Both the position numbers and the translations under genes were made by a program. A model generated the notes under the pieces. It did not search any database, was not told the DNA's origin, and saw only the letters and a list, made by a program, of their open reading frames with translations. From contig SBGG01000076.1 of assembly GCA_006226685.1 (NCBI GenBank), positions 5,111-69,110 of the forward strand: a stretch of 64,000 nucleotides of DNA, written 5' to 3'. Shown piece by piece: positions 1 through 64,000 of this stretch. The DNA comes from Sphingomonadales bacterium (GTDB lineage: Bacteria > Pseudomonadota > Alphaproteobacteria > Sphingomonadales > Sphingomonadaceae). Numbering within the stretch: position 1 is the first letter of the stretch; the number at the start of each line of letters is the position of its first letter.

Positions 1-2886
1 GATGCCGGGTTCGTTGGTCAGGTTGTTAGCATCGACATAGAGCTGGACATTCTCATTGATCGAATAGCGCAGCGATACGTCGAGACGCGCGACATTGGCC
101 CAATAAGCGTCTCCGACCACCGTGTTCGAGTTGATCGAGTCGAGATAGGCCTTCTGCCATTGATAGCTCACCCGCGCCGACAGCCCGTAATTTTCATAAT
201 AGGCCGAGAGATTGTAGATTAGCGGTGACGAGCCGGGCAGATCGGTGGTGCGACCGTCCGGGGCTGTGGCTTTCGAATCATTGATCGTCAGGTTGGCGCG
301 TACGCCGAAGCCTTCCATCCATTCCGGCATGCCCATGCTGCGGACCAGACCTTCGAGCGGCTGGACCAGCGCGAACTCGAAACCATAAATATGCCCGCCG
401 CCGCCATTGGCGATGGTTTCGTAGATATAGTCGGACCGGTCGATGCCGTCCGAATTCAGCACGTCGGAACCGAAGGCCGGAAGCTGGACATCATATAAAA
501 TGTCCTTCAGATCCTTGTAATAGGCGCCGAGCGAGAGGAAACCGCGCGAGGGCATGTACCATTCGAAATAGGCGTCGATCCCCTTGGCGCGTTCGGGCTT
601 GGCATCGGGATTGCCGCCCGAAACCATCTGTTCGTTGTCGTCATAGGAGAAGTTGGGGCGAAGCTGATCGTAATCAGGCCGCGCCGCGCCGGTATTGGCC
701 GAAAGGCGCAGCTTCATATTGGCGTTGATGTCCCAGTTGACATGGATGCTGGGATAGGCCGAGGTGAAGCTGTTGGACGCGGTGACCGGCATATAGCCCG
801 CATCGGTCGAGGCCAGCGCCGCCCCGGTGTTCGTTACCTTCTCGATACGCGCGCCATAGACGATATTGCCCCAGTCGAAATAGGTCGTCCCCATCAGGTA
901 ACCGGCGATGACCTCTTCGGTGACGCGATAATTATTCTTCTCGCTCGTGCCCGCCTGAACCTGGGTGGCTCCGGCTGCGGCATAGCTGTCGAACAGGGCC
1001 TCGCCGAGGTCGCTGGAGAAATATTTCCACCCATAGCCCATGGGCAGCTTACCCTTATAGGGCGTGTCGATCATGATATCGCCCTGCGTCGGATTGGTCA
1101 GGCCTGCCTCGGCCAGCGTATCCGGCGTGACTTCGAGCACGGTACGGTTCGACGTCTTCTTGCGGTGGTCATATTCGCCGCCGAAGCGCAGCACGGTGTT
1201 CGCGCCGAACAGGTCGATATTATGCTCGATGTCCAGCTTGCCGGTCCAGGCATTGGTCCGGTCGAGCTGGCGGTTACGCGTCATGCCCAGGAAATTGAGT
1301 TCGGTCGGCGAGATATAGGGGCGTTCGGCGCCCATGCTGTAGGTGCCGTCGTCGTTGCGGATCGTCTCATAGAGGCGAACCTTGGCAAGATCGGGATCGG
1401 TGAAGTCATAGACCAGCGTCGGGCGCTGGGTGAAATCCTTGGGGCTGCCCCAGGAGGACTGGAAGGGCGGCTTGCTGCGCGAATCGGCGCGGGTATAATT
1501 GGCCCGCCATGAAATCTTCCACGTTTCCAGATCATGCTCGCCGCCCAGCGTGTTGGTGAAAATGCTCTGGCGCGATGAGTTGGAGTTGAGCGTGCTCTCG
1601 ATCTCGGCGCCATAGAGCGTGCCCTGCATCGGCGTGTTGCCGGTGCGGATGTCGGCATAGCCGGTGGTGGTGCCGACGGTGCTGCTCGATGTTTTCTTCG
1701 CATCCTGATCGAGGTCGAAAACCCAGGCATTGCGCAGTTCGTCATCGCGGAACTGGGTGTAGATGGAGCTCAGGAAGACTTTGTTATCGCCATTGGGCTG
1801 CCATTCGAGGCGGCCGGAGACCGAGGTGTTGCTGCGGGTCAGGCGATAGAGCTTGTTCTGCGTCTTGGAGGCCCAGACGCGGTTTTCACCGCCTTCTTCC
1901 TGATCTTCCGGCGCGACTTCCCAGCTATTCTCGAAATTGTCGGTCACCATGTCGCGTTCATAGCGCGAGGCGCCGACGAGAATGCCGAGCGTGTCGTTGG
2001 CGAAGCGGGTGGAAAGGAAACCGCCTACATTATACTGCTTGCCCTGCCCCAGATCGTTGAAGCCGTAACCGGCGTCGAGCGAGCCTTTGAGACCGGGATA
2101 GTCGAACGGGCTGCGCGTGACGATGTTGACATTGCCGGCGACGGTTTCGCCCGGCATGTCCGGTGTCACCGCCTTGCGGATCACGGTCTGGCTGGCGATC
2201 GAGGACGGGATGGTGTCGAAGCGGGTTTCGCGTCCGCCCGGGCTGATGACGTTGACGCCGTCAAAGCCCAGCGTGGTCCAGGTGGAAGGCGCGCCGCGCA
2301 GGCTGAGATAGCGTTCCTGCCCCTGATCGCGGCCGACGCTGACGCCCGGCAGGCGGCTGATCGCGGCGGCGATATTCTGATCGGGATACCGTCCGGCGCT
2401 GTCCGCCGCAATCACGTCGACCAGCGAGGTCGAGGCGCGCTTGAGCTGGATTGCCGCTTCTTCCGACTCTGCGATCGGGCGGCTCCCCCGGACGACGATA
2501 TCGTTATCGCTGGCGGTCGCGACCGGAGCCATGCGGATGGTGACGTTCGCTGCGCTTCCGCCGGTAACCGATATCGGGGTCTGGCTGGTGGCATAGCCGA
2601 AATAGCTGGCGATGATCCGCTGGTTCCCCGCCGGCACGCGTTGCAGTGTGAAACGACCGTCCGAATCGGTGACGCTGACGACGTCGGAGCCTTCGACGCG
2701 GACTTCCGCCCCGGCAAGATAGGTGCCCGAAGGTGTGACGACGCGACCGGTTACCCGGCCTTCTTCCTGCGGCTGGCTCGATCCGGTCTGGGCCAGGGCG
2801 CCGCCGATGAAATTCGGGGCGATGAGCGCGGTCATCGCCGCTGTCAGGAGAAGTACCTTCTTTGATGAAATTCCACGATGGCGCAT
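1..2886 (-). CDS. TonB-dependent receptor with N-terminal carboxypeptidase-regulatory-like domain; the 3' end runs off the left edge of the window
   Basis: Own translation of the minus strand from ATG (2886..2884) gives MRHRGISSKKVLLLTAAMTALIAPNFIGGALAQ (signal peptide), then GRVVTPSGTYLAGAEVRVEGSDVVSVTDSDGRFTLQRVPAGNQRII (CarbopepD_reg-like), then the plug region LPGVSVGRDQGQERYLSLRGAPSTWTTLGFDGVNV. The frame stays open for 962 codons to position 1. It is missing from the ORF track because no stop codon lies inside the window. Confidence 0.9.
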   Translation of the reverse strand, partial: MRHRGISSKKVLLLTAAMTALIAPNFIGGALAQTGSSQPQEEGRVTGRVVTPSGTYLAGAEVRVEGSDVVSVTDSDGRFTLQRVPAGNQRIIASYFGYATSQTPISVTGGSAANVTIRMAPVATASDNDIVVRGSRPIAESEEAAIQLKRASTSLVDVIAADSAGRYPDQNIAAAISRLPGVSVGRDQGQERYLSLRGAPSTWTTLGFDGVNVISPGGRETRFDTIPSSIASQTVIRKAVTPDMPGETVAGNVNIVTRSPFDYPGLKGSLDAGYGFNDLGQGKQYNVGGFLSTRFANDTLGILVGASRYERDMVTDNFENSWEVAPEDQEEGGENRVWASKTQNKLYRLTRSNTSVSGRLEWQPNGDNKVFLSSIYTQFRDDELRNAWVFDLDQDAKKTSSSTVGTTTGYADIRTGNTPMQGTLYGAEIESTLNSNSSRQSIFTNTLGGEHDLETWKISWRANYTRADSRSKPPFQSSWGSPKDFTQRPTLVYDFTDPDLAKVRLYETIRNDDGTYSMGAERPYISPTELNFLGMTRNRQLDRTNAWTGKLDIEHNIDLFGANTVLRFGGEYDHRKKTSNRTVLEVTPDTLAEAGLTNPTQGDIMIDTPYKGKLPMGYGWKYFSSDLGEALFDSYAAAGATQVQAGTSEKNNYRVTEEVIAGYLMGTTYFDWGNIVYGARIEKVTNTGAALASTDAGYMPVTASNSFTSAYPSIHVNWDINANMKLRLSANTGAARPDYDQLRPNFSYDDNEQMVSGGNPDAKPERAKGIDAYFEWYMPSRGFLSLGAYYKDLKDILYDVQLPAFGSDVLNSDGIDRSDYIYETIANGGGGHIYGFEFALVQPLEGLVRSMGMPEWMEGFGVRANLTINDSKATAPDGRTTDLPGSSPLIYNLSAYYENYGLSARVSYQWQKAYLDSINSNTVVGDAYWANVARLDVSLRYSINENVQLYVDANNLTNEPGI

Positions 2887-2946
2887 GATAAAATACCCCC
2901 ATATCCCGAAATTATCTTTCGGAATTTGATGAACTGCCAAAGCTAA

Positions 2947-2966
2947 ATTGTAGAATTCGCTACAAT
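2947..2966. promoter_or_regulatory. Perfect 7-bp inverted repeat ATTGTAG-N6-CTACAAT, a candidate operator in the divergent TBDR / XRE-regulator intergenic region
   Basis: Read directly: attgtag aattcg ctacaat. It sits in an AT-rich stretch between the TBDR start (2886, minus) and the XRE-cupin gene (3298, plus). No binding data are available. Confidence 0.3.
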
Positions 2967-3297
2967 ATTATGCCCTGTTGGAATGTAATGTGAATATTAT
3001 TGTTAGAAACGATATATGTGACCATGGTATTAGATTTAACTCATGTCATTTCGTTCCGCGATGGCGGGTATATTTTGCTTTTTTCATTTTGATGACATGG
3101 ATCGAATATGAAGGAAAGTTAAGGTTGCACGGGGAAGGAAAAGCCATCGCCCGTTATCATCCTTCCCCCATGGATCTGCGCAGAGGGCATGTTACCGGAA
3201 GGATGGCAGGGAAGAGTGATGAGGCGGAATCGCATTTCTTGCCTAATGTCAGCCGCACCTGTAAACTCGGGCCATTCATCCTGGTAAATGCGATCTG

Positions 3298-3864
3298 ATG
3301 TTCGTAAAGCAAGACCCACCCGCTATTGGTCCGCGCCTCCATCAGTTGCGTAAGGAGCGAGGCCTGACGCTGGATGCCTTATCGGCGACTTCCGGCGTTT
3401 CACGGTCTATGCTGTCGCAGATCGAGCGTGCCGAAACCAATCCGACGCTGGCGACGGTCTGGTATCTGTCGCAAGCGCTGGGTGTTGATATGGCCGAGTT
3501 CGTCGGCGGGAAAAGGGTGGAACGGCGCGGCCGGATCGAACTGACCGCGGCCTCCTTTGTTCCGGAAATCCGCACGGAGGACGGCCAGTGCGTGATGCGG
3601 ATTCTGAGCCCGGCACATAGCGTCGGGAATACGGAATTTTATCATCTGACATTGGAGCCGGGAGCGGAACTCGTGTCGGATGCCCATGTCTATGGCAGCC
3701 TCGAGCATCTGACGGTTCTGACCGGGGAACTGACGGTCATCAGCGCAGAGACTGAGGCGATTGTGGGCACCGGCGCCATAGCGCGCTATTCCGTCGATGT
3801 GTGTCATGCTATTCGCAACCATTCGTCGAGCAGGGCGGAAGCGTTGATGGTCGTGATGGCCTGA
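3298..3864 (+). CDS. XRE-family HTH transcriptional regulator with C-terminal cupin domain
   Basis: 188-aa ORF. The N-terminus has an HTH_3-type motif (LRKERGLTLDALSATSGVSRSMLSQIERAETNPTLATVWYLSQALGV). The C-terminal half is cupin-like (EFYHLTLEPGAELVSDAHVYGSLEHLTVLTGELTV). Confidence 0.85.
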   Translation: MFVKQDPPAIGPRLHQLRKERGLTLDALSATSGVSRSMLSQIERAETNPTLATVWYLSQALGVDMAEFVGGKRVERRGRIELTAASFVPEIRTEDGQCVMRILSPAHSVGNTEFYHLTLEPGAELVSDAHVYGSLEHLTVLTGELTVISAETEAIVGTGAIARYSVDVCHAIRNHSSSRAEALMVVMA

Positions 3865-4026
3865 CCCACTTGCCGGGCGATGCCATCGGACGTTTCCGCT
3901 GGCTTGTTCCTTCGCTATTCCCTGCGGTGGGGCGGCCACGCGGCCGCAGGCTTTCCTCGCGGCAATGCCATTGTCATGCGACGGCGCCTCTGATTAACTG
4001 GAAATCCCGCATTTCCTCTCATCCCG

Positions 4027-5742
4027 GTGGCTCGGCACCCCATGGCACAATCGCGACAGGATATTCTGCTTCAGCAGGTGGTGGATCTCATAGGTCGGCA
4101 AAGGCCGGCAGAGGCGGCCCATATACTCGATGTCGTTATCGGCCCCGCCGGGCAGATGCTGGCCCCTGTCCGGTTTCTCCGCGGCATTGTCTACCTGATG
4201 CAGGGCGATGCCATGTCCGGGGAAAAGGCCCTGATCCGAGCACTCGAACTGCAGCCGGATTTTCAGGAAGCGGCGATCGAACTTATGCGCCTGTGCAATG
4301 CGACGGGCCGTTTTGTCGAGGCGATCGATCATAGTGCTTCGGCCGCTGCCGTGGCTCGTCCGGCAGAAGCCCTGCTGGCGGAGCGGGCGCGGGCATTTCA
4401 GGCAATGGGTCGGCAGGAAGACAGGGTGCGCGAAAGAGAGAGGATCGTTGCGATCCATTCCCGGAAACCGGCGGCCTATCATAATCTGGCCGCCGCGCTT
4501 GGCGATGCCGGTCGCGCCGCAGAAGCGGAGGCGGCGGCGCGGCAGGCGCTGGCGGTCGGAGGGACTGCACCGGAAACATGGCTTGTTCTTGCCCGGGCGT
4601 TACAGGGACAGAGCCGTCTTGACGAAGCCGATGAGGCCTTTGCGCAGGCGTTGCGGTTGCGCCCGGCCTATGTCGATGCACTGCGTGACCGGGCGCAACT
4701 GGCATGGATGCGGTCCGGCGATGTGGAATCGGCGCTGGCAATGGTTGGAGAAGCTGAAGCGGGTGCGGTCTCCGCGGACCTGGCCGCGCTGAAGGCCCAT
4801 ATTTGCGAAGCAACCGGTGATGCGGAGCGCGGCTATGCACTGTTGCGCGCTAGCGGAGGGGGGGACGATCCCCGGTATCAACCGATGGCGGCCCGACTCG
4901 CCCTGCATTTCGACCGCGCATCCGCGCTGAACCATGCGCTGCGCGCGGTGGTGTCGACACAGGGCTCGGCCGAGGCGCACCGTTTGCTGATCGACTGCTA
5001 TCTGGCCAATGGTCAGGTGGAGCGGGCGTTGCCGTTGATCGAAACGGAGCTTGTCCGCAACCCGATGGATCAGGGGTTGCTCGCCTCGCGCTGGACGGCC
5101 TGGCATATGCTGGGCGATGAACGCGCCGAGGCACTTTACGATTATGATGCTTTTGTCCGGGCTACGAAAATCGACGTTCCGCCCGGCTGGAACGACCTGG
5201 ATGCCTATCTGGCCGATCTGGGGGCGGCCTTGCGGACTCTGCATCGGTTCCGGGCTCATCCGCTGGATCAGTCTCTGCGATGGGGTAGCCAGACCAGTGC
5301 AGACCTGCTCCGGAGTGAGGACCCCGCGATCAAGGCGTTCCAGACGGCGATTGATGGGCCGATCCGGCGGTATATCGCGCATCTGGGGCGGGGGGGTGAT
5401 GTGCTGCGGTCCCGTAGCAGGGGCGGTTATGCGATATCCGGCATGTGGTCGGTCAAGCTGAAGTCCGGCGGTTTTCATCTTTCCCATGTGCATCCGATGG
5501 GCTGGCTGTCATCGGCTTGCTATATCGAACTGCCTGCCAGCCTTGATGCCGATGCACGGGAAGGCTGGCTCAAATTCGGGGAACCGGGAATTCCGATGGC
5601 TGCACCGATCGCCGCTGCGCGGCATGTGCGGCCGGAGCCGGGGCTGCTGGTGCTGTTTCCATCCTATATGTGGCATGGCACGGAAGCTTTTGCGGCGGGG
5701 GGGAGCCGTATGTCGATCGCCTTCGACATAGTGCCAGCCTGA
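4027..5742 (+). CDS. TPR-repeat protein with C-terminal putative 2OG-Fe(II) oxygenase domain (PF13759 / TIGR02466-like)
   Basis: 571-aa ORF (GTG at 4027; first ATG at 4042). The N-terminal two thirds are Ala/Leu-rich TPR-like repeats. The C-terminus carries FHLSHVHPMGWLSSACYIELP, LLVLFPSYMWHGTEAF and RMSIAFDIVP, as I recall for this putative oxygenase family. No signal peptide is evident. Confidence 0.75.
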   Translation: MARHPMAQSRQDILLQQVVDLIGRQRPAEAAHILDVVIGPAGQMLAPVRFLRGIVYLMQGDAMSGEKALIRALELQPDFQEAAIELMRLCNATGRFVEAIDHSASAAAVARPAEALLAERARAFQAMGRQEDRVRERERIVAIHSRKPAAYHNLAAALGDAGRAAEAEAAARQALAVGGTAPETWLVLARALQGQSRLDEADEAFAQALRLRPAYVDALRDRAQLAWMRSGDVESALAMVGEAEAGAVSADLAALKAHICEATGDAERGYALLRASGGGDDPRYQPMAARLALHFDRASALNHALRAVVSTQGSAEAHRLLIDCYLANGQVERALPLIETELVRNPMDQGLLASRWTAWHMLGDERAEALYDYDAFVRATKIDVPPGWNDLDAYLADLGAALRTLHRFRAHPLDQSLRWGSQTSADLLRSEDPAIKAFQTAIDGPIRRYIAHLGRGGDVLRSRSRGGYAISGMWSVKLKSGGFHLSHVHPMGWLSSACYIELPASLDADAREGWLKFGEPGIPMAAPIAAARHVRPEPGLLVLFPSYMWHGTEAFAAGGSRMSIAFDIVPA

Positions 5743-5876
5743 CGAATCGAATCATTTTGTGTCCGTTGATAGTTGCTAAAGTGGTAATATCTGTCGCGGA
5801 CTGAGGTGTTTGAGGCATGATTATGACCCTCACCCGGAGAGGGCTAAAATTTTTTTCCACCGGAATCCCACCAAAA

Positions 5877-5919
5877 CGGAAAAATTCCGCCATAGCGGAC
5901 CTCTAAACCGGAATTTCCG
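5877..5919. promoter_or_regulatory. Two CGGAA-N-TTCCG palindromes in the AT-rich leader upstream of a TBDR gene (candidate operators)
   Basis: CGGAAAAATTCCG lies at 5877-5889 and CGGAATTTCCG at 5909-5919. Related sequences are TTCCACCGGAA at 5855-5865 and GAAATTCC at 5929-5936. A TTGACT hexamer follows at 5921-5926. Confidence 0.3.
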
Positions 5920-6248
5920 CTTGACTTTGAAATTCCTTGTTACAAACTGATGAACAAGGGCTGAAGACGAGTAACGGAAAATATCCGTCCGGCTCTGGGG
6001 AAGTTAGTTAAAAATAAGCATCTGTTTTCATTCGTAATCTGTGGATTTCGAAAAAGCGTCTTATTGTCTTCGTTAAATATTGTTTCCAAAAACCTCTCTT
6101 TCTCAAGAAGGGGAATGCATAGTTCTTTGCAAGAAAGCAGTTGTATTTTGTTATGCATTGCTTTGTTGAATGGGATTCTGCGCAAAAATTAAATGAAGGA
6201 GGGGGTGTTCGGATTTGGTGAACCTCAAACAGGGGGAGTTCAACCAAC

Positions 6249-9200
6249 ATGAGCAGTCTCAATTCAACCAATATATCCGGTATCGGGAAACTCCGTCGCG
6301 GCTATTTGATGACGGCGGCGAGCGGATCACTATTATTGGCCCTCAGCCAGCCCGCCTATGCGCAAAGCGAGGAAGTGGCGCCTCAGGAGGCGGAAGAGAG
6401 CAATACGCCGGGCGAAATCGTCGTGACCGGATCCCTTATCTCCCGCCCGGATTATCAGGCGAACAGCCCGATCGTATCCATTGGTCAGGAGGCGATTTCC
6501 AATAGCGGCCAGATCACCGTGGAGCGTGCGCTTTCGCAGATGCCGCAATTTGCCGGTGGTCTGGGGCAGGGGAATACATCCACGACCAGTACGGGCCTTA
6601 CCGGCGGACAAGCCTATGCGACCCTGCGCGGTCTTGGCTCGAAGCGCACGCTGATCCTGCTGGATGGCAAGCGCATGCAGCCGTCTAACCCCGATGGTTC
6701 GGTTGACCTTAATACCGTGCCGGAGGCGATGATCGGGAATATCGAAGTCATCACCGGCGGTGCTTCGACTGTTTACGGCTCCGATGCTACCGCAGGCGTG
6801 GTCAATTTCAGGCTCGATCGTAATTTCTCGGGGTTGAAGATCAAGGCTTCGACCGGTCTCAGCACTTATGGAGACGGTGCAAATCAACGGATTACGATAA
6901 CCGGTGGCGGTTCGTTCGATGACGGGCGGGGACGGGCGCTGATTTCGCTCGATTATTCCAAGCGTGATCGCGCGAAGCGTCGGAAACGCCCATGGTATCC
7001 CGACCGCACGGCTCAGACGGGTAATGCGGCAAACCCATATGGTTCAGTAATCTTTACCGGCAATGAGCCGACGCTGGATGCCGTCAACACGATTTTCCAC
7101 GATCAATATGGATATGATGCATTCGTCGCCAGCAACGGCAGTACGCTGTACAGCGGTGGTGCGCAGATCGGGTTCAACAACGACGGCACGCTGTTCACCG
7201 CGAACAATGTTCCGGTCGTCAATTTCAAGGGCGTGGAAACCGATGACGCCTATTTCGTCAGTTCCGGTAATTCTATCTTCGGCCCTGCGCAGCAGTTCAA
7301 ATTCGGCTGGACCGGCGGTGACATCCAGTCCCAGATGGAACGCTATTCGGCAATGGGGCGGGTCGATTATGAGCTGACTGACGCGATTTCTTTCTATGGT
7401 CAGTTTACTTACACGACCTATAGCCAGAGCTCGATCGTCAACACCACGCTGTCGAACAATATCTATCTTCAGAGCATTCCCTATAACAGCTATTTCGTGC
7501 CCGACGATCTGGCCTATCTGCTGGCGTCCCGCGCAGATCCTACCGCCAATTTCAGCTATTATAAATCCTGGCAGGCGATCGGCAATCGTGGCCAGACCTA
7601 TGATTATGATGTCTGGCAGATGATGGCGGGGCTGACCGGCCCGGTCGGGATCGGCGACTGGACCTGGGATGCCTATGTCAGCAAGGGGCGTTCCAGCTTC
7701 AAGAATGGCCAGACCGGTGGCCTCAGTTCCAGCCGCATGCAGGCTCTGCTGGCCAGTCCGACAGGTGGGCTGGGCGATTGCACGGATTTCAACATCTTCG
7801 GAAATCTCCCGATATCCGATGCGTGCAAGACCTATGTGACGCGCGATACGCTCAACACGACCAGAATGAACCAGAATATCGTGTCGGGTACCTTGCAGGG
7901 CGGCCTGTTCGACCTCCCGGCAGGGCAGGTGCGGTTCGCCCTCGGTGCCGAATATCGCTCCAACTCGTTCGATTTCCGTTCGGACGATGCCTTCCGTCAG
8001 CCGGACGGCACGAGCGACATTATCGGCTTCTCGGTGCTGCGTTCGTCATCTGGCAAGGCGCACTCGAAGGAACTCTTCGCAGAATTGCTGGTTCCGGTCG
8101 TGAAGGACGTGCCGTTCATTCAGGAATTCAATCTGGACCTCGGCGCACGCTATTCCGATTACAACACGATCGGCAGTGCAAAGACCTACAAGGTGGATTT
8201 CGAATGGCAGGTGATCGATCAGATCCGGTTGCGCGGCGGGTATAACCGCGCCATCCGTGCACCCAGTGTCGGCGAACTGTATTCGCCGGTGTCAACGGGT
8301 AGCACCAGCGTTGGTCAGGCGTCCGCGACTTCGCTGCAGGGCGATCCGTGCGACTATCGCTCCTCTTATCGAGCGGGCGCGAATGCCGCCGAGGTCGAGG
8401 CACTCTGCCTTGCCCAGGGGATGGCCCCCAGCCTTTACCCGAGCTTCGTCGGCACGTCCCAGATTTTCCCGCTGACGGGCGGCAACCCCGATCTGACCGA
8501 GGAAGTCGCCGATACCTATTCGCTGGGTGCGGTGATTTCGTCTCCCTTCTCCAGTCCGGCGTTCAGCAATATGCGGATGACGGTCGACTGGTATAATATC
8601 AAGATCAAGGACGCGATCGGCGTGCTTGGTATTGGTACGGCGGTTCAGAATTGTTTCAATGCCGATGGCGCGTCCAACCCGGACTATTCGATCGACAATT
8701 ATTATTGCGATTTGTTGTATCGTAATTCGGACGGCACGCTTCAGGGTGAGCAGCCGTTGCTGAACCTCGGCACCTTCCAGGTTTCCGGTATCGACGTTCA
8801 GTTCGACTGGCGCATCGGTTTGCAGGATGTTGGCATCAATGTGCCGGGCAACCTGAATTTCCGTACCGTTGTCGGCTATCTGGACAAGTTCAAGGTGCAG
8901 ACGCTTCCAGGCGGGCCGACCTATAATTATACCGGAACCATTGGTTATTCGATTGAAACCAATGCCGGTATTGCCCACCCCAAATGGAAGGCGATGACGA
9001 CGTTCGGTTATTCGAACGATCATCTGGACCTGTCCTTGCGGTGGCAGTTCATCGACAAGATGCAATATTATACCGCCGCGACGGGCGGTTCAGGCGACAA
9101 CGGTACGTCAGCCTATCATCTGTTCGGTCTGAACGCCGGCTACAGCTTTGACGAGGGTGTGGATATGAACATCGGCGTCAACAATGTGTTCAACCGGGCG

Positions 9201-9296
9201 CCGCCAGCCTATTCGACGACTGTCGCAACCTATGACGCTTCGACGTTCGACGTGATGGGCCGCACATTCTTCCTGTCGATTTCCAAGAAGTTCTGA
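6249..9296 (+). CDS. TonB-dependent receptor
   Basis: 1015-aa ORF. The signal peptide ends LALSQPAYAQ. Plug motifs are GEIVVTGS, ATLRGLGSKRTLILLDGKRM and IEVITGGASTVYGSDATAGVVNF. The long beta-barrel ends in a terminal Phe (FFLSISKKF). Confidence 0.93.
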   Translation: MSSLNSTNISGIGKLRRGYLMTAASGSLLLALSQPAYAQSEEVAPQEAEESNTPGEIVVTGSLISRPDYQANSPIVSIGQEAISNSGQITVERALSQMPQFAGGLGQGNTSTTSTGLTGGQAYATLRGLGSKRTLILLDGKRMQPSNPDGSVDLNTVPEAMIGNIEVITGGASTVYGSDATAGVVNFRLDRNFSGLKIKASTGLSTYGDGANQRITITGGGSFDDGRGRALISLDYSKRDRAKRRKRPWYPDRTAQTGNAANPYGSVIFTGNEPTLDAVNTIFHDQYGYDAFVASNGSTLYSGGAQIGFNNDGTLFTANNVPVVNFKGVETDDAYFVSSGNSIFGPAQQFKFGWTGGDIQSQMERYSAMGRVDYELTDAISFYGQFTYTTYSQSSIVNTTLSNNIYLQSIPYNSYFVPDDLAYLLASRADPTANFSYYKSWQAIGNRGQTYDYDVWQMMAGLTGPVGIGDWTWDAYVSKGRSSFKNGQTGGLSSSRMQALLASPTGGLGDCTDFNIFGNLPISDACKTYVTRDTLNTTRMNQNIVSGTLQGGLFDLPAGQVRFALGAEYRSNSFDFRSDDAFRQPDGTSDIIGFSVLRSSSGKAHSKELFAELLVPVVKDVPFIQEFNLDLGARYSDYNTIGSAKTYKVDFEWQVIDQIRLRGGYNRAIRAPSVGELYSPVSTGSTSVGQASATSLQGDPCDYRSSYRAGANAAEVEALCLAQGMAPSLYPSFVGTSQIFPLTGGNPDLTEEVADTYSLGAVISSPFSSPAFSNMRMTVDWYNIKIKDAIGVLGIGTAVQNCFNADGASNPDYSIDNYYCDLLYRNSDGTLQGEQPLLNLGTFQVSGIDVQFDWRIGLQDVGINVPGNLNFRTVVGYLDKFKVQTLPGGPTYNYTGTIGYSIETNAGIAHPKWKAMTTFGYSNDHLDLSLRWQFIDKMQYYTAATGGSGDNGTSAYHLFGLNAGYSFDEGVDMNIGVNNVFNRAPPAYSTTVATYDASTFDVMGRTFFLSISKKF

Positions 9297-9355
9297 GTTC
9301 CGGGAGGGCGACCGGATTGTGCGGTCGCCTTCCCGAAGGGTTGATGGAGGCATTG

Positions 9356-12004
9356 ATGAAACGGATTGCGAAGCGGAGTTTGGGGGCGTTGCTGGTTTCA
9401 AGGTCCAGTATGGCGTTGCATATGGCGATGATGGGGGTGGTGACAGCATCGACGGTTCTGCCGTCCGCCGCCGCAATCGCCCAGACGGCGGTGCCGACGC
9501 CGGAATCCTGGTTTGGGCACCGCATGGGGACCGACCGGAAGCTCGAACCCTATGCCAGAATGGTCGATTATTACCAGGCGCTTGCCAAGGCGAGCGACCG
9601 GATCAAGGTGGTGGAACTGGGCAAGTCCACTGAGGGGCGTCCGTTCCTTGCCATGTTCATTTCCTCCCCGGAGAATCTGGCAAAGCTGGAAGATTATCGT
9701 CAGATGAACCTGAAGCTCGCCGATCCGCGTGGCGTGCCGAAGGAGGAAATCGACCGGATCGTCAAGGATGGCAAGGCAGTCATCGTGCAGTCCTATGATC
9801 TGCATTCCAGCGAAATCGGTTCGTCGCTGACGTCGGTCGAATTCACCTATGACATGGTGACACGTACCGATCCCGAGATGATGAACGTGCTGGACAAGGT
9901 CATCACCATCATCATGCCTTCGCTCAACCCTGACGGGCACGACATGGTGTATGACTGGTACACGAAATATGTCGGCACGCCCTATGAAGGCGCCGCGATG
10001 CCCTGGCTTTATCAGAAATATGTCGGGCATGATAACAACCGTGACGCCTTCATGCTCAACATGGTGGAATCGCAGCATCTGGGCGGCCTGCTGTACCGCG
10101 ACTGGATTCCTGAAGCCTATATCGACCATCACCAGATGGGCCAGTATTCGCCGCGCATTTCGATCCCGCCCTATACCGATCCGATCCGCCCCGCCGGCGA
10201 TCCGCTCGTCTGGCGGGAAATGACCTGGTATGGTGCTGACATGGCCTATGAGCTGGATATGGCCGATCTGTCCGGTGGTATCGGCGATGCCATCTACTCG
10301 GGATGGGGGCATTTCGGTTTCCACTGGATCACGCCCTTCCACAACATCACGGGCATGCTGGATGAATCGGCCAGCGCCAATCTGGCGACGCCGCTCTATG
10401 TTCATCCCGATCAGTTGAAGGGCGGTCAGCGCGCCGTGCCCGACAACAAGCCGCAGATGAACATGCCCAATCCCTGGACTGGCGGCTGGTGGCGTCCGCG
10501 CGATATTGTCGACCGGCAGAAGGTGACGTCATGGTCGCTGGTCAACACAGCGGCGAAGAACAAGGAACGCATCCTTCGCAACATGTATCTGAAGGCCTCG
10601 CGCCAGATCGAACGTGGCGCCGAGGGCGAGGTCAAGGCCTATGTCATCGAGGCCGGTCAGCATGACCCGCTGACCGTCAACAAGATGATCAATGCGTTGC
10701 TATTGCAGAATGTGAATGTCTATCGTGCTCCGGCCGATTTCATTCATGAAGGCCGCGCCTATTCCGCCGGTTCGTTCGTGGTGCCGATGAACCAGCCCAA
10801 TATGGGGCTGGTGCGGTGGTTGCTGGGGCAGACCTTCTTCCCTGATGACACCTATGCGCGGACCAATGACGGAACGCCGATCCGTCCCTATGACATGTCG
10901 ACCGACGCCATGACCGAATTCATGGGCGTTGAAAGCACGCCGGCAAAGTCGATGGTGACGGCGCAACTGGAACCGCTGGCGACGACGATCATCACCCAGG
11001 GAACCGTCGACGGCAGCGGCCCCTATCTGTTGTCGGGAAGCCTGAATGACAGTTTCCGGGCAGTGAACCTGTTGCTCAAGAGCGGCGCTACCGTTCAGCG
11101 CGTGACGACGCCCTCGGGTGCGGCCAGGGTTGGCGACTTCCTCGTGTCCGGTGCGGGAGGAGCTACGGCGCAGAGCATCGCTGCAAAGACCGGTGTGTCC
11201 TTCGCCTCCGCCGGAGGAGTGTCGTCTGCGGGCACGATCGCGGTCAAGGCGCCTCGTCTTGCCATGCTCAAACGCTATCGCGGCGGCAATATAGATGAAG
11301 GCTGGACCCGCTTCCTGCTCGAATCCTATGATTATGGCTACAGCTCGATCATGGATGCGGACATCAAGGCTGGAAACCTGATCCGGAAATATGATGTCAT
11401 CGTCCTGCCGGATGACAGCATTGCGATGATGACCGGCGAAACCGGTGGAGATGGCGGTTATGGCGGTTTCAACAGCATGGAAGGCGTGCCACCCGAATAT
11501 CGCAGCGGCTTTGGCGAGGAAGGCGTCAAGGCGCTGGAAGAGTTTGTGAAGGCGGGCGGAAAGCTCATCACCTTCGGCCGTGCGGGCGACCTGCCGATCA
11601 AGAAGTTCAAGCTGCCTGTCGTGAACGTGGTTGAAGGCAAGTCGGCGAAGGAATTCTGGTCGCCCGGTTCCACTTTCCATATGAAGGTCGATACCGGCAG
11701 CCCGCTGGCCTATGGCATGCCGGAAGATGCGCTGGCCATCTTCATGGCGGGGAGCCAAGCCTATGATGTGTCGCCGCGCATCCACAATGAGGATGTGAAG
11801 GTCATTGCTTCCTATCCGGAAAAGAATATTCTCCAGAGCGGCTGGCTGCTGGGTGAGGATATTCTTTCCAACAAGGCCGCAATGGTTTCGGTCAAGCACG
11901 GCAAGGGCAATGTGATCCTTATTGGCTTCCGTCCGCAGCATCGCGCTCAGGCTCACGGTACCTACAAGCTGCTGTTCGATTCCCTGATCGCGCCGGCTTC
12001 CTGA
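9356..12004 (+). CDS. Secreted M14-family zinc carboxypeptidase-like peptidase with a long C-terminal extension
   Basis: The ORF-track start at 9317 is GTG. ATG 9356 lies 5 nt downstream of GGAGG (9346-9350). The signal peptide ends ...LPSAAAIAQT. An HxxE zinc motif is present (DLHSSEIGS), followed by a later DHHQMG block. Confidence 0.85.
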   Translation: MKRIAKRSLGALLVSRSSMALHMAMMGVVTASTVLPSAAAIAQTAVPTPESWFGHRMGTDRKLEPYARMVDYYQALAKASDRIKVVELGKSTEGRPFLAMFISSPENLAKLEDYRQMNLKLADPRGVPKEEIDRIVKDGKAVIVQSYDLHSSEIGSSLTSVEFTYDMVTRTDPEMMNVLDKVITIIMPSLNPDGHDMVYDWYTKYVGTPYEGAAMPWLYQKYVGHDNNRDAFMLNMVESQHLGGLLYRDWIPEAYIDHHQMGQYSPRISIPPYTDPIRPAGDPLVWREMTWYGADMAYELDMADLSGGIGDAIYSGWGHFGFHWITPFHNITGMLDESASANLATPLYVHPDQLKGGQRAVPDNKPQMNMPNPWTGGWWRPRDIVDRQKVTSWSLVNTAAKNKERILRNMYLKASRQIERGAEGEVKAYVIEAGQHDPLTVNKMINALLLQNVNVYRAPADFIHEGRAYSAGSFVVPMNQPNMGLVRWLLGQTFFPDDTYARTNDGTPIRPYDMSTDAMTEFMGVESTPAKSMVTAQLEPLATTIITQGTVDGSGPYLLSGSLNDSFRAVNLLLKSGATVQRVTTPSGAARVGDFLVSGAGGATAQSIAAKTGVSFASAGGVSSAGTIAVKAPRLAMLKRYRGGNIDEGWTRFLLESYDYGYSSIMDADIKAGNLIRKYDVIVLPDDSIAMMTGETGGDGGYGGFNSMEGVPPEYRSGFGEEGVKALEEFVKAGGKLITFGRAGDLPIKKFKLPVVNVVEGKSAKEFWSPGSTFHMKVDTGSPLAYGMPEDALAIFMAGSQAYDVSPRIHNEDVKVIASYPEKNILQSGWLLGEDILSNKAAMVSVKHGKGNVILIGFRPQHRAQAHGTYKLLFDSLIAPAS

Positions 12005-12157
12005 GGACAGGCCCCTTCGAGGGCGAAGGCATGATGCGGGCGCGTCAGGCGACCGTGGGGCCTTCGTCCCCGGAGGAATGCGGGGCGGCCTGTGGCCGCA
12101 ACCGGAAACCATGCGCCTTTTCGTCGATAGGGTGCGAAAGGCAGGAGGAAGAACGAC

Positions 12158-13762
12158 ATGAGATCTTTGGCATTGATGAGCAGTGTGGCGATGGCCGCCT
12201 TCGTAATGGTGGCCGGCATCGATGCGGCTTCGGCGCAGCAGATATCGCCGGACCGGTTGAAGATATTGAAGGAAGACGCGATCAAGGGCGTCGACAAGCG
12301 GTCCAAGCTGGTTCAGGAAATGGTCGATTCCATTTTCAGTTTCGGCGAACTGGCGATGCAGGAAGTGGAAACGTCCCGCTATATCACCGGGGTGCTGGAG
12401 AAAAACGGCTTCACCGTAACGCGCGGCGTGTCAGGCATGCCGACGGCGTGGACCGCCGTGTGGAAAAATGGCGAGGGCGGTCCGGTGATCGCCGTCGGAT
12501 CGGATATTGATGGCATTCCCAAGGCCAGCCAGAAGCCCGGCGTTGCCTGGCGGGAACCGCTGATCGAGGGCGCGCCCGGCCATGGCGAGGGCCATAATTC
12601 CGGGCAGGCGGTGAACATCGCGGCCGCTCTGGCGGTCAAGGAAATCATGATCCGCGACAAGATCCCCGGCACATTGCTGCTCTGGCCCGGTGTCGCGGAA
12701 GAACCGGTGGCGGCCAAGGCCTTTTTCGTTCGGGATGGCATGTTCAAGGATGCCGATGCGGTGCTGTTCACCCATGTCGCGTCGAACCTGACCACAAGCT
12801 GGGGGCAGCCCAACGGCACGGGTGGCATTTCCGTTCTCTATACCTTCACCGGCGAATCCGCTCATTCGGCCGGGGCGCCCTGGCGCGGCCGCAGCGCGCT
12901 GGACGGGGTCGAACTGATGGATGTGGGCTGGAATTTCCGCCGCGAACATCTGCGCCCGGAACAGCGGTCGCATTATGTCATCAAGGATGGCGGCGACTTC
13001 CCCAATGTCGTGCCGTCCAAGGCGACCGTCTGGTATTATTTCCGCGAACAGTCGTTCGACCGGATCCGCAAAAATTACGAAATCGGGAGCAAGATCGCCG
13101 AAGCGGCGGCCATGATGTCCGATACCACGGTCAGCAGCCGCATCATCGGCACCGCCGCGCCGCAGCATATGAACAAGCCGATGGCCGAAGCCGCCTATGA
13201 GAATATCAAGCTGATCGGTCTGCCCGAGTGGACCGCCGAGGAGCAGCAGTTCGCCAAGGCGGTGCAAAAGCTGGTCGGTGGCGAGGAGACAGGGCTGGAT
13301 ACCACGCTTGCGCCGCTGTCGGAGCCGTTGCCGGAACCGAAGAGCGGCGGGTCGGACGATATTGGCGACGTGTCATGGACGCGGCCGACCATCACCATCC
13401 GTTTCCCGTCCAACATTCCCAATCTGCCGGGGCATAACTGGTCCAACGCAATCGCGATGGCGACGCCGATCGCGCATAAGGGCGCGGTGGCGGGCGCGAA
13501 GGCGATGGCCATGACCATGCTGGATTTGATGACACGGCCCGATCTGCTGGCCGCGGCCAAGAGCTATTTCACCGATGTGCAGACCAAGGACACCAAATAT
13601 CAACCCGTACTGACGAACGAAAAACCCTATATTGAAATGAATACCGACATCATGGACCAGTATCGGCCCAGGATGAAATCCTATTATTACAATCCGGCTA
13701 AGTACAAGACCTATCTGGATCAGCTCGGTATCAAGTGGCCGACGCTGGAAAAACGCCCCTGA
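12158..13762 (+). CDS. Secreted M20-family amidohydrolase (AbgB / aminobenzoyl-glutamate hydrolase subunit B-like)
   Basis: 534-aa ORF preceded by GGAGGAAG. The signal peptide is MRSLALMSSVAMAAFVMVAGIDAASAQ. M20-type metal-site blocks are GSDIDGIP and PGHGEGHNSG. Confidence 0.82.
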   Translation: MRSLALMSSVAMAAFVMVAGIDAASAQQISPDRLKILKEDAIKGVDKRSKLVQEMVDSIFSFGELAMQEVETSRYITGVLEKNGFTVTRGVSGMPTAWTAVWKNGEGGPVIAVGSDIDGIPKASQKPGVAWREPLIEGAPGHGEGHNSGQAVNIAAALAVKEIMIRDKIPGTLLLWPGVAEEPVAAKAFFVRDGMFKDADAVLFTHVASNLTTSWGQPNGTGGISVLYTFTGESAHSAGAPWRGRSALDGVELMDVGWNFRREHLRPEQRSHYVIKDGGDFPNVVPSKATVWYYFREQSFDRIRKNYEIGSKIAEAAAMMSDTTVSSRIIGTAAPQHMNKPMAEAAYENIKLIGLPEWTAEEQQFAKAVQKLVGGEETGLDTTLAPLSEPLPEPKSGGSDDIGDVSWTRPTITIRFPSNIPNLPGHNWSNAIAMATPIAHKGAVAGAKAMAMTMLDLMTRPDLLAAAKSYFTDVQTKDTKYQPVLTNEKPYIEMNTDIMDQYRPRMKSYYYNPAKYKTYLDQLGIKWPTLEKRP

Positions 13763-13902
13763 AGTCGCCGGGGTGACGGGATGGCCCGTGAGAAACGGGG
13801 CACCCGTCACCAACGGGCACCCTTCTTCTCGTCTTCCCCGTTCTTCCGGAGTGTCCGCACGCCGGGATGGCGGCGCTGCGTACCCATGGTCTGGAGAAAT
13901 AT

Positions 13903-15159
13903 ATGACGTTGACACTTGCCGATATCCGGCGGGCCGCGGAAAGGCTGGGGGATGCGGTGGTTCGGACCCCGTTCCTCTATTCGCAGACCCTTTCGGAACT
14001 GACCGGTACGGAGCTGTGGCTGAAGTTCGAGAATCTGCAATTTACGGGATCCTTCAAGGAACGCGGCGCCCTCAACAAGCTGCTGACACTCGGCGAGGAA
14101 GCACGTCGGCGCGGCGTGGTGGCCGTTTCGGCGGGCAATCATGCCCAGGGGGTGGCCTTGCATGCGCGGAGACTGGGCATTCCGGCAACGATCATCATGC
14201 CTTCCTCGACCCCGACGGTGAAGGTCAAACGAACGGCCAGCTTTGGCGCCACGGTGGAACTGGTGGGCAAGGATTTCGCCGAAGCCAGTTCCGCCGTACC
14301 CCAATATGTCGAACGGGGCCTGACCTTCATCCATCCCTTTGACGATCCCGACATCATGGCGGGGCAGGGGACGATCGGGCTGGAGATGGTCGAACAGGGG
14401 CCGCCGCTCGATACCGTGCTGGTCGCCGTGGGCGGAGGCGGGTTGATCGGCGGGGTGGCAACGGCCTTTCGCGCATTATCGCCGGAAACCCGCATCATCG
14501 GTGTGCAGAGCGAGCTTTACCCGTCCATGGCGCTGGCGCTGGGGCATCATGCCGGACCGTTGCCGGGCGGTACGTCCGTCGCCGAGGGCATTGCCGTCGC
14601 GATGCCGGGGGAACGGACATTGCGCGCGGCGCAGGACATGGTGGAGGATGTGCTGGTTGTGCCGGAAGCGTCGATCGAAGATTCCGTCGCGCTGCTCCTC
14701 CAGATCGAAAAGACACTGTGCGAGGGGGCGGGGGCCGCCGGGCTGGCCGCAGTGCTGGCCAACCCGGATCGATTCCGGGGGCAGCGGGTCGGCCTGATCC
14801 TGTGCGGTGGCAATATCGATATGCGCGTACTGACCGCCATGTTGCAACGCCATCTTGTGCGCAGCGGCCAACTCGTCCGGTTGCAGGTTACGATGCTCGA
14901 CAATGCGGGGACATTGGGGCCAGCGGCGACGATCATAGGCAATATGGGCGGCAATATTCTGGAAGTGACGCATGATCGCGTGTTCGGCGGAGCGTCGGCG
15001 CGATCGGCAAACACCATATTCACCGTGGAATTGCCGGATCGGGAACGCAATGTGGCGATGCTTCAGGCCTTGCATCAGGCCGGGTTCGAGGCGCGCCTGA
15101 TCCAGCAGGCCGAGCAGAACTGCGTTGCCCCCGTACCGGGTGATCCCGGTGCTCGATGA
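13903..15159 (+). CDS. Threonine ammonia-lyase (threonine dehydratase), PLP-dependent, with a C-terminal ACT-like regulatory domain
   Basis: PLP-lysine motif FTGSFKERGALNKL and a glycine-rich loop VAVGGGGLIGG. Start chosen at ATG 13903 after GGAGAA; the ORF track begins at 13867. Confidence 0.85.
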   Translation: MTLTLADIRRAAERLGDAVVRTPFLYSQTLSELTGTELWLKFENLQFTGSFKERGALNKLLTLGEEARRRGVVAVSAGNHAQGVALHARRLGIPATIIMPSSTPTVKVKRTASFGATVELVGKDFAEASSAVPQYVERGLTFIHPFDDPDIMAGQGTIGLEMVEQGPPLDTVLVAVGGGGLIGGVATAFRALSPETRIIGVQSELYPSMALALGHHAGPLPGGTSVAEGIAVAMPGERTLRAAQDMVEDVLVVPEASIEDSVALLLQIEKTLCEGAGAAGLAAVLANPDRFRGQRVGLILCGGNIDMRVLTAMLQRHLVRSGQLVRLQVTMLDNAGTLGPAATIIGNMGGNILEVTHDRVFGGASARSANTIFTVELPDRERNVAMLQALHQAGFEARLIQQAEQNCVAPVPGDPGAR

Positions 15160-15318
15160 GCCCGGCGCCTTGGTCGCAGGCTGGTTTCGCGCAGTGTTTC
15201 CGATCATTCCACCTGGTTGTAGCCCGATATCGGAAGAACCGGTTCTTCACGGTTCCGGTGCGGTTGTGTGTGGCATGCGGAACCTCCTTTCCCGGCACCG
15301 CTATGAAGGGTTTCTGTC

Positions 15319-16335
15319 ATGATGGCATTGGATGACTTTATGCCCAGCGGCAGGAAAAGGGTCGGGTGGATCGATATCTGCAAGGGTATCTGCATCCTGC
15401 TGGTGGTCCTGCTGCATTCCACATCCTATTATAAATTCACCGGCGGCGTGGTGCCCGACCCCGTCAATCGTCTTGCCAACGGGCTGGCGCCTATTCGTAT
15501 GCCATCGCTGATCTTTCTGTCGGGACTGATGATCAATTTCAGCCTGCGAAAGGGGACCGGTCCTTTTCTTGTGCGCCGCGCGACCATTTTGATCTGGCCC
15601 TATATCCTCTGGAATATAATCTGGGCATTCGCATCCGATAATGTGGCAAAAATGACAGATGGCTATTGGTGGCTGGGTAACTGGCACATGTGGTTCTTGT
15701 TTTTCATCATTGTCTATTCGCTGGTGGCTGTCATCATCCCTCGGAAATATCATGCGATGTTCGCAATTTATGCCTATCTTCTGTCACTAGCCATGGATGA
15801 CGGGACGAAATATGGAGAAAGACTGTTCTTCTTCATGTCCCTGTTCATGATCGGATCGGCGGTGGGGCAGAATTTGCCCCGGCTCGAACGGTTGCTGGCG
15901 CGCGGCAAGGTTTTGCTGCTGTTGCCCGCCGGGATCGGGGTATTGATCTACTCGGCGCTTTACGGCCCGGTGCGTTATTCGCCGCATGATTATGGCATGA
16001 TCGCGATCATCGTCTTCCTGACTATGGCTTTGTGCTACCGGATCGCGGATGGAACGCCATGGCCGTTTCTGGCCACGATGGGGCGCAATTCGCTCACCAT
16101 TTACATGGTGCACATGCCGGTCATTGCGCTGGTGATGAGCGGTTACCGGTCGGCGGGAATGGATTATTTCTACCCGGTTTTCCTGACCAGCTTTCTTTTG
16201 TCGATGGCCGTATCGATCACCATGATCCGGCTGCGCAAGAGCGTGCCTGTGGTGGACTGGCTGTTCGCTTTTCCCCTGAAGAGGAAGGCGATGCCGGGCG
16301 GTGCAAGCCGCCCTATAGGGGCCCGCATGAGCTGA
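15319..16335 (+). CDS. Acyltransferase family 3 integral membrane protein
   Basis: 338-aa polytopic hydrophobic ORF. The N-terminal block RVGWIDICKGICILLVVLLHS is typical of acyltransferase_3 (OafA/OpgC-like) proteins. Confidence 0.78.
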   Translation: MMALDDFMPSGRKRVGWIDICKGICILLVVLLHSTSYYKFTGGVVPDPVNRLANGLAPIRMPSLIFLSGLMINFSLRKGTGPFLVRRATILIWPYILWNIIWAFASDNVAKMTDGYWWLGNWHMWFLFFIIVYSLVAVIIPRKYHAMFAIYAYLLSLAMDDGTKYGERLFFFMSLFMIGSAVGQNLPRLERLLARGKVLLLLPAGIGVLIYSALYGPVRYSPHDYGMIAIIVFLTMALCYRIADGTPWPFLATMGRNSLTIYMVHMPVIALVMSGYRSAGMDYFYPVFLTSFLLSMAVSITMIRLRKSVPVVDWLFAFPLKRKAMPGGASRPIGARMS

Positions 16336-16389
16336 AAATGTCTCGAAGTTTCAGGATAGAGGGGGCCGACAGCCGAAGGGAAAGGGGCG

Positions 16390-16866
16390 CTAATCCGTGG
16401 TGATGGGCAGGGCGGTCTTGTAAACCACCGGGCGCAGGGCAAAACTGGTCGTGACCTGGGCCACGCCGGCGATTCTGGTAAGCCTGTGCCGCAGGAAATC
16501 CTCAAAGGCGTTGAGAGATTCCACCAGCACGCGAAGCTGGTAATCAGCGTCGCCCGTCATCAGATAGCATTCCATCACTTCCGAAAATCCGGCAACGGTT
16601 TCTTCGAAGGCGGCCAGATGCCGGTCATCCTGCCGGTCCAGGCGAACGCGGACAAAGGCGGTGACGGCAAGGCCCACATGCTCTGGATCCACCAGAGCCA
16701 CATAGCGGGTGATGACGCCATCACTTTCCAGTTGCTTCAACCGGCGCAGGCAGGGGCTTGGAGACAATCCGACCTTGTCGGACAGTTCCTGATTGGTCAT
16801 CCGTCCGTTGGACTGGAGCTGTTCCAATATTCTGCAATCTATCTCATCAAGCGATAATCTGGTCAT
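16390..16866 (-). CDS. Lrp/AsnC-family transcriptional regulator
   Basis: MTRLSLDEIDCRILEQLQSNGRMTNQELSDKVGLSPSPCLRRLKQLESDGVITRYVALVDPEHVGL is a clear AsnC HTH followed by a RAM domain. The start is taken at an internal ATG (16866) of the 16390..16929 ORF. Confidence 0.9.
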   Translation of the reverse strand: MTRLSLDEIDCRILEQLQSNGRMTNQELSDKVGLSPSPCLRRLKQLESDGVITRYVALVDPEHVGLAVTAFVRVRLDRQDDRHLAAFEETVAGFSEVMECYLMTGDADYQLRVLVESLNAFEDFLRHRLTRIAGVAQVTTSFALRPVVYKTALPITTD

Positions 16867-17042
16867 ATTTCTTATATTTAACGATAGAAGATGGATTATT
16901 ATTCTAATGAAGTCAGAAATATTGGTCAATTTATAAGAAAGGAAGGGTGCCAGTAATGGGGCCTGACCCTAGGGCTGAATGTCGATCTCTCCTAGAGGTA
17001 TCCTCGTCGATGCCGATATGGCCGGTGAGCTGCAAGGCGGCT

Positions 17043-18851
17043 TCAGGACGTAGCGGCTCCTTCCACGTCAAGATCGACCATGCCGTTGTTGCGGTCGATC
17101 CGAACCATATAGCGATGCGGTCCGGTTCCGGCGCGTAGCAGGAAGCCGGCGCTTGCCGGGTTCTGCCACGCCTCGTCCGTCATCGGGATGCCGGAAAGGT
17201 CGAACCAGTCGCATTGCTCCGGCAGGCGGGTGAACAGCGGCAGCGCCCGTGCCCGCCGGGCGGAGAGCATCGCGACATGGTCCTCCAGTTCCCGGTCACG
17301 CTGTTCCCAGTCCAGCCAGAAGGCGGCACCATCCTGCGCATAGGCATTGTTGTTACCGTGCTGGCTGCGACCGCATTCGTCGCCTGCCGTCAGCATGATC
17401 GTGCCGGTCGAGGCGAACAGCGTGCCGAGCAGTGCGCGCAGGCTGGTCTTACGCGCCGCCTGTATCGCGGGGTCGTCGCTCGGTCCTTCGGTACCATGGT
17501 TCCAGCTATGATTTTCGCCATGGCCGTCGCGCCCCTGCTCGCCATTGGCCAGATTATGGCGCTCTGCATAGGCAACGATATCGGCCAGCGCGAAGCCGTC
17601 ATGCGCGGCGAGGAAATTGACGCTGCGGCACTCCGGCCCGAACCGGTCGGACGATCCGGCCAGCCGCGTCGCCAGCGGCCCTATGCCGATGTCTCCGCGC
17701 CAGAAACGGCGGACATCGTCGCGGAACCGGTCGTTCCATTCGATCCAGTCCGGCGGGAAATGCCCAAGCTGATAACCGCCCGGCCCAATGTCCCATGGCT
17801 CGGCGATCATCACCCGGTCGGCGAGCCATGGATCGGCGGCGATCTCCGCGAAGATCGGGGCGTTGGCATCGAAGCCGGGGCTGCGCGCCAGCACCGGCGC
17901 AAGGTCGAAGCGGAAGCCGTCGACGCCGCATCGGCGCACGAAATGGCGCAGCGTGTCGAGCGCCAGCGCGCGCACGGCCGGATTGCCGAAATCGAGCGTG
18001 TTGCCGCAGCCGGTATCGTTGATGAGGCTGCCGTCCGGCGCATGGGCATAGGCATCGTTATCAAGCCCGCGCAGGCAGAGTATGCCGCCATATATATCGC
18101 TCTCGCCCAGATGGTTGAGCACGATGTCGAGGATCACGCCGATCCCTTCGGCATGGAGCGCGCGCACCATATCGCACAGTTCGGTAACGCCGCCGGGGCA
18201 CAGGCCCGGATCGAGCGCCATCGGCGCGACCGGATTATAGCCCCAGGCATTGCGCAGGCCGAGCGGCGGCAAATGGCGCTCGTCGATCCATGCGACGATC
18301 GGCATCAGCTCGACGGCGCTGACATGCAGTTTCCTGAGATGAGCGATTACCGCCGGATGGGCGAGGGCCGCCACTGTGCCGCGCAGCGCCTCCGGCACAT
18401 CCGGGTGCAGCATGGTGAAGCTGCGGACATTGAGTTCGTAGATAAGGCCGCCGCGCGTGAAGCGGGGCGGTTCGGGCGTGATGTCCGGCATCGGCGCGGG
18501 CACGGTTGCGCGCGGCACGATAGCGGCGGTGTCCCGGCCAAATTCGGTCAGGATCGGCGCCTGCACGAAGCGGCGGTCGAGTTCGGTCGCATAGGGGTCG
18601 ACCAGTAATTTGGCCGGGTCGAACCAGCATCCGCGTTCCGGCGCCCAGTCGCCATCGGCGCGATAGCCATAGCGTCGGCCGGCAAGATCACCGGTCAATT
18701 CGACCGACCAGATATCGCCATCCCGTGCCAGGGCGATGCGGTGTTCGGTGTCGGCATCGAACAGGCAGAGGTTGAGCGCGGCGGCTCTGGGCGCGCGCAC
18801 CGCAAAGCGCGTCGTCCGGGGCAGGACGGTCGCGCCGAGCGGGCCGGTCAT
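17043..18851 (-). CDS. glgX: Glycogen debranching enzyme (GH13)
   Basis: GH13 blocks GVILDIVLNH, GVDGFRFDLA and AEPWD. ATG 18851..18849 overlaps the glgA stop in an ATGA. The ORF-track start at 18923 would overlap glgA by 76 nt. Confidence 0.9.
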   Translation of the reverse strand: MTGPLGATVLPRTTRFAVRAPRAAALNLCLFDADTEHRIALARDGDIWSVELTGDLAGRRYGYRADGDWAPERGCWFDPAKLLVDPYATELDRRFVQAPILTEFGRDTAAIVPRATVPAPMPDITPEPPRFTRGGLIYELNVRSFTMLHPDVPEALRGTVAALAHPAVIAHLRKLHVSAVELMPIVAWIDERHLPPLGLRNAWGYNPVAPMALDPGLCPGGVTELCDMVRALHAEGIGVILDIVLNHLGESDIYGGILCLRGLDNDAYAHAPDGSLINDTGCGNTLDFGNPAVRALALDTLRHFVRRCGVDGFRFDLAPVLARSPGFDANAPIFAEIAADPWLADRVMIAEPWDIGPGGYQLGHFPPDWIEWNDRFRDDVRRFWRGDIGIGPLATRLAGSSDRFGPECRSVNFLAAHDGFALADIVAYAERHNLANGEQGRDGHGENHSWNHGTEGPSDDPAIQAARKTSLRALLGTLFASTGTIMLTAGDECGRSQHGNNNAYAQDGAAFWLDWEQRDRELEDHVAMLSARRARALPLFTRLPEQCDWFDLSGIPMTDEAWQNPASAGFLLRAGTGPHRYMVRIDRNNGMVDLDVEGAATS

Positions 18852-20317
18852 GATTTTTCCGATAGCAGCCGGGCATAGAGCCCGGCATAGGCTGCGCCGC
18901 TGCGGCCCCAGGAAAAATCGCATTTCATGCCGTTGCGCTGAATCGTGCGCCAGAGGTCGGGCTGATGATAGAGTGCGACGGTGCGGCTGATCGCGCTGCG
19001 CAGCGCATGATAATCGATGCCGTCAAATTGTATGCCGGTTGCTGTTCCGGCCGCAATCGCGGCGATATTGGCGTCGATCACCGTATCGGCCAGCCCGCCG
19101 GTGCGCGCGACCACCGGTACGCAGCCATAGGCCAGCGCGTAAAGCTGAGTCAGGCCGCAGGGTTCGAAGCGGGAGGGAACCAGTATCGCGTCGCCCCCGG
19201 CCTGCATCCGGTGGGCGAGCGGCTCGTCATAGCCGATGCGTATGCCGATCCTGCCGGGGTGGCGCGCGGCGGCGGCGTGGAGGCCGCTCTCGATCGCCGC
19301 TTCCCCTGCACCGAGCAGCGCGAGCCTGCCGCCGAGGCCGGCCAGATGGTCGAGTATCTCCGGCAGCACGTCCATGCCCTTCTGCCAGGTCAGGCGGCTG
19401 ATCGCGACGAACAGCGGGCCGTCACCCGGTTCCAGCCCGAATTCCGTTTCCAGCGCGCGCTTGTCGGCGATCCGCCGGTCGAGCGTGCGCAGGCCGTAGG
19501 GCGCGGCGATATAGGGGTCGCTTTCCGGGTTCCAGATCATGGTGTCGATGCCGTTGACGATGCCGTGGACCCGATTTTCGCGCGCAAGGATCACGCCCTG
19601 CAACCCCATGCCGTAATGCGGGTCCAGTATCTCGGCGGCATAGCGCGGGCTGACCGTGGTGATCGCGCTTGCCGCTTCCAGCCCGGCCTTCAGAAAGCCG
19701 ACCCCGCCATGATATTCGACCCCGTGCATCGACCATGCGGCATCGGGCAGGCCGAGCTGCGGGAATATCCCGGCGCCGAAATAGCCTTGAAAGGCGATGT
19801 TATGGATTGTCATCACCGTGGCGGGGATGTGGGCCGCGTCGGACGGGGCGAAGCGCAGATAGGCGGGGGCCATCGCCGCCTGCCAGTCATGGGCGTGGAG
19901 AATGTCGAAGGGCCTGCGCTTCGTGCCGCCCCCGGCAAGGTCCGCCGCCGCCCGGCCGAAGGCGGCGAAACGGCGCCAGTTGTCGGCCCAGTCATGCCCG
20001 GCGGGATCGGCATAAGGCCCGCCCTCGCGCGCGAAGAACCCCGGCGCATCGAGCACGACCAGCGGATGATCGCCCAGTTTTGCGGTGATCAGCCGGGCGG
20101 GCTCTCCCATCAGCGAGGGATAGCTGTGGATCGTCCGCCCCTTGCCGGCCCCTTTGCCGATCGCACGCATGACCGCAGGATAGCCGGGCACCATGGTCGT
20201 CATCGCCACGCCATGGGGCGCGACGGCGGCGGGCAGCGCGCCCACCACGTCGGCAAGGCCGCCGGTCTTGATCAGCGGCACCGCCTCCGAGGCGACGGAC
20301 AGAACTGAAATCGTCAT
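18848..20317 (-). CDS. glgA: Glycogen synthase (ADP-glucose type)
   Basis: The N-terminus [29 protein letters not shown] carries the KTGGL motif. ATG 20317 overlaps the glgC stop (ATGA). Confidence 0.93.
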
Positions 20318-21603
20318 GGCAGTTGCTCGATCATCCGCTTGGTGATGAGGCACACGCCGTTTTCGGTGCGGCGAAAGCGGCGGGCGTCCAGTTCCGGGTC
20401 GTCGCCGACGACCAGCCCCTCGGGAATGCGTACGCCGCTATCGATGATAACCCGGCTGAGCCGCGCATTGCGGCCGATATTGCAATGGGGCAGGATCACC
20501 GCCTCGTTGACGCTCGAATAGCTGCCCATCTTGACGCCGGTGAACAGCAGGCTGCGCCACGCCGTCGCGCCGGAAACGATGCAGTCGTTGGAAATGAGGG
20601 AGGAAACGGCCGTGCCGCGCCGCCCTTCCTCGTCATGCACGAATTTGGCGGGCGCGGCGACGATTGCATCCGACCAGATCGGCCATTCGCGATCATACAT
20701 GTCGAGCCGGGGCACGACGTCGGTCAGGTCGAGATTGGCCTCGAAATAGGCATCCAGCGTGCCGACATCGCGCCAATATTCCTCTATTTCCTCGGCGGCG
20801 CGGATGCAGGAGGTGGTGAAGCGATGAGCGACCGCTTTACCATGCTTCACGATATAGGGGATGATGTCGCCGCCGAAATCCCGTTTCGACTCCGGGTCGT
20901 CGGCGTCGCGGCGCAATTGATCGAACAGAAAGTCGGTTTCGAACACATAAATGCCCATCGACGCGAGCGCATGGTCCGGGTCGCCGGGAATGCCGGGCGG
21001 GTCGGCGGGCTTTTCGACGAAGGAGGTGATGGTGTCGCTATCGTCCACCGCCATCACGCCGAAGCCGGTTGCATCCCTGCGCGGAACGACGAGGCAGCCG
21101 ACGGTTACGTCCGCGCCGGAGTTGACATGCTGTTGCAGCATCAACTCATAATCCATCTTGTAGATATGATCGCCGGCCAGGATCACCATATATCGGGGCG
21201 CATGGGCGTGAATGATATCGATATTCTGGAACACCGCATCGGCCGTGCCCTCATACCAGTGAAATTCGTCGATACGCTGGGAGGCGGGGAGGATGTCGAA
21301 GCTCTCATTGCGTTCGGGCCGCATGAAATTCCACGCGCGCTGCATATGGCGGATCAGCGAATGCGCTTTATACTGGGTTGCGACGCCGATGCGGCGGATG
21401 CCCGAATTGATCGCGTTGGAGAGGGCGAAATCGATGATCCGCGCCTTGCCGCCGAAATAGACGGCGGGTTTGGCGCGATTGTCGGTCAATTCCTTGAGGC
21501 GGCTGCCGCGCCCTCCGGCCAGCACATAGGCCATGGCATCGCGTGCGAGTGGGGATTGCCTCCGGTCCATCATTGCCTCTCTTCCGCTTTCATCGCGGTT
21601 CAT
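20314..21603 (-). CDS. glgC: Glucose-1-phosphate adenylyltransferase
   Basis: [36 protein letters not shown] is the canonical GlgC N-terminal motif. The ATG overlaps the glgB stop (ATGA). Confidence 0.93.
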
Positions 21604-23765
21604 CCTTCATATTCGAACATCAGTGTCGCCAATGGCGGCAATATGATCGAGGCCCCACCCCCGTCGCATTGGGCCATGCCCATATTCCCTTGTCCGCTGC
21701 CGCCATAAATTGCGGCATCGCTGTTGAGAATTTCCCGCCATGGGCCGTCATGAGGAAGCGGCAGGCGATAGCCGCTATGGACGGTGGGTGTCATATTGCT
21801 GATAATCGCGATCGGCCTGGCCCCCGGCGCCTTGCGCAGCCAGGCGAATACGCTGTTGTGGCTATCGTCGACGATCAGCCATTCGAAGCCGTCGCTTTCG
21901 CAATCGCGGGCGTACAGCGCCGGTTTTTCGCGATAGAGCCGGTTGAGATCGCGCACCAGCGTCTGCACCCCGGCATGGGCAGGGGCTTCCAGCAGGTCCC
22001 AGTCGAGCGAGCGCGCCTCGCTCCATTCGCGCCGTTGTGCGAATTCCTGCCCCATGAACAGCAGTTTCTTGCCGGGATACCCCCACATCAGGCCATAATA
22101 AGCGCGTAAATTTGCAAATTTTTGCCAGTCGTCGCCGCTCATCTTGGTGAGCAGCGATCCCTTGCCGTGGACCACCTCGTCATGGGACAGCGGCAGCACG
22201 AAATTCTCGGAAAAAGCGTACATCAGGCCGAAGCTGATATCGTCATGGTGCCAGCGGCGATGAATGGCCTCGCGCGCCATATAGCGCAGCGTGTCATGCA
22301 TGAAGCCCATGTTCCATTTGAAGCCGAAGCCGAGGCTGGTCTTCGGTCCGTCGTCATAGGCGGGCAGGGTGACGCCCGGCCATGCGGTCGATTCCTCGGC
22401 GATGGTGAGGAAGCCCGCATGGCTGCCATAGACGGCGCGGTTGGTCGCGCGCAGAAACTCGACCGCCTCCCAGTTTTCGCGCCCGCCTTCCGGATTGGGG
22501 ATCCATTCGCCCGCCTTGCGCGAATAATCGCGGTAAAGCATCGAGGCGACCGCATCGACGCGCAGCCCGTCGACATGATAGCGCTCGGCCCAGAACAGCG
22601 CATTATTGACGAGGAATTCCGATACTTCGCGCCGCCCGAAATTATAGATGGCGGTGTTCCAGTCCGGGTGAAAGCCGAGCTTGGGGTCTTCATGTTCGTA
22701 GAGCGCGGTGCCGTCGAAACGGGCGAGGCCATGTTCGTCGGTGGGGAAATGGGCGGGGACCCAGTCGATCAGCACGCCGATCCCCGCCCGGTGGGCGCCG
22801 TCGACGAAACGGGCGAAACCCGCAGGATCGCCGAAACGCGCCGAGGGGGCGTAGAGCCCGGTGGTCTGATAGCCCCAGCTCGGATCATAGGGATGCTCGG
22901 AAACCGGCAGAAACTCGATATGGGTGAAGCCCATGTCGGCGGCATAGGGGATCAGCCGATCGGCCATTTCGTCCCATGTCAGGAACCAGTCATGCTCGTT
23001 CCGCCGCCATGACCCCGGATGCACCTCATAAATGGAGACGGGTTGGCGGCGCGGATCGACCGATGCCCAATAGGCGCGGTGTGCCTCGTCGCCCCAGTCG
23101 GGCTTGCCGGGATCGGCGGTGATCGAGGCGGTCTTGGGCCGCAGTTCGGAAGCGAAGGCGAACGGATCGGCCTTCAGCGGCTGCACCGTGCCGTCCGGCC
23201 CGGTGATGCGATATTTATAGGCGCGGCCTGCCCCGATGTCGGGGATGAAGATTTCCCACACGCCGATATCCTTGCGGTGGCGCATCGGGTGGCGGCGATA
23301 GTCCCAGTCGTTGAAATCGCCGACGAGGCTGACCAGCCGGGCATTGGGCGCCCATACCGCGAAATGGACGCCGCGCGCGCCCTCATGCGCGATGCAGTGC
23401 GCGCCCAGCTTGTCGAACAGGCGGTAATGCGTGCCCTGCGCGAACAGGAAATCGTCGGTCGGCCCCAGCACCGGGCCGAAGCTGTAGGGGTCCGTCACCC
23501 ACCATTCATGTCCGTTCGCGCGGCAATGATAGCGGACCGGCTGCGGTTTGCCGCTCAGCCCGCCTTCGAACAGGCCGCGATTATCGACCCGTATGAGTTT
23601 CCCCAGCCGCCCGCCTTTCAGGCTGAACGCCTCGACCTCCTGCGCGCCGGGCAGGATCGCGCGGGCAAAGTTGCCTTCCGGCCCGGCATGGACGCCGAGC
23701 AGGGAGAAGGGGTCGCCATGCGTGCCTTCGAGCAGGGTCGTAATCGCGGATTTCGGTGGCTTCAC
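21600..23765 (-). CDS. glgB: 1,4-alpha-glucan branching enzyme
   Basis: GH13 branching-enzyme blocks [23 protein letters not shown] and ESTAWP. The likely start is GTG at 23765..23763, which overlaps the glgP stop (GTGA). The upstream ATG at 23879 would overlap glgP by 118 nt. Confidence 0.9.
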
Positions 23766-26176
23766 AGCACGTTCCAGATCTCCCGGGCATATTCCCCGAT
23801 GGTCCGGTCGGATGAGAACCAGCCGACATTGGCGATATTGCGGATCGCCGATGCGCGCCAGGCAGGCTGGTCCTCCCAACGGCGGTCGACTGCGCGCTGT
23901 GCGCTATGATAGCTGTCGAAATCGGCGGCGACCATGAACCAGTCATGATCGTACAGCCCTTTCATCAGATCGGTATAGCGATGGGGATCGTCCGGTGAGA
24001 ACACACCCGAAGCGATCGCATTGACCGCCTGATGCAATTCGCGCGATCCCTCGATCACTTTGCGCGGGGTGTAGCCATTGGCGCGCCGCTCCGCGACTTC
24101 GTCGGCGGTAAGGCCGAAAATTACGATATTCGCGTCGCCGACCCGGTCCCTGATCTCTACATTGGCGCCGTCGAGCGTACCGATGGTGAGCGCGCCGTTG
24201 AGCGCGAACTTCATGTTGCCGGTGCCCGATGCCTCCATGCCCGCGGTCGAAATCTGCTCGGATAGATCGGCCGCCGGGATGATCCGCTCGGCCAGCGTCA
24301 CATTATAATTGGGCACGAACACCACCTTGAGCAGTCCACCGACCGAGGGGTCGGAATTGACGCGCCGGGCAATGTCGTTCGCCAGTTTGATGATCAGTTT
24401 CGCATTATGATAGCTGGGGGCCGCCTTGCCGCCGAAAATCTTTACCCGCGGTGTCCAGTCCCGTTCCGGGTGGCTGCGGATCTGATCGTAGAGTGCGACC
24501 GTCTCGATCAGGTTGAGAAGCTGGCGCTTATATTCGTGGATGCGCTTGATCTGTACGTCGAACAGCGCGTCGGGATCGAGCCGGATGCCGGTAAGCTGTT
24601 TGACATGGGCGGCGAGGGCGACCTTGTTGGCGCGTTTCACCTCGGCGATGCGTTCGCCGAGTTCCCGATCGTCGGCCAGCGCGTTGAGATCGGCCAGCCT
24701 TTCCGTGTCGTCAAGGAAAGCGTCGCCGATTGCGTTCTTCAGCACCGAGACGAGGCCGGGATTGCATTGCTGCAGCCAGCGGCGTGGGGTGACACCGTTG
24801 GTCTTGTTGTTGATCCGGTCGGGATAGAGGGCGTGGAGGTCGGAAAAGACCGTGCTCTTCATCAGTTCGGTATGCAGTGCAGCGACGCCGTTGACGCTAT
24901 GCGCGCCGGTAAAGGCGAGATTGGCCATGCGCACGCGCCGTTGCCCGGCCTCGTCGATCAGCGAGATCGCGGCGATCGCGCGGTCGTCCATCCCGGCCTT
25001 GCGCGCCTCGCGCAGCACGCGGCTGTTGATTGCGTAGACGATCTGCATATGCCGGGGCAGCAGCCGTTCGAACAGCGGGAGCGGCCAGGATTCCAGCGCC
25101 TCGGGCAGCAATGTGTGGTTGGTGTAGGCGATGGTCTTTTTCGTCACTTCCCATGCCTCGTTGAATTCGAGGCCATGATCGTCGACCAGTAACCGCATCA
25201 GCTCGGCGACCGCGACGGCGGGGTGGGTGTCGTTGAGCTGGATCGCCGCCTTGTCGGGCAGGGTGCGCACATTGCCATGATATTGCACATGGCGGCGGAG
25301 GATGTCCTGAATCGACGCGGCGGTGAAGAAATATTCCTGCCGCAGGCGCAGTTCCTGCCCGGCGGCGTTGGAATCGGCGGGGTAGAGCACGCGCACGAGG
25401 CTGTCGGCGCGGACCTGTTCGGAGAGGGCACCTGCATAATCGCCTGCGTTGAACGCATCGAGCCGCAGCGGGTCGAGCGCATTGGCGGTCCATAACCGCA
25501 ACGTGTTGACGCGCTTGCCGCGCCAGCCGACCACCGGCGTATCGACCGCGCTGGCTTCCACCTTTTCCTGCGGGTTCCAGATCACGCCGTCGCCATCGTC
25601 GATGACTTCGCCGCCAAAGCCGATCTGATAGGCGCTTTCGCGGCGGTCGAATTCCCACGGATTGCCGTGGCTCAGCCATGTTTCGGGCAATTCGACCTGC
25701 CAGCCGTCGTCGATGCGCTGGCGGAACATGCCGTTCACATAGCGGATGCCATAGCCATAAGCGGGGATGTCGAGGCTGGCGAGGCTTTCCATGAAACAGG
25801 CGGCGAGGCGCCCGAGGCCGCCATTGCCGAGCGCGGCGTCCGGTTCCAGCTCCTCCAGCGCGGAAAGCTCGAAACCATGTTCGCGCAGCGCCTCTTCCAT
25901 TTCGCGCGTCAGCCCCATGTTGGAAAGCGCATCGCGCAACAGCCGCCCGATCAGGAATTCGAGCGACAGATAATAGACGCGCTTGCCGCCATCGGCATAG
26001 GTTTCGCGCGTCGATTCCATCCAGCGATCGACGATCGCGTCGCGGATGGTCAGCACGGCGGAGGTGAACCAGTCATGCGATTTGGCCGCGCGTTCGTCCT
26101 TGCCGACGCGATGGCGCAATATGTCGATGATCCGGGCTTCGATGTCGGAAACGGATGGCTCTTCGTAGTGCGGCAC
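23762..26176 (-). CDS. glgP: Glycogen/maltodextrin phosphorylase
   Basis: 804-aa ORF with the PLP-site block EQISTAGMEASGTGNMKFALNGALTIGTLDGANVE. Confidence 0.93.
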   Translation of the reverse strand: MPHYEEPSVSDIEARIIDILRHRVGKDERAAKSHDWFTSAVLTIRDAIVDRWMESTRETYADGGKRVYYLSLEFLIGRLLRDALSNMGLTREMEEALREHGFELSALEELEPDAALGNGGLGRLAACFMESLASLDIPAYGYGIRYVNGMFRQRIDDGWQVELPETWLSHGNPWEFDRRESAYQIGFGGEVIDDGDGVIWNPQEKVEASAVDTPVVGWRGKRVNTLRLWTANALDPLRLDAFNAGDYAGALSEQVRADSLVRVLYPADSNAAGQELRLRQEYFFTAASIQDILRRHVQYHGNVRTLPDKAAIQLNDTHPAVAVAELMRLLVDDHGLEFNEAWEVTKKTIAYTNHTLLPEALESWPLPLFERLLPRHMQIVYAINSRVLREARKAGMDDRAIAAISLIDEAGQRRVRMANLAFTGAHSVNGVAALHTELMKSTVFSDLHALYPDRINNKTNGVTPRRWLQQCNPGLVSVLKNAIGDAFLDDTERLADLNALADDRELGERIAEVKRANKVALAAHVKQLTGIRLDPDALFDVQIKRIHEYKRQLLNLIETVALYDQIRSHPERDWTPRVKIFGGKAAPSYHNAKLIIKLANDIARRVNSDPSVGGLLKVVFVPNYNVTLAERIIPAADLSEQISTAGMEASGTGNMKFALNGALTIGTLDGANVEIRDRVGDANIVIFGLTADEVAERRANGYTPRKVIEGSRELHQAVNAIASGVFSPDDPHRYTDLMKGLYDHDWFMVAADFDSYHSAQRAVDRRWEDQPAWRASAIRNIANVGWFSSDRTIGEYAREIWNVL

Positions 26177-26356
26177 GGAACTGGCTCCTTACACGGTCTG
26201 TCCCGTCAGACAGAAACGGGAACCGCCTGTGCCGGCGATGCGCCCCTGTTTCGCGACCCCTCCTTATGATGAGGTAGGACAGACCTGGCGATCCGGGCAA
26301 GATAATTTCTTGCTTGTCCTCCAGTTATTCGTGGATGACCGGGAACGGGATCGCTT

Positions 26357-27994
26357 ATGCTCCCAACTCCGTTCCATCATCATACGGGTTTCGGCATGAA
26401 CATGAACAATGACCCGGCCTCTTCTCTCTGGTGGCGCGGCGCCGCCCTGTACCAGATTTATCCGCGCAGTTTTCAGGATGTGAACGGCGACGGCGTGGGC
26501 GATCTTGCCGGCATTACCCGGCACATGGATTATATCGCCGATCTGGGTGTGGACGGCATCTGGATATCGCCCTTCTTCACTTCGCCCATGCATGACTTCG
26601 GCTATGATGTGTCCGATTATCGCGATGTCGATCCGATTTTCGGCACGCTGGCCGATTTCGACGCGCTGGTGGCTGCGGCGCATGAACGGGGCCTGCGCGT
26701 CATCATCGATCAGGTCTATGCTCATAGCTCGATCGATCACCCCTGGTTCGCGGAGAGCCGGGCCGACCGGACGAACGACAAGGCCGACTGGTATGTCTGG
26801 GCCGATGCGAAGGCGGACGGCACGCCGCCCAATAACTGGCAATCGGTGTTCGGCGGCCCGGCCTGGACATGGGATGCACGCCGCCGCCAATATTATATGC
26901 ACAGCTTCCTGAAGGAGCAGCCGCAGCTCAATGTTCATGAAGTCGCGGTGCAGGATGCGCTGCTGGATGTGGCGCGCTTCTGGCTGGATCGGGGCGTGGA
27001 CGGGTTCCGTCTCGATGCGCTCAACCATTGCATGCATGATCCGTTGCTGCGTGACAATCCGCCCGCTCCGGCGGATGGCCGGGTGCGGACCCGCCCCTTC
27101 GATTATCAGATCAGGCTGCACAGCCAGTCCCAGCCGGGCGTCATTGGTTTCATCGAGCGTTTCCGGGCGCTGTGCGACGGTTATGGCGCGATCTTCACGC
27201 TGGCCGAGGTGGGGGGCGACAAGGCGGAGGAAGAGCAGAAGGCCTATACCAAGGGGGATGGGCGACTTTCGAGCGCCTATGGCTTTGAATTTCTCTATGC
27301 GCCCGCGCTGACGCCGCGCTTCGTTGCCGATACGGTCGCGGGCTGGCGTGAGGGCGAGGGCTGGCCCTGCTGGGCGTTCGAGAATCATGATGCGCCGCGC
27401 GCCGTGTCGCGCTGGTGCGCGCGGGAGGATAGGGATCGGTTCGCGCGGATGAAAATGGCGCTGCTGATCGCCTTGCGCGGCAACATCATCCTCTATCAGG
27501 GCGAGGAGCTGGGGCTGGAGCAGGACGAGATTCCGTTCGAATTGCTGCGCGACCCGGAGGCGATCGCCAACTGGCCGCTCACCCTGTCGCGCGATGGCTG
27601 CCGCACGCCGATGCCGTGGACCGAAGGCCCGGGAGGCGGTTTCACCACCGGCACGCCATGGCTGCCGCTCAGCGCGGTCAATCTCGCCCGTGCGGTGGAC
27701 CGGCAGGAGGAAAGCGGGGAGTCGATGCTCGCCCATACGCGTCGCCTGCTGGCGCTGCGGCGGGAGACGGTGGCGCTGCGCACCGGGCGTCAGGAAAGGG
27801 TGACGGTGGATGATGGATTGCTGGCGTTCAGCCGGATCGAGGGCGATCAGCATATAGGCTGTCTGTTCAACCTTTCGACCGAGGCGATCACGCCCGCCGG
27901 GATGCCGCCTGCTGCCACCGTCCTGCTGTCGGTCAACGATGCTTCGCCCCGCCTCCTGCCCGCCTATTCGGCATTGTTTCTGCTCTATTCCTGA
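26357..27994 (+). CDS. GH13 alpha-glucosidase / oligo-1,6-glucosidase-like enzyme
   Basis: WWRGAALYQIYPRSFQDVNGDGVGDLAGITRHMDYIADLGVDGIWISPFF, GVDGFRLDALNH and ENHD are typical blocks. The start may instead be ATG 26396 (MNMNND...). The gene is divergent from glgP. Confidence 0.9.
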   Translation: MLPTPFHHHTGFGMNMNNDPASSLWWRGAALYQIYPRSFQDVNGDGVGDLAGITRHMDYIADLGVDGIWISPFFTSPMHDFGYDVSDYRDVDPIFGTLADFDALVAAAHERGLRVIIDQVYAHSSIDHPWFAESRADRTNDKADWYVWADAKADGTPPNNWQSVFGGPAWTWDARRRQYYMHSFLKEQPQLNVHEVAVQDALLDVARFWLDRGVDGFRLDALNHCMHDPLLRDNPPAPADGRVRTRPFDYQIRLHSQSQPGVIGFIERFRALCDGYGAIFTLAEVGGDKAEEEQKAYTKGDGRLSSAYGFEFLYAPALTPRFVADTVAGWREGEGWPCWAFENHDAPRAVSRWCAREDRDRFARMKMALLIALRGNIILYQGEELGLEQDEIPFELLRDPEAIANWPLTLSRDGCRTPMPWTEGPGGGFTTGTPWLPLSAVNLARAVDRQEESGESMLAHTRRLLALRRETVALRTGRQERVTVDDGLLAFSRIEGDQHIGCLFNLSTEAITPAGMPPAATVLLSVNDASPRLLPAYSALFLLYS

Positions 27995-28800
27995 AGGGCG
28001 GGGGCAGGCGGCGGTTCGGGAGATTCGGCCGGGGATTCGCCGGGGCCGGTCATGCGCGCCATGATCTTACGCGTGCCTTCCTGCAGGGCGGACAAATGTT
28101 TCCGCCAGCCGTCCCGATCTATCGCCGGGCGGGGGAAGGACAGGGAAACGGCGGCGAAGATCCGGCCGGACGGCTCGAACAGCGGCGCGGCGATGCAGAA
28201 GAGATTTTCGTCGATCTCGCAATTGTCGATGGCGAAGCCCTGCCGCCGGACGCGGGCGATTTCTGCGCGCAGGGCGACGGGTTCGACCAGCGTGTTCGGG
28301 GTCAGGGCGACGAACGGGCCGTTGGCCAGATAGGTTTCGAGCGCTTCCTCGTCCAGCCCGGCCAGCAGCACCTTGCCGAGGCCCGAGCAATAGGCCTCCA
28401 TCTGCATATTCTGGCGCGTGAACAGCGCTTCCTTGCCCACGCCTTCCTTCAGCAGATAGGTGACCATATCCTGTTCGAATATGCCGAGATGCGCGAGGCA
28501 ATCTTCCTGCGCCGCCAGTTGCGCCAGAACCGGGCGGGCGATGCCGGTGGCGACGGCGGCGGGGCCTGTTCCGGGCGTCAGGGCCGCCAGCGCGGGACCG
28601 GCATGATAATAGCCCCGGCGGCTGCGGATCAGATAGCCCATATGCTGCAACGCTTGCGCGATGCGGTGCGCGGTGGCGCGCGGCAGGCCGATTTCTTCCG
28701 CAATGGCGCTAAGCGGCCTTTTCCCGCTGTCCCGCACGATCGCGCCCAGCAAGGTCAGCGCCTTGCCCAGTATGCCGGTGCCTGAGTCCCTATCTCCCAT
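27985..28800 (-). CDS. IclR-family transcriptional regulator
   Basis: 271-aa ORF with an N-terminal wHTH (LSAIAEEIGLPRATAHRIAQALQHMGYL) and a C-terminal IclR effector domain. It is divergent from the hydratase-dehydrogenase-aldolase operon, and its 3' end overlaps the alpha-glucosidase 3' end by 10 nt. Confidence 0.88.
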   Translation of the reverse strand: MGDRDSGTGILGKALTLLGAIVRDSGKRPLSAIAEEIGLPRATAHRIAQALQHMGYLIRSRRGYYHAGPALAALTPGTGPAAVATGIARPVLAQLAAQEDCLAHLGIFEQDMVTYLLKEGVGKEALFTRQNMQMEAYCSGLGKVLLAGLDEEALETYLANGPFVALTPNTLVEPVALRAEIARVRRQGFAIDNCEIDENLFCIAAPLFEPSGRIFAAVSLSFPRPAIDRDGWRKHLSALQEGTRKIMARMTGPGESPAESPEPPPAPALQE

Positions 28801-28887
28801 AACGTGGGAGATAATATGGAAGGGCTTATGGCTGCAATCCTTTTGCGCTGATATTCATCCTGCGTGAACAACGGACGGGTGAGGATT

Positions 28888-29664
28888 ATGTCCAGCCATG
28901 AAATAGCAGCCGAACGGCTGCGTAATGCTTATAAGGATGGCGTGATTGCGCCGCTGCGCGACCTGATCGCGCCGGATGACGGGGAGGGCGCCTATGCGAT
29001 TCAGGCGATCAACACCCGTTATTGGCAGGGGCAGGGCCGCCGCATCGTCGGGCGCAAGGTCGGGTTGACCGCCCGGGCCGTGCAGGCGCAGCTTGGTGTC
29101 AGCCAGCCCGATTTCGGCGTGTTGTTCGATGATATGCAGGTGCCCGATGGCGGCGTTCTGAAACCCGGGGCCCTGTTGCAGCCCAAGGCCGAGGCCGAAG
29201 TCGCGATGATCCTCGGGGTGGACCTACCCGCGCGGGCGGTGACGGAAGACGAGGTCGCGGCCGCCGTGGCCGAAGTGACCGCCGCAATCGAGATCGTCGA
29301 CAGCCGCATCGCCGACTGGAAGATTTCCTTCGCCGACACGGTTGCCGACAATGGTTCCTCCAGCATGTTCGTTCTGGGTAAGACCCGCAAACCGCTCGCC
29401 GGGCTGGATCTGTGGACCTGCGGCATGGTGCTGGAACAAAATGGCGAAATCACCTCGCTGGGTACGGGCGCGGCCTGCCTCGGGCATCCGCTGCGTGCGG
29501 CGACCTGGCTTGCCAACACGCTGGCCGCTCAGGGAGAGCCGCTGGGCAAGGGCGACATCATCCTGACCGGCGCGCTCGGTCCGATGGTGCCGTTGCGTCC
29601 GGGCGACGACATCAAGGTGAGCATAGCCGGGCTGGATAGCGTTTCCTTCAGTTACAAGGATTGA
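28888..29664 (+). CDS. 2-keto-4-pentenoate (2-oxopent-4-enoate) hydratase
   Basis: MhpD/BphH/XylJ-like sequence (YAIQAINTRYWQGQGRRIVGRKVGLT, GDIILTGALGPMVP). ATG 28888 follows GTGAGG; the ORF-track start at 28864 is GTG. Confidence 0.9.
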   Translation: MSSHEIAAERLRNAYKDGVIAPLRDLIAPDDGEGAYAIQAINTRYWQGQGRRIVGRKVGLTARAVQAQLGVSQPDFGVLFDDMQVPDGGVLKPGALLQPKAEAEVAMILGVDLPARAVTEDEVAAAVAEVTAAIEIVDSRIADWKISFADTVADNGSSSMFVLGKTRKPLAGLDLWTCGMVLEQNGEITSLGTGAACLGHPLRAATWLANTLAAQGEPLGKGDIILTGALGPMVPLRPGDDIKVSIAGLDSVSFSYKD

Positions 29665-29670
29665 ACAGCA

Positions 29671-30615
29671 ATGACTGATAAATTGCCAGTGGCGATCATC
29701 GGGTCGGGCAATATTGGCACCGACCTGATGATCAAGATCATGCGCCTGTCGAAAACGCTCGAAATGGGCGCGTTCGTCGGGATCGACCCGGAATCGGATG
29801 GCCTGAAACGCGCGGCGCGTCTCGGCGTGCCGGTGACGGCGGAGGGCATTGACGGCCTTGTCGCCATGCCGGAATTCCAGAAGATCGGCATTGTGTTCGA
29901 TGCCACCAGCGCCGGCGCCCACAAGCGCCATAACGAGATATTGCAGCAGCATGGCAAGCGGGTGATCGATCTCACGCCCGCCGCCATCGGGCCTTATGTC
30001 GTGCCGCCGGTCAATGGCGAGGCGCAGCTTGACGCGCATAATGTCAACATGGTGACCTGCGGCGGGCAGGCGACCATTCCGGTCGTCCATGCGATCAGCC
30101 GCGTGGCGAAGGTGCATTATGGCGAGATCGTCGCATCGATCGCGTCGAAGAGCGCCGGTCCCGGCACCCGCGCCAATATTGACGAGTTCACCGAAACCAC
30201 CAGCCAGGCGATCATGGATGTCGGCGGGGCCGCGCGCGGCAAGGCGATCATCGTCCTCAACCCGGCCGAACCGCCGCTCATCATGCGCGACACCGTCTAT
30301 TGTCTGTGCGAAGAGGCCGACACGGCGGTGATCGAACAGTCGGTTGCCGACATGGTGGCCGAGGTTCAGGCCTATGTGCCCGGCTATCGCCTGAAACAGG
30401 CAGTGCAGTTCGAACATATCGGCAGCAACCAGCCGTTGCGCATTCCGGAAATGGACGGCGAATTCACCGGCCTGAAGGTCAGCGTGTTCCTCGAAGTGGA
30501 GGGCGCGGCCCATTATCTGCCGGCTTATGCCGGTAATCTCGACATCATGACCTCCGCGGCGCTCAAGACCGCGGAAAAGATCGCATTGCGCTTGCGTGAA
30601 GGAGTTTCGGCATGA
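29671..30615 (+). CDS. Acetaldehyde dehydrogenase (acetylating)
   Basis: The N-terminus [19 protein letters not shown] and the catalytic region [12 protein letters not shown] are as in DmpF/MhpF/BphJ. The stop overlaps the next ATG (ATGA). Confidence 0.93.
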
Positions 30616-31643
30616 CCTTCGATCCGACCAAGGACAAGCTCTATATTCAGGACGTCACGCTGCGCGACGGCATGCATGCGGTTCGCCACCAATATGGCAT
30701 CGACCATGTGACGGCGATCGCGAAGGCGCTCGACCGGGCGAAGGTCGATGCGATCGAGGTTGCCCATGGCGACGGCCTTTCGGGCAGCTCGTTCAACTAT
30801 GGTTTCGGCGCGCATACCGACTGGGACTGGATCGGCGCAGTCGCCGAAGTGCTGGAACATAGCGTGCTGACCACCTTGCTGCTGCCCGGCATCGGCACGA
30901 TCCATGATCTCAAACATGCTTATGAAATGGGTGTGCGTTCGGTGCGCGTCGCCACCCATTGCACCGAGGCGGATGTCAGCAAGCAGCATATCGAATATGC
31001 GCGCGGGCTTGGCATGGATGTGTCCGGTTTCCTGATGATGAGTCACATGTCGGAGCCGGAGGCGCTCGCCCAGCAGGCAAAGCTGATGGAAAGCTATGGC
31101 GCCCATTGCATCTATGTGACCGACAGCGGCGGCGCGATGACGATGGATCAATATGCGGCGCGGGTGCAGGCCTATGACCGGGTGCTGAAGCCGGAGACGC
31201 AGCGCGGCGTTCATGCCCATCATAATCTCAGCCTCGGCGTCGCCAATTCGATCGTCGCGGTGCAGAACGGCGCGGTGCGCGTGGACGCCAGCCTTGCCGG
31301 CATGGGCGCGGGTGCGGGCAATGCTCCGCTGGAAGTATTCATCGCCGCCGCCGACGCCTATGGCTGGAACCATGGCACGGATTTGTTCGCACTGATGGAT
31401 GCGGCGGAAGAACTGGTGCGTCCGTTGCAGGATCGCCCGGTCCGGGTCGATCGTGAAACGCTGACCCTTGGTTATGCGGGTGTCTATTCTTCCTTCCTGC
31501 GCCATGCCGAAAAGGCTTCGGCCGAATATGGCATCGACACGCGCGCAATCCTGGTCGAGCTGGGCCGGCGGAAGATGGTCGGCGGTCAGGAAGATATGAT
31601 CGTCGATGTCGCGCTCGACATGATCAAGGAAAAGACCGTTTAG
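30612..31643 (+). CDS. 4-hydroxy-2-oxovalerate aldolase
   Basis: [19 protein letters not shown] and [15 protein letters not shown] are as in DmpG/MhpE/BphI. The gene is translationally coupled to the dehydrogenase gene. Confidence 0.93.
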
Positions 31644-31867
31644 AGCATTTTCGGAATGACCGTGGAACGGTCATTCCGTTCGAAAATGCGGTCACAAAGA
31701 CAAGAGCGTTTCCGTTCATCCTGAGCAGGTTCCAGATTCTGGTTCCCGCGTTCGGGATCGGTTTCGGCAGGCCCCTCGGCCGCCTTCCTTTCCCGCACGG
31801 GAGCGAGGTGGGTGGTCGGGGGGCTTTTTGTCAGGGCCACACCCCAGGGTGTTTGCCCTGACAAACG

Positions 31868-31893
31868 AAAAGGGCGGCCTGAGCCGCCCTTTT
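31868..31893. terminator. Bidirectional rho-independent terminator between the convergent aldolase and CarAa-like genes
   Basis: The sequence is AAAA GGGCGGC ctga GCCGCCC TTTT: a 7-bp GC stem with a 4-nt loop, flanked by an A-run and a T-run. It lies 28 nt downstream of the CarAa-like stop codon. Confidence 0.65.
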
Positions 31894-31921
31894 GCAGGTT
31901 CCGATCCGTTTGACGGGATTG

Positions 31922-33103
31922 TCAGATGATGTCGCTCGGCTTTTGCACGCTGGGGCCATTGCGATGGCATAGCTCGCGCCACATGATGATCCCGTTATCT
32001 TCGGTCACCAAGGTTTCCTCGAGCCAGTTCTGGTCATGCTCATAGAAAGGCTGCAAGGCCTCGCGGGCAAACACGTCCTCATTGTTGAAACCTTCGAGCG
32101 AAACCGGCTTCCAGCGGTGCCAGAATTCATGTTCATGCTCGGCGCGCTCTTCGTCATTGGCGCAGGGCTTGCCGATGGTGATGATGTAGAGGTGGGAATC
32201 CTCGGTGATCGGTACATACCATTCGAACTGGAAACGTCCGACAAAGGGGAAATTGTCGACGCGCAAGACGCCCGGCATGCAGATATAATGGCCGGTCGTG
32301 CGCTTTTTCGCGGCTTCCTCGGGCGTCTGGTGCATCTTGGTGCCGGTCACGACGATCTTGCCTTCCACGCGGCCTTCATAGGCCATGGGGGCGGCGTCCT
32401 TGAAGGTGCGCGTGGATACGCCCTTGGGCTGGCCCTGTTCCTCGTGCAGTTCGAAAAAGTCCACCGGCCGGTCGGTATGGCCAAGCGGCAGCGAGCGCTG
32501 GGTATTGGGGACCAGCGGCGACTGGCGATGCAGATAGATGTGCAGGTCGTCAATGCCGTTTTCGCAGCCAAGCCGCCAGTTCGACTGGACCATATAGGAG
32601 GAGCCATGCACTTCCATAGTGTCGTCGAGGAAGGTCGGCGGGACATCCTGTGACAGGGGGTGGGGTTCATAATCGGCGTCGCCGACGAACACGAAGACGA
32701 GGCCCTTGGCTTCCTGCACCGGATAGGAATGGATCGCCTTCTTGCCGATGATCGGCGTATTCGGGCTGGCGATGATGTCGCACAGCGTGCCGTCCTCCCA
32801 GCGATAGGTGAAGCCGTGATACCAGCAGGTCACGGTGTTGCGGGTATAGCATTCGACCTTTTCGGAGAATTTCACGCCGCGATGCAGGCAGCGGTCCCGA
32901 ATGGCGTGAACCTTGCCGTCAATGCGCTTGAGCAGGATATCCTCGCCCATTAATTTCCGGCTGACGACTTCATTTTCGCCCAGTTCCCGAGAGAACATGA
33001 TCGGATACCAGTGGTTCCGGAACCCGAGTTTCGCCGCGAGATAATTACGCCACCGCGGCACTTTCTTCAGGAGGCGTTCGTCTACGAAACTGTCCTCGAC
33101 CAT
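31922..33103 (-). CDS. Alpha-only Rieske non-haem iron oxygenase resembling the carbazole 1,9a-dioxygenase terminal oxygenase (CarAa-like)
   Basis: 393 aa. Rieske motif CLHRGV...(17)...CWYHGF; mononuclear-iron motif ENGIDDLHIYLH. The blocks KLGFRNHWYP, TCWYHGFTYRWEDGTLCDI, YPVQEAKG, SNWRL, FEWYVPI, GKPCANDEER and WKPVSLEGFNNEDVFAREA match my recollection of Pseudomonas CarAa. No beta-subunit gene is adjacent. Confidence 0.82.
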   Translation of the reverse strand: MVEDSFVDERLLKKVPRWRNYLAAKLGFRNHWYPIMFSRELGENEVVSRKLMGEDILLKRIDGKVHAIRDRCLHRGVKFSEKVECYTRNTVTCWYHGFTYRWEDGTLCDIIASPNTPIIGKKAIHSYPVQEAKGLVFVFVGDADYEPHPLSQDVPPTFLDDTMEVHGSSYMVQSNWRLGCENGIDDLHIYLHRQSPLVPNTQRSLPLGHTDRPVDFFELHEEQGQPKGVSTRTFKDAAPMAYEGRVEGKIVVTGTKMHQTPEEAAKKRTTGHYICMPGVLRVDNFPFVGRFQFEWYVPITEDSHLYIITIGKPCANDEERAEHEHEFWHRWKPVSLEGFNNEDVFAREALQPFYEHDQNWLEETLVTEDNGIIMWRELCHRNGPSVQKPSDII

Positions 33104-33179
33104 TGCATTCCATTCCCCGTTTCACCCGCCAGACGACGGGCGTGATGATTGACCTGCCATCGATTGACGGCTTTTGGAG

Positions 33180-33200
33180 TTATGCATACAGTATGCATAA
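33180..33200. promoter_or_regulatory. Operator S1: perfect 21-bp palindrome TTATGCATACAGTATGCATAA between the divergent CarAa-like and hydrolase genes
   Basis: Read directly; it is perfectly self-complementary (10-1-10). The centre TACAGT (33187-33192) lies 17 nt downstream of TTGACG (33164-33169), so it coincides with a plausible -10 element. Confidence 0.6.
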
Positions 33201-33239
33201 ATTGCAAGCTCGATCGCGTCGGGAAAGTTTGCGGAAACA

Positions 33240-34025
33240 ATGTGCCGGGAGGTTGAAGTGCCCTATATTGATGCTGGCGAAAGCCGGATTTATTATGAAA
33301 GCCATGGAGAGGGGCCGCCTGTCCTGTTCGCCCATGGCGTGGGCGGGAATCATGCCAGCTGGCATAAGCAGGTTCCCGATTTCGTGAAGGATTATCGCGT
33401 CATCCTGTTCGATCATCGCGCATTTGGTAACTCGTCCGATGTGGAGGAGGCCGGGCAGTCCCGTTATGTGGAGGATATGCTCTGCCTGCTCGATGCGCTG
33501 GAGATCGACCGGGTCATTCTGGTCGGGCAATCCATGGGCGGAGGGACCTGCGCCAATTTTACCTGTGCCCATCCCGAACGGGTCGAAAAGCTGGTCATTG
33601 CCGATTCCCTGATCGGCATCGATGCCCCCGAACCATTAGCTACCATGGTCAGGGAAACGCTCGACCGCGTCTGGAACCTCAGCCAGGCGGAACGGGTGCT
33701 CGGCCCGGTGATGCGGGATGACGATCCCGCGAGCACATTGCTCTATCTGCAGATCGCCAGTTTCAACGCGGTGACGATCCGCACGCTGAAAGGAAGCATG
33801 CCGCGCTGGACCCCGGACCGGCTGGCTGCCACCGGCGTGCCGACCTTGTTCCTTGTAGGGGAGCATGATGTGTTGTTCCCGCCGGAAAATGTACGAATGG
33901 CGCAGGCCATGGTTGCCGGGGCATCTTTCGCCCTGATCGAAGGGGCGGGGCATTCAGCTTATTTCGAGCGCCCCCTTGCGTTCAACCGGCATGTCCGGGC
34001 GTTTCTCTCAGCCGGGGAGGGGTAA
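33240..34025 (+). CDS. Alpha/beta-fold hydrolase
   Basis: 261 aa with HGVGGNHASW and the nucleophile elbow LVGQSMGGG, plus a C-terminal GAGHSAYFERP. An alternative GTG start at 33258 lies 6 nt after GGGAGG. Confidence 0.85.
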   Translation: MCREVEVPYIDAGESRIYYESHGEGPPVLFAHGVGGNHASWHKQVPDFVKDYRVILFDHRAFGNSSDVEEAGQSRYVEDMLCLLDALEIDRVILVGQSMGGGTCANFTCAHPERVEKLVIADSLIGIDAPEPLATMVRETLDRVWNLSQAERVLGPVMRDDDPASTLLYLQIASFNAVTIRTLKGSMPRWTPDRLAATGVPTLFLVGEHDVLFPPENVRMAQAMVAGASFALIEGAGHSAYFERPLAFNRHVRAFLSAGEG

Positions 34026-34030
34026 GGAGT

Positions 34031-35224
34031 ATGGCGTCCGTTGAAACGGCCGATATCGTCATCGCCGGCGGTGCCGGCATGGGCAGCGCCGTCGCCTATT
34101 TTCTGAAATCGCTCGGGCCGGAAAATCTGCGTATCATCGTCTGCGAACCCGACCCGACCTATGCCCGTGCCGCGACCACTCTGGCGGCGGGCGGTATCCG
34201 GCAGCAATTTTCCACGCCGGAAAATATCGTCATGTCGCAATATGGCTTCGATTTTCTGCGCCGGATTGATGAAGAGCTGGCGATTGACGGGGAAGGCCCG
34301 CAAGTCGACCTGCATGTGGTGCCCTATCTGCATCTCGCTGCGGGGGGCAAGGATGTCGATGGCCTGCGCGAGAGTTTCGAATTGCAGTCGGAACTGGGCG
34401 CCGGGCCGCTCTGGCTGGAGCGGGACGATCTGCGCGCGCGCTACCCGTGGATGACGGTGGACGATATCGATGCCGCGGTTCTCGGCGGCCCGCGCGAAGG
34501 CGTGTTCGATCCCTATGCGATGTTGCAGGCGTTCCGCCGCAAGGCCGTGTCTTTGGGGGTGGAATATCGCCCCGCAGCCGTTACCGGCATCGAACCGGCA
34601 TCGGGCGCCGAGGGCGTGACGGTTGCCCTATCCGATGGTGGCAGGCTGGCCTGCGGGCGAATCATCAACTGCGCGGGGCCTGCCGCCGGGCGGCTTGCGG
34701 CGCTGGCGGGGCTCGATCTGCCTGTTATTCCGGTGCGGGCGCACAGTTTCGTGTTCAAGGTGGAGCAGGCGCCGACGACGGATCTCTTCCCGATCATCGT
34801 CGATCAGGTTCAGTTGCTCAATATCCGCGCGGAAGGCGATATGTTCCTGGCCGGTTCGCCGCGCGAAGGGGAACTGGTCGATGCCGGGGATAATTTCGCG
34901 ATCGATTATGATTTTTTCGATACTGAATTATGGCCGATGCTGGCGACGCGCGTGCCCGCATTCGAAGCGATCCGGATGACCAGCGCCTGGGTCGGTCATA
35001 TGGAATGGAGCCTGCCGGATGCCAATCCGATCATCGGCCCGCATCCCGATTTTCCGGCTATGGTCTTCGTCAACGGTTTTAGCGGCCATGGCGTGCAGCA
35101 CTGCCCGGCGGTCGGCCGGGCGGTGGCGGAACTGATAGTGTTCGGGGCATATCGGTCGATCGACCTCTCCCGTTTTTCCTATGACCGGATCGCCGCCGGT
35201 CAGCCGCTCACGGAGCGGTACTGA
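34031..35224 (+). CDS. FAD-dependent oxidoreductase (DAO family)
   Basis: 397 aa. The N-terminal dinucleotide fold is ADIVIAGGAGMGSAVAYFL, and the overall layout resembles D-amino-acid / sarcosine oxidase beta. The start lies 5 nt after the hydrolase stop. Confidence 0.82.
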   Translation: MASVETADIVIAGGAGMGSAVAYFLKSLGPENLRIIVCEPDPTYARAATTLAAGGIRQQFSTPENIVMSQYGFDFLRRIDEELAIDGEGPQVDLHVVPYLHLAAGGKDVDGLRESFELQSELGAGPLWLERDDLRARYPWMTVDDIDAAVLGGPREGVFDPYAMLQAFRRKAVSLGVEYRPAAVTGIEPASGAEGVTVALSDGGRLACGRIINCAGPAAGRLAALAGLDLPVIPVRAHSFVFKVEQAPTTDLFPIIVDQVQLLNIRAEGDMFLAGSPREGELVDAGDNFAIDYDFFDTELWPMLATRVPAFEAIRMTSAWVGHMEWSLPDANPIIGPHPDFPAMVFVNGFSGHGVQHCPAVGRAVAELIVFGAYRSIDLSRFSYDRIAAGQPLTERY

Positions 35225-36488
35225 CCGGCTGTTCCACGGCGCTGTCGTTGAAACGCGGCAGCGCCAGCAGGATCAGGCAGAGCAGGGTTAACCCCACGGT
35301 CGCAAAGGTGAAGGGGATAGTGTAATTGCCCCAGATGTCGAAGGCCTCTCCGAACAGAAACGGCCCGACCGCGACGCCGATCATGAACACACCGTAGATC
35401 AGGCCGAATATCCGGCCCGATTGTTTCAGCCCGAAATAGCGGCTGACCAGATAACCGATAAAGTCCGATTCGGCGCCCTGACCGACCGCGAGCAGGATGC
35501 TGCCGGCCAGACCGATCGCCAGCACCGGATAGCTGGCCATCAGGAGCGCCCCCGTTGCCGGGAGGGCGAACACGACCACCGCGATATAGGGCGCGAAATA
35601 GCGGTCGAACATATGACCGGCGAGCAGGCGCGCCGGGATGCCGATCAGGGCGTTGAACATGGTGATCGCGGCCAGCGCGCCCGCGCTCAGCCCATGGTCC
35701 GAAAGAAAGGGTGCGATATGGATCGACATGCCCTGAAGGCAACTGGAGATCAGCAGGACCATGACGATCAGCAGCCAGAAAGGGCGGGTGCGTATCGCCT
35801 CTTGCAGGCTCAGGCCGGGAAGCGGTGTCGCCGCCGCGTTACCCGATTCCGCCTTGCGTTCGACCGGGGCTTCCCGGATGCAGAAGATCGAGACGGGCAG
35901 GCCGATCAACAACGGGAACAGCGACAGGCCCCAGAAGCCGCCGCGCCATCCGAACTGTTCGATCATCAATATGGTGAAGGGACCGGACAAGGCCGCGCCC
36001 AGCACTACGCCGGATGAACAGGCGCCCATGGCAAGGCCGCGCGACCGCAGGCGCGCGCCGGAAAACCAGCCCGAAAGCAGGCGGACATAGCCGACGATAG
36101 TGGATCCGGCGCCGAGCGTGCAGATGAGGGCGAAGCCGATGTAAAAGCCGGTGAGGCCGAACCCGTCGATAAGGAAGGGCACGCAGGCGGTGGCGATGCC
36201 ATATCCTGCTTGCGACAGGATCAGCACGATTCGGGTGCCGAGGCGGTCGATCAGTTCCCCCATCAGCGGATTGGCGACCACCATGGTCAGCGCGCCAATG
36301 GAGAGGGAGAGGGCGACGTCCGACCTGCTCCACCCGAATGCGGTTCCCAGCGGGCGCATGAAAAGCCCGGTATTGATCATCACGATGGATATGGCGCAGC
36401 ACATTGTGCCGATGGTGGAAAACAGGACCATCAGCCACGCCGCCCTGTTTGCGGAATCATCTCTGGCCGCCTCGAAAAATCTTCCCAT
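35208..36488 (-). CDS. MFS transporter
   Basis: 426 aa from an internal ATG at 36488 (MGRFFEAARDDSANRAAWLMVLFSTIG...), with about 12 hydrophobic segments and an MFS loop motif (GELIDRLGTR). The upstream 132 codons of the ORF-track entry are Ser/Arg-rich and run through the operator region. Confidence 0.82.
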   Translation of the reverse strand: MGRFFEAARDDSANRAAWLMVLFSTIGTMCCAISIVMINTGLFMRPLGTAFGWSRSDVALSLSIGALTMVVANPLMGELIDRLGTRIVLILSQAGYGIATACVPFLIDGFGLTGFYIGFALICTLGAGSTIVGYVRLLSGWFSGARLRSRGLAMGACSSGVVLGAALSGPFTILMIEQFGWRGGFWGLSLFPLLIGLPVSIFCIREAPVERKAESGNAAATPLPGLSLQEAIRTRPFWLLIVMVLLISSCLQGMSIHIAPFLSDHGLSAGALAAITMFNALIGIPARLLAGHMFDRYFAPYIAVVVFALPATGALLMASYPVLAIGLAGSILLAVGQGAESDFIGYLVSRYFGLKQSGRIFGLIYGVFMIGVAVGPFLFGEAFDIWGNYTIPFTFATVGLTLLCLILLALPRFNDSAVEQPVSTAP

Positions 36489-36516
36489 ATGCTCCGGTCC
36501 CCGATCTTTGTTTTTG

Positions 36517-36538
36517 GCATACTGCATACAAATATGCC
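36517..36538. promoter_or_regulatory. Operator-like hexamer array S2 (GCATAC-t-GCATAC-aaa-TATGCC) upstream of the MFS gene
   Basis: Two perfect GCATAC hexamers and one degenerate inverted copy lie 29-50 nt upstream of the MFS ATG. Confidence 0.35.
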
Positions 36539-36621
36539 TTGTGCAAACCCTTTGTTTTCCTGATGGTGCCATTTCTGTGCGGGTGATTTTGCAGCAAAGC
36601 GGCGCAGAAGGCAAAAGCGGG

Positions 36622-36650
36622 TTGACAATAGCATACTGTATGCAACAAAT
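36622..36650 (+). promoter_or_regulatory. Putative sigma70-type promoter (TTGACA-17 nt-ACAAAT) with operator S3 (GCATACTGTATGC, 36631-36643) inside the spacer
   Basis: A consensus -35 TTGACA lies at 36622-36627. The 17-nt spacer contains the perfect 13-bp palindrome. A weak -10 ACAAAT lies at 36645-36650, about 60 nt upstream of the Rieske oxygenase ATG. Confidence 0.5.
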
Positions 36651-36708
36651 ACCCCTCGAGAAAGCGAGAGCATCGCTCCACCTGCGAAAGCGCGAATGAG
36701 GGATTCCT

Positions 36709-37989
36709 ATGTTGACGAGCGAGGAAAATGAGCGACTGACCCGGGTCGGCCCGGGAACGCCCATGGGGGAAGTGTTGCGGCGGTACTGGATGCCGTTTCT
36801 GCTGCCCGAAGAGCTGCCCGAGGCGGATTGCCCACCCGTGCGGGTGCGATTGCTGGGCGAGGATCTGATCGCCTTTCGCGACACGAACGGACGGCTTGGC
36901 TTGCTGGATCGTTTCTGCCCCCATCGCCGCGTTGACCTGTTTTTTGGGCGTAACGAGGAATGCGGCCTGCGGTGTGTCTATCATGGCTGGAAGTTCGATG
37001 TTGACGGTAATGTCATGGACATGCCGGCCGAGCCCGCCAATTCGCCGATGCGCGAGGAAGTGAAGATCAAATCCTACCCAATCATGGAATGGGGTGGTGT
37101 GATCTGGGCCTATATGGGTGATCCGGCGCATCAGCCGCCGCGCCCGCCGGAAATCGAATGGGGTCTGGTGCCTCCCTCGCACCGCAATATCCAGAAGCGT
37201 CTTCAGGAAAATAACTGGGCGCAGGGTGTCGAAGGCGGGATCGATTCCAGCCATGTCGGCATTCTGCATAGCCTGCTGACCCCGCCGGAGCCTGGCAAGG
37301 GGTTCCGCGACCGGCAGCAGGCGGTAGACCCGGCAGTGCCCTATCTCGCCATGGATACCGCGCCCAAATTCTTCATCCGTCCACAGGAATATGGGATGCT
37401 GATCGGTGCGCGGCGCAAGGCGTCGGAAGAGGAATATTATTGGCGCATCACGCAGTTCCTCGCGCCCTTCTACACGATGATCGCGCGCCGGGAGGAGAAG
37501 GGGCCGATTTCCGGCCATGCCTGGGTGCCGATCGATGACGAGAATACATGGACCTTCACCATGTACTGGGATCCGGATCAGCCGCTGGATCAGAGCGAGG
37601 ATTTCGACGCGACCAAAGTCAATGTCGATGTCTGTCCCGATGGTTCCTATCGTCCGATCAACAATCGCGACAATGACTATGGTATCGACCGCTCGTTGCA
37701 GAAGCTGAGCAATTCGACCGGCATTATCGGTATCGGTCTTCAGGATTCGGCGATTCAGGAGACGATGGGGGCCATTGTCGATCGTTCCATGGAAATTCTT
37801 GGTTCCGGCGATGCGGCCATCGTCGCCTGGCGCAAGCTGATGCTGGCCCAGACCCGGGATCTGGAAAAAGAAGGTGACCTGCCGTTGCCGCATAAAACGG
37901 AGCTTTACCGGGTTCGTTCGGCCGGGGTCGTCCTGCCGCGAGGGATAGATTTCGAGGTTGGGGCGAAGGAACGTCTCACCGTTGCCTGA
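36709..37989 (+). CDS. Alpha-only Rieske non-haem iron oxygenase (phthalate-family / class IA-like oxygenase component)
   Basis: 426 aa. Rieske motif CPHRRVDLFFGRNEECGLRCVYHGWKF; iron-site motif EGGIDSSHVGILH. The RBS is GAGGGA. No beta subunit or fused reductase is present. Confidence 0.88.
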   Translation: MLTSEENERLTRVGPGTPMGEVLRRYWMPFLLPEELPEADCPPVRVRLLGEDLIAFRDTNGRLGLLDRFCPHRRVDLFFGRNEECGLRCVYHGWKFDVDGNVMDMPAEPANSPMREEVKIKSYPIMEWGGVIWAYMGDPAHQPPRPPEIEWGLVPPSHRNIQKRLQENNWAQGVEGGIDSSHVGILHSLLTPPEPGKGFRDRQQAVDPAVPYLAMDTAPKFFIRPQEYGMLIGARRKASEEEYYWRITQFLAPFYTMIARREEKGPISGHAWVPIDDENTWTFTMYWDPDQPLDQSEDFDATKVNVDVCPDGSYRPINNRDNDYGIDRSLQKLSNSTGIIGIGLQDSAIQETMGAIVDRSMEILGSGDAAIVAWRKLMLAQTRDLEKEGDLPLPHKTELYRVRSAGVVLPRGIDFEVGAKERLTVA

Positions 37990-38072
37990 GATCCCGTTCG
38001 GGTCATGGTCGGATCGTCAGCCGGAATGCCGGCGATGATCCTTCCCAACATGCTGACAGGGAAGGGTTGGCA

Positions 38073-39317
38073 ATGAGCGATAAGCGGAATGACATACCGG
38101 GGCATGGGCCGGAGGGCCTGATCCGTCGCAGGGATTTCGTATCGGGCCTGCCTCTGGCTCTTGCCTTGGGCGCATCGTCCATGGCAAGGGCGGCGGTCCG
38201 TCCGCCCTTGCCTCGTCCGGCGCATGTCGTCGTGGTCGGCGGCGGCATTATCGGGGTGACGATCGCGTGGCATCTGGCGCGACGGGCCGTGCGGGTGACG
38301 GTGCTGGATCCGACCCCCGGGCAGGGGTGCACTCAGGGCGCGTTTGCGATGTTGATCGCCGGACAACCGGAAGGCGGCTCCGAGGAATTCAACGCGCTCT
38401 ATGTCCGGGCGGTGGCGGACTGGCGGCGGTTTCAGGCGGAAACGGGCAATGTCCTGCCGATTCAGTGGGGCGGCACCGTCAACTGGGCGGCGCCCGGCGA
38501 CCGGGCCGATACCATGGCGGCCGACTGGCGGCGGCTTGTATCCTGGGGCGTGGGGGCGGAAGCGATCGCGGCCGGGGATGTTGCCCGGCTGTGTCCCGGC
38601 GCGTTGCCGGGTGAATTCGGCGCCGGTTATTTCATGCCCGATCAGGGTGCCGTCGATATTGATGGCGTCATGACCGTGTTGCAGGCGCAGGCGGTACGGG
38701 CTGGTGTCGAGTTCCGGCGCATGTCGGTGGTCGATCTGCCTCGGGGCGAAGATGGCCGGGCGACCATCATGACGGAGCATGGTCCGATTGTCGCGGATCA
38801 TGTGATTTTGGCGGCTGGTGCCGGGACGACCGCATTGGCATCCCGTCTGGGTGCGCATATCCCGCTTGACCTTGTTTCCGGTACGCTGGCGCATAGCAAG
38901 CCGATGGAGCCGGTCCTGCATCGTGTGCTCAACGGGCCGCTGGGATCGATCAAGCAGAATCCCAACGGAACGATCGTGACCGGGCTCGATTATGCGCCCG
39001 GCGCCAGCGGCACCGATATCAGCGAAGCCTATGGTCGGAAATTATTCGCCATTGCGGCGCGGACTGTCCCGGCATTGAAGGATGCGGTGCTGGACAAGAT
39101 GACGCTCGGCTATGTTCCAATCCCGGCGGAAGGGCGAATGCCGATCGTCGGACCGCTGGCGCCGGCGCCCAACGTCTATGTCGCGGCGATGATGAGCGGA
39201 GTGACCATGGCGCCGCTCATGGCCCGTATGATCGCGGCGGAGGTGGTGGACGGCATTCGCGTCGACATGCTCGCGCCCTATCGGCCGGACCGCTTCAACC
39301 CGCAATGGAATGCATGA
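38073..39317 (+). CDS. FAD-dependent oxidoreductase (DAO family) with a predicted twin-arginine (Tat) signal peptide
   Basis: The N-terminus has LIRRRDFVSGLPLALALGASSMARA (RRxF Tat motif plus an AxA cleavage site). This is followed by the FAD fold HVVVVGGGIIGVTIAWHLA. The ORF-track start at 38067 is TTG; ATG 38073 is preferred. Confidence 0.78.
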   Translation: MSDKRNDIPGHGPEGLIRRRDFVSGLPLALALGASSMARAAVRPPLPRPAHVVVVGGGIIGVTIAWHLARRAVRVTVLDPTPGQGCTQGAFAMLIAGQPEGGSEEFNALYVRAVADWRRFQAETGNVLPIQWGGTVNWAAPGDRADTMAADWRRLVSWGVGAEAIAAGDVARLCPGALPGEFGAGYFMPDQGAVDIDGVMTVLQAQAVRAGVEFRRMSVVDLPRGEDGRATIMTEHGPIVADHVILAAGAGTTALASRLGAHIPLDLVSGTLAHSKPMEPVLHRVLNGPLGSIKQNPNGTIVTGLDYAPGASGTDISEAYGRKLFAIAARTVPALKDAVLDKMTLGYVPIPAEGRMPIVGPLAPAPNVYVAAMMSGVTMAPLMARMIAAEVVDGIRVDMLAPYRPDRFNPQWNA

Positions 39318-39379
39318 ACATCGGTAACGCAGGGCCGGCCCTTGCCGGTGCCGCAAATGGACAGTGACGAGGTGAAATA

Positions 39380-40366
39380 ATGGCAAAAATCGTTCTTGGA
39401 ATTGGCAGCTCGCACAGTCCGGCGCTGTTGATGGAGCCGAAGGCGTGGCTGCGTCGCGGTGAAACCGATGATCAGAAATATCACGCCCTCTATGATTTTG
39501 ACGGGGTACGCGTGCAATATGATGAATTGCTCGCCAAGGCGCCCGCCGGTCTGCTCAAGGAAATCGAACCGGAGATCATGGATCGGCGGTACGCCGCGAA
39601 TGAAGCGGGTATCGCCGCGGTTGCGGCCAAGCTGAAGGAAGTCGATCCCGATGTCATCCTGATCATCGGGGATGACCATAAGGAAGTGTTTCAGGACGAC
39701 AACATGCCCGCGCTGTCCGTCTATTGGGGGGATACGCTCCCCTATAAGGCGCAGGGACTGATGAAATGGCCCTATGCCGATGATCTCAAGGCCGATGTCT
39801 GGTATCCGCAGCAGGAGGCCGATTATCCGGTTGCGTCGGATCTCGCGCGCCGGCTGATCGGTGATCTGATCGAACGCGGGTTCGATCCGGCCCACTCTAA
39901 ATTCTATCCGGAAGGGCAGGGGATGAGCCATTCCTTCGGATATATTTATCACCGGATCATGACCGAAAAGGTCTGGCCGGTCATTCCGATCACCCTCAAT
40001 ACCTATTACCCGCCGAATCAGATCACGCCTCGCCGCGCCTATCAGCTGGGTCGCACGTTAAGGGAAACGGTCGAAAGCTGGCCGGAAGATTTGCGCGTCG
40101 CGGTCATGGCGACGGGCGGTCTGAGCCATTTCGTCGTCGATGAGGAATTCGACCGGGCCTATATCGAATTGTTGCGTAACGGCGATGAGGAAGGGCATGC
40201 TGCGCTGCCGCGTGAAAAGCTGCAATCCGGCAATTCCGAATTCCGGTGCTGGACGACGCTTGCGGGTGCGGTGCAAGGCATGGCATTCGACCTGATCGAT
40301 TATGTGCCCTGTTATCGGTCCCCGGCGGGAACAGGATGTGGCATGGCCTTCGCAACCTGGGAATGA
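39380..40366 (+). CDS. Class III extradiol ring-cleavage dioxygenase, single-subunit LigB-family protein
   Basis: 328 aa with LigB-type blocks GIGSSHSP, ILIIGDDHKEVF, MSHSFGY and ATGGLSHFVVDEEFD. The RBS is GAGGTGA. Confidence 0.82.
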   Translation: MAKIVLGIGSSHSPALLMEPKAWLRRGETDDQKYHALYDFDGVRVQYDELLAKAPAGLLKEIEPEIMDRRYAANEAGIAAVAAKLKEVDPDVILIIGDDHKEVFQDDNMPALSVYWGDTLPYKAQGLMKWPYADDLKADVWYPQQEADYPVASDLARRLIGDLIERGFDPAHSKFYPEGQGMSHSFGYIYHRIMTEKVWPVIPITLNTYYPPNQITPRRAYQLGRTLRETVESWPEDLRVAVMATGGLSHFVVDEEFDRAYIELLRNGDEEGHAALPREKLQSGNSEFRCWTTLAGAVQGMAFDLIDYVPCYRSPAGTGCGMAFATWE

Positions 40367-40411
40367 ACATCCTGTTGCCGGGCGGCGGATGAAGAAGGAG
40401 GAACGGGTATC

Positions 40412-41107
40412 ATGGGTGAATGCGAAACCGGCTGGAGTGTCACGCCGCCTGTGGTGCCGGGCCTTGCCGTGGAGGGAAGCGATGCCCGTTTCCCGGTCGG
40501 CCGGATATTCTGCGTCGGCCGCAATTATGCCGACCATGCGCTCGAAATGGGTGCGGACCCGGTACGGGAACCTCCGTTCTTCTTCATGAAGCAGTCCAGC
40601 GCGTTGCTGACCGATGGGGCGGCCTTGCCCTATCCGCCGCGCACGGCCTCCCTGCATCACGAGGTCGAACTGGTTGTTGCGATCGGCACGGGCGGTTCGG
40701 GGATCGCTCCGGCGGACGCGCTTGATCATATATTCGGCTATGCGGTCGGTATCGACATGACCCGCCGCGACTTGCAGGACGAAGCGAAGGCGAAGCGCAG
40801 GCCGTGGGATGTCGCCAAGAGCTTTGACGGCGCCGCGCCCGTGGGGGTGATCGTGCCGGGACGGACTATGGCAGGCGACATCGGGATCAGCCTCAGTGTC
40901 GACGGCGCGGTGCGCCAGACAGGCAAGTTGGGGGCGATGATCTGGTCCGTGCCGGAAATCATCGCCGAACTGTCCACCTATCAGGCGCTTCTGCCCGGCG
41001 ACCTGATCTTCACCGGCACGCCAGCGGGTGTCGGCGCGGTCGAAGCCGGGCAGGTCATGCACGCCGAAATCGAAACCTTGCCATCGCTTTCCGTCCGCGT
41101 CGCCTGA
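40412..41107 (+). CDS. Fumarylacetoacetate hydrolase (FAH) family protein (fumarylpyruvate hydrolase / oxaloacetate decarboxylase-like)
   Basis: 231 aa with RIFCVGRNYADHALEMG, FFFMKQSSAL, HHEVELVVAIG and GDLIFTGTPAGVG. The RBS AAGGAGGA is strong. Confidence 0.88.
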   Translation: MGECETGWSVTPPVVPGLAVEGSDARFPVGRIFCVGRNYADHALEMGADPVREPPFFFMKQSSALLTDGAALPYPPRTASLHHEVELVVAIGTGGSGIAPADALDHIFGYAVGIDMTRRDLQDEAKAKRRPWDVAKSFDGAAPVGVIVPGRTMAGDIGISLSVDGAVRQTGKLGAMIWSVPEIIAELSTYQALLPGDLIFTGTPAGVGAVEAGQVMHAEIETLPSLSVRVA

Positions 41108-41156
41108 CGGCGTAACGCGGGAAAACGGGTCATGGCATTGCCTTGGAAATTTTTAA

Positions 41157-41178
41157 TGCATACCGTATTCAGAATGCA
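41157..41178. promoter_or_regulatory. Operator-like hexamer array S4 (TGCATAC-c-GTATTC-a-GAATGC) between the FAH and aldehyde dehydrogenase genes
   Basis: It matches the 15-bp palindrome TGCATACNGTATGCA at 14 of 15 positions and carries one additional degenerate hexamer. Confidence 0.45.
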
Positions 41179-41205
41179 ATTGATCGTGAAGGCAGGCATA
41201 GCATC

Positions 41206-42690
41206 ATGACCATGGCCGATGCCCGCGAGGAGATAGGCCGGGAAATGGCGGCGCTGCGGCAGCCCCATTTTCGCGAGCAGGCCTATGTCGATGGCCGTTG
41301 GATCGGCGGTGGCGGCGCTCGTCTGCCTGTCTTCAACCCCGCAGATGGCAGCCTGATCGGCACGGTTCCTGCCTTGACCGGCGAGCATGTCGAGGAAGCC
41401 ATTACTGGCGCCCGGCGCGCATTGGCGGACTGGCGGGGATTATTACCGCGTCAGCGTGCCGATATCCTGCTGTGCTGGCATGAACTGATTCTGCGCGATA
41501 CCGATATATTGGCCGCACTGATGACGATGGAGCAGGGCAAGCCGTTCGAGGATGCTCGCGGCGAAATATTCTACGGCGCCGGCTTTGTTCGCTGGTTTGC
41601 CGAGGAGGCGGGCCGCACCTATGGCGAGGTGGTGCCGCCGCATCTGCCCGACCGAAAGATGTTCGTGCAGAAGGAGCCGCTGGGCGTGGTGGCGCTCATC
41701 ACGCCGTGGAATTTCCCGTCGGCGATGCTGACGCGCAAGGCCGCCGCCGCGCTGGCGGCCGGATGCACGGCCATTGCTGTGCCGTCGATGGAAACACCCT
41801 ATTCGGCGCTTGCGCTTGCCGTGCTGGCCGAGGAGGCCGGCATTCCGCCCGGTGTATTCTCGGTGCTGACCGGTGATCCGGAAACGCTGGTCAACCCGTT
41901 GTGCGACAGCGCGGTGGTGCGCGGCCTGTCCTTCACCGGATCGACGGCGATCGGCCGTCTGCTGCTGGCGCGGTGCGCGCCGACGGTGAAGCGGGTGTCG
42001 CTGGAACTGGGGGGGCATGCTCCGTTTCTACTGTTCCCGGATTGCGACATCGAACTGGCGGCCGAGGCGGCAGTGGCGGCCAAGTTTCAGACATCGGGTC
42101 AGGATTGCCTCGCCGCGAACCGCATCTATGTGCATGAAAGTATCAGCGACGCATTTGCCGAGGCCTTCGCCCGGCGTGCCAACGCGCTGACGGTGGCGCC
42201 GGGCTTTGCGCCTGAGGCGGAGCTGGGGCCGCTCATCAACGAACGTGCCGTGGCCAAGGCGATCGAGCATATCGAAGATGCGCTGGAGAAGGGCGCGCGG
42301 CTGGTTGCCGGCGGCGGGCGGCACGCGCGCGGCGGCCTTTTCTTCGCGCCGACCGTGCTGACCGACGTCGTTGCATCGATGAAGATCGCGCAGGAGGAAA
42401 CCTTTGGCCCGGTCGCGGCGATCCTTTCCTTCAGCGATGAGGAGGAGGTTATCCGCGCCGCCAATGACAGCGAATATGGCCTTGCCGCCTATGTGTTCAC
42501 CCGCGATGTCGCGCGGGCGTGGCGGGTCACGGATGCGCTCGAATATGGGATGGTCGCGGTCAACACCGTGAAGCTGACCGGGCCGCCCATTCCTTTTGGC
42601 GGAATCAAGCAATCGGGTCTGGGCCGCGAGGGTTCGCGCCATGGCATCGATGAATATCTGGAACAGAAATATGTGTGCATGGGGCTGTAA
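41206..42690 (+). CDS. NAD(P)+-dependent aldehyde dehydrogenase (succinate-semialdehyde dehydrogenase-like)
   Basis: ALDH blocks ITPWNFP, LELGGHAP (catalytic Glu), FQTSGQDCLAANR (catalytic Cys) and EETFGPV. Start taken at ATG 41206; the ORF-track start at 41143 is TTG and would run through the operator. Confidence 0.9.
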   Translation: MTMADAREEIGREMAALRQPHFREQAYVDGRWIGGGGARLPVFNPADGSLIGTVPALTGEHVEEAITGARRALADWRGLLPRQRADILLCWHELILRDTDILAALMTMEQGKPFEDARGEIFYGAGFVRWFAEEAGRTYGEVVPPHLPDRKMFVQKEPLGVVALITPWNFPSAMLTRKAAAALAAGCTAIAVPSMETPYSALALAVLAEEAGIPPGVFSVLTGDPETLVNPLCDSAVVRGLSFTGSTAIGRLLLARCAPTVKRVSLELGGHAPFLLFPDCDIELAAEAAVAAKFQTSGQDCLAANRIYVHESISDAFAEAFARRANALTVAPGFAPEAELGPLINERAVAKAIEHIEDALEKGARLVAGGGRHARGGLFFAPTVLTDVVASMKIAQEETFGPVAAILSFSDEEEVIRAANDSEYGLAAYVFTRDVARAWRVTDALEYGMVAVNTVKLTGPPIPFGGIKQSGLGREGSRHGIDEYLEQKYVCMGL

Positions 42691-42721
42691 GCCGCCGTGC
42701 CGGCCGGGGAGTTGATCGAAC

Positions 42722-44348
42722 ATGAGTAAGAAGAAAGTGGCGACGGCTGTTGTCGAGGCACTGCGGAATATGGGGGTGCGCCATGTCTTTGGTGTGCCGA
42801 GCGGCGGCTGGGTCGATTATATGGAGGCATTGCGGACCACGGACGGCATTGATTTCATCCTCGCGACGCATGAGGGCGGCGCGGGCATGATGGCCGATGT
42901 CTGTGGGCGCCTGACCGGTGTGCCGGGGGGTTTGCTTCGGTACTTTCGGGCCGGGGGCGACCAACCTTGCCACCGGTGTCGGCGAGGCGTTGCTCGATCG
43001 TTCGCCGATGATCGCCTTTTCCGATGAAATGCCGGAGGCGATGCGGTCGCGCGTGACGCAGATGGGGATCGACCATCAGGCGCTGTTCGCACCGCTCACC
43101 AAGAAGACGACGCGGCTGCGCGCCGATGCGGTCGAAGGGATATTGAGCGATGCGGCGCGGGTGGCGCTGTCCGGTCGGCCCGGCCCGGTTCATGTGGGTC
43201 TTCCGGTCGGCCTGTCCGCCGAGGAATCGACCGGGCCTGCGGTGCCCATGGCCGGTGCGGACATGGTGCCGGGCGCGGATCCGGCGTTGTTGCAACAGGC
43301 CGTGGCCCGGCTGGAAGCGGCGGAGCGGCCGGTGCTCGCGGTCGGCCTCGGTGCGGTTCAGGCCGGAGTGGGCGACAAGGTGCGTGCGCTGGCCGAAAAG
43401 TTCGGTCTTCCCGTCGTCCTGACGCCGATGGCCAAGGGCATGGTGCAGGAGGATCACCCTTGTTACGCCGGGGTGTTGTTCCATGCACTGAGCAACATGG
43501 TCGGGGAAACCCACAGCCAGGCGGATCTGGTGATTGCGGTCGGTTATGATCCGGTCGAGTTTAATTTTGAAGCCTGGATGCCGCAGGCGCCCCTGCTCAA
43601 CCTCGATATCGTCGATGCCGACATCGACCGCACCGAATATCCCGATGTGGTCGATGTTACCGGCGATATATCGGCCTCGCTCGATGCGCTGCTCGGGGCC
43701 GGGGGAATGAAGAAGCAGTGGGATCTGGAGGCGCTGGCCCGGCGCCGTGCCGCGATGTTCGCCAAAATGGCGCCGGACAATGAACGGCTCGGGCCGACAA
43801 AGGTACTGTCGATCTTGCGCGATGTCCTGCCCGAAGAGGGCATCATGGCCTGCGATGTCGGCGCGCATACCCATTTGATCGGGCAGTTGTGGCGCACCCC
43901 CGCACCGAAGCGGCAGCTCATGACCAATGGCTGGTCGACCATGGGGTTCGGCATCCCGGCGGCTATCGCGGCGAAGCTGTGCCGCCCGGATGTGCCGGTA
44001 TGCGCGGTTGTCGGTGACGGCGGTTTCCTGATGACCGTGGGCGAACTGGCCACGGCCGTCCGCTACAAGGTGCCGGTCGTGATTTTGTTGCTGACCGACA
44101 ATGATCTCGCGCTGATCCGCATCAAGCAGGAAAAGAAGGGCAACCCGATTTACGGGACGCCGGTACGGCCGGAAGGCGCAATCGGCGGTGACAATATGTT
44201 CGGTGTCCCGGTTCGTTCGGTGCGGGATGCGGATGCGTTGCGACAGGCGTTGACCGAGGCCTTTGCAAGCGACGGGCCGACAATCGTCGAGGCGATCGTG
44301 GACAGTCGCGAATATGACGGGCTGGTCCTGAAAAAAGATAAGGACTGA
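42722..44348 (+). pseudogene. Thiamine-diphosphate-dependent enzyme (acetolactate synthase large-subunit-like), interrupted by a +1 frameshift in a G6 run
   Basis: The N-terminal ThDP domain is split between ORF 42722..43027 (VFGVPSGG...ILATHEGGAGMMADVCGRLTGVPG) and ORF 42918..44348 (VCFGTFGPGATNLATGVGEALLDRSPMIAFS...). Removing one G from GGGGGG (42925-42930) gives the continuous sequence RLTGVPGVCFGTFGPGATN. The C-terminal ThDP motif is GDGGFLMTVGELATAVRYKVPVVILLLTDN. Confidence 0.8.
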
Positions 44349-44510
44349 CCGACTTTGCGGGCTGGTCGCGGCAGGAAGCGCGGCCGGCCCGTTTCACATG
44401 GCGGCAGGGACGAAGCGGTGCGCTACCGGAAGATGGCGCGGACGACCGGCAGAATAATAATGGCGGCGTTACAGAATCCCGCTTGCGGCCACTTTCTTTT
44501 TGTGATCCAT

Positions 44511-44525
44511 TGTATGCAGTACACA
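44511..44525. promoter_or_regulatory. Degenerate operator-like site S5 (GTATGC-a-GTACAC) upstream of the TBDR gene
   Basis: One perfect hexamer and one 4/6 hexamer lie about 50 nt upstream of the TBDR ATG. The match is weak. Confidence 0.25.
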
Positions 44526-44575
44526 TAACGGAGGACGCATAAGAAAGATAATATTAGCAAGAAGGGGACGTGGGA

Positions 44576-46945
44576 ATGACATATCCGAATCAAGCAACAG
44601 GCCGCGCGACGGCCCGAAAAGGAAGTGCCTGCATCAAATCCGCCCTGCTGGCCGGTGCCCTGTTCATGCCGCCCATGTCGGCGGCCTGGGCGCAGGGAGC
44701 CTCTCAGGGTGATGGAGAAATCGTCGTTACGGCCAACCGGCGCGGGGAACAGACCCTGCTGGATGTTCCGCTGGCCATCGATGCCTATTCCGGCAAGACC
44801 CTGTCGGACTATAAGATCAATTCCGTTCAGGATCTGACCAAGCTGACGCCTTCGCTCAACGTCGTCAATCTGGGCGCCACCCAGCAGCAGATCGTGGTGC
44901 GCGGTATTTCGTCCAGCGTTGGCGCCACCACTGGCGTCTATATCGATGAGGCGCCCCTCATCGGCCCCTTCAACGGCAATGTCGCAGGCGACGGCACGCC
45001 CAGCCTTCGCCTGATCGACGTGGATCATGTCGAGGTGCTCAAAGGGCCGCAGGGCACCCTGTTCGGTGCGGGGTCCATGGCCGGCACGTTGCGCGCGGTT
45101 CTGAACAAGCCTGACCTGACGAAAGTCGAAGGCGCTGCCGATGCCTCCTGGGCGGCGGTCAAGGGAGGGGATCCGCTCTTCAAGGGATCGGCGGTCGTCA
45201 ACCTGCCGGTCGTGGCCGATACACTCGGTGTTCGCGTCGTCGGCTGGACCGAGCAGGGCGGCGGCTATATCGACAAGCAGTTCGTTACCGGCGTTCGCGA
45301 CAAGAACAGCAACGACCTCAACCTTTATGGCGGCCGCATCATGGCGCGCTGGCAGGCTTCCGAGGATCTGACGATCGACCTGGCCGCCAATTATCAGCGG
45401 ATCAAGGTGGGCGGGCCGCAATATGTGACGGAATCGGTCGGCTATCAGGCAACGCCCCCCAATCAGGGCCGTTATGCCAATTTCGACCCCGTGGCCGAAC
45501 GGTATCGCGAAACCTATCAGCTCTATTCGATCGTGGCGGATTATGATGTCGGCGTCGGCAACATCGTTGCCAGCGGCAGCTATGGCCGCAAGACTCTGCT
45601 CGATGTTATCGATACATCCGGTCAGGCCTGCTTCTTTGGGCTGTGCTCTGGAACTTTCGCCTATCCGACCGCCTTTACCAGCAAGATCGGCTTCCGCGAT
45701 TATACGGCGGAACTGCGGTTCTCGTCGAAATTCGACGGTCCGTTCCAGATTGTTGCGGGCGGCTATTATCAGAATGATCGCCGCACCTTTAAAGGCGCGA
45801 CCATTGTAACCGATCTGGATACAGGCACGCTGCCGTGCGACACCTATGCGCAATGCGTGTCCGCCGGGATGGTCCAGCCGGGCTTCGGCAACAATGTCGT
45901 GGTGTTCTCCAATGCCTCGCGGTTTACGGTCAGCCAATATGCATTCTACGCGCAGGCCGACTATCAAATCGTGCCGACCCTGACCGCGACCGTGGGCGCT
46001 CGCTATTTCCACGCGCGCCTCACCGATCAGTTGACGGATGAGCAGGCGGTCTACCCCGATTTCATCTTCGGGGATGTCAGCGTGCCTTCCACCGGCCCCA
46101 AGACCAAGGCCAATCAGAGCCGCCCGACCTTCAACTTCTCGCTGATGTGGAAGCCGGAGAAGGATGTCAGCCTATATGCGCGCGCCGCATCCGGTTTCCG
46201 TATCGGCGGCATCAACAACAGCGCGGCCGTGGCGGAACAGGGCGGGATTTCCATCCCGACCAGTTTCTCGCCCGACAAGCTCTGGAACTATGAGGTCGGC
46301 GCGAAATTCTTCCTGCTCGACCGCGCGGTTTCTTTCGACCTGTCGGCCTATCATATCGACTGGAAGGATCAGCAGCTCAACGGCCTTGCCCAGGGTGTCT
46401 TCAACTATCAGTTGAATGCCGGCCTGACCAAGACGAACGGCTTTGAAATCAGCACGGACATCCGCCCGTTGCAGGGGCTGAGCCTGGGGGGCAGCCTGAC
46501 CTATGTCGATGCCAAGCTGAAATCGGATCTCCCGTCGGACGTGGTGCTGGGCGGTACGCCTGGCATGAATGGCGACCGGGTGCCTTATGTGCCGCGCTGG
46601 TCTTTCTCCGGCCGGGCGCAATATGAGCATCCGCTTTCCGCGACGGTCGACGGCTATCTCCAGACCGATTTCAATTATCGCGGTTCGTCCTATACCCAGT
46701 TCCGCCCGGTTACCGCGGCGGATCAGGTTGCGGGCATCCCGGATAATTATTTCACGCGCATACCGTCCTACTTCCTATGGAATGCGCGTGTCGGCGTTCG
46801 GATCGATCAGGTCGACATCAGTGCCTTCGTGCAGAACATCACCAACAAGTTTGCGGTGGTGGGGGCCAAGGCCGATGCCAATGAGGTGCGCTATTATACC
46901 GCGCAACCGCGCTCGATCGGGCTCAGCCTCTCGACCAAATTCTGA
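44576..46945 (+). CDS. TonB-dependent receptor embedded in the aromatic catabolic cluster
   Basis: The signal peptide ends ...PPMSAAWAQG. TonB-box-like GEIVVTANRR; plug motifs IDEAPLIG and VEVLKGPQGTLFGAGSMAGTL. The barrel ends in a terminal Phe (LSLSTKF). ATG 44576 lies 7 nt after AAGGGGA; GTG 44570 is too close to the RBS. Confidence 0.92.
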   Translation: MTYPNQATGRATARKGSACIKSALLAGALFMPPMSAAWAQGASQGDGEIVVTANRRGEQTLLDVPLAIDAYSGKTLSDYKINSVQDLTKLTPSLNVVNLGATQQQIVVRGISSSVGATTGVYIDEAPLIGPFNGNVAGDGTPSLRLIDVDHVEVLKGPQGTLFGAGSMAGTLRAVLNKPDLTKVEGAADASWAAVKGGDPLFKGSAVVNLPVVADTLGVRVVGWTEQGGGYIDKQFVTGVRDKNSNDLNLYGGRIMARWQASEDLTIDLAANYQRIKVGGPQYVTESVGYQATPPNQGRYANFDPVAERYRETYQLYSIVADYDVGVGNIVASGSYGRKTLLDVIDTSGQACFFGLCSGTFAYPTAFTSKIGFRDYTAELRFSSKFDGPFQIVAGGYYQNDRRTFKGATIVTDLDTGTLPCDTYAQCVSAGMVQPGFGNNVVVFSNASRFTVSQYAFYAQADYQIVPTLTATVGARYFHARLTDQLTDEQAVYPDFIFGDVSVPSTGPKTKANQSRPTFNFSLMWKPEKDVSLYARAASGFRIGGINNSAAVAEQGGISIPTSFSPDKLWNYEVGAKFFLLDRAVSFDLSAYHIDWKDQQLNGLAQGVFNYQLNAGLTKTNGFEISTDIRPLQGLSLGGSLTYVDAKLKSDLPSDVVLGGTPGMNGDRVPYVPRWSFSGRAQYEHPLSATVDGYLQTDFNYRGSSYTQFRPVTAADQVAGIPDNYFTRIPSYFLWNARVGVRIDQVDISAFVQNITNKFAVVGAKADANEVRYYTAQPRSIGLSLSTKF

Positions 46946-46971
46946 TCTTTCGATCAGGATAGGATTCATGT

Positions 46972-47007
46972 CACGGTCGCGCATCAGGCGCGGCCGTGAT
47001 TTTTTAT
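46972..47007 (+). terminator. Rho-independent terminator of the TBDR gene
   Basis: CACGGTCGCGC-atcag-GCGCGGCCGTG forms an 11-bp stem with one G-U pair. It is followed by ATTTTTTAT and starts 27 nt after the stop codon. Confidence 0.65.
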
Positions 47008-47040
47008 GGCTGCCACGGTGCGGCGATTGTTGCGGACAGG

Positions 47041-47073
47041 AAAAAGGCGACGCGGCCTCTGCGCCGCGTCGCC
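47041..47073 (-). terminator. Rho-independent terminator of the aspartate-dehydrogenase-like gene
   Basis: GGCGACGCGGC-ctctgc-GCCGCGTCGCC forms an 11-bp perfect stem. On the minus strand it is followed by TTTTT (the plus-strand A-run at 47041-47045). Confidence 0.65.
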
Positions 47074-47095
47074 CGATGGCGTTGTCCGGGCGGGA

Positions 47096-47899
47096 TCAGG
47101 ACCCGATTTTGAGCGTGGAGGTCAGCCCCTGAAGCGCGGCGACGACCGACAGGGCGGTAATCCGTCCGGTGCCGGGTTTCTCGATCGAGGGAATATTCTC
47201 GATCTTCAGCTCGAACCGGGCGGAATCCGCATCGACGATGATATTATGGGTGTTGCGTTCAAGCGCGGGGTCGGCCCAGATCTGAAGCCGGGTCTTGTCC
47301 GGTCCGATCCCGGCAAGGGCGAGGGCCGCGGCAACGTTCACATTGGCCGGGAAGCCGCGAGCGCCTTCTCTCGCGCTGCCGTCAAACAGCATCAGCGGTT
47401 CAGTCAGCGCCATCACGTCCACGCCCTGCCGATCGACTTCGGGTGCGCCTTTCAGCGACTTGGGCGGTTTGCGCGTGACCATGGTCACCGAATATATGGT
47501 GCCGTTCGCCGCAGCCCGTACAGCGTCCAGCCCCAGCAGCGCGCCGGTCGCGACGATGATGCGGCCGCCATGGCGACGGGCGAGATCGACCATTTCCATA
47601 TGTTCGATCAGGGCGGCGGCGCTGACGGTCACCACCTGCTTCCCGGCCTCCAGCGCGGGAATGACGGTTTCGAGAAAGGCGGCTGTCGGCGCGCATTCAA
47701 CGATGATGTCGGCGGTATCGGCCAGTTGCTGCGGCGTCAGCACCGGAACGTCGATCCCCATGTCTTTCAGCTTGGCCTGTGCACGGTCGCTGCTGCCGCT
47801 GGTGATGCCGACCAGTTCCATATTCTCAAGGCCTGCCGCGATACGGCGCCCGACCTCGGCGCCGATGGTTCCGAAGCCCGCAATTCCCACTTTAGTCAT
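47096..47899 (-). CDS. L-aspartate dehydrogenase (NadX) family oxidoreductase
   Basis: MTKVGIAGFGTIGAEVGRRI is a Rossmann fold. The C-terminal block GFPANVNVAAALALAGIGPDKTRLQIWADPALERNTHNIIV is typical of the Asp-DH family. ATG 47899 lies 5 nt after AGGAGG; the ORF-track start at 47914 is GTG. Confidence 0.8.
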   Translation of the reverse strand: MTKVGIAGFGTIGAEVGRRIAAGLENMELVGITSGSSDRAQAKLKDMGIDVPVLTPQQLADTADIIVECAPTAAFLETVIPALEAGKQVVTVSAAALIEHMEMVDLARRHGGRIIVATGALLGLDAVRAAANGTIYSVTMVTRKPPKSLKGAPEVDRQGVDVMALTEPLMLFDGSAREGARGFPANVNVAAALALAGIGPDKTRLQIWADPALERNTHNIIVDADSARFELKIENIPSIEKPGTGRITALSVVAALQGLTSTLKIGS

Positions 47900-47987
47900 T
47901 CCATCCTCCTGCACATGATAGGTAAATCGTCACCCCGGCGGCACCGGATCGGCACCACCGGAAAGGCTCTTGCAGACAGTCTTATAG

Positions 47988-48004
47988 TTGCATACAGTAT
48001 GCAA
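47988..48004. promoter_or_regulatory. Operator S6: perfect 17-bp palindrome TTGCATACAGTATGCAA between the divergent Asp-DH-like and ferredoxin genes
   Basis: Read directly. The centre TACAGT (47993-47998) lies 17 nt downstream of TTGCAG (47970-47975), the same architecture as S1. Confidence 0.6.
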
Positions 48005-48027
48005 TGTAAGTGCTTAGGGAGAAACAA

Positions 48028-48345
48028 ATGACGACGCTCACTCTTGTGTGCAAAACATCGGAGGTGCCTGAAAACGGGGTAAAACAAATATCCATTCCCG
48101 GTTTCGATGAGGAATTTGCCGTTTATCATCTGGATGGCGAGTATTTCGTGACGGACGACATGTGCACTCATGGCATGGTATCGCTGGCCGGCGGCGATAT
48201 CGAGGATGGCCAGATTTTCTGCCCTCTGCATGGCGGAGCATTTGACATCCGTACCGGCAAGGCGACCGAATTGCCCTGCCGCGTGAAGCTGAAAACCTAT
48301 GCGGTCGAGGTGAAGGACGACGCGGTTTACGCGGCCCTGTCCTGA
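48028..48345 (+). CDS. Rieske-type [2Fe-2S] ferredoxin (electron carrier for Rieske oxygenases)
   Basis: 105 aa with CTHGMVSLAGG...(16)...CPLHGGAFD. ATG 48028 follows AGGGAG. Confidence 0.88.
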   Translation: MTTLTLVCKTSEVPENGVKQISIPGFDEEFAVYHLDGEYFVTDDMCTHGMVSLAGGDIEDGQIFCPLHGGAFDIRTGKATELPCRVKLKTYAVEVKDDAVYAALS

Positions 48346-48382
48346 ACGGCTGATCCTTTATCGGGTTTGACGGGCCGCAGCA

Positions 48383-49669
48383 TCATGCTGCGGCCTTTGT
48401 CGTCACTATCGCCCAGTCGCTGCCGGGATCGGCTAAGGCCGCGAGATCGGTAATGCGCTGCCCCAGCAATTTCTTGCCCTGCCGCAAGGCGCGGGCGGCG
48501 TTGACGGAGGTCACCCCGATGACCTCGTCACCCGTCAGGTGGAAGATGAGGAAGTTGCCCTCTGCCCTGTTTCCGCGCACCACGTCGCGTTCCCCGATCG
48601 GGGTGCCGAATACCTGTACCGCTATGTCATATTGGTCGGTCCAGTAGGAGGATTGCTCGGTATAGGCCGGATCGTGGCCATCGATCAGCATGCGGCCGAC
48701 ATGTTCGCCATGGGCGGCGGCGTGGGCCCAGGTCTCCTGCCGGTCATGCCGCCCCAGCCGGTCGTTGAAATGCCAGGCGATTTCGCCGGCGGCATAGATG
48801 AAGGGATCGCTGGTACGCCCTGCGGAATCGACCATGATACCGGTCGGTGCGATCGCCAGACCTGCCTGTTCCGCCAGCGCGATGTTGGGAACAACCCCGA
48901 TGCCGACCAGCACCAGATCGGCCTGAAACCGGTGTCCGTCCGACAAGGTGAAGGTCGGGCCGTTCGCTGTCCGGTCGATCGTTGCGATATGGGTGCCGAG
49001 GCGAAGATCTACACCCGCCGCGCGATGGCGATCTTCGAGGAAATTGCTCAACAGGGGAGAGGCAGCGCGGGCCATGACCCGATCGGCAGGATCGATCACC
49101 AGCACGGAACGGGTGCCGTCGGCGAGAACGGCGGCGGCTTCCAGCCCGATCACGCCCGCACCGATGATCGCGACCTTGCGTGCATTCTCCATCGCACCGC
49201 GCAGCCGGAGTGCATCGTCCAGCGTGCGCAGATAATGGACATGGTCGGTGCCGGGCGGCAGATCGGTCAGCGTCCGGACCGAGGAACCGGTCGCCAGCAC
49301 CAGCCGGTCATACCCGATAGAGTCTCCGCCCTGCAGTGCGATCATACGCCGTTCCGGGTGGAGCGCCGCGCAGCGTGCGCCCAGCCGCAGTTCGATCTGC
49401 GCCGCGGCCAGCTCTTCCGGTCGGGTCAGGTGGATGCGGCTTTCTTCCCCGGCCTTCATCAATACGGCCTTGGACAGGGGCGGGCGATCATAAGGCAGAT
49501 GCTCTTCATCGCTCAGCAGCAGGATCGACCCGGTAAAGCCTGCCTCCCGCAAGGAGAAGGCGACCCGGACACCGGCCAGCCCCGCGCCGACGATGACGAC
49601 CCGGCTCCTTTCGTTCAGTGGCGCGGGATCTCCCTGGGCATTTTTTTCCATCACTGTCTCGCTTGTCAT
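48383..49669 (-). CDS. FAD-dependent ferredoxin--NAD(P)+ reductase (glutathione-reductase-type)
   Basis: 428 aa. FAD fold VVIVGAGLAGVRVA and NAD fold VAIIGAGVIGLEAA, with the reductase C-terminal dimerisation region. The ATG overlaps the stop of the upstream dioxygenase gene (ATGA). Confidence 0.9.
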   Translation of the reverse strand: MTSETVMEKNAQGDPAPLNERSRVVIVGAGLAGVRVAFSLREAGFTGSILLLSDEEHLPYDRPPLSKAVLMKAGEESRIHLTRPEELAAAQIELRLGARCAALHPERRMIALQGGDSIGYDRLVLATGSSVRTLTDLPPGTDHVHYLRTLDDALRLRGAMENARKVAIIGAGVIGLEAAAVLADGTRSVLVIDPADRVMARAASPLLSNFLEDRHRAAGVDLRLGTHIATIDRTANGPTFTLSDGHRFQADLVLVGIGVVPNIALAEQAGLAIAPTGIMVDSAGRTSDPFIYAAGEIAWHFNDRLGRHDRQETWAHAAAHGEHVGRMLIDGHDPAYTEQSSYWTDQYDIAVQVFGTPIGERDVVRGNRAEGNFLIFHLTGDEVIGVTSVNAARALRQGKKLLGQRITDLAALADPGSDWAIVTTKAAA

Positions 49670-50481
49670 CGGTCGGCCCTGATTTCGATCGCGCCCATGC
49701 CGGTGATCCAGGCGGGCACGGCTTCATAATAAATCTCTTCACCGCGAGCGCCGGGCAGGGCACCTGCGGCAAACAGCCATGCAATCATTTCCAGTCCGCC
49801 ATTGCCCGATGCGGCGACGATCTCCTCGCTGCTCAGTTCCGCCAGCTTTTCGGCCTGGCCCGTAATGATGGCGTCAATGACTTCCTTATCGAACGCATCG
49901 GCGATCTGCCCTTCTCCGGGCATGCGCAGCCAGTGAGAAAGCCCCCCGGTACCGACGACCAGAACCCGCTCGCCTTCCGGTCTTTCCTCTTCGACGAAGC
50001 GGTGCAGCACCTCCCCCAGCCGGTAGCAGCGGCGCGGCGAAGGCGGCACGGGCATGGCAGCGTTGATGTAGAGCGGAACGGTCGGAATGGCGTTGCCGGG
50101 ATCGAGCACCAGCTTGGGGAAGGCGGTGCCATGGTCGGGCCGCATTTCCTCTACCTGCACCAGCTCATAATCATGATGGGCAGCGAAGCGGGCAAAGGCT
50201 TCCGCAAAGGCGCGATCCCCCGGGAAACGGCTGACCGGAACGCCGCCGTCGCCCAGCGTTTCGAAGCTGTCGGCAATGCCGATGGCGAGCGTCACCTGCA
50301 TGGCGAGGGTGAAATTATTAAGGTGATCCGCCCCGGCCAGAATGATGAGATCGGGGTTCAGCGCGCGAACGCGCCGGCGTATTTCCAGCATGCCCTGCAA
50401 GACACGCTCGGCCTGTTCCTCTATGCCGTCGGGCGGGAACATGATGTGCGACATTGCGATGGCGCCTATGACCTTACCCAT
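49666..50481 (-). CDS. Class III extradiol dioxygenase, catalytic (LigB/CarBb-like) subunit
   Basis: 271 aa with GAIAMSHIMF, LIILAGADHLNNF, RPDHGTAFP and GTGGLSHWL, which are LigB-family metal and active-site blocks. Confidence 0.88.
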   Translation of the reverse strand: MGKVIGAIAMSHIMFPPDGIEEQAERVLQGMLEIRRRVRALNPDLIILAGADHLNNFTLAMQVTLAIGIADSFETLGDGGVPVSRFPGDRAFAEAFARFAAHHDYELVQVEEMRPDHGTAFPKLVLDPGNAIPTVPLYINAAMPVPPSPRRCYRLGEVLHRFVEEERPEGERVLVVGTGGLSHWLRMPGEGQIADAFDKEVIDAIITGQAEKLAELSSEEIVAASGNGGLEMIAWLFAAGALPGARGEEIYYEAVPAWITGMGAIEIRADR

Positions 50482-50482
50482 A

Positions 50483-50773
50483 TTATCGCTCCAGAAGGCG
50501 GTCGAGATAGGCGTCGAGGGGACCCGCGCCGACCAGTTTGGCGCCGTCGCCGCCGGAATGGCGCAGGCGCAGATATTTCATTTGCAGATTGGGATGGACG
50601 CCAAGGCCGGTCATCGCCTCCATCGATCCGCTATCCAGCAAGGCGGCCTCTTCCGGGCTGATCTCATATTGGTCGAAAATCGGCTGCGGGTCGGTTGCAA
50701 AGCGGGCGGCGGCCGCCGGATCGCGCATCATGTCCTGAATCAGCTTGTGAATGCGATAGGGCGCACGGGTCAT
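50483..50773 (-). CDS. Extradiol dioxygenase small (LigA/CarBa-like) subunit
   Basis: 96 aa from an internal ATG at 50773 (MTRAPYRIHKLIQDMMRDPAAAARFATDPQPIFDQYEISPEEAALLDSGSMEAMTGLGVHPNL), a LigA-like pattern. The ATG overlaps the hydrolase stop (ATGA), and its stop lies 1 nt before the catalytic-subunit ATG. Confidence 0.72.
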   Translation of the reverse strand: MTRAPYRIHKLIQDMMRDPAAAARFATDPQPIFDQYEISPEEAALLDSGSMEAMTGLGVHPNLQMKYLRLRHSGGDGAKLVGAGPLDAYLDRLLER

Positions 50774-51612
50774 TTCGGCTGAACCTCGAACAGGCCGTCC
50801 TGAAAGAAAGCGGTCGTGATCGCGGCAAATTCGCCGGGGGCCTCGATCATCACCCAATGGCCGACATGGGGGAGGACGAAGCCCCAGCTATTGGGCAGCA
50901 GGTCGAGGAACCCATAGGTGCGGGCGAGCACGGCGACCTGATCTTCCTTGCCGCCGACGACCAGCGTCGGCGTCTGCACCTTCGCAATCTCTTCCCGGGG
51001 ATAGGTCATCCCTTCCTGGGCGAGCTTCCGGTTGATCGCGCCAAGTGCTTCCCGGCTGCCCGGTTCCATGGTGAGTTCATAGCGATACTGCACCAGTTCA
51101 TCCTCGATCCGGTAGTGCGACCCGGCGAGTACGCTCATCAGCGTGCGCATGCCCTCCGGCGTATAGTCATAGGATGCCAGTATCTTTTTGGCGGCCGGGT
51201 CAGGGTTGCTGATGTCGAGGCCGGCCGCGCCCATCAGGACGAGTTTGCGGATCAGGTCCGGCCGGGCGATCGCAACGCCCAGCGCCGTGGCGCCGCCCAT
51301 GGAATTGCCGATCAGGAAAACCGGCTCCTCCCCGGCCACGGCGTCGATGAAGGCGGCCATGTGGCGGTTGCGATTGGCCTGCCCATAATCAAATTGTTCG
51401 GGGTCAGGGCGGCCCGATCGACCGAAGCCCGGCATGTCGACCGCGATGGTGCGGAAATGGCGGGCATAACCATCAAGGCACCCGCGCCAGTTGCCCCAGG
51501 CATCCGCACCGGACCCGCCCCCGTGAATCAGGACGAGGACCGGACCACTTCCGGTTTCCAGATAATGGGTCTTCACCCCCGCTATGTCGATGAATTTGCT
51601 TTCCACGTTCAT
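50770..51612 (-). CDS. Meta-cleavage compound (C-C bond) hydrolase, BphD/CarC-like alpha/beta hydrolase
   Basis: 280 aa with VLIHGGGSGADAWGNW, the nucleophile elbow LIGNSMGG and a C-terminal VGHWVMIE, as in MCP hydrolases. It is the first gene of the hydrolase-dioxygenase-reductase operon. Confidence 0.9.
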   Translation of the reverse strand: MNVESKFIDIAGVKTHYLETGSGPVLVLIHGGGSGADAWGNWRGCLDGYARHFRTIAVDMPGFGRSGRPDPEQFDYGQANRNRHMAAFIDAVAGEEPVFLIGNSMGGATALGVAIARPDLIRKLVLMGAAGLDISNPDPAAKKILASYDYTPEGMRTLMSVLAGSHYRIEDELVQYRYELTMEPGSREALGAINRKLAQEGMTYPREEIAKVQTPTLVVGGKEDQVAVLARTYGFLDLLPNSWGFVLPHVGHWVMIEAPGEFAAITTAFFQDGLFEVQPK

Positions 51613-51633
51613 GTCTTACCCCTCGGCGTCTTT

Positions 51634-51662
51634 GCATATTGCATACTGTATGCTTTGTATGA
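51634..51662. promoter_or_regulatory. Operator array S7 (GCATAT-t-GCATAC-t-GTATGC-ttt-GTATGA) upstream of the hydrolase operon
   Basis: The perfect 13-bp core GCATACTGTATGC (51641-51653) is flanked on each side by one degenerate hexamer. It lies 22-50 nt upstream of the hydrolase ATG (51612). Confidence 0.55.
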
Positions 51663-51814
51663 AGTGCAAGCGTCAATGCAGAAGGGGGCGGGCTTGTCGG
51701 GCGCCGGGAGAGGGGAAAGCCGGTCTGTGGCGTGGAAATGATGATCCCCGGACATCCCCTTGTTCAGGGATGCCCGGGGACTTTCAGGGAATGGGGCGAA
51801 CCGCCTGTGTTTGA

Positions 51815-52591
51815 TCAGGCGGTGGCTTCTGCTTTCGACGCCTTGGGCCTGTCGTCATTGGCGGCGCCCCCGACCGCGTTCAGCGGGGCGGCGTCTTCCA
51901 GTACATATTTGAGGTTCTTGCGGACCGTGTCGATATAGCTGCGCATTTCCGCTTCGGCGCGCGCGGGGTCTCCGGCGATCACGGCTTCCATGACCTTGCC
52001 TTCATATTCGATTTCCAGCGCCCGATATTCCGGAACGCTGAAAATAGCGCGGCGCGCGGGCTGGGCCTGATCGTCGAGCAGTTGCGAGCAGCGAGCAAGG
52101 AGGCCGTTGCGGCACATGCTGCGCAGGGCGCTGCGGAATTCCACATTGGCGCGGATGAACTTGTCGAGGTCGCCCGCTTCATGGGCAGCACACTGCCCCT
52201 TATGAAGCTTTTCCAGCGCCTTGCGCTGGGAAGCGGTGCCTTCTACGGCGGCATGATAGGCCAGCCGGGGATCGATCAGTTCGCGCACTTCATGACGGTC
52301 CGCCGTCATCTGGGAATCGTCTTCGGCCACGACATAGCCGCGCTCGGCCGGGCTGAGCAGGCCGTCGCGAGACAATTGAAACAGCGCTTCGCGAACAGGG
52401 GTTCGCGATACATTATACCGCTTGGCAAGTTCGCCTTCGACCAGGCGGCTGCCCGGTTCCAGCATGCCGACCTTGAGGTCGTCCAGTATCAGGGCATAAA
52501 CCTGATCCCGAAGGCGATCGACCTGTACGACAGTCCTGGGGATGCGTGCCATTATTGTGAAGACTCCTTTGTTCCTGTCCATGCCGAACAT
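51815..52591 (-). CDS. GntR-family transcriptional regulator (FadR/FCD subfamily)
   Basis: The wHTH is LVEGELAKRYNVSRTPVREALFQLSRDGLL, followed by an all-helical FCD-like C-terminal domain. An alternative start at ATG 52552 follows AAGGAG. Confidence 0.88.
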   Translation of the reverse strand: MFGMDRNKGVFTIMARIPRTVVQVDRLRDQVYALILDDLKVGMLEPGSRLVEGELAKRYNVSRTPVREALFQLSRDGLLSPAERGYVVAEDDSQMTADRHEVRELIDPRLAYHAAVEGTASQRKALEKLHKGQCAAHEAGDLDKFIRANVEFRSALRSMCRNGLLARCSQLLDDQAQPARRAIFSVPEYRALEIEYEGKVMEAVIAGDPARAEAEMRSYIDTVRKNLKYVLEDAAPLNAVGGAANDDRPKASKAEATA

Positions 52592-52720
52592 CTTTGTTGA
52601 GCTTTCCTCGGCATTATTATCCTTATTGGCGACTTGCGGCCCCGGTCCCGCACGAAGCGTGATTTCTGTTACATGGTGCTGATATTAATAGCGGCAAGTT
52701 GCGGATACCGCCAGCCTTCC

Positions 52721-52740
52721 GCATGCGGTATTCTGAATAA
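52721..52740. promoter_or_regulatory. Operator-like hexamer array S8 (GCATGC-g-GTATTC-t-GAATAA) upstream of the GntR gene
   Basis: It has the same three-hexamer architecture as S4 and lies about 130 nt upstream of the GntR start, which may indicate autoregulation. The match is degenerate. Confidence 0.35.
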
Positions 52741-52812
52741 TCAGGATTGACCGGAAGAATTGGGCAATGCCGCCCATGGGATGAGTCGTCCGATTTCCGA
52801 CTTCCATTTGTC

Positions 52813-53574
52813 TCATGGGTTCGTGGTCCGCATGGTGGCACGCATCAGCCTGCCTGGACCCATCGGGTGCACATGCAGCAGGGTGGCCATCCGCCAGGCC
52901 AGAAGCTGAAGGCTGGTCAGCACGCTTATTCTCAGTTCGCTTTCCAGTTCGTCGATCAGCGGCACAGCGCGCAGCCCGGTGCAGGAAAGAAAAATTGCAT
53001 CGGGGCGGCAGGTCATTGCGGAACGGGCCGCCGCCCTGATGCTCTCGGCGGATATCGATGTAATGTCCGCATCGGTCGCGTCGAAATGGCCCAGCCATGG
53101 AATGTCGAGGCCTTGCGACGACAAGGCCCCGGCGACCATTCGGCTTTGTTCCTCATCATAAGGGCTGACGATGGCAATCCGGCGCAACCCCATGATACGG
53201 CAGGCGACAAGGGCGGCATGGACCGGGTCGGCGGCCATGATGGTGCATCCCGGGCGGGCAAAGGCCGCGCGAAGACGCGGTTCGCCCAACCGCACCGCGC
53301 CGGTCGTGCAGGCGAAGCCGATGACGGGCGGAGGCGCGGAGGGGAGCAGGCTGGCGGCGGCTGCCCGCAGGGATGCTTCCAGCCCATTGTCATCGGCCGG
53401 GAAGGGGATGCGCGCCATATGCAGGTCGGTTTCCGCACCGAGAAGGCGGTGCATGGTGGGGCCGCTCACAGGATCGTCATCGAACAGGACAAGGCCCGCT
53501 CCGCGCATGGGGTAATGGGTGCTCGACCAGTTTTTTCGTTCGACTATCATGGTTGTGGGTTCCCCTTGATCCAT
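52813..53574 (-). CDS. Asp/Glu/hydantoin racemase superfamily protein (maleate cis-trans isomerase / arylmalonate decarboxylase-like)
   Basis: 253 aa with two Cys-containing pseudo-symmetric halves (VIGFACTTGA and AIFLSCTGLRAV), as in maleate isomerases. An alternative start is ATG 53550. Confidence 0.75.
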   Translation of the reverse strand: MDQGEPTTMIVERKNWSSTHYPMRGAGLVLFDDDPVSGPTMHRLLGAETDLHMARIPFPADDNGLEASLRAAAASLLPSAPPPVIGFACTTGAVRLGEPRLRAAFARPGCTIMAADPVHAALVACRIMGLRRIAIVSPYDEEQSRMVAGALSSQGLDIPWLGHFDATDADITSISAESIRAAARSAMTCRPDAIFLSCTGLRAVPLIDELESELRISVLTSLQLLAWRMATLLHVHPMGPGRLMRATMRTTNP

Positions 53575-53596
53575 GTCCGGCTTTACAACTATTATT

Positions 53597-53609
53597 GTGC
53601 ACCGTATGC
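53597..53609. promoter_or_regulatory. Degenerate operator-like site S9 (GTGCAC-c-GTATGC) between the divergent isomerase-like and quinone oxidoreductase genes
   Basis: One perfect hexamer and one 3/6 hexamer with the correct 1-bp spacing. Confidence 0.3.
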
Positions 53610-53637
53610 AATTAAAATTCCATCATTGGGAGGAAAC

Positions 53638-54666
53638 ATGATTGCAATGGATGTCCCGGCAACGATGCGGGCGGTGCGGCTGGACGAAGTCGGGCCTCCG
53701 GAAAATCTGAAGATTGTCGAACGGGAGGTGCCGCGGGTCGGCCCTCATGACATATTGATCCGTACCGCGCTTGCCGGGCTGATCTATGGCGATACGGAGG
53801 CCCGGCGCGGCACTTATTTCAGCGAAACGATCCTGCCCTTTTTCCCGGGCCGGGAGGTCGCCGGTACGATCGTCGCCGTGGGGAATGAGGTCGATCAGTT
53901 CATTGTCGGGGATCGTGTGATCGCGCTGGTGATCGCGGGCGGCTGCTGCGCCGATTATGTGCTGGCATCGACCCGGCCGACGGAAAAGCCGGGCGGAGGC
54001 ATGAACCCGCCCGCCGACATCATCCGGTTGCCCGCTTCGGTCGCGTTCGAGGCCGCGCTGCCTTATCTGGTCAATTTCCGGCTGGCGCATTTCCTGTTTC
54101 ACGGCTCCAGCAAGGTGCCGCCGCGCGCGCGCGTTCTGATCCATGGCGGCAGCGGTGGCATGGGGTCGATGATGACCCAGCTTGCGCGGGCGCAGAATTG
54201 CCTCGTCATCGCGACCTGTCGCACGGAGGATGAGGCCGCCTTCTGTCGTCGTCTCGGCGCGGACCATGTCATCCTCTCAGGGCAGGAGGATTATGCTGCG
54301 CGGGTGATGGAAATAACCGACGGCGCGGGCATTGATTTCAGCTTTAACGGGGTCGGGGGGGAAACGCTGAACCGGGATTTCGATATACTCGTCCCGTTTG
54401 GCGAAGTGCAGGCCTATGGTTATGTCGCGGGCAAGACCCTGTTCGATGTCTTCCGCGTCGGTAAGACGATCACGCTCAAGACTTTCTCGGCCGATGATTA
54501 TCTGAAGACGCCGATGCTGCCCGCCGCGACACAGGCGATGCTGGACTGGTTCGAAACGGGGCCGCTGATCCCGGCGGAAACGATCTTCCCGCTGGCAGAG
54601 GTGGTCGAGGCTAACCGTCTGCTCGACCGGGGCGGCGTGCTCGGCAAGGTTGCCCTGCGGCCATAA
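53638..54666 (+). CDS. Zinc-type alcohol dehydrogenase / NADPH:quinone oxidoreductase (MDR superfamily)
   Basis: 342 aa from ATG 53638 after GGGAGGAAAC. Sequence blocks are MRAVRLDEVGPPENLKIVEREVPRVGPHDILIRTALAGLIYGD, PGREVAGTIVAVG and VLIHGGSGGMGS. The ORF-track entry 52747..54666 carries a spurious N-terminal extension antisense to the isomerase gene. Confidence 0.88.
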   Translation: MIAMDVPATMRAVRLDEVGPPENLKIVEREVPRVGPHDILIRTALAGLIYGDTEARRGTYFSETILPFFPGREVAGTIVAVGNEVDQFIVGDRVIALVIAGGCCADYVLASTRPTEKPGGGMNPPADIIRLPASVAFEAALPYLVNFRLAHFLFHGSSKVPPRARVLIHGGSGGMGSMMTQLARAQNCLVIATCRTEDEAAFCRRLGADHVILSGQEDYAARVMEITDGAGIDFSFNGVGGETLNRDFDILVPFGEVQAYGYVAGKTLFDVFRVGKTITLKTFSADDYLKTPMLPAATQAMLDWFETGPLIPAETIFPLAEVVEANRLLDRGGVLGKVALRP

Positions 54667-54811
54667 CGGATCTCTATCCCGGAATTTCGGCGATATATTC
54701 CGACGATGGCGGCGGCGGTGGTCGCGGCCATCGTCGGAGCCAGCCGCACGGGGAGGAAGGCGATGAACGGAATTTCTTTCCTTGTGGCGCTTTCCCTTCC
54801 ATGGTTCCGGC

Positions 54812-55429
54812 ATGAGCGAGGATTTTGACTTTCGAAAGCACATGCGTCGCCGTTCGAACCGGTGGAATAACGTCTACCCCCTGCCCAGGAATAAGCGGAC
54901 GAAGAAACGCAAATTTCCGCTGGCCATGGCCCTGATGGCTTTTGTCGCCGCCGCCGGGATCACTCATGCTCTGATGAATGGCGACGGGGCGGCCCCGGCC
55001 GGTGCGGACGCAACGCCGGTGGACCGAGCCCCGGCAGATATGGCACCGGCTGCCGCTACCGCCGCTACCGCCGCTACCGCCGCTACCGCCGCTACCGCCG
55101 CCGAGCCCACCTATTCCTGTTTCGGCCCGACCGTGGTCGATGGTGACACGATCCGTTGCGCTGGAAAGCGTGTCCGCCTGTCGTCGATCGATGCACCCGA
55201 AATGCCCGACCATTGCCGCCCCGGCAGGCGGTGCACGCCCGGAGACCCCTTCGCCAGCAAGGCCAATCTGCAATCGCTGACACGGTCTCGGCGCGTGACC
55301 TGCCGCGAGGTCGATATCGATCATTATGGCCGGTCGGTCGCCTTCTGCTCGGTGGGGGGAAAGGATCTCTCCTGCGCGCAGGTGCAGGGGGGCTTCGCCG
55401 TCCGCCGTTATGGCAGTTTGCGCTGCTGA
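54812..55429 (+). CDS. Membrane-anchored thermonuclease (SNase-like) family protein with an (AAT)n linker
   Basis: The N-terminus is basic and has a TM segment (FPLAMALMAFVAAAGITHALM), followed by an Ala/Thr/Pro linker. The SNase-like core is VVDGDTIRCAGKRVRLSSIDAPE ... DHYGRSVAFC ... QVQGGFAV. Confidence 0.78.
   Translation: MSEDFDFRKHMRRRSNRWNNVYPLPRNKRTKKRKFPLAMALMAFVAAAGITHALMNGDGAAPAGADATPVDRAPADMAPAAATAATAATAATAATAAEPTYSCFGPTVVDGDTIRCAGKRVRLSSIDAPEMPDHCRPGRRCTPGDPFASKANLQSLTRSRRVTCREVDIDHYGRSVAFCSVGGKDLSCAQVQGGFAVRRYGSLRC
55055..55099 (+). repeat. Five perfect tandem copies of the 9-bp unit GCTACCGCC inside the thermonuclease-like gene
   Basis: Read directly: gctaccgcc x5, preceded by a degenerate gctgcc. 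The repeat is in frame and encodes (AAT)5 in the linker. Confidence 0.95.
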
Positions 55430-55461
55430 ACCGCCGCATCCGAATCGCTATGGGGGCCTTT

Positions 55462-55923
55462 TTACCCCTTGCGGATATGGACCAGCGCGAGATCGAGTGC
55501 CTGCAGGAAGCGGGAGCGGTCGGCTTTGCTGAACGGAGCAGGGCCGCCGATCTGATCGCCGCCCGCGCGCAGATCGGCCATGATCGCGCGGGTCGCGATC
55601 GCGCCGCCGATCGAACTGGTCGTGAACGCCTTGCCGGTGGGCGCCAGCACCGTCGCCGCACCCGCTTTCAGGCACCGGTCGGCCAGCAATATATCCGCCG
55701 TAATGACGATGCTCGCCCCGTCACAGGCTTCCGCGATCCAGTCGTCGGCGGCGTCGAAACCATCGCTCACCACCACCCGCTGGATCAGCGTATGGTCGGG
55801 AATGCGCAGGAACGCATTGCTGACGATCGTCACCGGAACCTCATGACGCCAGGCGACCTTATAGATCTCGTCCTTTACCGGACAGGCATCGGCATCGACC
55901 AATATGCGGGGCGTATCGCTCAT
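55462..55923 (-). CDS. yaiI: YaiI/YqxD family protein (UPF0178, DUF188)
   Basis: MSDTPRILVDADACPVKDEIYKVA...ADDWIAE...IVITADILLADRCL matches the DUF188 pattern. The ATG shares one nucleotide with the helicase stop (TGATG). Confidence 0.85.
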   Translation of the reverse strand: MSDTPRILVDADACPVKDEIYKVAWRHEVPVTIVSNAFLRIPDHTLIQRVVVSDGFDAADDWIAEACDGASIVITADILLADRCLKAGAATVLAPTGKAFTTSSIGGAIATRAIMADLRAGGDQIGGPAPFSKADRSRFLQALDLALVHIRKG

Positions 55924-57692
55924 CAACCGCCGGTGCGAGGTCCGTCAGGCCGCTTCTTCTTCCCCTTAAGCGGCCCTCTGGGCGGGCCTTTGGGGCCGTC
56001 TTTGCGGAACGGCTTTGCCTTGTGCGGCGGACGGCGATCCGGGCGGGCGTTGTGCCCGCGTTCGCGCGCTTCTTCGCGTGGCCCGCCCTCGGAAGCTTCG
56101 ATCCGGATCCCGCTTTCATCCTCCGCGCCGCTATTGGCCGTGCGCGCAAGGGCGGCGGAAAACTTGTTGGCGATAGCACGCGGCACCTGAAAATAGGTTT
56201 CATTGCCGCCGATGCGGATCGCCCCGATTTCATTCTTGGTGATATGGCCGCGGCGGCACAGCAGCGGCAATATCCAGCGCGGATCGGCATTATGACGGCG
56301 GCCGATGTCCATTCGGAACCAGAGGGTGTCCTCGAACCCCGGGCGATGCCGTTCGCGCTGGGCGGCGCGATGGGCTTCGGGGCTGTTGGCGATCAGTTCC
56401 TCCGGCTGCGGCATGGCCGCGCGGTGAGACCGGACCAGTGCGGCGGCGATGTCCTCGGCCGAGCGTTCCGCCAACAGGCGCTGCGCCAGTGCGCGATCTT
56501 CCTCGTCATACTCGGCCGGTTGCAACAGGGCTTCCAGCAGGCGTTCCCGGTCCCGCTCGCGGATGTCCTCGGGTGTCGGGGCGTCGATCCACGCTGCGTC
56601 GATCTTCGCGCCGCGCAGCATCGATTCTACCCGCTTCCGGCGCGGATAGGGCACCATCAGGATAGCGGTGCCCTTTTTCCCGGCGCGGCCGGTACGCCCG
56701 GACCGGTGCTGAAGCGTTTCCGCATCGCGCGGAATCTCGACATGGATGACAAGGCTCAGCGTCGGCAGGTCGATGCCGCGCGCCGCGACATCGGTGGCGA
56801 CGCAGACGCGCGCGCGCCGGTCGCGCAGCGTTTGCAGCGCATGGTTGCGCTCCGATTGCGAATGTTCGCCCGAAAGCGCCACCACGGCAAAACCGCGTTC
56901 CTGCAGCGTCGCATGCAGACGGCGGACGGTGTCGCGCGTCGCGCAGAACAGCATCGCCGTCTCGGCCTCGTGAAAGCGCAGCAGATTGACCACTGCCGCC
57001 TCGATTTCGGAAGGGGAGACAGTGACCGCCTGATAGCTGATGTCGCCATGGCCGCGATTTTCGCTGACGGTGGAGATGCGCAGCGCATCCTGCTGATAGC
57101 GCTTGGCCAGCGAGACGATCGGCCGGGGCATGGTGGCCGAGAATAGCAGCGTGCGGCGATGTTCCGGCGTTGCGTCGAGTATCTCTTCCAGATCCTCGCG
57201 AAAGCCCATGTCGAGCATCTCGTCCGCTTCGTCGAGCACCACGGCCCGCAGCGTGGAAAGGTCGAGCGCGCCGCGTTCGAGATGATCACGCAGACGTCCG
57301 GGCGTGCCGACCACGACATGCGCGCCATGGGACAGGGCGCGCCGTTCCTTCGACGCATCCATGCCGCCGACGCAGGTGGCGATACGCGCGCCGAGCTTGC
57401 CATAAAGCCAGATCAGTTCGCGACTCACCTGCAAGGCCAGTTCACGCGTCGGTGCGATCACAAGAGCCAGAGGAGCGCCCGCCGGCGCAAGCGTGCCGGC
57501 TTCGCTCATCAGGTCGTTCGCCATGGCAAGGCCGAAGGCGACCGTCTTGCCGGACCCGGTTTGCGCCGACACGATCAGGTCGCGTCCGGCGGCTTCGGGT
57601 TCGAGAACCGCGGCCTGAACCGGGGTGGGGGCGGCATAGCCGCGTTCGGCAAGGGCCTCGCCAAGGATGGGCGGGAGTTGGGAAAAAGGCAT
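55923..57692 (-). CDS. DEAD-box ATP-dependent RNA helicase with a DbpA-like C-terminal RNA-binding domain and basic tail
   Basis: Q-motif GYAAPTPVQ; motifs AQTGSGKT, DEADEM, SAT and HRSGRTGRAG. The C-terminal tail is Lys/Arg/Gly/Pro-rich. Confidence 0.92.
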   Translation of the reverse strand: MPFSQLPPILGEALAERGYAAPTPVQAAVLEPEAAGRDLIVSAQTGSGKTVAFGLAMANDLMSEAGTLAPAGAPLALVIAPTRELALQVSRELIWLYGKLGARIATCVGGMDASKERRALSHGAHVVVGTPGRLRDHLERGALDLSTLRAVVLDEADEMLDMGFREDLEEILDATPEHRRTLLFSATMPRPIVSLAKRYQQDALRISTVSENRGHGDISYQAVTVSPSEIEAAVVNLLRFHEAETAMLFCATRDTVRRLHATLQERGFAVVALSGEHSQSERNHALQTLRDRRARVCVATDVAARGIDLPTLSLVIHVEIPRDAETLQHRSGRTGRAGKKGTAILMVPYPRRKRVESMLRGAKIDAAWIDAPTPEDIRERDRERLLEALLQPAEYDEEDRALAQRLLAERSAEDIAAALVRSHRAAMPQPEELIANSPEAHRAAQRERHRPGFEDTLWFRMDIGRRHNADPRWILPLLCRRGHITKNEIGAIRIGGNETYFQVPRAIANKFSAALARTANSGAEDESGIRIEASEGGPREEARERGHNARPDRRPPHKAKPFRKDGPKGPPRGPLKGKKKRPDGPRTGG

Positions 57693-57742
57693 GAATCTCG
57701 TCAGTCAATCTGCCGCTAGGGGCGAAAAGGGAAAGTAAAGTG

Positions 57743-58939
57743 TCAGAATGCTTGTGCGACGGCCCACCCGCTAGACCAGGCCCATTGGAAATTATATCCG
57801 CCCAGCCAGCCGGTAACGTCGACCGCTTCACCAATCGCATACAACCCCGGAACGCGTTTGGCTTCCATTGTTTTCGAAGAAAGTTCGGCGGTGCTGATAC
57901 CGCCCGCCGTTACCTCCGCCTTGGCGAAGCCTTCGCTGCCATTGGGGTGAAAGCGCCAGTCGGCCAGCCGCGCCTCAGCCTGCGTCAGCAGCCGGTCCGG
58001 CAAATTGGCCAGCTCTCCCTGCACCCCGAGTCGCTCTGCTAGCGTGTCCGCCAGCCGATCCGGCAACGCGTCGCGCAGCAGCGCGCGCAGGGTCGTGCGC
58101 GGCGCGGCGCGCTTGGCCTCGATCAGCCAGCCCGTCGCCCGATCCGGCAGAAAGTCGATGCCGACCGGCTCGCCATGTCGCCAATAGGAGGAAATTTGCA
58201 GGATCGCCGGGCCGGAAAGGCCGCGATGGGTGAACAGCGCGGCCTCGCGAAAGGCGGTCTTGCCGGTGCGGGCGATCACCTCGGTCGCGATGCCGGAAAG
58301 ATCGCGGAACAGCACTTCTTCCCCGCCCAGCGTCAGCGGCACCAGCGCTGGGCGCGGTTCGACGACCTTCAGGCCGAAGCGCCGGGCAATGTCATAGGCG
58401 GCGCCGGTCGCGCCCATTTTCGGGATGGATGGCCCGCCGGTGGCGATCACCAGCGCGGGCGCCTCCACCTGTCCGCCCTCCAGATCGAGTCGGAACAGGC
58501 CATCGCCATGGCCGATTTCCCCGACCATCTGGCCGCAGCGCAGATCCACCTGCCCCTTTGCGCATTCGGCAAGCAGCATGTCGAGTATCTGTCGCGCGGA
58601 CGCATCGCAGAAAAGCTGACCCAGCGTCTTTTCATGCCAGGCAATGCCATAGCGATCCACCAGCGCGATGAAATCTCGCGGTGTGTAGCGGCTGAGCGCT
58701 GATTTGGCGAAATGCGGATTGGCCGAAATATACCGGTCTGCCGCCACGTGAACATTGGTGAAGTTGCAGCGCCCGCCGCCGGAAATCAGGATTTTCCGGC
58801 CCGGTTGTTCGGCTCGTTCGATCAGCAGCACGCGCCGCCCGCGCTGACCCGCCACCGCCGCGCACATCAGCCCGGCCGCGCCCGCCCCCAATATGATCGC
58901 ATCATAACGGGCCGTGTTGCCGTTACCTGTCCCGCTCAA
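57743..58939 (-). CDS. NAD(P)/FAD-dependent oxidoreductase, HI0933/BaiN-like flavoprotein family
   Basis: YDAIILGAGAAGLMCAAVAGQRGRRVLLIE...KILISGGGRCNFTN and a C-terminal GEAVDVTGWLGGYNFQWAWSSG. Confidence 0.86.
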   Translation of the reverse strand: MSGTGNGNTARYDAIILGAGAAGLMCAAVAGQRGRRVLLIERAEQPGRKILISGGGRCNFTNVHVAADRYISANPHFAKSALSRYTPRDFIALVDRYGIAWHEKTLGQLFCDASARQILDMLLAECAKGQVDLRCGQMVGEIGHGDGLFRLDLEGGQVEAPALVIATGGPSIPKMGATGAAYDIARRFGLKVVEPRPALVPLTLGGEEVLFRDLSGIATEVIARTGKTAFREAALFTHRGLSGPAILQISSYWRHGEPVGIDFLPDRATGWLIEAKRAAPRTTLRALLRDALPDRLADTLAERLGVQGELANLPDRLLTQAEARLADWRFHPNGSEGFAKAEVTAGGISTAELSSKTMEAKRVPGLYAIGEAVDVTGWLGGYNFQWAWSSGWAVAQAF

Positions 58940-59115
58940 TGCAGCTTCGCGATGGTGAGGCCGTCTTTTTTCGCCCGGTCGCGCACCGATTCCTCGCTGC
59001 GGGTCAGCGCCTTGGCAATGGCCTTCAGCGCCATGCCCTTTTTCGCGAGGGTATGCAGCTTGTCGATCTCATCGGCCCGCCAGGGCTGTTTGTGGCGTTC
59101 GAACCGTTCCTTCAT
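58936..59115 (-). CDS. Small (59 aa) hypothetical protein with a Myb/SANT- or GcrA-like helix-turn-helix pattern
   Basis: The sequence is MKERFERHKQPWRADEIDKLHTLAKKGMALKAIAKALTRSEESVRDRAKKDGLTIAKLH. It is locked between two ATGA overlaps (ABC-F stop / its ATG, and its stop / the BaiN-like ATG), which argues for real translation. Confidence 0.55.
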   Translation of the reverse strand: MKERFERHKQPWRADEIDKLHTLAKKGMALKAIAKALTRSEESVRDRAKKDGLTIAKLH

Positions 59116-60992
59116 GCCGATGCTCCCGCCGCTTCCAGTGCTTCGCTGGCTTCCATCCATTGTTCCTCGGCCATGTCGATGGCCTGTTGCGTTTCGGCGT
59201 GACGCTGGCTCAGGTCCGACATGGTCAGTTTCGAAAGCGAAGCCTCCGCCGATGCCGGGTCGAACATCGCCTGTTCGATCGCCTTGCGCCGGGTGGTGAG
59301 CTTTGCCAGTTCCTTTTCCAGCGCCTGCGCCCGCTTGCGGGCGGCCTGCGCCTGTTCGCGGGCCTGTGCGGCGGCGCGTTTGTCGGCCTTGCGGTCGGTT
59401 TTGGCGCCGCGCGCCTGCTTGTCGCCCGCGCCGCCCTTGCCCAGCACGAAGTCGGTATAATCTTCCAGCGACCCGTCAAAGGGCTGCGCCCGCCCGCCAT
59501 CGACCAGCACCAGGCGGTCCGCGACCAGCTCGATCATGTGCCGGTCATGGCTGACGATCACCACCGCGCCGTTATAGCTGTTGAGCGCCTGCACCAGCGC
59601 CTCACGCGAATCGACGTCGAGATGGTTGGTCGGTTCGTCGAGGATCAGCAGATGCGGCGCGTTGCGGGTGATGAGGGCGAGAGCCAGCCGCGCCCGTTCG
59701 CCGCCTGAAAGCGATCCGACCTTCTGCGTCGCGCGGTCGCCGGAAAAGCCGAACCGTCCGAGTTGCGCGCGCACCGCGCCCGGCGTCGCGCCCTGCATCG
59801 CGCGGGTCATATGCTCCAGCGGGCTGTCGTCGCTGTCCAGTTCTTCCACCTGATATTGGGTGAAATAACCGACGCTCATCTTGCCCGATGCGTTCATCGC
59901 CCCTTCCATCGGCGCAAGCTGCGCGGCGAGCAGGCGGGCAAGCGTGGTCTTGCCGTTGCCGTTCTTGCCGAGCAGGGCGACGCGGTCATCCGGGTCGATA
60001 CGCAGGTTCAACCGCTGAAGGATCGGCTTTTCGTCATAGCCGACCGCGGCCATATCGAGCGTGATGAGCGGCGGGCGCAGCGGTGCGGGGTCGGGAAAGG
60101 CGAAGGAAAGCGTCGGATCTTCCAGCGCGGCAGCGATCGGCTGCATCTTCGCAAGCGCCTTGGCGCGCGATTGCGCCTGCTTGGCGGTGCTGGCGCGGGC
60201 GCTGTTGCGGGCGACATAATCCTGCAATTTGGCGCGCTGCGCCGCCTGCTTCTCGCGCGCCGATTCAAGCTGCGCCAGCCGTTCGGCCCGTTGCCGCTCA
60301 AATGCGTCATAGCCGCCGGGATAGAGCGTTACCCGGCCCCCTTCGAGGTGCAAAATATGATCGACGACATTGTTCAGCAGGTCGCGCTCATGGCTGATGA
60401 TGAGGATGGTGGCGCGATAGTCCTTCAGGAAATTTTCCAGCCACAGCGTCGCTTCGAGATCGAGATGGTTGGACGGTTCGTCGAGCAGCAGCAGGTCCGG
60501 CGCGGAAAAGAGCAGCGCGCCCAGCGCCACCCGCATCTTCCAGCCGCCCGAATAGCTGTCGAGCGGGCGGTTCTGCATTTCCTCGTCGAACCCCAGACCG
60601 ACGAGGATGCGGCCCGCCCGCGCCGGGGCGCTATAGGCGTCGATCGCGATCAGCCGGTCGTGAATGTCGCCGAGCCGGTCCGGATCATGACAGGTTTCGC
60701 TTTCGGCGAGCAGGGCGGCGCGCTCCGTATCGGCGGCCAGCACGGTTTCGAAGGGCGTCGCGGTGCCGCTCGGCGCTTCCTGCGCAATATAGCCCAGCCG
60801 CATCCCGCGCGGCATGTCGACGCTGCCGCCATCGGGTTCGATCTGCCCGATGATCGCCTTCATCAGAGTCGATTTGCCTGCCCCGTTGCGCCCGATCAGG
60901 CCGACGCGCGAGGAAGGCGGCAGTGCGGCGCTGGCGCGATCGAGAATCGTGCGACCGCCAAGGCGGACGCTGATGTCGTTGATTGTCAGCAT
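59112..60992 (-). CDS. ABC-F family ATPase (translation-factor type; no transmembrane domain)
   Basis: Two nucleotide-binding domains: GRNGAGKST/LSGGWKMR/LLLLDEPSNHLD and GKNGNGKTT/LSGGERAR/LLILDEPTNHLD. A charged coiled-coil C-terminal arm follows. Confidence 0.92.
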   Translation of the reverse strand: MLTINDISVRLGGRTILDRASAALPPSSRVGLIGRNGAGKSTLMKAIIGQIEPDGGSVDMPRGMRLGYIAQEAPSGTATPFETVLAADTERAALLAESETCHDPDRLGDIHDRLIAIDAYSAPARAGRILVGLGFDEEMQNRPLDSYSGGWKMRVALGALLFSAPDLLLLDEPSNHLDLEATLWLENFLKDYRATILIISHERDLLNNVVDHILHLEGGRVTLYPGGYDAFERQRAERLAQLESAREKQAAQRAKLQDYVARNSARASTAKQAQSRAKALAKMQPIAAALEDPTLSFAFPDPAPLRPPLITLDMAAVGYDEKPILQRLNLRIDPDDRVALLGKNGNGKTTLARLLAAQLAPMEGAMNASGKMSVGYFTQYQVEELDSDDSPLEHMTRAMQGATPGAVRAQLGRFGFSGDRATQKVGSLSGGERARLALALITRNAPHLLILDEPTNHLDVDSREALVQALNSYNGAVVIVSHDRHMIELVADRLVLVDGGRAQPFDGSLEDYTDFVLGKGGAGDKQARGAKTDRKADKRAAAQAREQAQAARKRAQALEKELAKLTTRRKAIEQAMFDPASAEASLSKLTMSDLSQRHAETQQAIDMAEEQWMEASEALEAAGASA

Positions 60993-61059
60993 TGCGCGCC
61001 GTTAGCATAAATGGTCCGCAAATCCTGCTTCTTTTTTCCGGTGCTGAAGCGCGTGGCCG

Positions 61060-62841
61060 TTATGATGCGGGAATATCCGCGTCGATGCGGGCGATCACAT
61101 CGAGAAAGGCTTGCCCATAGGCCTCGCGCTTGCGCTCGCCGACGCCGGAAATATGCGCAAGATCGGCGAAGGAACGGGGGCGCTTCTGCGCCATCTCGCG
61201 CAGGGTGCTGTCATGGAAGACGACATAGGGCGGCACCCCTGCCTCCATGGCGAGGTCGCGGCGGCAGGCGCGCAGCGCCTCGAACAGCGGGTCGCCGATG
61301 GGGTTGGCTTCCTGACCGCCTTTTTTCCGCCTCTGCCGCGCCGGAGGCAGCACCAGCGAAACCGCTTCTTCGCCGCGCAGAAAGGGGCGGGCGGCCGGGC
61401 CGAGCATCAGCCCGCCATGCTCGTTGGTTTCCAGCGCATCGCGCACCATCAGCGCGCGAGAAACGGGTTTGAGCAGCGCCGCTTCCTCGCCCTCGACAAT
61501 GCCATAGACCGAAAGCCGGTCATGCTGCCGCTGCACGATCCGGTCATTGCTCCTGCCGGTCAGCACCGCCTCGATATGGCCCAGCCCGAAACTCTGGCCG
61601 GTGCGATAGACGGCGGAGAGCAGTTTGCGCGCGGTCATGGTCGCATCGATGCTGACCGGCGGGGCAAGGCAATTGTCGCAATTGCCGCAGGTCGGCGGCG
61701 GGTCTTCGCCGAAATGGCGCAACAACACGGCGCGGCGGCACCCGCCCGTTTCCACCAGCGCGCCGAGCGCGGCGATGCGCGCTCGCTCGCTTTGCTGGCG
61801 GGCCTGATCGACCTCGGCGATGCGCTGGCGCGCGCGGACGAAATCTTCCGGTCCCCAGAGTAATGTCGCCATTGCGGGTTCGCCGTCGCGCCCGGCGCGG
61901 CCGCTTTCCTGATAATAGGCCTCGATCGACTTGGGCAGCCCGGCATGGACGACGAAGCGCACGTCGGGCTTGTCGATCCCCATACCGAAGGCGACGGTCG
62001 CGACCATCACCATATCCTCGCTGGCGATGAAGGCAGCCTGATTGGCTGCACGTATCTCCGGCGCGAGACCTGCATGATAGGGCAGCACTGCCCGTCCGCT
62101 CCGGCCGAGGCTTTCCGCCAGCTTTTCGGTGGCGGCGCGGGTCGGCGCATAGACGATACCCGCACCGGGATTGGCGGCCAGAATATCGCCGATCTGCCGC
62201 CCCAGCCCGTCGCGCGGCTGGATCGCATAGCGAATATTGGGGCGGTCGAACCCGGAAATGATGAGGCCGTCCTCGGCGATGCCGAGCTGCGCCAATATGT
62301 CGCGTCGCGTATGTGCGTCGGCGGTGGCGGTCAGTGCAAGGCGCGGCACCGCCGGAAAATGATCGAGCAGCGGACGCAACAGGCGATAGTCGGGGCGGAA
62401 ATCATGCCCCCATTCGGAAACGCAATGGGCCTCGTCGATCGCGAACAGACAGATGCGCGATCGTTCCAGCAGCGCGCGAAACCCCTCGCCGCTGGCCCGT
62501 TCCGGCGCGACATAGAGCAGGTCGAGGTCGCCCGCCGCCAGCCGGTCCTGCGTCTCGCGCCAATCGCTGTCGACCGAGGTCAGGCTGGCGGCGCGAATGC
62601 CCAGCGCGCGGGCCGAGCGAAGCTGATCGTGCATCAATGCGATCAGCGGGGAAATGACGATGCAGCACCCGTCCATGGCCGTCGCCGGGAGCTGGTAGCA
62701 GAGTGATTTGCCTGCGCCGGTCGGCATGACCGCCAGCGTATGCCGACCGGCCAGCACCCGCCCGACCACCTGTTCCTGCACGCCGCGAAAGCTGTCGAAA
62801 CCGAATATGTCATGCAGCAACTGGGCGGGATTGGGAGGCAT
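61060..62841 (-). CDS. recQ: ATP-dependent DNA helicase RecQ
   Basis: FGFDSFRGVQEQVV, MPTGAGKSLCYQLPA, DEAHCVSEWGHDFRPDY, a zinc-finger Cys cluster (CRR...CGNCDNC) and a C-terminal HRDC-like domain. Confidence 0.93.
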   Translation of the reverse strand: MPPNPAQLLHDIFGFDSFRGVQEQVVGRVLAGRHTLAVMPTGAGKSLCYQLPATAMDGCCIVISPLIALMHDQLRSARALGIRAASLTSVDSDWRETQDRLAAGDLDLLYVAPERASGEGFRALLERSRICLFAIDEAHCVSEWGHDFRPDYRLLRPLLDHFPAVPRLALTATADAHTRRDILAQLGIAEDGLIISGFDRPNIRYAIQPRDGLGRQIGDILAANPGAGIVYAPTRAATEKLAESLGRSGRAVLPYHAGLAPEIRAANQAAFIASEDMVMVATVAFGMGIDKPDVRFVVHAGLPKSIEAYYQESGRAGRDGEPAMATLLWGPEDFVRARQRIAEVDQARQQSERARIAALGALVETGGCRRAVLLRHFGEDPPPTCGNCDNCLAPPVSIDATMTARKLLSAVYRTGQSFGLGHIEAVLTGRSNDRIVQRQHDRLSVYGIVEGEEAALLKPVSRALMVRDALETNEHGGLMLGPAARPFLRGEEAVSLVLPPARQRRKKGGQEANPIGDPLFEALRACRRDLAMEAGVPPYVVFHDSTLREMAQKRPRSFADLAHISGVGERKREAYGQAFLDVIARIDADIPAS

Positions 62842-62981
62842 GAGGCGAGGCTATAGGGAAATGGTCCCTGTTCGCAAAGGGGCATGACCGAACATCGCAA
62901 GGGGAGTGGCTCGGCCGTCGCGCCCGCACGCCGGCCGGTTCGGTCCGTCCGCCGCCTGCCCGATCATGCTGGTGGCCGGTA

Positions 62982-63680
62982 TCAGGCCCGGTTCAGGCAA
63001 AGCGGCCCGTCATCAAACTCTTCCGGCCTGATCGTGCTGACGAGGTCGATGAAGGATTTGATCGCGAGATTTTCCAGCCAGGGCATGTGCGGTTCGAAGG
63101 GCTTGCCATGCCCGGCGAAGATGGTGGTGCCTTCCATCGAGGCGGAAAGGAACAGGGCCAGCACCTGATGATGTTCGGGTTGGAGGTCTGGCCGTATTTC
63201 GGAGATGATTTCTACAAAAGAGGCGCGGGCGCGGGCATAGAGCTCATTCACCCGTTCCTGCACGAAGCGGTCATGGTTGGACAGCGCCCAAAGTTCGGGG
63301 AAAATGCGGGTGGTCTTCTTGGTGCGGATGTCTTCCAGAATGATCCGGCAGAGTTTCGCGAGCCGCCGCTCCGGGGGAAGCCCGGCATCCCCCTTGATGG
63401 TCTCGAACACGATCTCATAGGCGCGGACGACCGATTCGAGCAGATCTCGCACCAGATCCTCACGGGAGGGGTAATAATAGGTCAGATTGCCGAATTTGAG
63501 ACCGCACATCGCGGCCACGCGCCGCATGCTCATTGCGCGATAGCCTTCCTCGATCAGCAGGATCAGCGCGGCGCGCAAAATCTGTTCGCGCATTTCCTGA
63601 CCCTTGGCATAGCCGCCTTCCCGTTCGGGGATGACGAGGTCGGGAATTTCCGTTGGAGAGGGCGCAAGGAACTGTTTCAT
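62982..63680 (-). CDS. TetR/AcrR-family transcriptional regulator
   Basis: 232 aa. N-terminal HTH ILRAALILLIEEGYRAMSMRRVAAMCGLKFGNLTYYYPSREDL, followed by a helical ligand-binding domain. Confidence 0.88.
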   Translation of the reverse strand: MKQFLAPSPTEIPDLVIPEREGGYAKGQEMREQILRAALILLIEEGYRAMSMRRVAAMCGLKFGNLTYYYPSREDLVRDLLESVVRAYEIVFETIKGDAGLPPERRLAKLCRIILEDIRTKKTTRIFPELWALSNHDRFVQERVNELYARARASFVEIISEIRPDLQPEHHQVLALFLSASMEGTTIFAGHGKPFEPHMPWLENLAIKSFIDLVSTIRPEEFDDGPLCLNRA

Positions 63681-63857
63681 CCAGACCTCATGACCGGTGT
63701 CCGTGCGGGAAGCAAATCCTGTTCCGTTCTTCGATCATGCCTCAAATTTTGTCGCTTGACAAATTTATGACGTTCTTCAAAAATTATAGCGAGGGAATTG
63801 AGACGGGGAACCTATACCCGTTCACCAAAATCACTGATTTCATAAGGGAGGCTCAAT

Positions 63858-64000
63858 ATGCGACGGTTGGGCGTGGTATTTGCCGGTGCGTTTCTGGCGG
63901 GCGTGATGTCGGTTCCGGCCGCAGCGCAAACCTTCCCTGACCCTCTGCCCAATGAGCCGATCCCTTCCGTCGAAACCCTGCCGGATCATTATCCTCCGAA
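63858..64000 (+). CDS. 5' end of a gene for a secreted protein of unknown function (runs off the right edge of the window)
   Basis: ATG 63858 lies 6 nt after AAGGGAGG. It encodes MRRLGVVFAGAFLAGVMSVPAAAQTFPDPLPNEPIPSVETLPDHYPP, a clear Sec signal peptide with AAA-Q cleavage. Only 47 codons are visible. Confidence 0.5.
   Translation, partial: MRRLGVVFAGAFLAGVMSVPAAAQTFPDPLPNEPIPSVETLPDHYPP

Follow-up and report, generated by a model that had tools for sequence, protein, structure and literature searches.

A conserved Sphingobium regulon that may serve the degradation of both rings of an N-linked, probably anionic aromatic compound

The window analysed here is a 64,000-nucleotide stretch of Sphingobium DNA. 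Between positions 27985 and 54666 it carries the genes listed below, which, judged by similarity to known enzymes, make up a carbazole-dioxygenase-like ring-opening module and a second, isophthalate-dioxygenase-like module.

27985-28800, minus strand: IclR-family regulator adjoining the lower-pathway operon (PF01614, PF09339; PcaR/PcaU subfamily match below cutoff)
28864-29664, plus strand: 2-keto-4-pentenoate (HPD) hydratase, MhpD/CarD-like (NF008461, 4.4e-91)
29671-30615, plus strand: acetaldehyde dehydrogenase (acylating), CarF/DmpF-like (TIGR03215, 476 bits, above cutoff)
30612-31643, plus strand: 4-hydroxy-2-oxovalerate aldolase, CarE/DmpG-like (TIGR03217, 578 bits, above cutoff)
31872-31892: GC-rich hairpin with A/T runs on both flanks, where the aldolase and CarAa-like genes converge
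31922-33103, minus strand: CarAa-like alpha-only Rieske oxygenase, 393 aa (PF11723, 4.5e-62, plus Rieske domain)
33240-34025, plus strand: alpha/beta hydrolase (hyd2), PcaD/esterase/MCP-hydrolase-like, kept in the clade
34031-35224, plus strand: DAO1, FAD-dependent amine/amino-acid oxidase family (PF01266, 4.9e-52; weak N-methyltryptophan oxidase match)
35208-36489, minus strand: MFS transporter, lactate/oxalate-formate type (PF07690; NF049980)
36709-37989, plus strand: second Rieske oxygenase, of the phthalate family and most similar to isophthalate dioxygenase (IPDO) (PF19301)
38067-39317, plus strand: second DAO-family FAD oxidoreductase, ThiO/MTOX-like, an accessory that most relatives lack
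39380-40366, plus strand: second class III LigB-type extradiol dioxygenase, single subunit (LigB2) (PF02900, 2.2e-19; PDB LigB, 2e-12)
40412-41107, plus strand: FAH-family protein, HpaG/YcgM-like (isomerase, decarboxylase or hydrolase), accessory (PF01557, 1.2e-55)
41206-42690, plus strand: NAD(P)-dependent aldehyde dehydrogenase (ALDH), succinate-semialdehyde-dehydrogenase-like (PF00171; TIGR01780, 1.1e-184, just under cutoff)
42722-44348, plus strand: thiamine-diphosphate (TPP) enzyme, 2-oxoacid decarboxylase/acetolactate-synthase family, split by a frameshift
44570-46945, plus strand: TonB-dependent outer-membrane receptor (PF00593, PF07715)
47096-47914, minus strand: AspDH-like protein, aspartate-dehydrogenase family (PF01958, PF03447; NF009825, 333 bits against a cutoff of 253)
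48028-48345, plus strand: Rieske-type ferredoxin (PF00355; PDB CarAc 1vck, 2.2e-19)
48383-49669, minus strand: glutathione-reductase (GR)-type ferredoxin-NAD+ reductase (PF07992, Pyr_redox_2; PF14759, Reductase_C; HcaD-like, 1.9e-104)
49666-50481, minus strand: CarBb-like large subunit of a two-subunit class III extradiol dioxygenase (PF02900, LigB)
50483-50773, minus strand: CarBa/LigA-like small subunit, 96 aa (weak PF07746 match, 1.6e-4)
50770-51612, minus strand: CarC/DxnB2-type meta-cleavage-product hydrolase with a GNSMGG nucleophile elbow (PDB 1j1i, CarC, 2.3e-70; 4lxg, DxnB2, 8.9e-65)
51815-52591, minus strand: GntR/FCD-family regulator (PF00392, PF07729), kept in the clade
52813-53574, minus strand: Amdase/EutA-like protein, Asp/Glu-racemase superfamily (decarboxylase or isomerase) (PF17645, 1.7e-13)
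53638-54666, plus strand: MDR-superfamily NAD(P)H oxidoreductase, quinone-oxidoreductase/PIG3-like (PF00107, PF08240; TIGR02824, 3.1e-44)

The gene calls of the original prediction all hold, coordinates included; it had missed the second Rieske oxygenase, the second LigB dioxygenase, the AspDH-like gene, which is masked by a spurious 341-aa plus-strand ORF, and the frameshift in the TPP gene. Two start sites call for comment: the MFS protein probably begins at the ATG at 36489 rather than at the GTG at 36884 (PF07690 starts at residue 158 of the long ORF, and the relatives are 400-433 aa long), and the likely ALDH start is 41206.

The best characterised homologue of the 393-aa oxygenase is CarAa (PDB 1ww9, E 7e-126), which bears out its predicted proximity to the angular dioxygenases rather than to demethylases. 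It shares 47.8% identity with pCAR1 CarAa and keeps all of the metal ligands (Rieske C72/H74/C93/H96; iron H188/H192/D343). A neighbour-joining tree recovers its clade as monophyletic, apart from all characterised CarAa proteins, with CA10 CarAa placed elsewhere; neither this clade nor the IPDO-like group is known to contain a characterised member. The clade-specific residues are R203, R268, T269, T270 and Y170. Where CA10 CarAa has L198 and V258, the clade has the invariant arginines R203 and R268, whereas A259/N260 are replaced by T269/T270, beside position 262, which has been engineered in PDB variants. From the alignment to CarAa and its presumed pocket-lining residues, we take R203 and R268 to lie near CarAa pocket positions, and together with T269/T270 they hint at an anionic substrate.

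The neighbouring catabolic enzymes also fall where the original prediction had put them. For the two-subunit dioxygenase, the large subunit has its nearest match in CarBb and not in protocatechuate 4,5-dioxygenase (46% to KA1 CarBb and 40% to CA10 CarBb, against at most 36% for the rest of the plasmid records), and the size and position of the small subunit are kept in relatives. The hydrolase most resembles CarC and DxnB2. The ferredoxin and GR-type reductase correspond, as proposed, to a class IIB arrangement (PMC10992316). The cluster holds two oxygenases but only one ferredoxin and one reductase, so the single ferredoxin presumably serves both.

The second oxygenase matches PDB 9ina, an isophthalate dioxygenase (PMC12445078), at 1.3e-110 and 46% identity. 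The carboxylate anchors of that enzyme, R234 and H257, are invariant across 121 homologues (PMC12445078), and residue mapping finds both kept here, as R246 and H270. The LigB2 gene conservedly adjoins the IPDO-like gene, and hyd2 has an XylF/DmpD-like placement in betaproteobacterial loci, within the hydratase-ADH-aldolase operon. Several of the remaining genes are accessory: DAO1 is found in the alpha and gamma versions of the locus, a Caulobacteraceae locus (L002) also has an Amdase/EutA-like gene, and the MDR oxidoreductase, a candidate diol dehydrogenase or ene-reductase, recurs in L002, L003, L006 and L087. The TPP enzyme is intact in relatives (540-546 aa). Here the reading frame shifts at a run of Gs near 42920-42935, which separates the N-terminal domain (42722-43027) from the remainder (42918-44348), so that the Sphingobium copy could be defective in part, or the error could lie in the assembly.

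A 15-bp palindrome, TGCATACNGTATGCA, ties these genes together. At up to three mismatches it occurs seven times in the window, in six promoter regions that all lie within the cluster:

33183-33197: operator O1, perfect palindrome TGCATACAGTATGCA, divergent CarAa-like/hyd2 promoter region
36516-36530: operator, 3 mismatches, divergent MFS/IPDO-like promoter region
36630-36644: operator, 1 mismatch, same promoter region
41157-41171: operator with 1 mismatch, 35 bp ahead of the probable start of ALDH
47989-48003: operator, perfect palindrome, divergent AspDH-like/ferredoxin promoter region
51640-51654: operator, 1 mismatch, upstream of the hydrolase-CarBaBb-reductase operon
53596-53610: operator-like site, 3 mismatches, 63-bp divergent region of the Amdase-like and MDR genes

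The chance expectation is 1.6 sites in the window, and seven were reached in 0 of 100 shuffles, in agreement with the earlier proposal that the intervening genes share the operator. We presume that the GntR/FCD regulator, which resembles KA1 CarR at the HTH level only, is the repressor that binds it. The window scan found no operator match at the IclR gene, and the IclR protein therefore probably exerts separate control over the HPD genes. The predicted terminator beside the CarAa-like gene is likewise corroborated: the hairpin at 31872-31892, which on the minus strand precedes a T-run, has a folding energy of -31.6 kcal/mol (z = -3.9) and looks like a bidirectional intrinsic terminator, although the terminator consensus scan did not list it.

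The same genes recur, in shuffled order, in about 24-25 alpha-, beta- and gammaproteobacterial species, the Sphingobium locus being one copy. The core set comprises the CarAa-like oxygenase, ferredoxin, reductase, CarBaBb-like and CarC-like enzymes, IPDO-like oxygenase, LigB2, hyd2, AspDH-like protein and GntR regulator. A genome scan gave 24 distinct clade loci with a CarAa homologue of at least 54% identity, most of which carry most of IPDO-like, LigB2, hyd2, AspDH-like, ferredoxin, CarBb-like, CarC-like and GntR genes. At the 40% identity threshold used for the tree labels, IPDO-like, LigB2, hyd2 and AspDH-like genes are missing from loci whose CarAa is at most 50% identical, where only faint 23-35% matches occur. 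The operator follows the same division (45 sites in 0.50 Mb of clade loci versus 1 in 0.96 Mb of other loci) and lies upstream of the CarAa-like gene in 17 of the 24. Given the common palindrome and this recurrence, the genes between the CarAa-like oxygenase and its redox partners belong to the same regulon. What had been described as a scattered car pathway with extras is instead a conserved regulon with a second, IPDO-like oxygenase and a second meta-cleavage enzyme. Nor is the CarAa-like gene an orphan: among the closest alphaproteobacterial relatives it stands one gene away from the ferredoxin and reductase, and one inversion, of the block that runs from the CarAa-like to the TPP-enzyme gene, accounts for the different order in the window. 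The CarAa, ferredoxin and IPDO-like genes are directly adjacent in L006, L007, L009, L013 and L067.

The pairing of the two modules points to an acidic, N-containing aromatic as the probable substrate rather than carbazole itself. The phylogeny, the conserved gene content and the pocket substitutions all lend weight to the proposal of a native substrate other than simple carbazole. The transporters found across loci (MFS lactate/oxalate type, TctC and TonB receptor) and the FCD-type regulator are further hints of an anion. Nitrogen is hinted at by the AspDH-like gene, a conserved core member by co-occurrence: human ASPDH works as a 2-aminomuconate reductase (bioRxiv 10.64898/2026.06.05.730449), and a 63% identical homologue is encoded two genes away from a bona fide kynureninase. 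The AspDH-like protein may nonetheless be a plain aspartate dehydrogenase. A further hint of nitrogen is a 39% LigB2 homologue that adjoins RidA and amidohydrolase genes. Car clusters pair with differing anthranilate modules, ant/and or aca (PMC10992316); the 62 ORFs examined in the flanks of related loci included no kynurenine-pathway or ant/and genes. The CarAa-like protein, for its part, may be a replaceable entry enzyme, since the regulon also occurs without it, with an alpha/beta Rieske oxygenase instead in L086 and a flavin monooxygenase in L087; the proposed pairing of the oxygenases with the cleavage enzymes is tentative.

In the pathway that we favour, the CarAa-like alpha3 oxygenase, supplied with electrons by the single Rieske ferredoxin and GR-type reductase, would dioxygenate the unsubstituted benzo ring beside the heteroatom. 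The resulting 3-substituted catechol would be cleaved by the CarBaBb-like enzyme, and the CarC-like hydrolase would convert the product to 2-hydroxypenta-2,4-dienoate (HPD), destined for the hydratase, aldolase and dehydrogenase, and an aromatic acid. This (amino-)aromatic carboxylate or dicarboxylate would then be hydroxylated by the IPDO-like oxygenase, using the same ferredoxin and reductase, and opened by LigB2. The N-bearing fragments would pass to hyd2, the AspDH-like enzyme and lineage-specific accessories (DAO oxidases, TPP decarboxylase with ALDH, FAH, Amdase-like protein and MDR reductase), in a non-canonical lower pathway for an amino-aromatic acid. We give a probability of about 0.5 to the reading of the Sphingobium locus as one chromosomal copy of a conserved regulon, under a presumed GntR/FCD repressor, for both rings of an N-linked, probably anionic biaryl or tricyclic aromatic.

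Every gene named in the original prediction, which had described a complete but dispersed carbazole-type (car) gene set, was recovered by ORF listing and profile searches where it had been placed, and none of the outcomes that it had itself named as fatal, such as an entry oxygenase nearest the demethylases, was found. The genes on which the analysis turns are the following.

31922-33103, minus strand, alpha-only Rieske oxygenase of 393 aa (CarAa-like)
33240-34025, alpha/beta hydrolase 2 (hyd2)
34031-35224, DAO-family FAD oxidase (DAO1)
35208-36489, MFS transporter
36709-37989, Rieske oxygenase of the phthalate/LigXa_C family (IPDO-like, after isophthalate dioxygenase)
39380-40366, second LigB dioxygenase, single-subunit (LigB2)
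42722-44348, thiamine-diphosphate (TPP) enzyme, with a frameshift near 42920-42935
47096-47914, minus strand, aspartate-dehydrogenase-family protein (AspDH-like)
48028-48345, Rieske-type ferredoxin (PF00355), with CarAc as the second-best solved match
48383-49669, glutathione-reductase-type reductase (Pyr_redox_2 and Reductase_C)
49666-50481, large subunit of a two-subunit dioxygenase (CarBb-like)
50770-51612, hydrolase with a GNSMGG nucleophile elbow (CarC-like)
51815-52591, regulator with a GntR HTH and an FCD domain
Downstream of the GntR gene, an Amdase/EutA-like gene and then an MDR oxidoreductase
Also between the CarAa-like oxygenase and its redox partners, a second DAO-family enzyme (DAO2), an FAH-family protein, an SSADH-like aldehyde dehydrogenase (ALDH) and a TonB-dependent receptor

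The CarAa-like protein combines a Rieske domain with the PF11723 "homotrimeric ring hydroxylase" domain (4.5e-62). Its closest solved structures are the CarAa proteins of Janthinobacterium J3 and P. resinovorans CA10 (7e-126), followed by those of Novosphingobium KA1 and Nocardioides IC177 and then by 2-oxoquinoline 8-monooxygenase (OxoO, 1z01, 1.5e-85). Matches to the demethylases NdmA/B and DdmC and to carnitine monooxygenase are confined to the Rieske domain and are no better than 1e-9. In the alignment, the Rieske ligands C72, H74, C93 and H96 fall on C69, H71, C90 and H93 of CA10 CarAa, and the iron site is likewise conserved (H188, H192 and D343 with the bridging D185, equivalent to CarAa H183, H187, D333 and D180). 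No match to the beta-subunit family Ring_hydroxyl_B was obtained among the cluster proteins scanned. A GC hairpin with T-runs (31872-31892, from sequence reading and folding) lies 30 nt beyond the CarAa-like stop and is absent from the list produced by the consensus terminator scan. Nearby, a long near-perfect palindrome directly 3' of the aldolase stop (31643-31690, GCATTTTCGGAATGACCGT...ACGGTCATTCCG..CGAAAATGC) and a second inverted repeat with an 8-bp stem at about 31833-31866 may be terminators or REP-like elements.

Despite this kinship, the protein is only 44-48% identical to the characterised CarAa enzymes (47.8% to CA10, 45.6% to KA1), and in a simple neighbour-joining tree, built without bootstrap and with the CA10 sequence rebuilt from the PDB alignment, it falls outside the clade of CA10/J3, KA1, IC177 and the marine OC strains. 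It forms instead a monophyletic clade of its own with homologues at least 54% identical to it. We then compared the positions that we take to line the hydrophobic CarAa substrate pocket (198, 204, 258-262, 275, 282 and 329), assigned by alignment to CarAa and not from coordinates. F275, Q282 and F329 are kept, whereas arginine, threonine and histidine occupy the others (L198R, F204H, V258R, A259T, N260T, I262H). The replacements that are both specific to the clade and invariant within it are R203 for L198, S204 for A199, Y170 for Q165, H209 for F204, and R268, T269 and T270 in place of V258, A259 and N260; the window protein additionally has H272 for I262, the position varied in deposited CarAa mutants. 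The clade-specific residues appear to gather round known pocket positions, and the two invariant arginines point to an anionic substrate. Judged by clade membership and pocket conservation, the enzyme would not be a carbazole 1,9a-dioxygenase proper.

A Rieske-type ferredoxin with a glutathione-reductase-type FAD reductase constitutes the class IIB electron chain (PMC10992316), and this is the chain that the window encodes. Among PLSDB plasmids, the large dioxygenase subunit is closest to CarBb of KA1 (46%) and CA10 (40%), the remaining plasmid matches reaching at most 36%; protocatechuate 4,5-dioxygenases come to only about 30-34%, so that the plain protocatechuate enzyme which the original prediction had held out as a counter-case is not what we see. 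The 96-aa partner of this subunit gives a weak LigA match in the profile search. The hydrolase matches CarC (1j1i, 2.3e-70) and DxnB2 (4lxg, 8.9e-65), and the hydratase, acylating dehydrogenase and aldolase genes, which act on 2-hydroxypenta-2,4-dienoate (HPD), are of standard types. A non-exhaustive scan showed anthranilate genes of the ant/and or aca type neither in the window, as far as its genes were annotated, nor in 62 ORFs flanking related loci; those ORFs also contained no kynurenine-pathway genes. Recurrent extras in these flanks were MFS, LysR and VOC (glyoxalase-fold) proteins, MDR dehydrogenases, 2-hydroxyacid dehydrogenases and alpha/beta Rieske oxygenases.

A shared operator ties these genes together. 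With three or fewer mismatches allowed, the 64-kb window contains seven copies of the 15-bp palindrome TGCATACNGTATGCA, against a chance expectation of 1.6, and none of 100 shuffles reached seven. All seven copies fall in six promoter regions of the cluster.

CarAa-like / hyd2
MFS / IPDO-like (two sites)
upstream of the ALDH gene
AspDH-like / ferredoxin
upstream of the hydrolase-CarBaBb-reductase operon
Amdase-like / MDR

The HPD operon has an IclR gene of its own and no palindrome site. Across related loci, the palindrome was found at 45 sites in 0.50 Mb of clade sequence versus one site in 0.96 Mb of other loci, and it lies within 200 bp upstream of the CarAa-like gene in 17 of 24 clade loci. 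The GntR/FCD regulator is the natural candidate for the palindrome-binding protein and presumably acts as a repressor. It was considered as an orthologue of CarR from pCAR3 of KA1 and set aside, the similarity being confined to the HTH and the KA1 promoter sequence being different.

Set against the car clusters of P. resinovorans CA10 (pCAR1, carAaBaBbCAcAdDFE), Novosphingobium KA1 (pCAR3, carRAaBaBbCAc) and Nocardioides IC177 (class IIB), the window has in common with them a PF11723 alpha-only Rieske oxygenase with all metal ligands, a LigAB-type two-subunit dioxygenase, a CarC-type hydrolase, and the HPD hydratase, aldolase and dehydrogenase. It shares the Rieske ferredoxin and GR-type reductase with class IIB carbazole dioxygenase and a GntR-family regulator with the KA1 and J3 clusters. 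The first stage (CarAa-, CarBaBb- and CarC-like) is therefore predicted to work like a car module. Unlike in the car clusters, however, a second oxygenase, extradiol enzyme and hydrolase together with AspDH-like accompany the locus, all of them missing from pCAR1 and pCAR3, and the identities are low (40-46% for CarBb), the oxygenase clade separate, the operator distinct and the anthranilate genes unseen. AspDH-like was also compared with pCAR1 ORF7, which proved to be an SCP2-domain protein.

The second oxygenase is 46% identical (1.3e-110) to PDB entry 9INA, the isophthalate dioxygenase (IPDO, IphA) of Comamonas testosteroni KF1, in which two residues, R234 and H257, anchor the carboxylates of the substrate (PMC12445078). 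The anchors correspond to R246 and H270 and are invariant across 121 homologues; the protein has the Rieske plus LigXa_C architecture of IPDO and PDO and also keeps G177, S180, V183 and I258 (G172, V178 and I246 of IPDO being retained). This double carboxylate anchor again points to an anionic substrate, and the replacement of F249 by R261 and of F333 by I342 suggests one that is different from isophthalate and more substituted. In contrast to IPDO, the gene is set inside a car-like regulon and neighbours a LigB-type dioxygenase rather than an Iph-type dehydrogenase. The cluster holds no PDR/VanB-type reductase, nor the two-component arrangement of such a reductase with an adjacent diol dehydrogenase, so that the oxygenase is presumably served by the ferredoxin and GR-type reductase of the cluster. 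Across the loci the ferredoxin count is always one, and in several of them the CarAa-like, ferredoxin and IPDO-like genes are directly adjacent, which argues that the redox chain would be common to both oxygenases. IPDO-like homologues of about 48-49% identity also occur in Arthrobacter sp. 68b p2MP (L089) and Rhodococcus aetherivorans pN1 (L090), in operons of a Rieske oxygenase, a Zn-dehydrogenase, a small hypothetical protein and a PDR/VanB reductase; the Rhodococcus operon directly adjoins terephthalate-type genes (alpha/beta oxygenase, PdxA-like dehydrogenase, reductase). Annotated only generically, these are probably isophthalate operons. By description, the locus also resembles the pathway for the lignin biphenyl DDVA in Sphingobium SYK-6 (LigXa/Xc/Xd, LigZ, LigY, LigW), which likewise has a single-subunit LigB-type extradiol enzyme and a hydrolase that frees an isophthalate-type acid (5-carboxyvanillate); unlike that pathway, the hydrolases here are of the alpha/beta fold and not of the LigY amidohydrolase type, and a CarAa-type oxygenase and AspDH-like are present.

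To place the locus among its relatives, we scanned one genome per species, obtaining 470 relatives, analysed the best 80 loci of these, and scored gene content with a tblastn matrix covering 10 kb to either side of every homologue. A protein 100% identical to CarAa-like is present in the protein database from a Sphingobium MAG, and the closest named relative is a "carbazole dioxygenase" of Sphingomonas crocodyli (82% identical). The same genes surround the closest homologues (S. crocodyli, a Caulobacteraceae MAG and two metagenome contigs). There, only AspDH-like separates the CarAa-like gene from the ferredoxin, reductase, CarBaBb-like, CarC-like and GntR genes, and the gene order of the window results if the segment that runs from the TPP gene to CarAa-like is inverted. 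The view that the oxygenase is an orphan consequently falls: in its closest relatives it sits one gene from its redox partners. Compared with these relatives, the window is short of a second GntR gene, while DAO2, the FAH gene and the TonB receptor are gains; no repeats or IS elements were found at the inversion boundaries.

Among the best 80 of the 470, 24 distinct loci carry a CarAa homologue at least 54% identical to that of the window and form a single clade. They belong to alphaproteobacteria (S. crocodyli, S. mali, Caulobacteraceae), to at least eight Pandoraea, to Paraburkholderia, Caballeronia, Variovorax, Cupriavidus, Herbaspirillum and Alcaligenaceae, and to Steroidobacteraceae and another gammaproteobacterial MAG. 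Although gene order is thoroughly shuffled and a few loci are cut off or hold partial sets, the majority contain most of IPDO-like, LigB2, hyd2, AspDH-like, ferredoxin, CarBb-like, CarC-like and GntR. At a threshold of 40% identity, IPDO-like, LigB2, hyd2 and AspDH-like are all absent from the 58 non-clade loci, among which CA10 CarAa groups (99% identical to entry P0100), the matches there being faint (23-35%); many of these loci do carry CarBb-like and CarC-like genes. The locus is well supported as a unit and is widespread. In beta-proteobacterial loci, hyd2 lies inside the hydratase-dehydrogenase-aldolase operon, the place that XylF/DmpD occupy in meta-pathway operons, and the second ring probably also ends as HPD. 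The S. mali NBRC 15500 contig BCYX01000002 carries two CarAa-clade paralogues about 35 kb apart (L024, L025), one with the full regulon and the other near a GntR gene and lower-pathway genes only. The car operon of a thiabendazole-degrading Sphingomonas was examined for membership of the clade and discarded, its CarAa being of the KA1 type (77% identical to KA1). A literature search for this CarAa clade or gene combination returned no paper.

Close homologues are far more numerous for the IPDO-like protein than for CarAa-like, and two long metagenome contigs (ERZ12293633 and ERZ12293637; L086 and L087) carry the regulon without a CarAa-like gene. Both keep the operator, GntR, CarBaBb-like, CarC-like, AspDH-like, reductase, IPDO-like, LigB2 and the TPP gene. 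In the former, an alpha/beta Rieske oxygenase stands beside LigB2 in CarAa-like's stead, and the latter has a second AspDH-like gene besides those for an MhpA-like flavin monooxygenase, a cupin and TauD. It appears that the entry oxygenase is modular, CarAa-like being predicted as one of several ways into an invariant core that would handle a 3-substituted catechol and the acid released from it.

Several observations bear on the chemical nature of the substrate. AspDH-like exceeds the curated cutoff of the NCBIfam aspartate dehydrogenase model (NF009825, 333 versus 253 bits), and the family precedents are iminoaspartate and 2-aminomuconate. Unlike ASPDH/NadX in its NAD-biosynthesis context, the gene lies behind the shared operator and is conserved with the aromatic catabolic genes. 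The Bradyrhizobium relative of LigB2 (39%) adjoins RidA-family and amidohydrolase genes, to which families 2-aminomuconate deaminase and ACMS decarboxylase belong. A homologue of AspDH-like, 63% identical, lies two genes from a kynureninase that scores above its curated cutoff on the Niveispirillum cyanobacteriorum plasmid CP025613 (556715-581509; L093), which may be a bacterial link of the ASPDH family to kynurenine or anthranilate metabolism. Human ASPDH is described as a 2-aminomuconate reductase in a 2026 preprint (bioRxiv 10.64898/2026.06.05.730449). Together with the conserved AspDH-like gene and the frequent DAO oxidases, these neighbourhoods and the preprint suggest nitrogen in the substrate. 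The transporters (MFS lactate/oxalate, TctC in one Alcaligenaceae locus, TonB receptor) and the FCD-type regulator further point to an anionic compound. The Niveispirillum cluster also contains FAH-family and DHDPS-family genes, an SNF transporter, a LysR regulator and a second AspDH-like gene; adjacency of AspDH and DHDPS recurs in one other locus (L006).

Two features of the window call for care in annotation. The TPP gene runs in two frames, broken at the G-run GTGCCGGGGGGTTTGC, whereas it is intact in relatives (540-546 aa); the frameshift is either a homopolymer assembly error in the MAG or a real defect that makes a pseudogene. A 341-aa plus-strand ORF (47006-48031) lies antisense over AspDH-like and has no family match; it is spurious, a typical high-GC shadow ORF and a trap for any reading by ORF length. 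Directly upstream of the regulon is a glycogen block (17043-27994: debranching enzyme, glycogen synthase, ADP-glucose pyrophosphorylase, branching enzyme, glycogen phosphorylase and an alpha-amylase-family enzyme), and downstream (55923-62841) are DEAD-box and RecQ helicases and an ABC-F protein; these flanks point to a chromosomal location without mobile elements. An origin from a plasmid, or from a known car plasmid, was rejected, as nothing in the 24-kb region beyond the lower-pathway genes (70-80% identity) found a match in PLSDB by megablast and the flanks carry chromosomal housekeeping genes. Unrelated to the catabolic regulon are a TPR protein fused to a putative 2OG-Fe(II) oxygenase domain (4027-5742) and, at 6249-12004, a 1015-aa TonB-dependent receptor and an 895-aa protein with an M14 carboxypeptidase domain.

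Taken together, we propose that the regulon degrades both rings of an anionic, nitrogen-linked biaryl or tricyclic aromatic compound, a reading to which we assign a probability of about 0.5; both the order of the reactions, in which the rings would be broken down stepwise, and the nature of the substrate are what we infer from the genes. That the locus serves carbazole itself is unlikely in our estimation, though it is the likeliest of the alternatives. Carbazole would here give anthranilate and HPD, and IPDO-like, LigB2, hyd2 and AspDH-like would make up a third, novel type of anthranilate pathway, in which hydroxylated anthranilate undergoes extradiol cleavage to a 2-aminomuconate-type intermediate that the AspDH homologue reduces or deaminates. 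All car functions are indeed present and nearest to Car proteins, the reported action of human ASPDH on 2-aminomuconate and the homologue near kynureninase, which makes anthranilate, are in keeping with this route, and a third type would be a variation on a known theme, since known car clusters already pair with the differing anthranilate modules ant/and and aca (PMC10992316). However, the low identity to characterised CarAa in a separate clade and the invariant polar residues at its hydrophobic positions argue otherwise, carboxylate-type transporters and an FCD regulator are ill-suited to a neutral hydrophobic substrate, and the hosts are mostly plant- and soil-associated taxa that are not known carbazole degraders. 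Furthermore, the IPDO-like anchors have a meta geometry and are accompanied by V183, whose IPDO equivalent V178 disfavours ortho-substituted substrates (PMC12445078).

We regard as improbable a bicyclic, tryptophan-derived N-heteroaromatic acid (kynurenate, xanthurenate or a quinolone carboxylate), on whose benzo ring CarAa-like would act beside the ring nitrogen in the manner of OxoO, leaving HPD and an iminoaspartate- or glutamate-type fragment. The rank of OxoO as the next solved relative and the clade-invariant arginines agree with this, as does the fit of DAO, the TPP decarboxylase, the SSADH-like ALDH, the MDR reductase and AspDH to the processing of 2-oxo-acid or enamine side chains; moreover, a classical Pseudomonas kynurenate pathway is known only biochemically, and to our knowledge its genes are not assigned. 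Yet it leaves the core pair of a second aromatic oxygenase and a second extradiol dioxygenase without a job, TPP, ALDH and DAO are missing within 10 kb in the beta-proteobacterial loci, no kynurenine-pathway genes occur among the 62 flanking ORFs of related loci, and the mapping is chemical reasoning only. A nitrogen-free biaryl-type acid, such as a carboxylated dibenzofuran or fluorenone or a lignin- or phytoalexin-derived biphenyl, seems to us just as improbable. Stage 1 would here release a substituted isophthalate, which IPDO-like would convert to a protocatechuate-like diol for LigB2. The retained isophthalate-binding residues, the role of DxnB2, a close CarC relative, in the dibenzofuran/dioxin pathway, the LigB-type two-subunit dioxygenases that operate in fluorenone and dibenzofuran pathways, and the actinobacterial IPDO-like relatives in iph-like operons beside tph genes all favour such an acid. 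Against it, the conserved AspDH-like and the frequent DAO-family amine oxidases would have no obvious role, and the nearest characterised enzymes to the entry oxygenase, CarAa and OxoO, all act beside a ring nitrogen. It is very improbable, finally, that the car-like and phthalate/isophthalate-type modules are two neighbouring pathways with no functional link. Catabolic genes are often interspersed in sphingomonads, and the IPDO-like group is more widely spread than the CarAa-like clade and occurs without it. Nevertheless, one operator precedes both modules, and the two are found together in about 24 species from three classes even though gene order is shuffled, which makes this unlikely; in addition, a single ferredoxin and a single reductase would serve both, and the loci devoid of CarAa-like retain CarBaBb-like, CarC-like, AspDH-like and the operator. 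Phenazine-1-carboxylate was rejected as a substrate by chemical reasoning only, as it would yield an amide and 2-hydroxymuconate rather than an aryl carboxylate and HPD.

A more specific and rather doubtful reading is that the regulon is an undescribed pathway for a widespread, tryptophan-derived anionic compound of the aza-carbazole or quinoline type. For the aza-carbazole candidate beta-carboline-3-carboxylate, whose tetrahydro precursors could be aromatised by DAO/MTOX-like oxidases, removal of the benzo ring would leave 5-aminopyridine-2,4-dicarboxylate, an isostere of isophthalate; kynurenate-type acids also come into question. The bacterial ASPDH homologue would then take a nitrogen-bearing ring-fission product of the iminoaspartate or 2-aminomuconate type. 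If this were true, the human ASPDH reaction that was newly reported would have a counterpart in bacteria, and the locus might supply genes for long-orphan activities of bacterial tryptophan-metabolite catabolism.

If our reading of a nitrogen-linked, anionic two-ring substrate is right, genes annotated as "carbazole dioxygenase" in about two dozen species associated with soil and plants, including Pandoraea, Paraburkholderia, Caballeronia, Variovorax, Sphingomonas, Caulobacteraceae and Steroidobacteraceae, carry a name that is wrong in substance, and they mark a distinct pathway in which two Rieske oxygenases draw on one class IIB redox chain, two ring cleavages are of the LigB type and an aspartate-dehydrogenase-family enzyme takes part in aromatic catabolism. 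Because the conserved operator and repressor define the pathway well, its inducer and substrate are directly testable in cultured strains, which could show that amino-aromatic acids have a further, new lower pathway and that CarAa-type angular dioxygenases accept a new class of substrates.

Follow-up and report, generated by a model that had tools for sequence, protein, structure and literature searches.

What is the palindrome found at the promoters of almost all operons in a 23-kb gene cluster for aromatic degradation, and which protein would recognize it? A sequence-only reading of the 64-kb stretch of DNA that holds this cluster (the whole stretch analyzed, hereafter the window) had listed nine sites, S1 to S9, as one set. 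All nine sequences were found where that reading had placed them, and their common form is a 15-bp palindrome, T-GCATAC-N-GTATGC-A. The perfect form GCATACNGTATGC is present in four copies (at 33184, 36631, 47990 and 51641), each intergenic as claimed; no copy of GCATAC-N-GTATGC is expected by chance, and none appeared in any of 100 dinucleotide-preserving shuffles. The pattern specifies 12 bases, not the 13 used in the earlier estimate of its rarity. With up to two mismatches, seven sites (S1, S2, S3, S4, S6, S7 and S8) were detected against 2.15 expected, a number reached in 0 of 100 shuffles; each of the seven is intergenic, and their positions are confined to 33–54 kb. With up to three mismatches the window count was at chance level (30 versus 24.3 expected), so that S9 (three mismatches) and S5 (four mismatches) are inseparable from noise on mismatches alone. 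Each hexamer is asymmetric and the complete site is two-fold symmetric about the central N, which places the dyad at N and makes one 13–15-bp palindrome the recognition unit. This unit had been called ambiguous in view of a self-complementary 8-mer, TATGCATA, which is indeed present in S1 but is peculiar to that site.

In a PWM scan of the window, with a matrix trained solely on sites from other loci, the top 11 matches were, in descending order, S1, S6, S7, S3, S4, S2, S5, S9, S7 in a second register, S8, and S4 in a second register. Scores ran from 29.0 down to 10.7 bits, and every match was intergenic and within the cluster; after a steep fall, rank 12 (7.1 bits) lay in coding DNA. The best score in each of 30 mononucleotide shuffles averaged 11.9 bits and reached 19.5 at maximum, so S5, S8 and S9 (15–18 bits) are individually borderline, and their support comes mainly from location.

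Phylogenetic footprinting was performed on 11 independent, related loci (L001, L002, L005, L007, L008, L010, L092, L093, L094, L095 and L096), which are Sphingomonadales- and Caulobacteraceae-type metagenome contigs fetched via GntR/FCD homologues of 45–78% identity. Some of the Caulobacteraceae-type loci carry two paralogous GntR genes. The 11 loci yielded 41 further sites with up to two mismatches, mostly at orthologous promoters, upstream of the carC operon, the carAc/AspDH pair, and the carAa, hydrolase–DAO, LigXa-like, MFS, QOR and FAH genes. All 41 are intergenic, two of them counted so by treating two ORFs as probably over-called. In the alignments, a -35-like hexamer and the arms of the palindrome alone were kept; the flanks had diverged and the central base was free (A/C/G/T = 10/12/12/10).

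As a repeated inverted repeat within intergenic DNA, the palindrome might be no protein operator at all, but a dispersed REP/MITE-like element or a structural hairpin in DNA or RNA (for instance, a terminator or a processing site); the sequence-only reading had itself raised a generic REP-like element. We regard this as highly improbable, because similarity between sites ends at about 15–19 bp, the sites are AT-rich, lack T-tracts and lie at 5' ends and promoters, not between convergent genes, and the predicted hairpins are weak (z-scores -0.1 to -1.8). Furthermore, variants in one arm are uncompensated on the opposite arm, indicating that sequence and not pairing is conserved. The palindrome was not found in the remaining 41 kb of the window, and 580 kb of controls (80 loci with distant GntR genes) contained a single perfect match, in coding DNA, besides one site in locus L060.

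Each site was then considered together with the genes that it precedes. S1 (33180–33200), a perfect site with core TTATGCATACAGTATGCATAA at 33184–33196 and the highest PWM score (29.0 bits), lies between a divergent carAa-like terminal oxygenase gene (31922–33103, minus strand) and an operon for an alpha/beta-hydrolase and a DAO-type FAD oxidoreductase (33240–35224, plus strand), both putative regulon members. The oxygenase, of the homotrimeric Rieske angular dioxygenase type, has Pfam Aromatic_hydrox and Rieske domains and matches CarAa (PDB 1ww9) over its full length at 424 bits. S1 overlaps the -10 of TTGACG-17-TACAGT, and ATTGACG, the operator and TTGCAAGC are kept in L002 and L007 with diverged flanks; the motif also stands in front of the hydrolase–DAO pair of L002, L007, L010, L092, L094, L095 and L096. 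S2 (36517–36538; core 36517–36529, 23.1 bits), formerly described as an inverted repeat, is a direct-repeat variant, GCATAC-T-GCATAC, whose two mismatches both fall at the tolerated Y/R positions 2 and 5. It is centered 35 nt upstream of the start (36488) of an MFS transporter gene (35208–36488, minus strand; putative member), and this variant (GTATGC-A-GTATGC) recurs in identical orientation upstream of an MFS gene in L007, at 9699. S3 (36631–36643, perfect, 25.4 bits) occupies the -35/-10 spacer of TTGACA-17-ACAAAT, in front of a putatively controlled operon for a LigXa-like Rieske oxygenase, a DAO-type oxidoreductase, a LigB-like extradiol dioxygenase and an FAH-family hydrolase (36709–41107, plus strand). 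The arrangement GGTTGAC, 2–3 nt, operator is kept in the window, L002 and L007; in L002 and L095 the LigXa-like gene has the motif upstream of it, and in L007 the motif is at the orthologous position before an ORF truncated by the contig end.

S4 (41157–41178) comprises a one-mismatch site, GCATAC-C-GTATTC, at 41158–41170 (25.1 bits) and a weaker overlapping register at 41165–41177 (10.7 bits). It lies between the FAH and aldehyde dehydrogenase (ALDH) genes and is intergenic because the likely ALDH start is 41206; the putative target encodes ALDH and a ThDP enzyme whose gene carries a frameshift near 42.9 kb (41206–44348, plus strand). S5 (44512–44524, GTATGC-A-GTACAC; 17.8 bits, rank 7) is a weak candidate and the least secure of the nine, with no more than loose similarity at the orthologous position in L001; the TonB-dependent receptor gene downstream (44570–46945, plus strand) is a possible regulon member. 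S6 (47988–48004; TTGCATACAGTATGCAA, perfect, 28.3 bits) separates divergent genes for an aspartate-dehydrogenase-like (AspDH-like) NAD enzyme (47096–47914, minus strand) and a carAc-like Rieske-type ferredoxin (48028–48345, plus strand), both putative members. Its promoter reads TTGCAG-17-TACAGT, which, like the spacings at S1 and S3, had been given correctly before, and across five loci conservation is limited to the -35-like TTGCA and the operator.

S7 (51634–51662) contains a perfect core at 51641–51653 (27.3 bits) and an overlapping register at 51634–51646 (16.9 bits). It lies just downstream of the GntR gene, centered 35 nt upstream of a putatively controlled operon for a carC-like meta-cleavage-product hydrolase, LigA-like and LigB extradiol dioxygenase subunits (carBaBb-like) and a GR-type ferredoxin reductase (carAd-like; 48383–51612, minus strand), which is syntenic across all related loci. 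L001 retains the order GCGCTTGCAC, roughly 10 nt, operator, and equivalents of S7 are present in L002, L007, L010, L092, L095. The arrays of three to four hexamers formerly proposed at such sites to bind several dimers cooperatively did not hold up: 35 strong sites showed no enrichment of additional half-sites in their flanks, and the arrays are not conserved. S8 (52721–52740), a weak site with GCATGC-G-GTATTC at 52721–52733 (15.2 bits), is a candidate autoregulatory site upstream of the GntR gene, 136–175 nt from its start codon; the same variant, GAATAC-N-GCATGC on the gene's strand, also precedes the L001 orthologue amid diverged flanks. S9 (53597–53609), the half-conserved GTGCAC-C-GTATGC (17.6 bits), lies in the 63-bp gap between divergent genes for an Amdase/EutA-like protein of the Asp/Glu racemase superfamily (52813–53574, minus strand) and a zinc-type alcohol dehydrogenase/quinone oxidoreductase (QOR; 53638–54666, plus strand), both putative members, directly 3' of a promoter-like TTGATC-18-TATTAT. 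S9, kept like S8 in L001, falls in an approximately 30-bp block, ATTGCATACGGTGCACAATAATAgTTGTAAA, that differs by one base between the two loci and has diverged flanks; a perfect site precedes the orthologous QOR in L092 (8768) and L008 (2544). An IclR gene is located beside the cluster at 27985–28800.

The candidate binder is the regulator encoded within the cluster (51815–52591, minus strand), a FadR-subfamily GntR protein with Pfam GntR (57.1 bits) and FCD (66.2 bits) domains, both above cutoff; because its homologues begin MAR..., the true start is probably Met14, at 52552. The motif adjoins a GntR gene in the window and in L001, L002, L005, L007, L008, L010, L092, L094, L095 and L096. This co-occurrence is partly built into the sample, because GntR genes served to find the related loci; L093, L094, L060 and the controls alone mitigate this bias. 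In L093 (50% identity) and L060 (33% identity) the motif adjoins GntR genes in unrelated gene contexts, and L094 is a further such case; those car genes of L093 located at a distance from its regulator have no site. Among PLSDB plasmids, no GntR exceeded about 36% identity to the cluster regulator. If the palindrome instead served another regulator, such as the IclR protein or an unlinked factor, GntR would recognize something else; IclR genes do occur in L002 and L096 as well as beside the window cluster, and the motif misfits the canonical FadR-subfamily consensus. We consider this improbable, given that no IclR gene was found in the fetched regions of the motif-bearing L007, L010, L092, L094 and L095, that the motif accompanies GntR genes in otherwise unrelated contexts, and that the IclR-proximal intergenic region and the lower-pathway operon of the window lack a site by mismatch search and PWM, as the sequence-only reading had noted.

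Would a bound GntR protein repress or activate? Promoter elements were assigned solely from conservation and consensus; a strict sigma-70 scan detected the promoters at S1 and S9 and no others. Counted from the end of the -35-like hexamer, the operator starts after 2–3 nt at S3, 9–10 nt at S7 and 14 nt at S1 and S6 (9–10 nt at the S6 equivalents of L002 and L007), and its center is just 32–35 nt upstream of the start codon at four promoters. By these assignments, the strong sites would all fall inside the core promoter, in the -35/-10 spacer, over the -10 or at +1. Activators of bph genes are on record within the GntR family (PMC10282184), and the indirect promoter assignments and the distance of S8 from the regulator's start codon would leave room for an activating or dual role like that of BphR1 of Pseudomonas KF707. 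Such a role is nevertheless rather unlikely, since the conserved -35-like hexamers precede the operator by a variable distance (2–14 nt) and the start codons are close, positions that fit occlusion and not class I or II activation.

The explanation that we favor, and consider likely, is that the palindrome is the operator of the cluster-encoded GntR repressor, which would silence about a dozen transcription units. What was directly observed is the palindrome with its counts against chance, its preservation at orthologous promoters, its place within promoters and its association with this GntR clade; from these we infer binding by the GntR protein, repression and the identity of the effector. 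A regulator dimer would sit on each palindrome, with one winged-helix domain per hexamer and the dyad at the free central base. Because the strong sites lie inside core promoters, the bound protein would block RNA polymerase and silence about 12 transcription units, namely those for an angular dioxygenase system of the carbazole type (CarAa, CarAc, CarAd), for CarBaBb as extradiol dioxygenase and for the hydrolase CarC, and also the second oxygenase operon, which is LigXa-like, and the genes for two transporters and for accessory enzymes. Single sites in divergent intergenic regions (S1, S6 and S9) would control both directions, and the weaker S8 may confer mild negative autoregulation. Release of the repressor would follow when a metabolite of the pathway binds the C-terminal FCD domain; the most plausible ligand is a carboxylated intermediate, for example the meta-cleavage product. 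A repressor operator common to most transcription units of the cluster, the GntR/FCD protein as candidate binder and autoregulation had all been proposed from the window; footprinting in 11 loci, the core-promoter location, the way in which the motif follows the GntR gene and its near-absence from the controls support these proposals.

Like FadR, PdhR, LldR, GlcC, DgoR and UxuR, the window regulator combines a GntR winged-helix domain with an FCD domain. Its putative operator also resembles canonical FadR-subfamily sites in being an A/T-rich palindrome of about 15 bp with half-site centers about 7 bp apart, in occurring between divergent genes and close to the gene of the regulator itself, and in the occasional additional weak half-sites next to a site. 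For the subfamily the consensus reads TKGT-N2-3-ACMA, in which GT and AC stand on either side of the center (Suvorova et al. 2015; PMC4494728). By contrast, the invariant TAC-N-GTA center of the window motif reverses the dinucleotide order, an oddity under this rule, and the regulator would join the non-conforming minority, such as BioR and NanR.

The window showed no nucleotide similarity to any PLSDB plasmid. Car clusters of Alphaproteobacteria are known from Novosphingobium sp. KA1 (pCAR3) and, as 'Caulobacteridae-type' clusters, from Erythrobacter sp. KY5 and Thalassococcus sp. S3. The likeness to the window lies in the homologues of carAa, carBaBb and carC in Sphingomonadales-type genomes and in the meta-pathway genes (hydratase, acetaldehyde dehydrogenase, aldolase) close by. 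The gene order differs from carDAaCBaBbFE of KY5. KA1 uses a putidaredoxin-type ferredoxin and an unlinked reductase, whereas the window ferredoxin is Rieske-type and its reductase is GR-type and linked, a class IIB-like arrangement.

Repression of bph and car meta-cleavage operons by GntR-family proteins that sense the meta-cleavage product is established, the inducer of BphS being the pathway intermediate HOPD (PMC10282184), and in IC177 carR precedes carAaCBaBbAcAd (PMC10992316). BphS (Acidovorax/Pseudomonas sp. KKS102, Tn4371) and CarR (Janthinobacterium sp. J3, Nocardioides aromaticivorans IC177), likened here by description, both belong to the GntR family and regulate meta-cleavage operons for biphenyl and carbazole. 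In each case the regulator gene lies beside genes for an aromatic dioxygenase, an extradiol dioxygenase and a meta-cleavage-product hydrolase, and the window oxygenase is, as in CarR systems, a true CarAa homologue. Repression through promoter-overlapping operators, with a pathway intermediate as the expected inducer, would be shared as well. BphS and CarR act at one or two promoters of a compact operon, whereas the window operator is found at about nine promoters and 12 transcription units over 23 kb. The window cluster also goes beyond those operons in gene content: it includes a second oxygenase operon of the LigXa-like kind and genes for two DAO-type oxidoreductases, for an AspDH-like enzyme and for transporters, among others, and its substrate is therefore probably not simply carbazole. 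The window would hold an ordinary kind of gene switch, the known paradigm of a GntR repressor over a catabolic operon.

The aromatic-catabolism cluster spans 31.9-54.7 kb of the window. A homologue of CarAa, the terminal oxygenase of carbazole 1,9a-dioxygenase, is encoded at 31922-33103 on the minus strand (424 bits, full length, to PDB 1ww9). Domain and homology annotation placed a Rieske ferredoxin at 48028-48345 on the plus strand and, on the minus strand, a GR-type ferredoxin reductase (48383-49669), a LigA/LigB-type extradiol dioxygenase (49666-50857) and a meta-cleavage-product hydrolase (50770-51612). Together, these oxygenase, ferredoxin, reductase, extradiol dioxygenase and hydrolase genes are a car-like gene set. 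The cluster also includes a hydrolase and DAO-type oxidoreductase pair, an MFS transporter, a TonB-dependent receptor, an operon of LigXa-like oxygenase, DAO, LigB-like and FAH genes, an aldehyde dehydrogenase with a ThDP enzyme, and aspartate-dehydrogenase-like (AspDH-like), Amdase/EutA-like and quinone oxidoreductase (QOR) genes. The acetolactate-synthase-like ThDP gene is frameshifted at 42690-43030 of the window: its N-terminal ~70 residues (MSKKKVATAVVEALRNMG...) are read from ~42722 and the remainder from ~42918 in a different frame. Its orthologue in a related locus, L001, is an intact 541-aa gene, so that the split in the window reflects either a mistake in the assembly or a gene that has become a pseudogene. 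The TonB-dependent receptor and AspDH-like genes are convergent, and between them, at 46970-47074, a pair of strong terminator-like hairpins facing each other (stems of 12-13 bp, then T-tracts) cleanly delimits transcription within the cluster. A perfect 9-bp tandem repeat of GCCGCTACC (5.6 copies, 55052-55101) lies within overlapping ORFs, encodes (AAT)n on the plus strand in a 215-aa ORF (54782-55429), and may be a contingency or linker repeat. The sole tRNA of the window, tRNA-Phe (GAA) at 16246-16320, is unrelated to the cluster. A TetR protein is encoded at 62982-63734.

The sequence-only reading listed nine sites of a palindromic motif, S1-S9, starting at 33180, 36517, 36631, 41157, 44512, 47988, 51634, 52721 and 53597, and all nine sequences were present in the window. 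The four claimed perfect cores were likewise found as GCATACNGTATGC, at 33184, 36631, 47990 and 51641; this pattern, counted in that reading as a 13-mer, has 12 specified bases. No perfect match to GCATACNGTATGC appeared in any of 100 dinucleotide-preserving shuffles of the window. When up to two mismatches were allowed, seven sites were detected against 2.15 expected, a number reached by none of the 100 shuffles; all seven lie between 33 and 53 kb and are intergenic according to a Pfam gene map with revised start codons. At three mismatches the count was at chance (30 versus 24.3), indicating that S9, with three mismatches, and S5, with four, are indefensible by mismatch counting alone. We then trained a position weight matrix (PWM) on sites from other loci only and ran it over the window. 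The top 11 hits, from 29.0 down to 10.7 bits, were S1, S6, S7, S3, S4, S2, S5, S9, a second register of S7, S8 and a second register of S4, every one of them intergenic and inside the cluster; rank 12 scored 7.1 bits and was coding. Because the best score in mononucleotide shuffles of the window averaged 11.9 bits with a maximum of 19.5, S5, S8 and S9 (15-18 bits) are each borderline alone, and their credibility comes chiefly from their location: intergenic DNA of the cluster makes up ~4% of the window, and all three lie in it. The motif had also gone unseen in the IclR/lower-pathway region, and neither the search with up to two mismatches nor the PWM scan found a site at 27985-31643. This region adjoins the cluster on its upstream side; its IclR regulator (27985-28800) is transcribed divergently from an operon for the lower meta-pathway, which encodes a 2-keto-4-pentenoate hydratase type FAH protein, an acetaldehyde dehydrogenase and an HOA aldolase.

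Twenty-two sites with at most one mismatch, from seven loci, gave the consensus T-GCATAC-N-GTATGC-A with AT-rich flanks and a free central base (A/C/G/T = 10/12/12/10). The single hexamer is nearly self-complementary (GYATRC). Mismatches concentrate at hexamer positions 2 and 5, which explains the variants GTATAC and GCATGC as well as the direct repeat GTATGC-N-GTATGC, present at S2 and also in the related loci L007, L092 and L095. Taken singly, each hexamer is asymmetric and strongly prefers C2/A5, but two-fold symmetry holds for the site as a whole, indicating that the dyad lies at the central N and that the unit is one 13-15-bp palindrome. The recognition unit had been considered ambiguous in the sequence-only reading, and this symmetry settles it. 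The operator is A/T-rich, has symmetric arms and is of a size suited to one dimer. The 8-mer TATGCATA was rejected as the recognition unit, as it is found only at S1, and independent GT-N2-AC mini-palindromes in each hexamer were rejected on the grounds of hexamer asymmetry. Arrays of 3-4 hexamers at S2, S4, S7 and S8 had been taken as a hint of cooperative binding. Extra hexamers at 7-bp offsets proved not to be a general feature: flanking half-sites were not enriched around 35 strong sites (score 2.26 versus a background of ~2.0), and conserved multi-hexamer arrays were rejected on this basis. Weak extra boxes beside GntR sites are known family-wide (PMC4494728).

The GntR/FCD protein encoded at 51815-52591 on the minus strand is the only regulator inside the cluster. 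It has a GntR-type winged helix-turn-helix (PF00392, 57.1 bits versus a cutoff of 27, residues 28-80) and a C-terminal, all-helical FCD domain (PF07729, 66.2 bits versus a cutoff of 24.3, residues 100-221), and by domain content it is a bona fide member of the FadR subfamily. The recognition helix VSRTPVREAL is invariant among homologues, and the nearest solved structures are the FCD-type GntR regulators 3ihu and 6z74. Alignment with homologues indicates that the protein truly starts at Met14, at position 52552. Homologues at 45-81% identity are common among metagenome assemblies, and isolates such as Sphingomonas crocodyli and Novosphingobium flavum have an orthologue; a genome-contig scan with the single GntR protein, using window-specific peptide patterns, returned two distant relatives only. 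Among plasmids (PLSDB), tblastn of the protein gave no hit at E<=1e-20 and identities of at most ~36% at 1e-8, and megablast of the 22-kb cluster gave trivial short matches only; neither search provided a link to pCAR-type plasmids. Some genomes carry two paralogous GntR/FCD regulators, ~45-50% identical (L010 15353-16018; L092 16804-17475; L095 8001-8663 and 13210-13878; L094 8001-8678). One paralogue lies beside the carC operon and the other is divergent from the hydrolase-DAO pair, and the same palindrome occurs with both; the window has only the carC-operon-side type.

Eleven related loci were fetched through GntR homologues (L001, L002, L005, L007, L008, L010, L092, L093, L094, L095 and L096), with source names of Sphingomonadales and Caulobacteraceae and a G+C content, computed for L094-L096 only, of 65-70%. 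Most of them contain the same genes in shuffled arrangements. In L002, the MFS gene is flanked by remnants of IS elements (IS66, rve, IS21/IstB; 11045-15101), indicating that mobile elements rearrange the cluster in some lineages, which fits the shuffled gene orders. The 11 loci yielded 41 sites with up to two mismatches, all intergenic, two of these being within probably over-extended gene calls. The sites lie upstream of the carC operon, carAa and the hydrolase-DAO pair, between the AspDH-like and ferredoxin genes, and upstream of the LigXa-like oxygenase, MFS, QOR and FAH genes. These are the positions equivalent to those in the window, indicating that the motif is conserved at orthologous promoters.

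Phylogenetic footprinting, proposed in the sequence-only reading as a check, gave clean footprints in orthologous intergenic alignments. Across five loci, conservation in the spacer between the AspDH-like and ferredoxin genes is confined to a TTGCA hexamer and the palindrome. Three loci share ATTGACG, the palindrome and TTGCAAGC in the S1 region, and three share GGTTGAC followed after 2-3 nt by the palindrome in the S3 region. S8, upstream of the GntR gene, has the unusual variant GAATAC-N-GCATGC in both the window and L001 with diverged flanks, and S9 lies within a ~30-bp block that differs by one base between the two; both sites gain support from this conservation. S5 is the least secure site, with no more than loose similarity at its orthologous position in L001. 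At the lower-pathway genes, the palindrome precedes the hydratase, acetaldehyde dehydrogenase and aldolase genes in L010. The same three genes precede the GntR gene in L092 with no site of up to two mismatches directly upstream, and no IclR gene was present within the fetched region of either of these Caulobacteraceae-type loci. Control of the lower pathway is therefore wired differently from one lineage to another.

The motif adjoins the GntR gene in almost every locus, and the neighbour of this gene is a carC-carBaBb-carAd-like operon in the window and in every related locus but L093 and L094, nine of 11 in all. The positions of the sites suggest that GntR regulates the adjoining car-like operon. 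As a control set, we used 580 kb in 80 loci collected by a metagenome-contig scan with family-wide patterns from the GntR alignment (VSRTP[VI]REA), whose regulators have a full-length identity of at most ~38%, which made these loci unsuitable for footprinting. The cluster loci (116 kb) contained 14 perfect and eight one-mismatch sites; the control set was nearly empty, with one perfect match in a GlmU-like coding region and one site in L060. The motif and the regulator thus co-occur across loci, and the motif stays with the regulator where the surrounding genes are unrelated. L094 has a paralogue of 48% identity that accompanies the hydrolase-DAO pair alone, with one site in the divergent spacer. 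In L093, a homologue of 50% identity lies by TauD and amidohydrolase genes with one site upstream of the regulator, and no site was found at the car genes, which lie in another part of L093. The FCD regulator of L060, at 33% identity, has GTATAC-T-GTATGC at 4264-4276, ~45 nt upstream of its own start; a TRAP-transporter (DctQ) gene lies ~1.4 kb downstream of the regulator, and no aromatic-catabolism genes were detected in the locus. The L060 site suggests that a wider regulator clade uses the non-canonical TAC-N-GTA operator type. Given the co-occurrence with GntR, it is quite unlikely that another transcription factor binds the palindrome, and IclR, the obvious alternative, is missing from several motif-bearing loci.

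The palindrome as a REP/MITE element or hairpin is hardly conceivable. Similarity does not extend past ~15-19 bp, a limit that also led us to reject membership of a longer repeat, and copies in the 64-kb window occur only at cluster promoters rather than at 3' ends, with the control loci almost empty. A hairpin or terminator role was rejected because only weak folds are predicted (z -0.1 to -1.8), T-tracts are missing, and changes in one arm are never compensated in the other, which argues against a structured RNA.

We compared the position of the palindrome with putative core-promoter elements. It starts 2-3 nt after a conserved -35-like hexamer at S3, 9-10 nt after it at S7 and at S6 in L002 and L007, and 14 nt after it at S1 and S6; at S2, S6, S7 and S9, its centre is 32-35 nt before the start codon. 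One protein site that shifts its position within putative core promoters would be the pattern of steric repression, unlike that of class I/II activation or a sigma-factor element. An activator or dual role of GntR, for which BphR1 is a precedent, fits these positions poorly and is unlikely. In the repression model, a GntR dimer would occlude about nine promoters and thereby control 12 transcription units, with divergent gene pairs having one operator in common and a weak site providing mild autoregulation. By analogy with BphS and HOPD (PMC10282184), a pathway intermediate, probably carboxylated, would bind the FCD domain and cause release. In this model, it is inferred that GntR binds the sites, that it represses and what kind of effector releases it. 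The sequence-only observation is confirmed, and its interpretation, that the motif is an operator for a repressor encoded within the same catabolic cluster, is supported.

The FadR-subfamily operator consensus is TKGT-N2-3-ACMA, with GT...AC around the dyad (PMC4494728). The window operator departs from this consensus in having an invariant TAC-N-GTA centre, which groups the regulator with BioR, NanR and the few other members that do not conform. A literature text search retrieved no mention of the motif hexamers together with GntR. One tentative interpretation is that the sites define an uncharacterised catabolic regulon of Sphingomonadales/Caulobacteraceae-type contigs, directed at a non-carbazole biaryl or N-heterocyclic compound and governed by a FadR-subfamily clade with an inverted-core operator. 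Such a regulon might combine a CarAa-type angular dioxygenase system, a LigXa-like oxygenase, DAO-type oxidoreductases and AspDH-like and Amdase-like enzymes, conceivably against a natural compound. In this interpretation, the clade, with two paralogues in some genomes, would read TAC-N-GTA instead of GT-N2-3-AC, and its winged helix would dock on DNA differently from that in FadR-DNA structures.

The motif changes no concept: GntR repressors of meta-cleavage operons are textbook knowledge, and a local repressor with its operator is the expected kind of element in a catabolic cluster. It does provide a clean regulon map for a cluster of aromatic-degradation genes that has not been studied before and that is found repeatedly among metagenome contigs assigned to Sphingomonadales and Caulobacteraceae. 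In this map, ~20 genes are likely co-induced and accessory enzymes and two transporters are tied to the car-like core. The candidate repressor/operator pair is directly testable and offers a route to the inducer and so to the substrate, or to a biosensor. It also adds one more FadR-subfamily regulator whose operator is off the GT...AC rule, which is useful to models of protein-DNA recognition.

Like BphS and CarR, which belong to the GntR family and repress meta-cleavage operons for biphenyl and carbazole, the candidate regulator is encoded beside dioxygenase, extradiol dioxygenase and hydrolase genes, and it would work in the same manner. Neither the gene order nor the gene content of the window cluster matches the car clusters of KA1, CA10/J3, IC177 or the 'Caulobacteridae-type', and its many extra genes suggest that the substrate is probably not simply carbazole. 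The car operon of a thiabendazole-degrading Sphingomonas MAG (bioRxiv 10.1101/2020.03.30.015693) is of the KA1 type and without carAd, unlike the window cluster.

Follow-up and report, generated by a model that had tools for sequence, protein, structure and literature searches.

Four open reading frames, all on the + strand, occupy positions 36709-41107 of the 64,000-nucleotide stretch of Sphingobium sp. DNA analysed here (the window) and are separated by intergenic gaps of 83, 62 and 45 nt. Domain matches assign them to the families recognised in a first-pass annotation: a phthalate-family Rieske oxygenase of 426 aa (IphA-like; 36709..37989; PF00355 and LigXa_C PF19301), in which the CPHR and CVYHGW motifs were confirmed; a DAO-family FAD oxidoreductase with an N-terminal Tat-type signal (DAO1; 38073..39317; PF01266, E 8e-49); a single-subunit class III (LigB-type) extradiol dioxygenase of 328 aa (LigB-328; 39380..40366; PF02900); and a 231-aa hydrolase of the acylpyruvate/fumarylpyruvate hydrolase type (FAH231; 40412..41107; PF01557, FAA_hydrolase, E 1e-55). 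The DAO1 start was set at ATG 38073, following the annotation of a 98%-identical MAG; the ORF lister gives TTG 38067. A TTGACA hexamer (36622-36627) stands immediately 5' of the exact palindrome GCATACTGTATGC (36631-36643), and a weak -10 candidate, ACAAAT, lies at 36645-36650; they were read as the putative promoter region of the unit (36622..36650, + strand), where a consensus promoter scan made no call. No terminator-like sites were found in a scan of the three gaps. Judging from the short gaps and absent terminators, the four genes probably form one transcription unit behind an operator-overlapped promoter, as had been proposed.

Across a further operator copy the unit is followed, as previously described, by a succinate-semialdehyde-dehydrogenase-like aldehyde dehydrogenase (41205..42690, +; PF00171; start as in the MAG annotation), which scores 614 bits against TIGR01780, under the cut-off of 646, and by a ThDP-dependent, acetolactate-synthase-like enzyme (42722..44348, +; TPP_enzyme N, M and C domains). 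In the window a surplus G within a G-run near 42945 shifts the reading frame of the ThDP gene, which is whole (541 aa) in the 98%-identical MAG; the divergence between the window and its nearest MAG amounts to 2% plus 6 indels, one of them disrupting this gene. On the other side lies a divergent MFS transporter gene (35208..36431, -; MAG annotation). Domain searches identified beyond it a PcaD/esterase-like alpha/beta hydrolase (Abhyd; 33240..34025, +) and, adjoining its 3' end as noted before, a second DAO flavoprotein (DAO2; 34031..35224, +).

The palindrome conforms to a 13-bp operator consensus, GCATAC-N-GTATGC, found at promoter regions of a 24.6-kb catabolic island (27985-52591). Copies with 0-1 mismatch are found at 36631..36643 (0 mismatches), in the divergent CarAa-like/Abhyd intergenic region (33184..33196), between the AspDH-like and ferredoxin genes (47990..48002) and upstream of the hydrolase/dioxygenase/reductase operon (51641..51653). 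Two mismatches characterise a degenerate copy between the divergent MFS and Rieske genes (GCATACTGCATAC, 36517..36529) and the copy between the FAH and aldehyde dehydrogenase genes (GCATACCGTATTC, 41158..41170), and three the copy at 52721; all seven are intergenic within the island. The operators previously called S3 and S4 are thus the exact palindrome at 36631-36643 and the two-mismatch copy at 41158-41170. Hits at up to 3 mismatches are in modest excess (21 versus a shuffle mean of 11.4), so that the regulon signal rests on the copies with 0-2 mismatches and on their positions. The ATAC-N-GTAT palindrome is also present in related loci of Sphingomonas, Novosphingobium, Caulobacteraceae, Herbaspirillum and a Burkholderiaceae strain. 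A GntR/FCD-family regulator (51815..52591, -; GntR and FCD domains), whose gene occurs together with the same palindrome in other loci, is the most likely candidate for a single repressor that appears to control the island through it.

Rather than forming a pathway of its own, the operon belongs as one unit to this regulon, whose other genes, according to their families, include a complete carbazole-type upper pathway. A CarAa-like homotrimeric Rieske oxygenase (31922..33103, -; Rieske and Aromatic_hydrox domains) matches carbazole 1,9a-dioxygenase at E 7e-126 and shares 46-48% identity with the CarAa genes of pCAR1 and pCAR3. Its pocket is conserved save for I262->H and A259->T, with G178, H183, I184, H187, L270, V272, F275, Q282, E284, F329, N330 and D333 retained; the CarAa-family matches among solved structures (CarAa, OxoO) act on N-heterocycles. 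The set is continued by a Rieske-type ferredoxin (48010..48345, +; domain and family searches), a ferredoxin reductase (48383..49669, -; Pyr_redox_2 and Reductase_C) and, from family searches, a two-subunit LigB-type dioxygenase in a CarBaBb-like arrangement (49666..50857, -; catalytic subunit of 271 aa, 49666-50481, and small LigA-like subunit, 50483-50857 at most) and an HsaD/BphD-like meta-cleavage-product (C-C) hydrolase (50770..51612, -). An MhpD-like 2-oxopent-4-enoate hydratase and a DmpFG-type pair of acylating acetaldehyde dehydrogenase and 4-hydroxy-2-oxovalerate aldolase are encoded at 28864..31643 (+). The island also holds a TonB-dependent receptor (44576..46945, +; Plug and TonB_dep_Rec domains, MAG annotation) and, at its left edge, an IclR-family regulator (27985..28800, -; domain search). 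The car-like gene set recurs in Pandoraea, Caballeronia, Variovorax, Sphingomonas and Caulobacteraceae.

No beta-subunit gene for the IphA-like oxygenase was found in the island; candidate electron-transfer partners are the Rieske ferredoxin and the reductase, encoded about 10 kb downstream. The best solved relative is the isophthalate dioxygenase IPDO-KF1 (9INA, E 1.3e-110). The equivalents of IPDO R234, H257 and V178, the first two of which bind the carboxylate in IPDO, are conserved in the IphA-like protein and in all its orthologues of at least 61% identity; this match and these residues suggest a meta-dicarboxylate-like shape for the substrate.

LigB-328 is predicted to be a dioxygenase from its class III fold and its metal and catalytic residues: H12, H100, H184, H250 and E287 line up with the window's canonical LigB-type paralogue, and the AF2 model (pLDDT 82.7) has DesB and LigB as top folds (TM about 0.67, 20-23% identity). 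LigB and DesB, which cleave nitrogen-free carboxy-catechols, are also the best solved relatives, at about 20-23%, and no characterised orthologue or close relative was found, nor a close copy on annotated plasmids. The protein belongs to an uncharacterised LigB-type subfamily, with homologues numbering thousands and nearly all unnamed; the remoter ones (34-39%) have PobA, RraA/CHA aldolase and amidohydrolases as neighbours. The earlier view that no described pathway fits the gene set is upheld. At clear similarity, characterised relatives exist for two of the four proteins (isophthalate dioxygenase, E 1e-110; fumarylpyruvate/acylpyruvate hydrolases, E 8e-70); no characterised orthologue is known for LigB-328, DAO1, the AspDH-like protein or Abhyd.

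Gene neighbourhoods were compared over 37 independent loci with LigB-328 orthologues of at least 60% identity, using flanks of 10 kb. The most constant partner of LigB-328 is an AspDH-like NAD(P) dehydrogenase (30 loci), encoded in the window at 47096..47914 (-; NAD_binding_3 and Asp_DH_C domains); Abhyd (29), the IphA-like oxygenase (23), the ferredoxin (19) and the reductase (18) follow. Abhyd lies directly downstream of LigB-328 in 17 of the 37 loci, and the genes form the contiguous run AspDH>Fd>IphA>FdR>LigB328>Abhyd in L022. DAO1 is present in 7 loci, DAO2 in 4 and FAH231 in 4, and the order Rieske-DAO-LigB-FAH was found nowhere but in the strain's own MAG; the four-gene block, whose lack of conservation in other genomes had been named beforehand as a ground for refutation, is not a conserved cassette. 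The conserved core is LigB-328 travelling with the AspDH-like enzyme and the esterase-like hydrolase, both encoded outside the four-gene operon in the window, and not with DAO and FAH. Since the full clusters of betaproteobacteria have no DAO, FAH231, aldehyde dehydrogenase or ThDP genes in their 10-kb flanks, these four are dispensable for the core chemistry.

The AspDH-like protein scores 333 bits against the aspartate dehydrogenase equivalog PRK13302 of NCBIfam, over the cut-off of 253, and its N-terminus gives a weak GFO_IDH_MocA match. In five loci without the Rieske gene it is adjoined by a FAD monooxygenase matching 2-methyl-3-hydroxypyridine-5-carboxylate oxygenase (MHPCO) at E 3e-104, an arrangement that speaks against its being simply a cis-diol dehydrogenase. 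The nearest relatives of Abhyd are 3-oxoadipate enol-lactonase, esterases and lactamases, and not C-C hydrolases. NMT1/THI5-type binding proteins flank the lower module.

FAH231 is an accessory gene. Its solved relatives are a putative fumarylpyruvate hydrolase (4MAQ, E 8e-70), 6J5Y (E 4e-66) and the acylpyruvase FAHD1 (E 5e-45); it co-occurs with LigB-328 solely in L006, L021, L030 and L032, adjoining it in the window and in L030 and coming after LigB328>Abhyd in L032. RraA-like aldolase/decarboxylase genes occupy a similar place in Variovorax-type loci. DAO1, which reaches no NCBIfam cut-off, is a lineage-specific accessory gene; both DAO1 and DAO2 occur in alphaproteobacterial loci. Its N-terminus reads RRRDFV...ARA, and an RR-type Tat signal was present in 7 of 7 orthologues examined, unlike the IphA-like Rieske and LigB proteins, which carry none. 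Because of this conserved signal DAO1 probably acts in the periplasm, and the suggested DAO oxidation between hydroxylation and ring cleavage is therefore not sustained. In L007, L009 and L013 an Aldedh-ThDP-DAO1 run is contiguous and co-oriented. In Caulobacteraceae DAO1 shares an operon with the aldehyde dehydrogenase and the ThDP enzyme, and the three look like a chain from 2-amino/2-oxo acid to aldehyde to acid.

The assignment of genes to families, the synteny counts, the distribution of the operator and the conserved residues are observations; the order of reactions, the roles of the AspDH-like enzyme, Abhyd, DAO1 and FAH231, and anything said on the identity and nitrogen content of the substrate are inferences. 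The reading that we tentatively prefer, and to which we give a little less than an even chance, is that of a single-operator island with two linked modules, in which the four-gene unit is part of the lower module, for an aromatic acid; the substrate of the regulon would be a two-ring, probably nitrogen-containing aromatic acid. The upper module would attack a biaryl or tricyclic compound by opening its first ring, releasing an aromatic acid and 2-hydroxypenta-2,4-dienoate, the latter to be consumed by the hydratase, aldolase and acetaldehyde dehydrogenase. The IphA-like oxygenase, sharing the island's ferredoxin and reductase, would oxygenate a meta-dicarboxylate-like, probably amino- or aza-substituted aromatic acid to a vicinal diol, on which LigB-328 would perform extradiol cleavage. 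The AspDH-like enzyme and the PcaD-like hydrolase would act on the product of this cleavage, perhaps through oxidation of a hemiacetal or hemiaminal and hydrolysis of a lactone, amide or ester, or, alternatively, through amide hydrolysis and imino acid conversion. FAH231 would split a terminal acylpyruvate or oxaloacetate-type intermediate to give pyruvate, and DAO1, as a Tat-exported accessory, would probably act in the periplasm by oxidising an amine or amino-acid group on the substrate or on a precursor.

A nitrogen-containing substrate, as already proposed, is plausible. It is hinted at by the AspDH-like score above cut-off, the pyridine-oxygenase-like monooxygenase, DAO1 and DAO2, the CarAa family, the NMT1/THI5 proteins and the parallel with the known 3,4-dihydroxypyridine route, which relies on the enzyme classes seen in the window: PydA, a dioxygenase of the LigB family, together with an alpha/beta hydrolase and a FAH-family 3-formylpyruvate hydrolase (PMC7356986). 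A nitrogen-free reading fits equally well with the kinship of LigB-328 to LigB and DesB and with the PobA, RraA/CHA aldolase and amidohydrolase neighbourhoods of its distant homologues. The conserved module would then be a non-orthologous version of the route from isophthalate through protocatechuate to 4,5-cleavage, which we consider fairly unlikely. The IphA-like enzyme would make a carboxy-catechol and LigB-328 replace LigAB; the AspDH-like protein, with its weak GFO_IDH_MocA match, would take the place of the Gfo/Idh/MocA-type CHMS dehydrogenase LigC (hemiacetal to pyrone), and the PcaD-like hydrolase, near to 3-oxoadipate enol-lactonase, that of the lactone hydrolase LigI. RraA-like proteins, found in Variovorax-type loci, or FAH proteins would stand in for the aldolase/oxaloacetate decarboxylase LigK, and the DAO genes, missing from the betaproteobacterial core clusters, would be add-ons with no relation to the core; the retained isophthalate carboxylate-binding residues agree with this scheme. 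However, it has to accommodate an AspDH-like protein clearing an aspartate dehydrogenase equivalog cut-off and, in five loci, an alternative hydroxylase closely related to a pyridine-ring oxygenase. The island yielded no candidate for an OMA hydratase or tautomerase, and the DAO2-Abhyd pairing and the presence of DAO1 under the common operator stay unexplained. NMT1-type ABC transporters are not known to serve in protocatechuate uptake.

The two modules could also serve separate substrates, given that L033 and L034 hold the IphA module, the GntR gene and the operator without car-like genes in their flanks. In a further reading the operon might degrade a monocyclic pyridine carboxylate, be it a pyridine dicarboxylate such as dipicolinate (an aza-isophthalate) or a hydroxypyridine carboxylate, by Rieske oxygenation, LigB-type dihydroxypyridine cleavage, amide hydrolysis, imino-acid conversion and acylpyruvate hydrolysis, with the car-like genes as a separate pathway sharing ferredoxin, reductase and regulator. 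We regard this as rather improbable. In its favour are L033 and L034, the MHPCO-like enzyme of the five loci, the parallel of enzyme classes with the PydA/PydB/KpiD route, and the operator, whose half-sites are similar to the GWATAC hexamers that the dipicolinate repressor DipR binds: 11 of 14 positions agree between the dipA site TGAATAC-C-TTATACA and the island's TGCATAC-N-GTATGCA, and the window's GntR protein has counterparts of DipR R63 and R67 at identical positions. Against it, that protein does not retain H196 and H218, the effector residues of DipR, no GTATAC hexamer is present in the window, and neither LigB-328 nor any of its 150 best representative relatives shows the PydA signature motifs. 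Moreover, the car-like units and the four-gene unit have one common operator in the window. The known dip pathway was reportedly found by Mu et al. in 2022 to begin with DipD, which is not related to any of the established families of oxygenases; DipD has been described as a novel monooxygenase.

The linear pathway originally drawn from the operon itself (Rieske hydroxylation or demethylation, DAO oxidation of a C-N bond, LigB cleavage and FAH hydrolysis of a 1,3-diketo acid) agrees with the gene order, short gaps and common promoter, and the FAH family suits a diketo-acid hydrolase. It is nevertheless very unlikely: the order is unique to the strain, DAO1 and FAH231 are missing from most LigB-328 loci, the Tat signal sets DAO1 apart from the Rieske and LigB proteins, and the constant partners AspDH-like and Abhyd are ignored. 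Least probable of all is a recent mosaic, four unrelated catabolic genes joined by rearrangement with no common pathway, to which the strongly varying gene order of the region among genomes and the 2% divergence with indels from the nearest MAG, including the disrupted ThDP gene, would be suited, but against which stand the common operator at the island's promoter regions, conserved across genera, and the repeated co-occurrence of the same gene families in two proteobacterial classes.

The four adjacent, same-strand genes reported in the first-pass annotation are present as described, both the open reading frames and the family matches confirming them. They encode a Rieske oxygenase of 426 aa with Rieske and LigXa_C domains, here called IphA-like (36709-37989, + strand), a DAO-family flavoprotein (DAO1; 38073-39317, +), a LigB-family protein of 328 aa (LigB-328; 39380-40366, +) and an FAA_hydrolase protein of 231 aa (FAH231; 40412-41107, +). 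The genes are separated by 83, 62 and 45 nt, and no terminator-like site was found in these three gaps. Upstream of the unit, a TTGACA hexamer (36622-36627) is directly followed by a perfect palindrome, GCATACTGTATGC (36631-36643); downstream, after a copy of the palindrome with 2 mismatches at 41158, genes for an aldehyde dehydrogenase, a ThDP enzyme and a TonB-dependent receptor are found. The ThDP-enzyme gene (42722-44348) is read in two frames, owing to one extra G in a G-run near 42945; it is unbroken, and encodes 541 aa, in a metagenome-assembled genome (GCA_050252595.1, contig JBFWKQ010000002.1) that is 98.0% identical over 21 kb to the window, itself derived from a Sphingobium sp. The split may be due to an error of sequencing or assembly, the alternative being that the gene recently became a pseudogene.

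Conservation of the unit was analyzed on 80 loci containing relatives of the LigB-type protein, collected by scanning GTDB species genomes, with more added by exact-protein look-ups; partner genes were located by tblastn of all proteins of the surrounding gene island against the collected loci. Counts refer to 37 independent loci in which the dioxygenase is at least 60% identical to LigB-328; some of them are truncated, so that absences have to be read as lower bounds. The Rieske-DAO-LigB-FAH order was found in no other locus, and the idea that the four-gene block might be a conserved cassette did not survive this gene-neighbourhood check. The most frequent partners are an aspartate-dehydrogenase-like gene (AspDH-like; 47096-47914, - strand), located in 30 of the 37 loci, and a PcaD-like alpha/beta hydrolase gene (Abhyd; 33240-34025), located in 29 and directly downstream of the LigB-328 gene in 17. 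The IphA-like oxygenase follows (23 loci, directly upstream in 10), then a ferredoxin (19; 48010-48345, +), a ferredoxin reductase (18; 48383-49669, -), a C-C hydrolase (17), a 271-aa LigB-type dioxygenase (LigB271, 16; 49666-50481), the GntR regulator (16; 51815-52591) and a CarAa-like oxygenase (13; 31922-33103, -). The ThDP enzyme is present in 9 loci, the aldehyde dehydrogenase in 8, DAO1 in 7, a monooxygenase resembling the MHPC oxygenase (MHPCO) of vitamin B6 degradation in 5, and FAH231 and a second DAO flavoprotein (DAO2; 34031-35224) in 4 each.

Two forms of the cluster can be described. A short form, which occurs in Beta- and Gammaproteobacteria as well as some Alphaproteobacteria, is composed of a LysR gene and then LigB-328 followed by Abhyd, with the AspDH-like gene and an NMT1-type ABC transporter, and contains in addition either an FAD monooxygenase or SDR and RraA-like genes. 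The long form adds the Rieske system and, usually, car-like genes; in one Alcaligenaceae genome the order AspDH>Fd>IphA>FdR>LigB328>Abhyd is contiguous. DAO genes, FAH231, aldehyde dehydrogenase, ThDP enzyme and TonB receptor are additions found in Sphingomonads and Caulobacteraceae. The unit to be studied is the conserved trio or quartet (IphA-like, LigB-328, AspDH-like, Abhyd), together with the regulon defined by the operator, rather than four adjacent genes. Cultured strains carrying the cluster include Sphingomonas crocodyli, S. mali NBRC 15500, Pandoraea pneumonica, Caballeronia arvi and Variovorax spp.; among annotated plasmids no close LigB-328 homologue was found, the best match being 39%. 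The MHPCO homologue, a close relative of 2-methyl-3-hydroxypyridine-5-carboxylate oxygenase (E 3e-104), occurs in loci L002, L003, L018, L019 and L023 (e.g. L003:1865-2986, - strand), from Xylophilus, Alloalcanivorax, Stutzerimonas azotifigens and Salinicola hosts, where it adjoins the AspDH-like gene and the NMT1-type ABC transporter, near LigB-328 and Abhyd. Close to the module, genes that handle nitrogen were noted in L086 (Caballeronia arvi), L087 (Caulobacteraceae), L091 and L012: depending on the genome, these are an asparaginase, an amidase (beside a tannase-family gene), gamma-glutamyltranspeptidase genes or a class I/II aminotransferase.

Within the window, the palindrome (GCATAC-N-GTATGC) marks a much larger set of genes. 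Copies are located at 33184, between the CarAa-like and Abhyd genes; at 36517 and 36631, between an MFS transporter gene and the Rieske gene; at 41158, ahead of the aldehyde dehydrogenase gene; at 47990, between the AspDH-like and ferredoxin genes; at 51641, upstream of a hydrolase/dioxygenase/reductase operon; and, as a weak copy with 3 mismatches, at 52721, upstream of the GntR/FCD regulator gene. These seven copies correspond to the promoter regions of an island bounded by an IclR gene (27985) and the GntR gene (52591). Its gene content was obtained from Pfam and NCBIfam scans and from the gene table of the metagenome-assembled genome. Beside the four-gene unit and the aldehyde dehydrogenase, ThDP enzyme and TonB receptor genes, it includes 2-oxopent-4-enoate hydratase, acylating acetaldehyde dehydrogenase and 4-hydroxy-2-oxovalerate aldolase, the CarAa-like homotrimeric oxygenase, Abhyd followed by DAO2, the MFS transporter, the AspDH-like gene, the Rieske ferredoxin and its reductase, an HsaD/BphD-like C-C hydrolase, and LigB271 with a small LigA-like partner. 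Judged by its predicted products, the island holds the full list of carbazole-type components plus a second oxygenase/dioxygenase set. An ATAC-N-GTAT palindrome is also found in related loci of Sphingomonas, Novosphingobium, several Caulobacteraceae, Herbaspirillum and one Burkholderiaceae strain, which argues that the operator is an old feature of the gene set. The 13-15-bp version TGCATAC-N-GTATGCA was seen in eleven loci of Alpha- and Betaproteobacteria (L001, L006, L007, L009, L013, L017, L021, L033, L034, L036 and L087).

LigB-328 matches PF02900 at E 2e-19. Its AlphaFold2 model (pLDDT 82.7) retrieves DesB and LigB as top structural matches (TM 0.66-0.68, probability 1.0, 20-23% identity), followed by aminophenol dioxygenases, and the protein belongs on this basis to the class III extradiol fold. 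Residues H12, H100, H250 and E287, together with H184, are invariant or nearly so among 12 orthologues, and the His and Glu positions align with the SH, DH, GGLSH and E of the canonical LigB-type protein at 49666-50481. The predicted Fe(II) ligands (two His and one Glu) and the predicted catalytic His are kept, their respective roles being assigned by analogy with the LigAB structures. The protein carries a 40-60-residue N-terminal insertion after the first His. LigB-328 is not an orthologue of the LigAB-type protocatechuate 4,5-dioxygenase: no LigA-like ORF was found beside 39380-40366, the match to LigB is weak (E 2e-12, about 23% identity) and LigB-328 falls below the cut-off in all NCBIfam models. 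The family comprises 216 representative clusters at E < 1e-30, distributed among Sphingomonads, Caulobacteraceae, Burkholderiales and Gammaproteobacteria, with more distant members in SAR202-type Chloroflexota. Database names of the relatives are generic or mutually inconsistent, and automated names such as '3-O-methylgallate 3,4-dioxygenase', 'protocatechuate 3,4-dioxygenase' and 'DODA-type' find no support in any orthology seen here. Three cysteines, C290, C311 and C320 (in RCW, VPCYRS and GTGC[GA]M), are invariant in the 12 orthologues and missing from the canonical LigB-type paralogue of the window; they may form a structural metal site or confer redox sensitivity.

The Rieske protein shows the CxH...CxxH cluster and the LigXa_C-type catalytic domain of phthalate-family, alpha-only Rieske oxygenases, and no Ring_hydroxyl_B (beta-subunit) gene was found in the island. 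Its best solved relative is the isophthalate dioxygenase (IPDO) of Comamonas testosteroni KF1 (9INA, E 1.3e-110), for which R234 and H257 have been named as carboxylate binders and V178 as a steric gate (isophthalate dioxygenase paper, 9INA). The window protein keeps the equivalents of all three, as does each orthologue with an identity of 61% or more; since these binding residues are retained, the substrate should carry two anionic or polar groups in meta arrangement. The IPDO positions L198, I294 and F333 are occupied by V, V and I, and the F249 position by R; the latter varies among orthologues, and was for this reason dropped as a substrate clue.

The CarAa-like protein matches carbazole 1,9a-dioxygenase at E 7e-126 and keeps twelve CarAa ligand and pocket residues, while I262 is replaced by His and A259 by Thr, changes that would accommodate a polar substituent of the distal ring. 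The AspDH-like protein scores above the PRK13302 aspartate dehydrogenase equivalog cut-off (333 vs 253 bits), and is related to solved structures at E 5e-22 at best; its catabolic context suggests a substrate other than L-aspartate or iminoaspartate. Abhyd is nearer to enol-lactonases, esterases and lactamases than to C-C hydrolases, and the nearest relatives of FAH231 are proteins deposited under the name fumarylpyruvate hydrolase, together with the acylpyruvase FAHD1. DAO1 reaches no curated cut-off. By sequence inspection, its N-terminus, RRRDFVSGLPLALALGASSMARA, contains a twin-arginine motif, a hydrophobic stretch and an AxA site, and an RR, RRR or RRH motif followed by a hydrophobic stretch was seen in all seven orthologues inspected; DAO1 is probably a periplasmic flavoprotein amid an otherwise cytoplasmic pathway. 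The Tat-type signals are located at 38073-38200 in the window and in the orthologues of L006-L009, L013, L017 and L087. No gene for an electron acceptor, e.g. cytochrome c, was seen nearby.

These assignments can be arranged in a two-module pathway. The upper module, of carbazole type, would attack a biaryl or tricyclic compound by opening one of its rings, giving 2-hydroxypentadienoate, to be channelled to the hydratase, aldolase and dehydrogenase, and an aromatic acid. In the lower module, the IphA-like oxygenase, served by the shared ferredoxin and reductase, would oxygenate the aromatic acid, and LigB-328 would cleave the resulting diol; the cleavage product would be handled by AspDH-like and Abhyd, and FAH231 would finally free pyruvate from an acylpyruvate or oxaloacetate-type end product, a role that RraA-like proteins may take in other lineages. 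Because DAO1 is probably periplasmic, it more likely acts on a substrate or precursor before uptake. In Caulobacteraceae, the genes for DAO1, aldehyde dehydrogenase and ThDP enzyme make up a single co-oriented run, which suggests that a 2-amino or 2-oxo acid is converted to an aldehyde and then to an acid.

The presence of nitrogen in the substrate is indicated, although not proved, by several features: the AspDH-like enzyme, the two DAO genes and the NMT1/THI5-type binding proteins, the preference of the CarAa/OxoO family for N-heterocycles, the FAD monooxygenase of five short-form loci that resembles MHPCO, an oxygenase of the pyridine ring, and the match of enzyme classes with the 3,4-dihydroxypyridine pathway. 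On a nitrogen route, the LigB-type enzyme would open a dihydroxypyridine-like or aminocatechol-like ring, and nitrogen would leave as an imino acid, to be converted by AspDH-like. Its candidate substrates would be pyridine dicarboxylates (e.g. dipicolinate) or else amino- or aza-isophthalates set free from compounds of the carbazole or carboline type. We consider it rather improbable that LigB-328, AspDH-like and Abhyd together make up a widespread and hitherto undescribed route by which the rings of carboxylated nitrogen aromatics are cleaved; were the nitrogen route true, the island of this Sphingobium would represent the first complete two-ring pathway of such a kind.

A nitrogen-free variant of isophthalate/protocatechuate 4,5-cleavage, with AspDH-like in the place of LigC and Abhyd in the place of LigI, fits the core trio nearly as well. 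It is favoured by the kinship of LigB-328 with LigB and DesB, and by distant LigB-328 homologues that adjoin PobA and CHA aldolase. The order of enzyme types in the protocatechuate 4,5-cleavage system (LigAB, LigC, LigI, LigJ, LigK, and DesB/DesZ) is that of the lower module, namely extradiol dioxygenase, NAD(P) dehydrogenase, hydrolase and aldolase/decarboxylase. The components themselves differ: LigB-328 is a single subunit with 20-23% identity, the island dehydrogenase is aspartate-dehydrogenase-like and not of the Gfo/Idh/MocA type, and the island hydrolase has an alpha/beta fold and is not an amidohydrolase. The usual dehydrogenase in such pathways is a diol or semialdehyde dehydrogenase, in contrast to the aspartate-dehydrogenase-like one found here.

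Membership of the island was tested in six known systems. No described pathway covers the gene set, and as far as the core enzymes are concerned, the earlier statement that no textbook pathway fits holds. Of the car sets (carAaBaBbC, carAcAd and carDEF of Pseudomonas resinovorans CA10 and Novosphingobium sp. KA1), every component type occurs in the island: a CarAa-type homotrimer with most pocket residues kept, a small plus a ~270-aa LigB-type dioxygenase protein, a C-C hydrolase, ferredoxin, reductase, and hydratase, aldolase and acetaldehyde dehydrogenase genes. However, the CarAa-like protein is only 46-48% identical to known CarAa genes, the island genes are spread over 24 kb, and anthranilate dioxygenase is absent from the island, the IphA-like/LigB-328 module being found in its place. 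The island appears, from these comparisons, to have the car component set and not car orthology. CarR of pCAR3 was considered as a homologue of the island GntR regulator and discarded, as no match was found on pCAR3.

The isophthalate system of Comamonas (IphA/IPDO, reductase IphD, dehydrogenase IphB) likewise has an alpha-only phthalate-family Rieske enzyme, matched by the island protein at E 1e-110. It differs in the likely electron donors, which in the island are a Rieske ferredoxin and a glutathione-reductase-type (Pyr_redox_2) reductase instead of a PDR-type one, in the changed pocket positions F249, I294, F333 and L198, and in the association of the island Rieske gene with an uncharacterised LigB-type dioxygenase; no IphB or IphC homologue was found in the island. 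The match of the Rieske gene on Arthrobacter p2MP lies in an ordinary iph-like set.

The 3,4-dihydroxypyridine / 4-hydroxypyridine pathway comprises PydA (PF02900) together with two hydrolases, one of the alpha/beta type and the other a 3-formylpyruvate hydrolase of the FAH family (PMC7356986). PydA-PydB of Rhizobium TAL1145 and KpiA-KpiC-KpiB-KpiD of Arthrobacter IN13 have in common with the genes studied here a hydroxylase, a dioxygenase, an alpha/beta hydrolase, an FAH-family hydrolase and an ABC transporter (PMC7356986, PMC3637104). Both hydrolase types accompany LigB-328, FAH231 adjoining it and Abhyd being in the same regulon. Orthology with PydA (3-hydroxy-4-pyridone dioxygenase) was rejected, since its motifs DDHFENH and EWICGM are absent from LigB-328, which reads DDHKEVF and GTGCGM, and from 269 collected family members. 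Unlike the pathway enzyme, the island hydroxylase is a Rieske protein with dicarboxylate-binding residues, and AspDH-like is a constant extra partner of LigB-328.

The gentisate and vitamin B6 routes have one enzyme type each in common with the genes analyzed. For gentisate (NagK-type fumarylpyruvate hydrolase) this is FAH231, and no island gene gave a family match to gentisate 1,2-dioxygenase or maleylpyruvate isomerase. For vitamin B6 degradation (MHPC oxygenase and 2-(acetamidomethylene)succinate hydrolase) it is the MHPCO homologue of five Rieske-less loci, of which no copy was found in the window; a succinate-semialdehyde-dehydrogenase-like gene is present in the window. Neither the AAMS hydrolase nor NicD, tried as close kin of Abhyd, is among its 49 solved relatives listed at E <= 1e-12, and we know of no place for an extradiol dioxygenase in the described B6 routes.

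The dipicolinate cluster was considered because dipicolinate is an aza-isophthalate and DipR a GntR/FadR repressor. The DNA-binding arginines R63 and R67 are common to DipR and the island GntR/FCD regulator, whereas the effector residues H196 and H218 of DipR are replaced by Y196 and S218. Membership was rejected, as these effector histidines are missing and no GTATAC site occurs in the window; each palindrome half-site is one base apart from the GWATAC hexamers of DipR, and this likeness is kept as a lead. Every island gene that was scanned has another family assignment, and the DipD oxygenase is reportedly unrelated to Rieske proteins. Kynurenate, beta-carboline-carboxylate, L-DOPA-type and 3-hydroxyanthranilate routes each account for part of the gene set and are not claimed. 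The literature search returned nothing useful on aspartate dehydrogenase with extradiol clusters, on dipicolinate ring cleavage or on beta-carboline degradation.

The feature is real and the pathway uncharacterised. The island is an aromatic catabolic cluster built from known superfamilies and including a dioxygenase of an unassigned subfamily, with an unusual dehydrogenase as partner; if the model holds, the subfamily is a large, uncharacterised one of ring-cleaving enzymes, whose constant and unusual partners are the aspartate-dehydrogenase-like enzyme and the esterase-like hydrolase. The abundance of the module in soil and freshwater bacteria makes a common natural aromatic acid, to which no catabolic genes have been assigned, a probable target, and the finding would gain interest if the substrate were an abundant nitrogen heteroaromatic. 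Testable handles are provided by the sharp 13-bp operator and by the candidate repressor, the effector of which would name the substrate.

Plasmid pCAR3 of Novosphingobium sp. KA1 (L088, 225445-244353) encodes a protein, annotated as hypothetical, that is related to LigB-328 at 30% identity. Its gene neighbours code for a Rieske dioxygenase of the alpha/beta type, an alpha/beta hydrolase, a ferredoxin, an SDR and a TonB receptor, as well as for an aldehyde dehydrogenase and a ThDP-binding protein; the region resembles a second, uncharacterised cluster in which the pairing of aldehyde dehydrogenase and ThDP protein recurs. At the right end of the island, a 639-aa ORF (52747-54666) has its zinc-alcohol-dehydrogenase domains confined to residues 332-637, and the true gene probably starts much later; the stretch 52750-53700 has no assigned gene, and the operator-like site with 3 mismatches lies next to it, at 52721. 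At the left end, an alpha-amylase-family gene (26357-27994) directly adjoins the IclR gene and marks the edge of the island, where carbohydrate metabolism genes begin.
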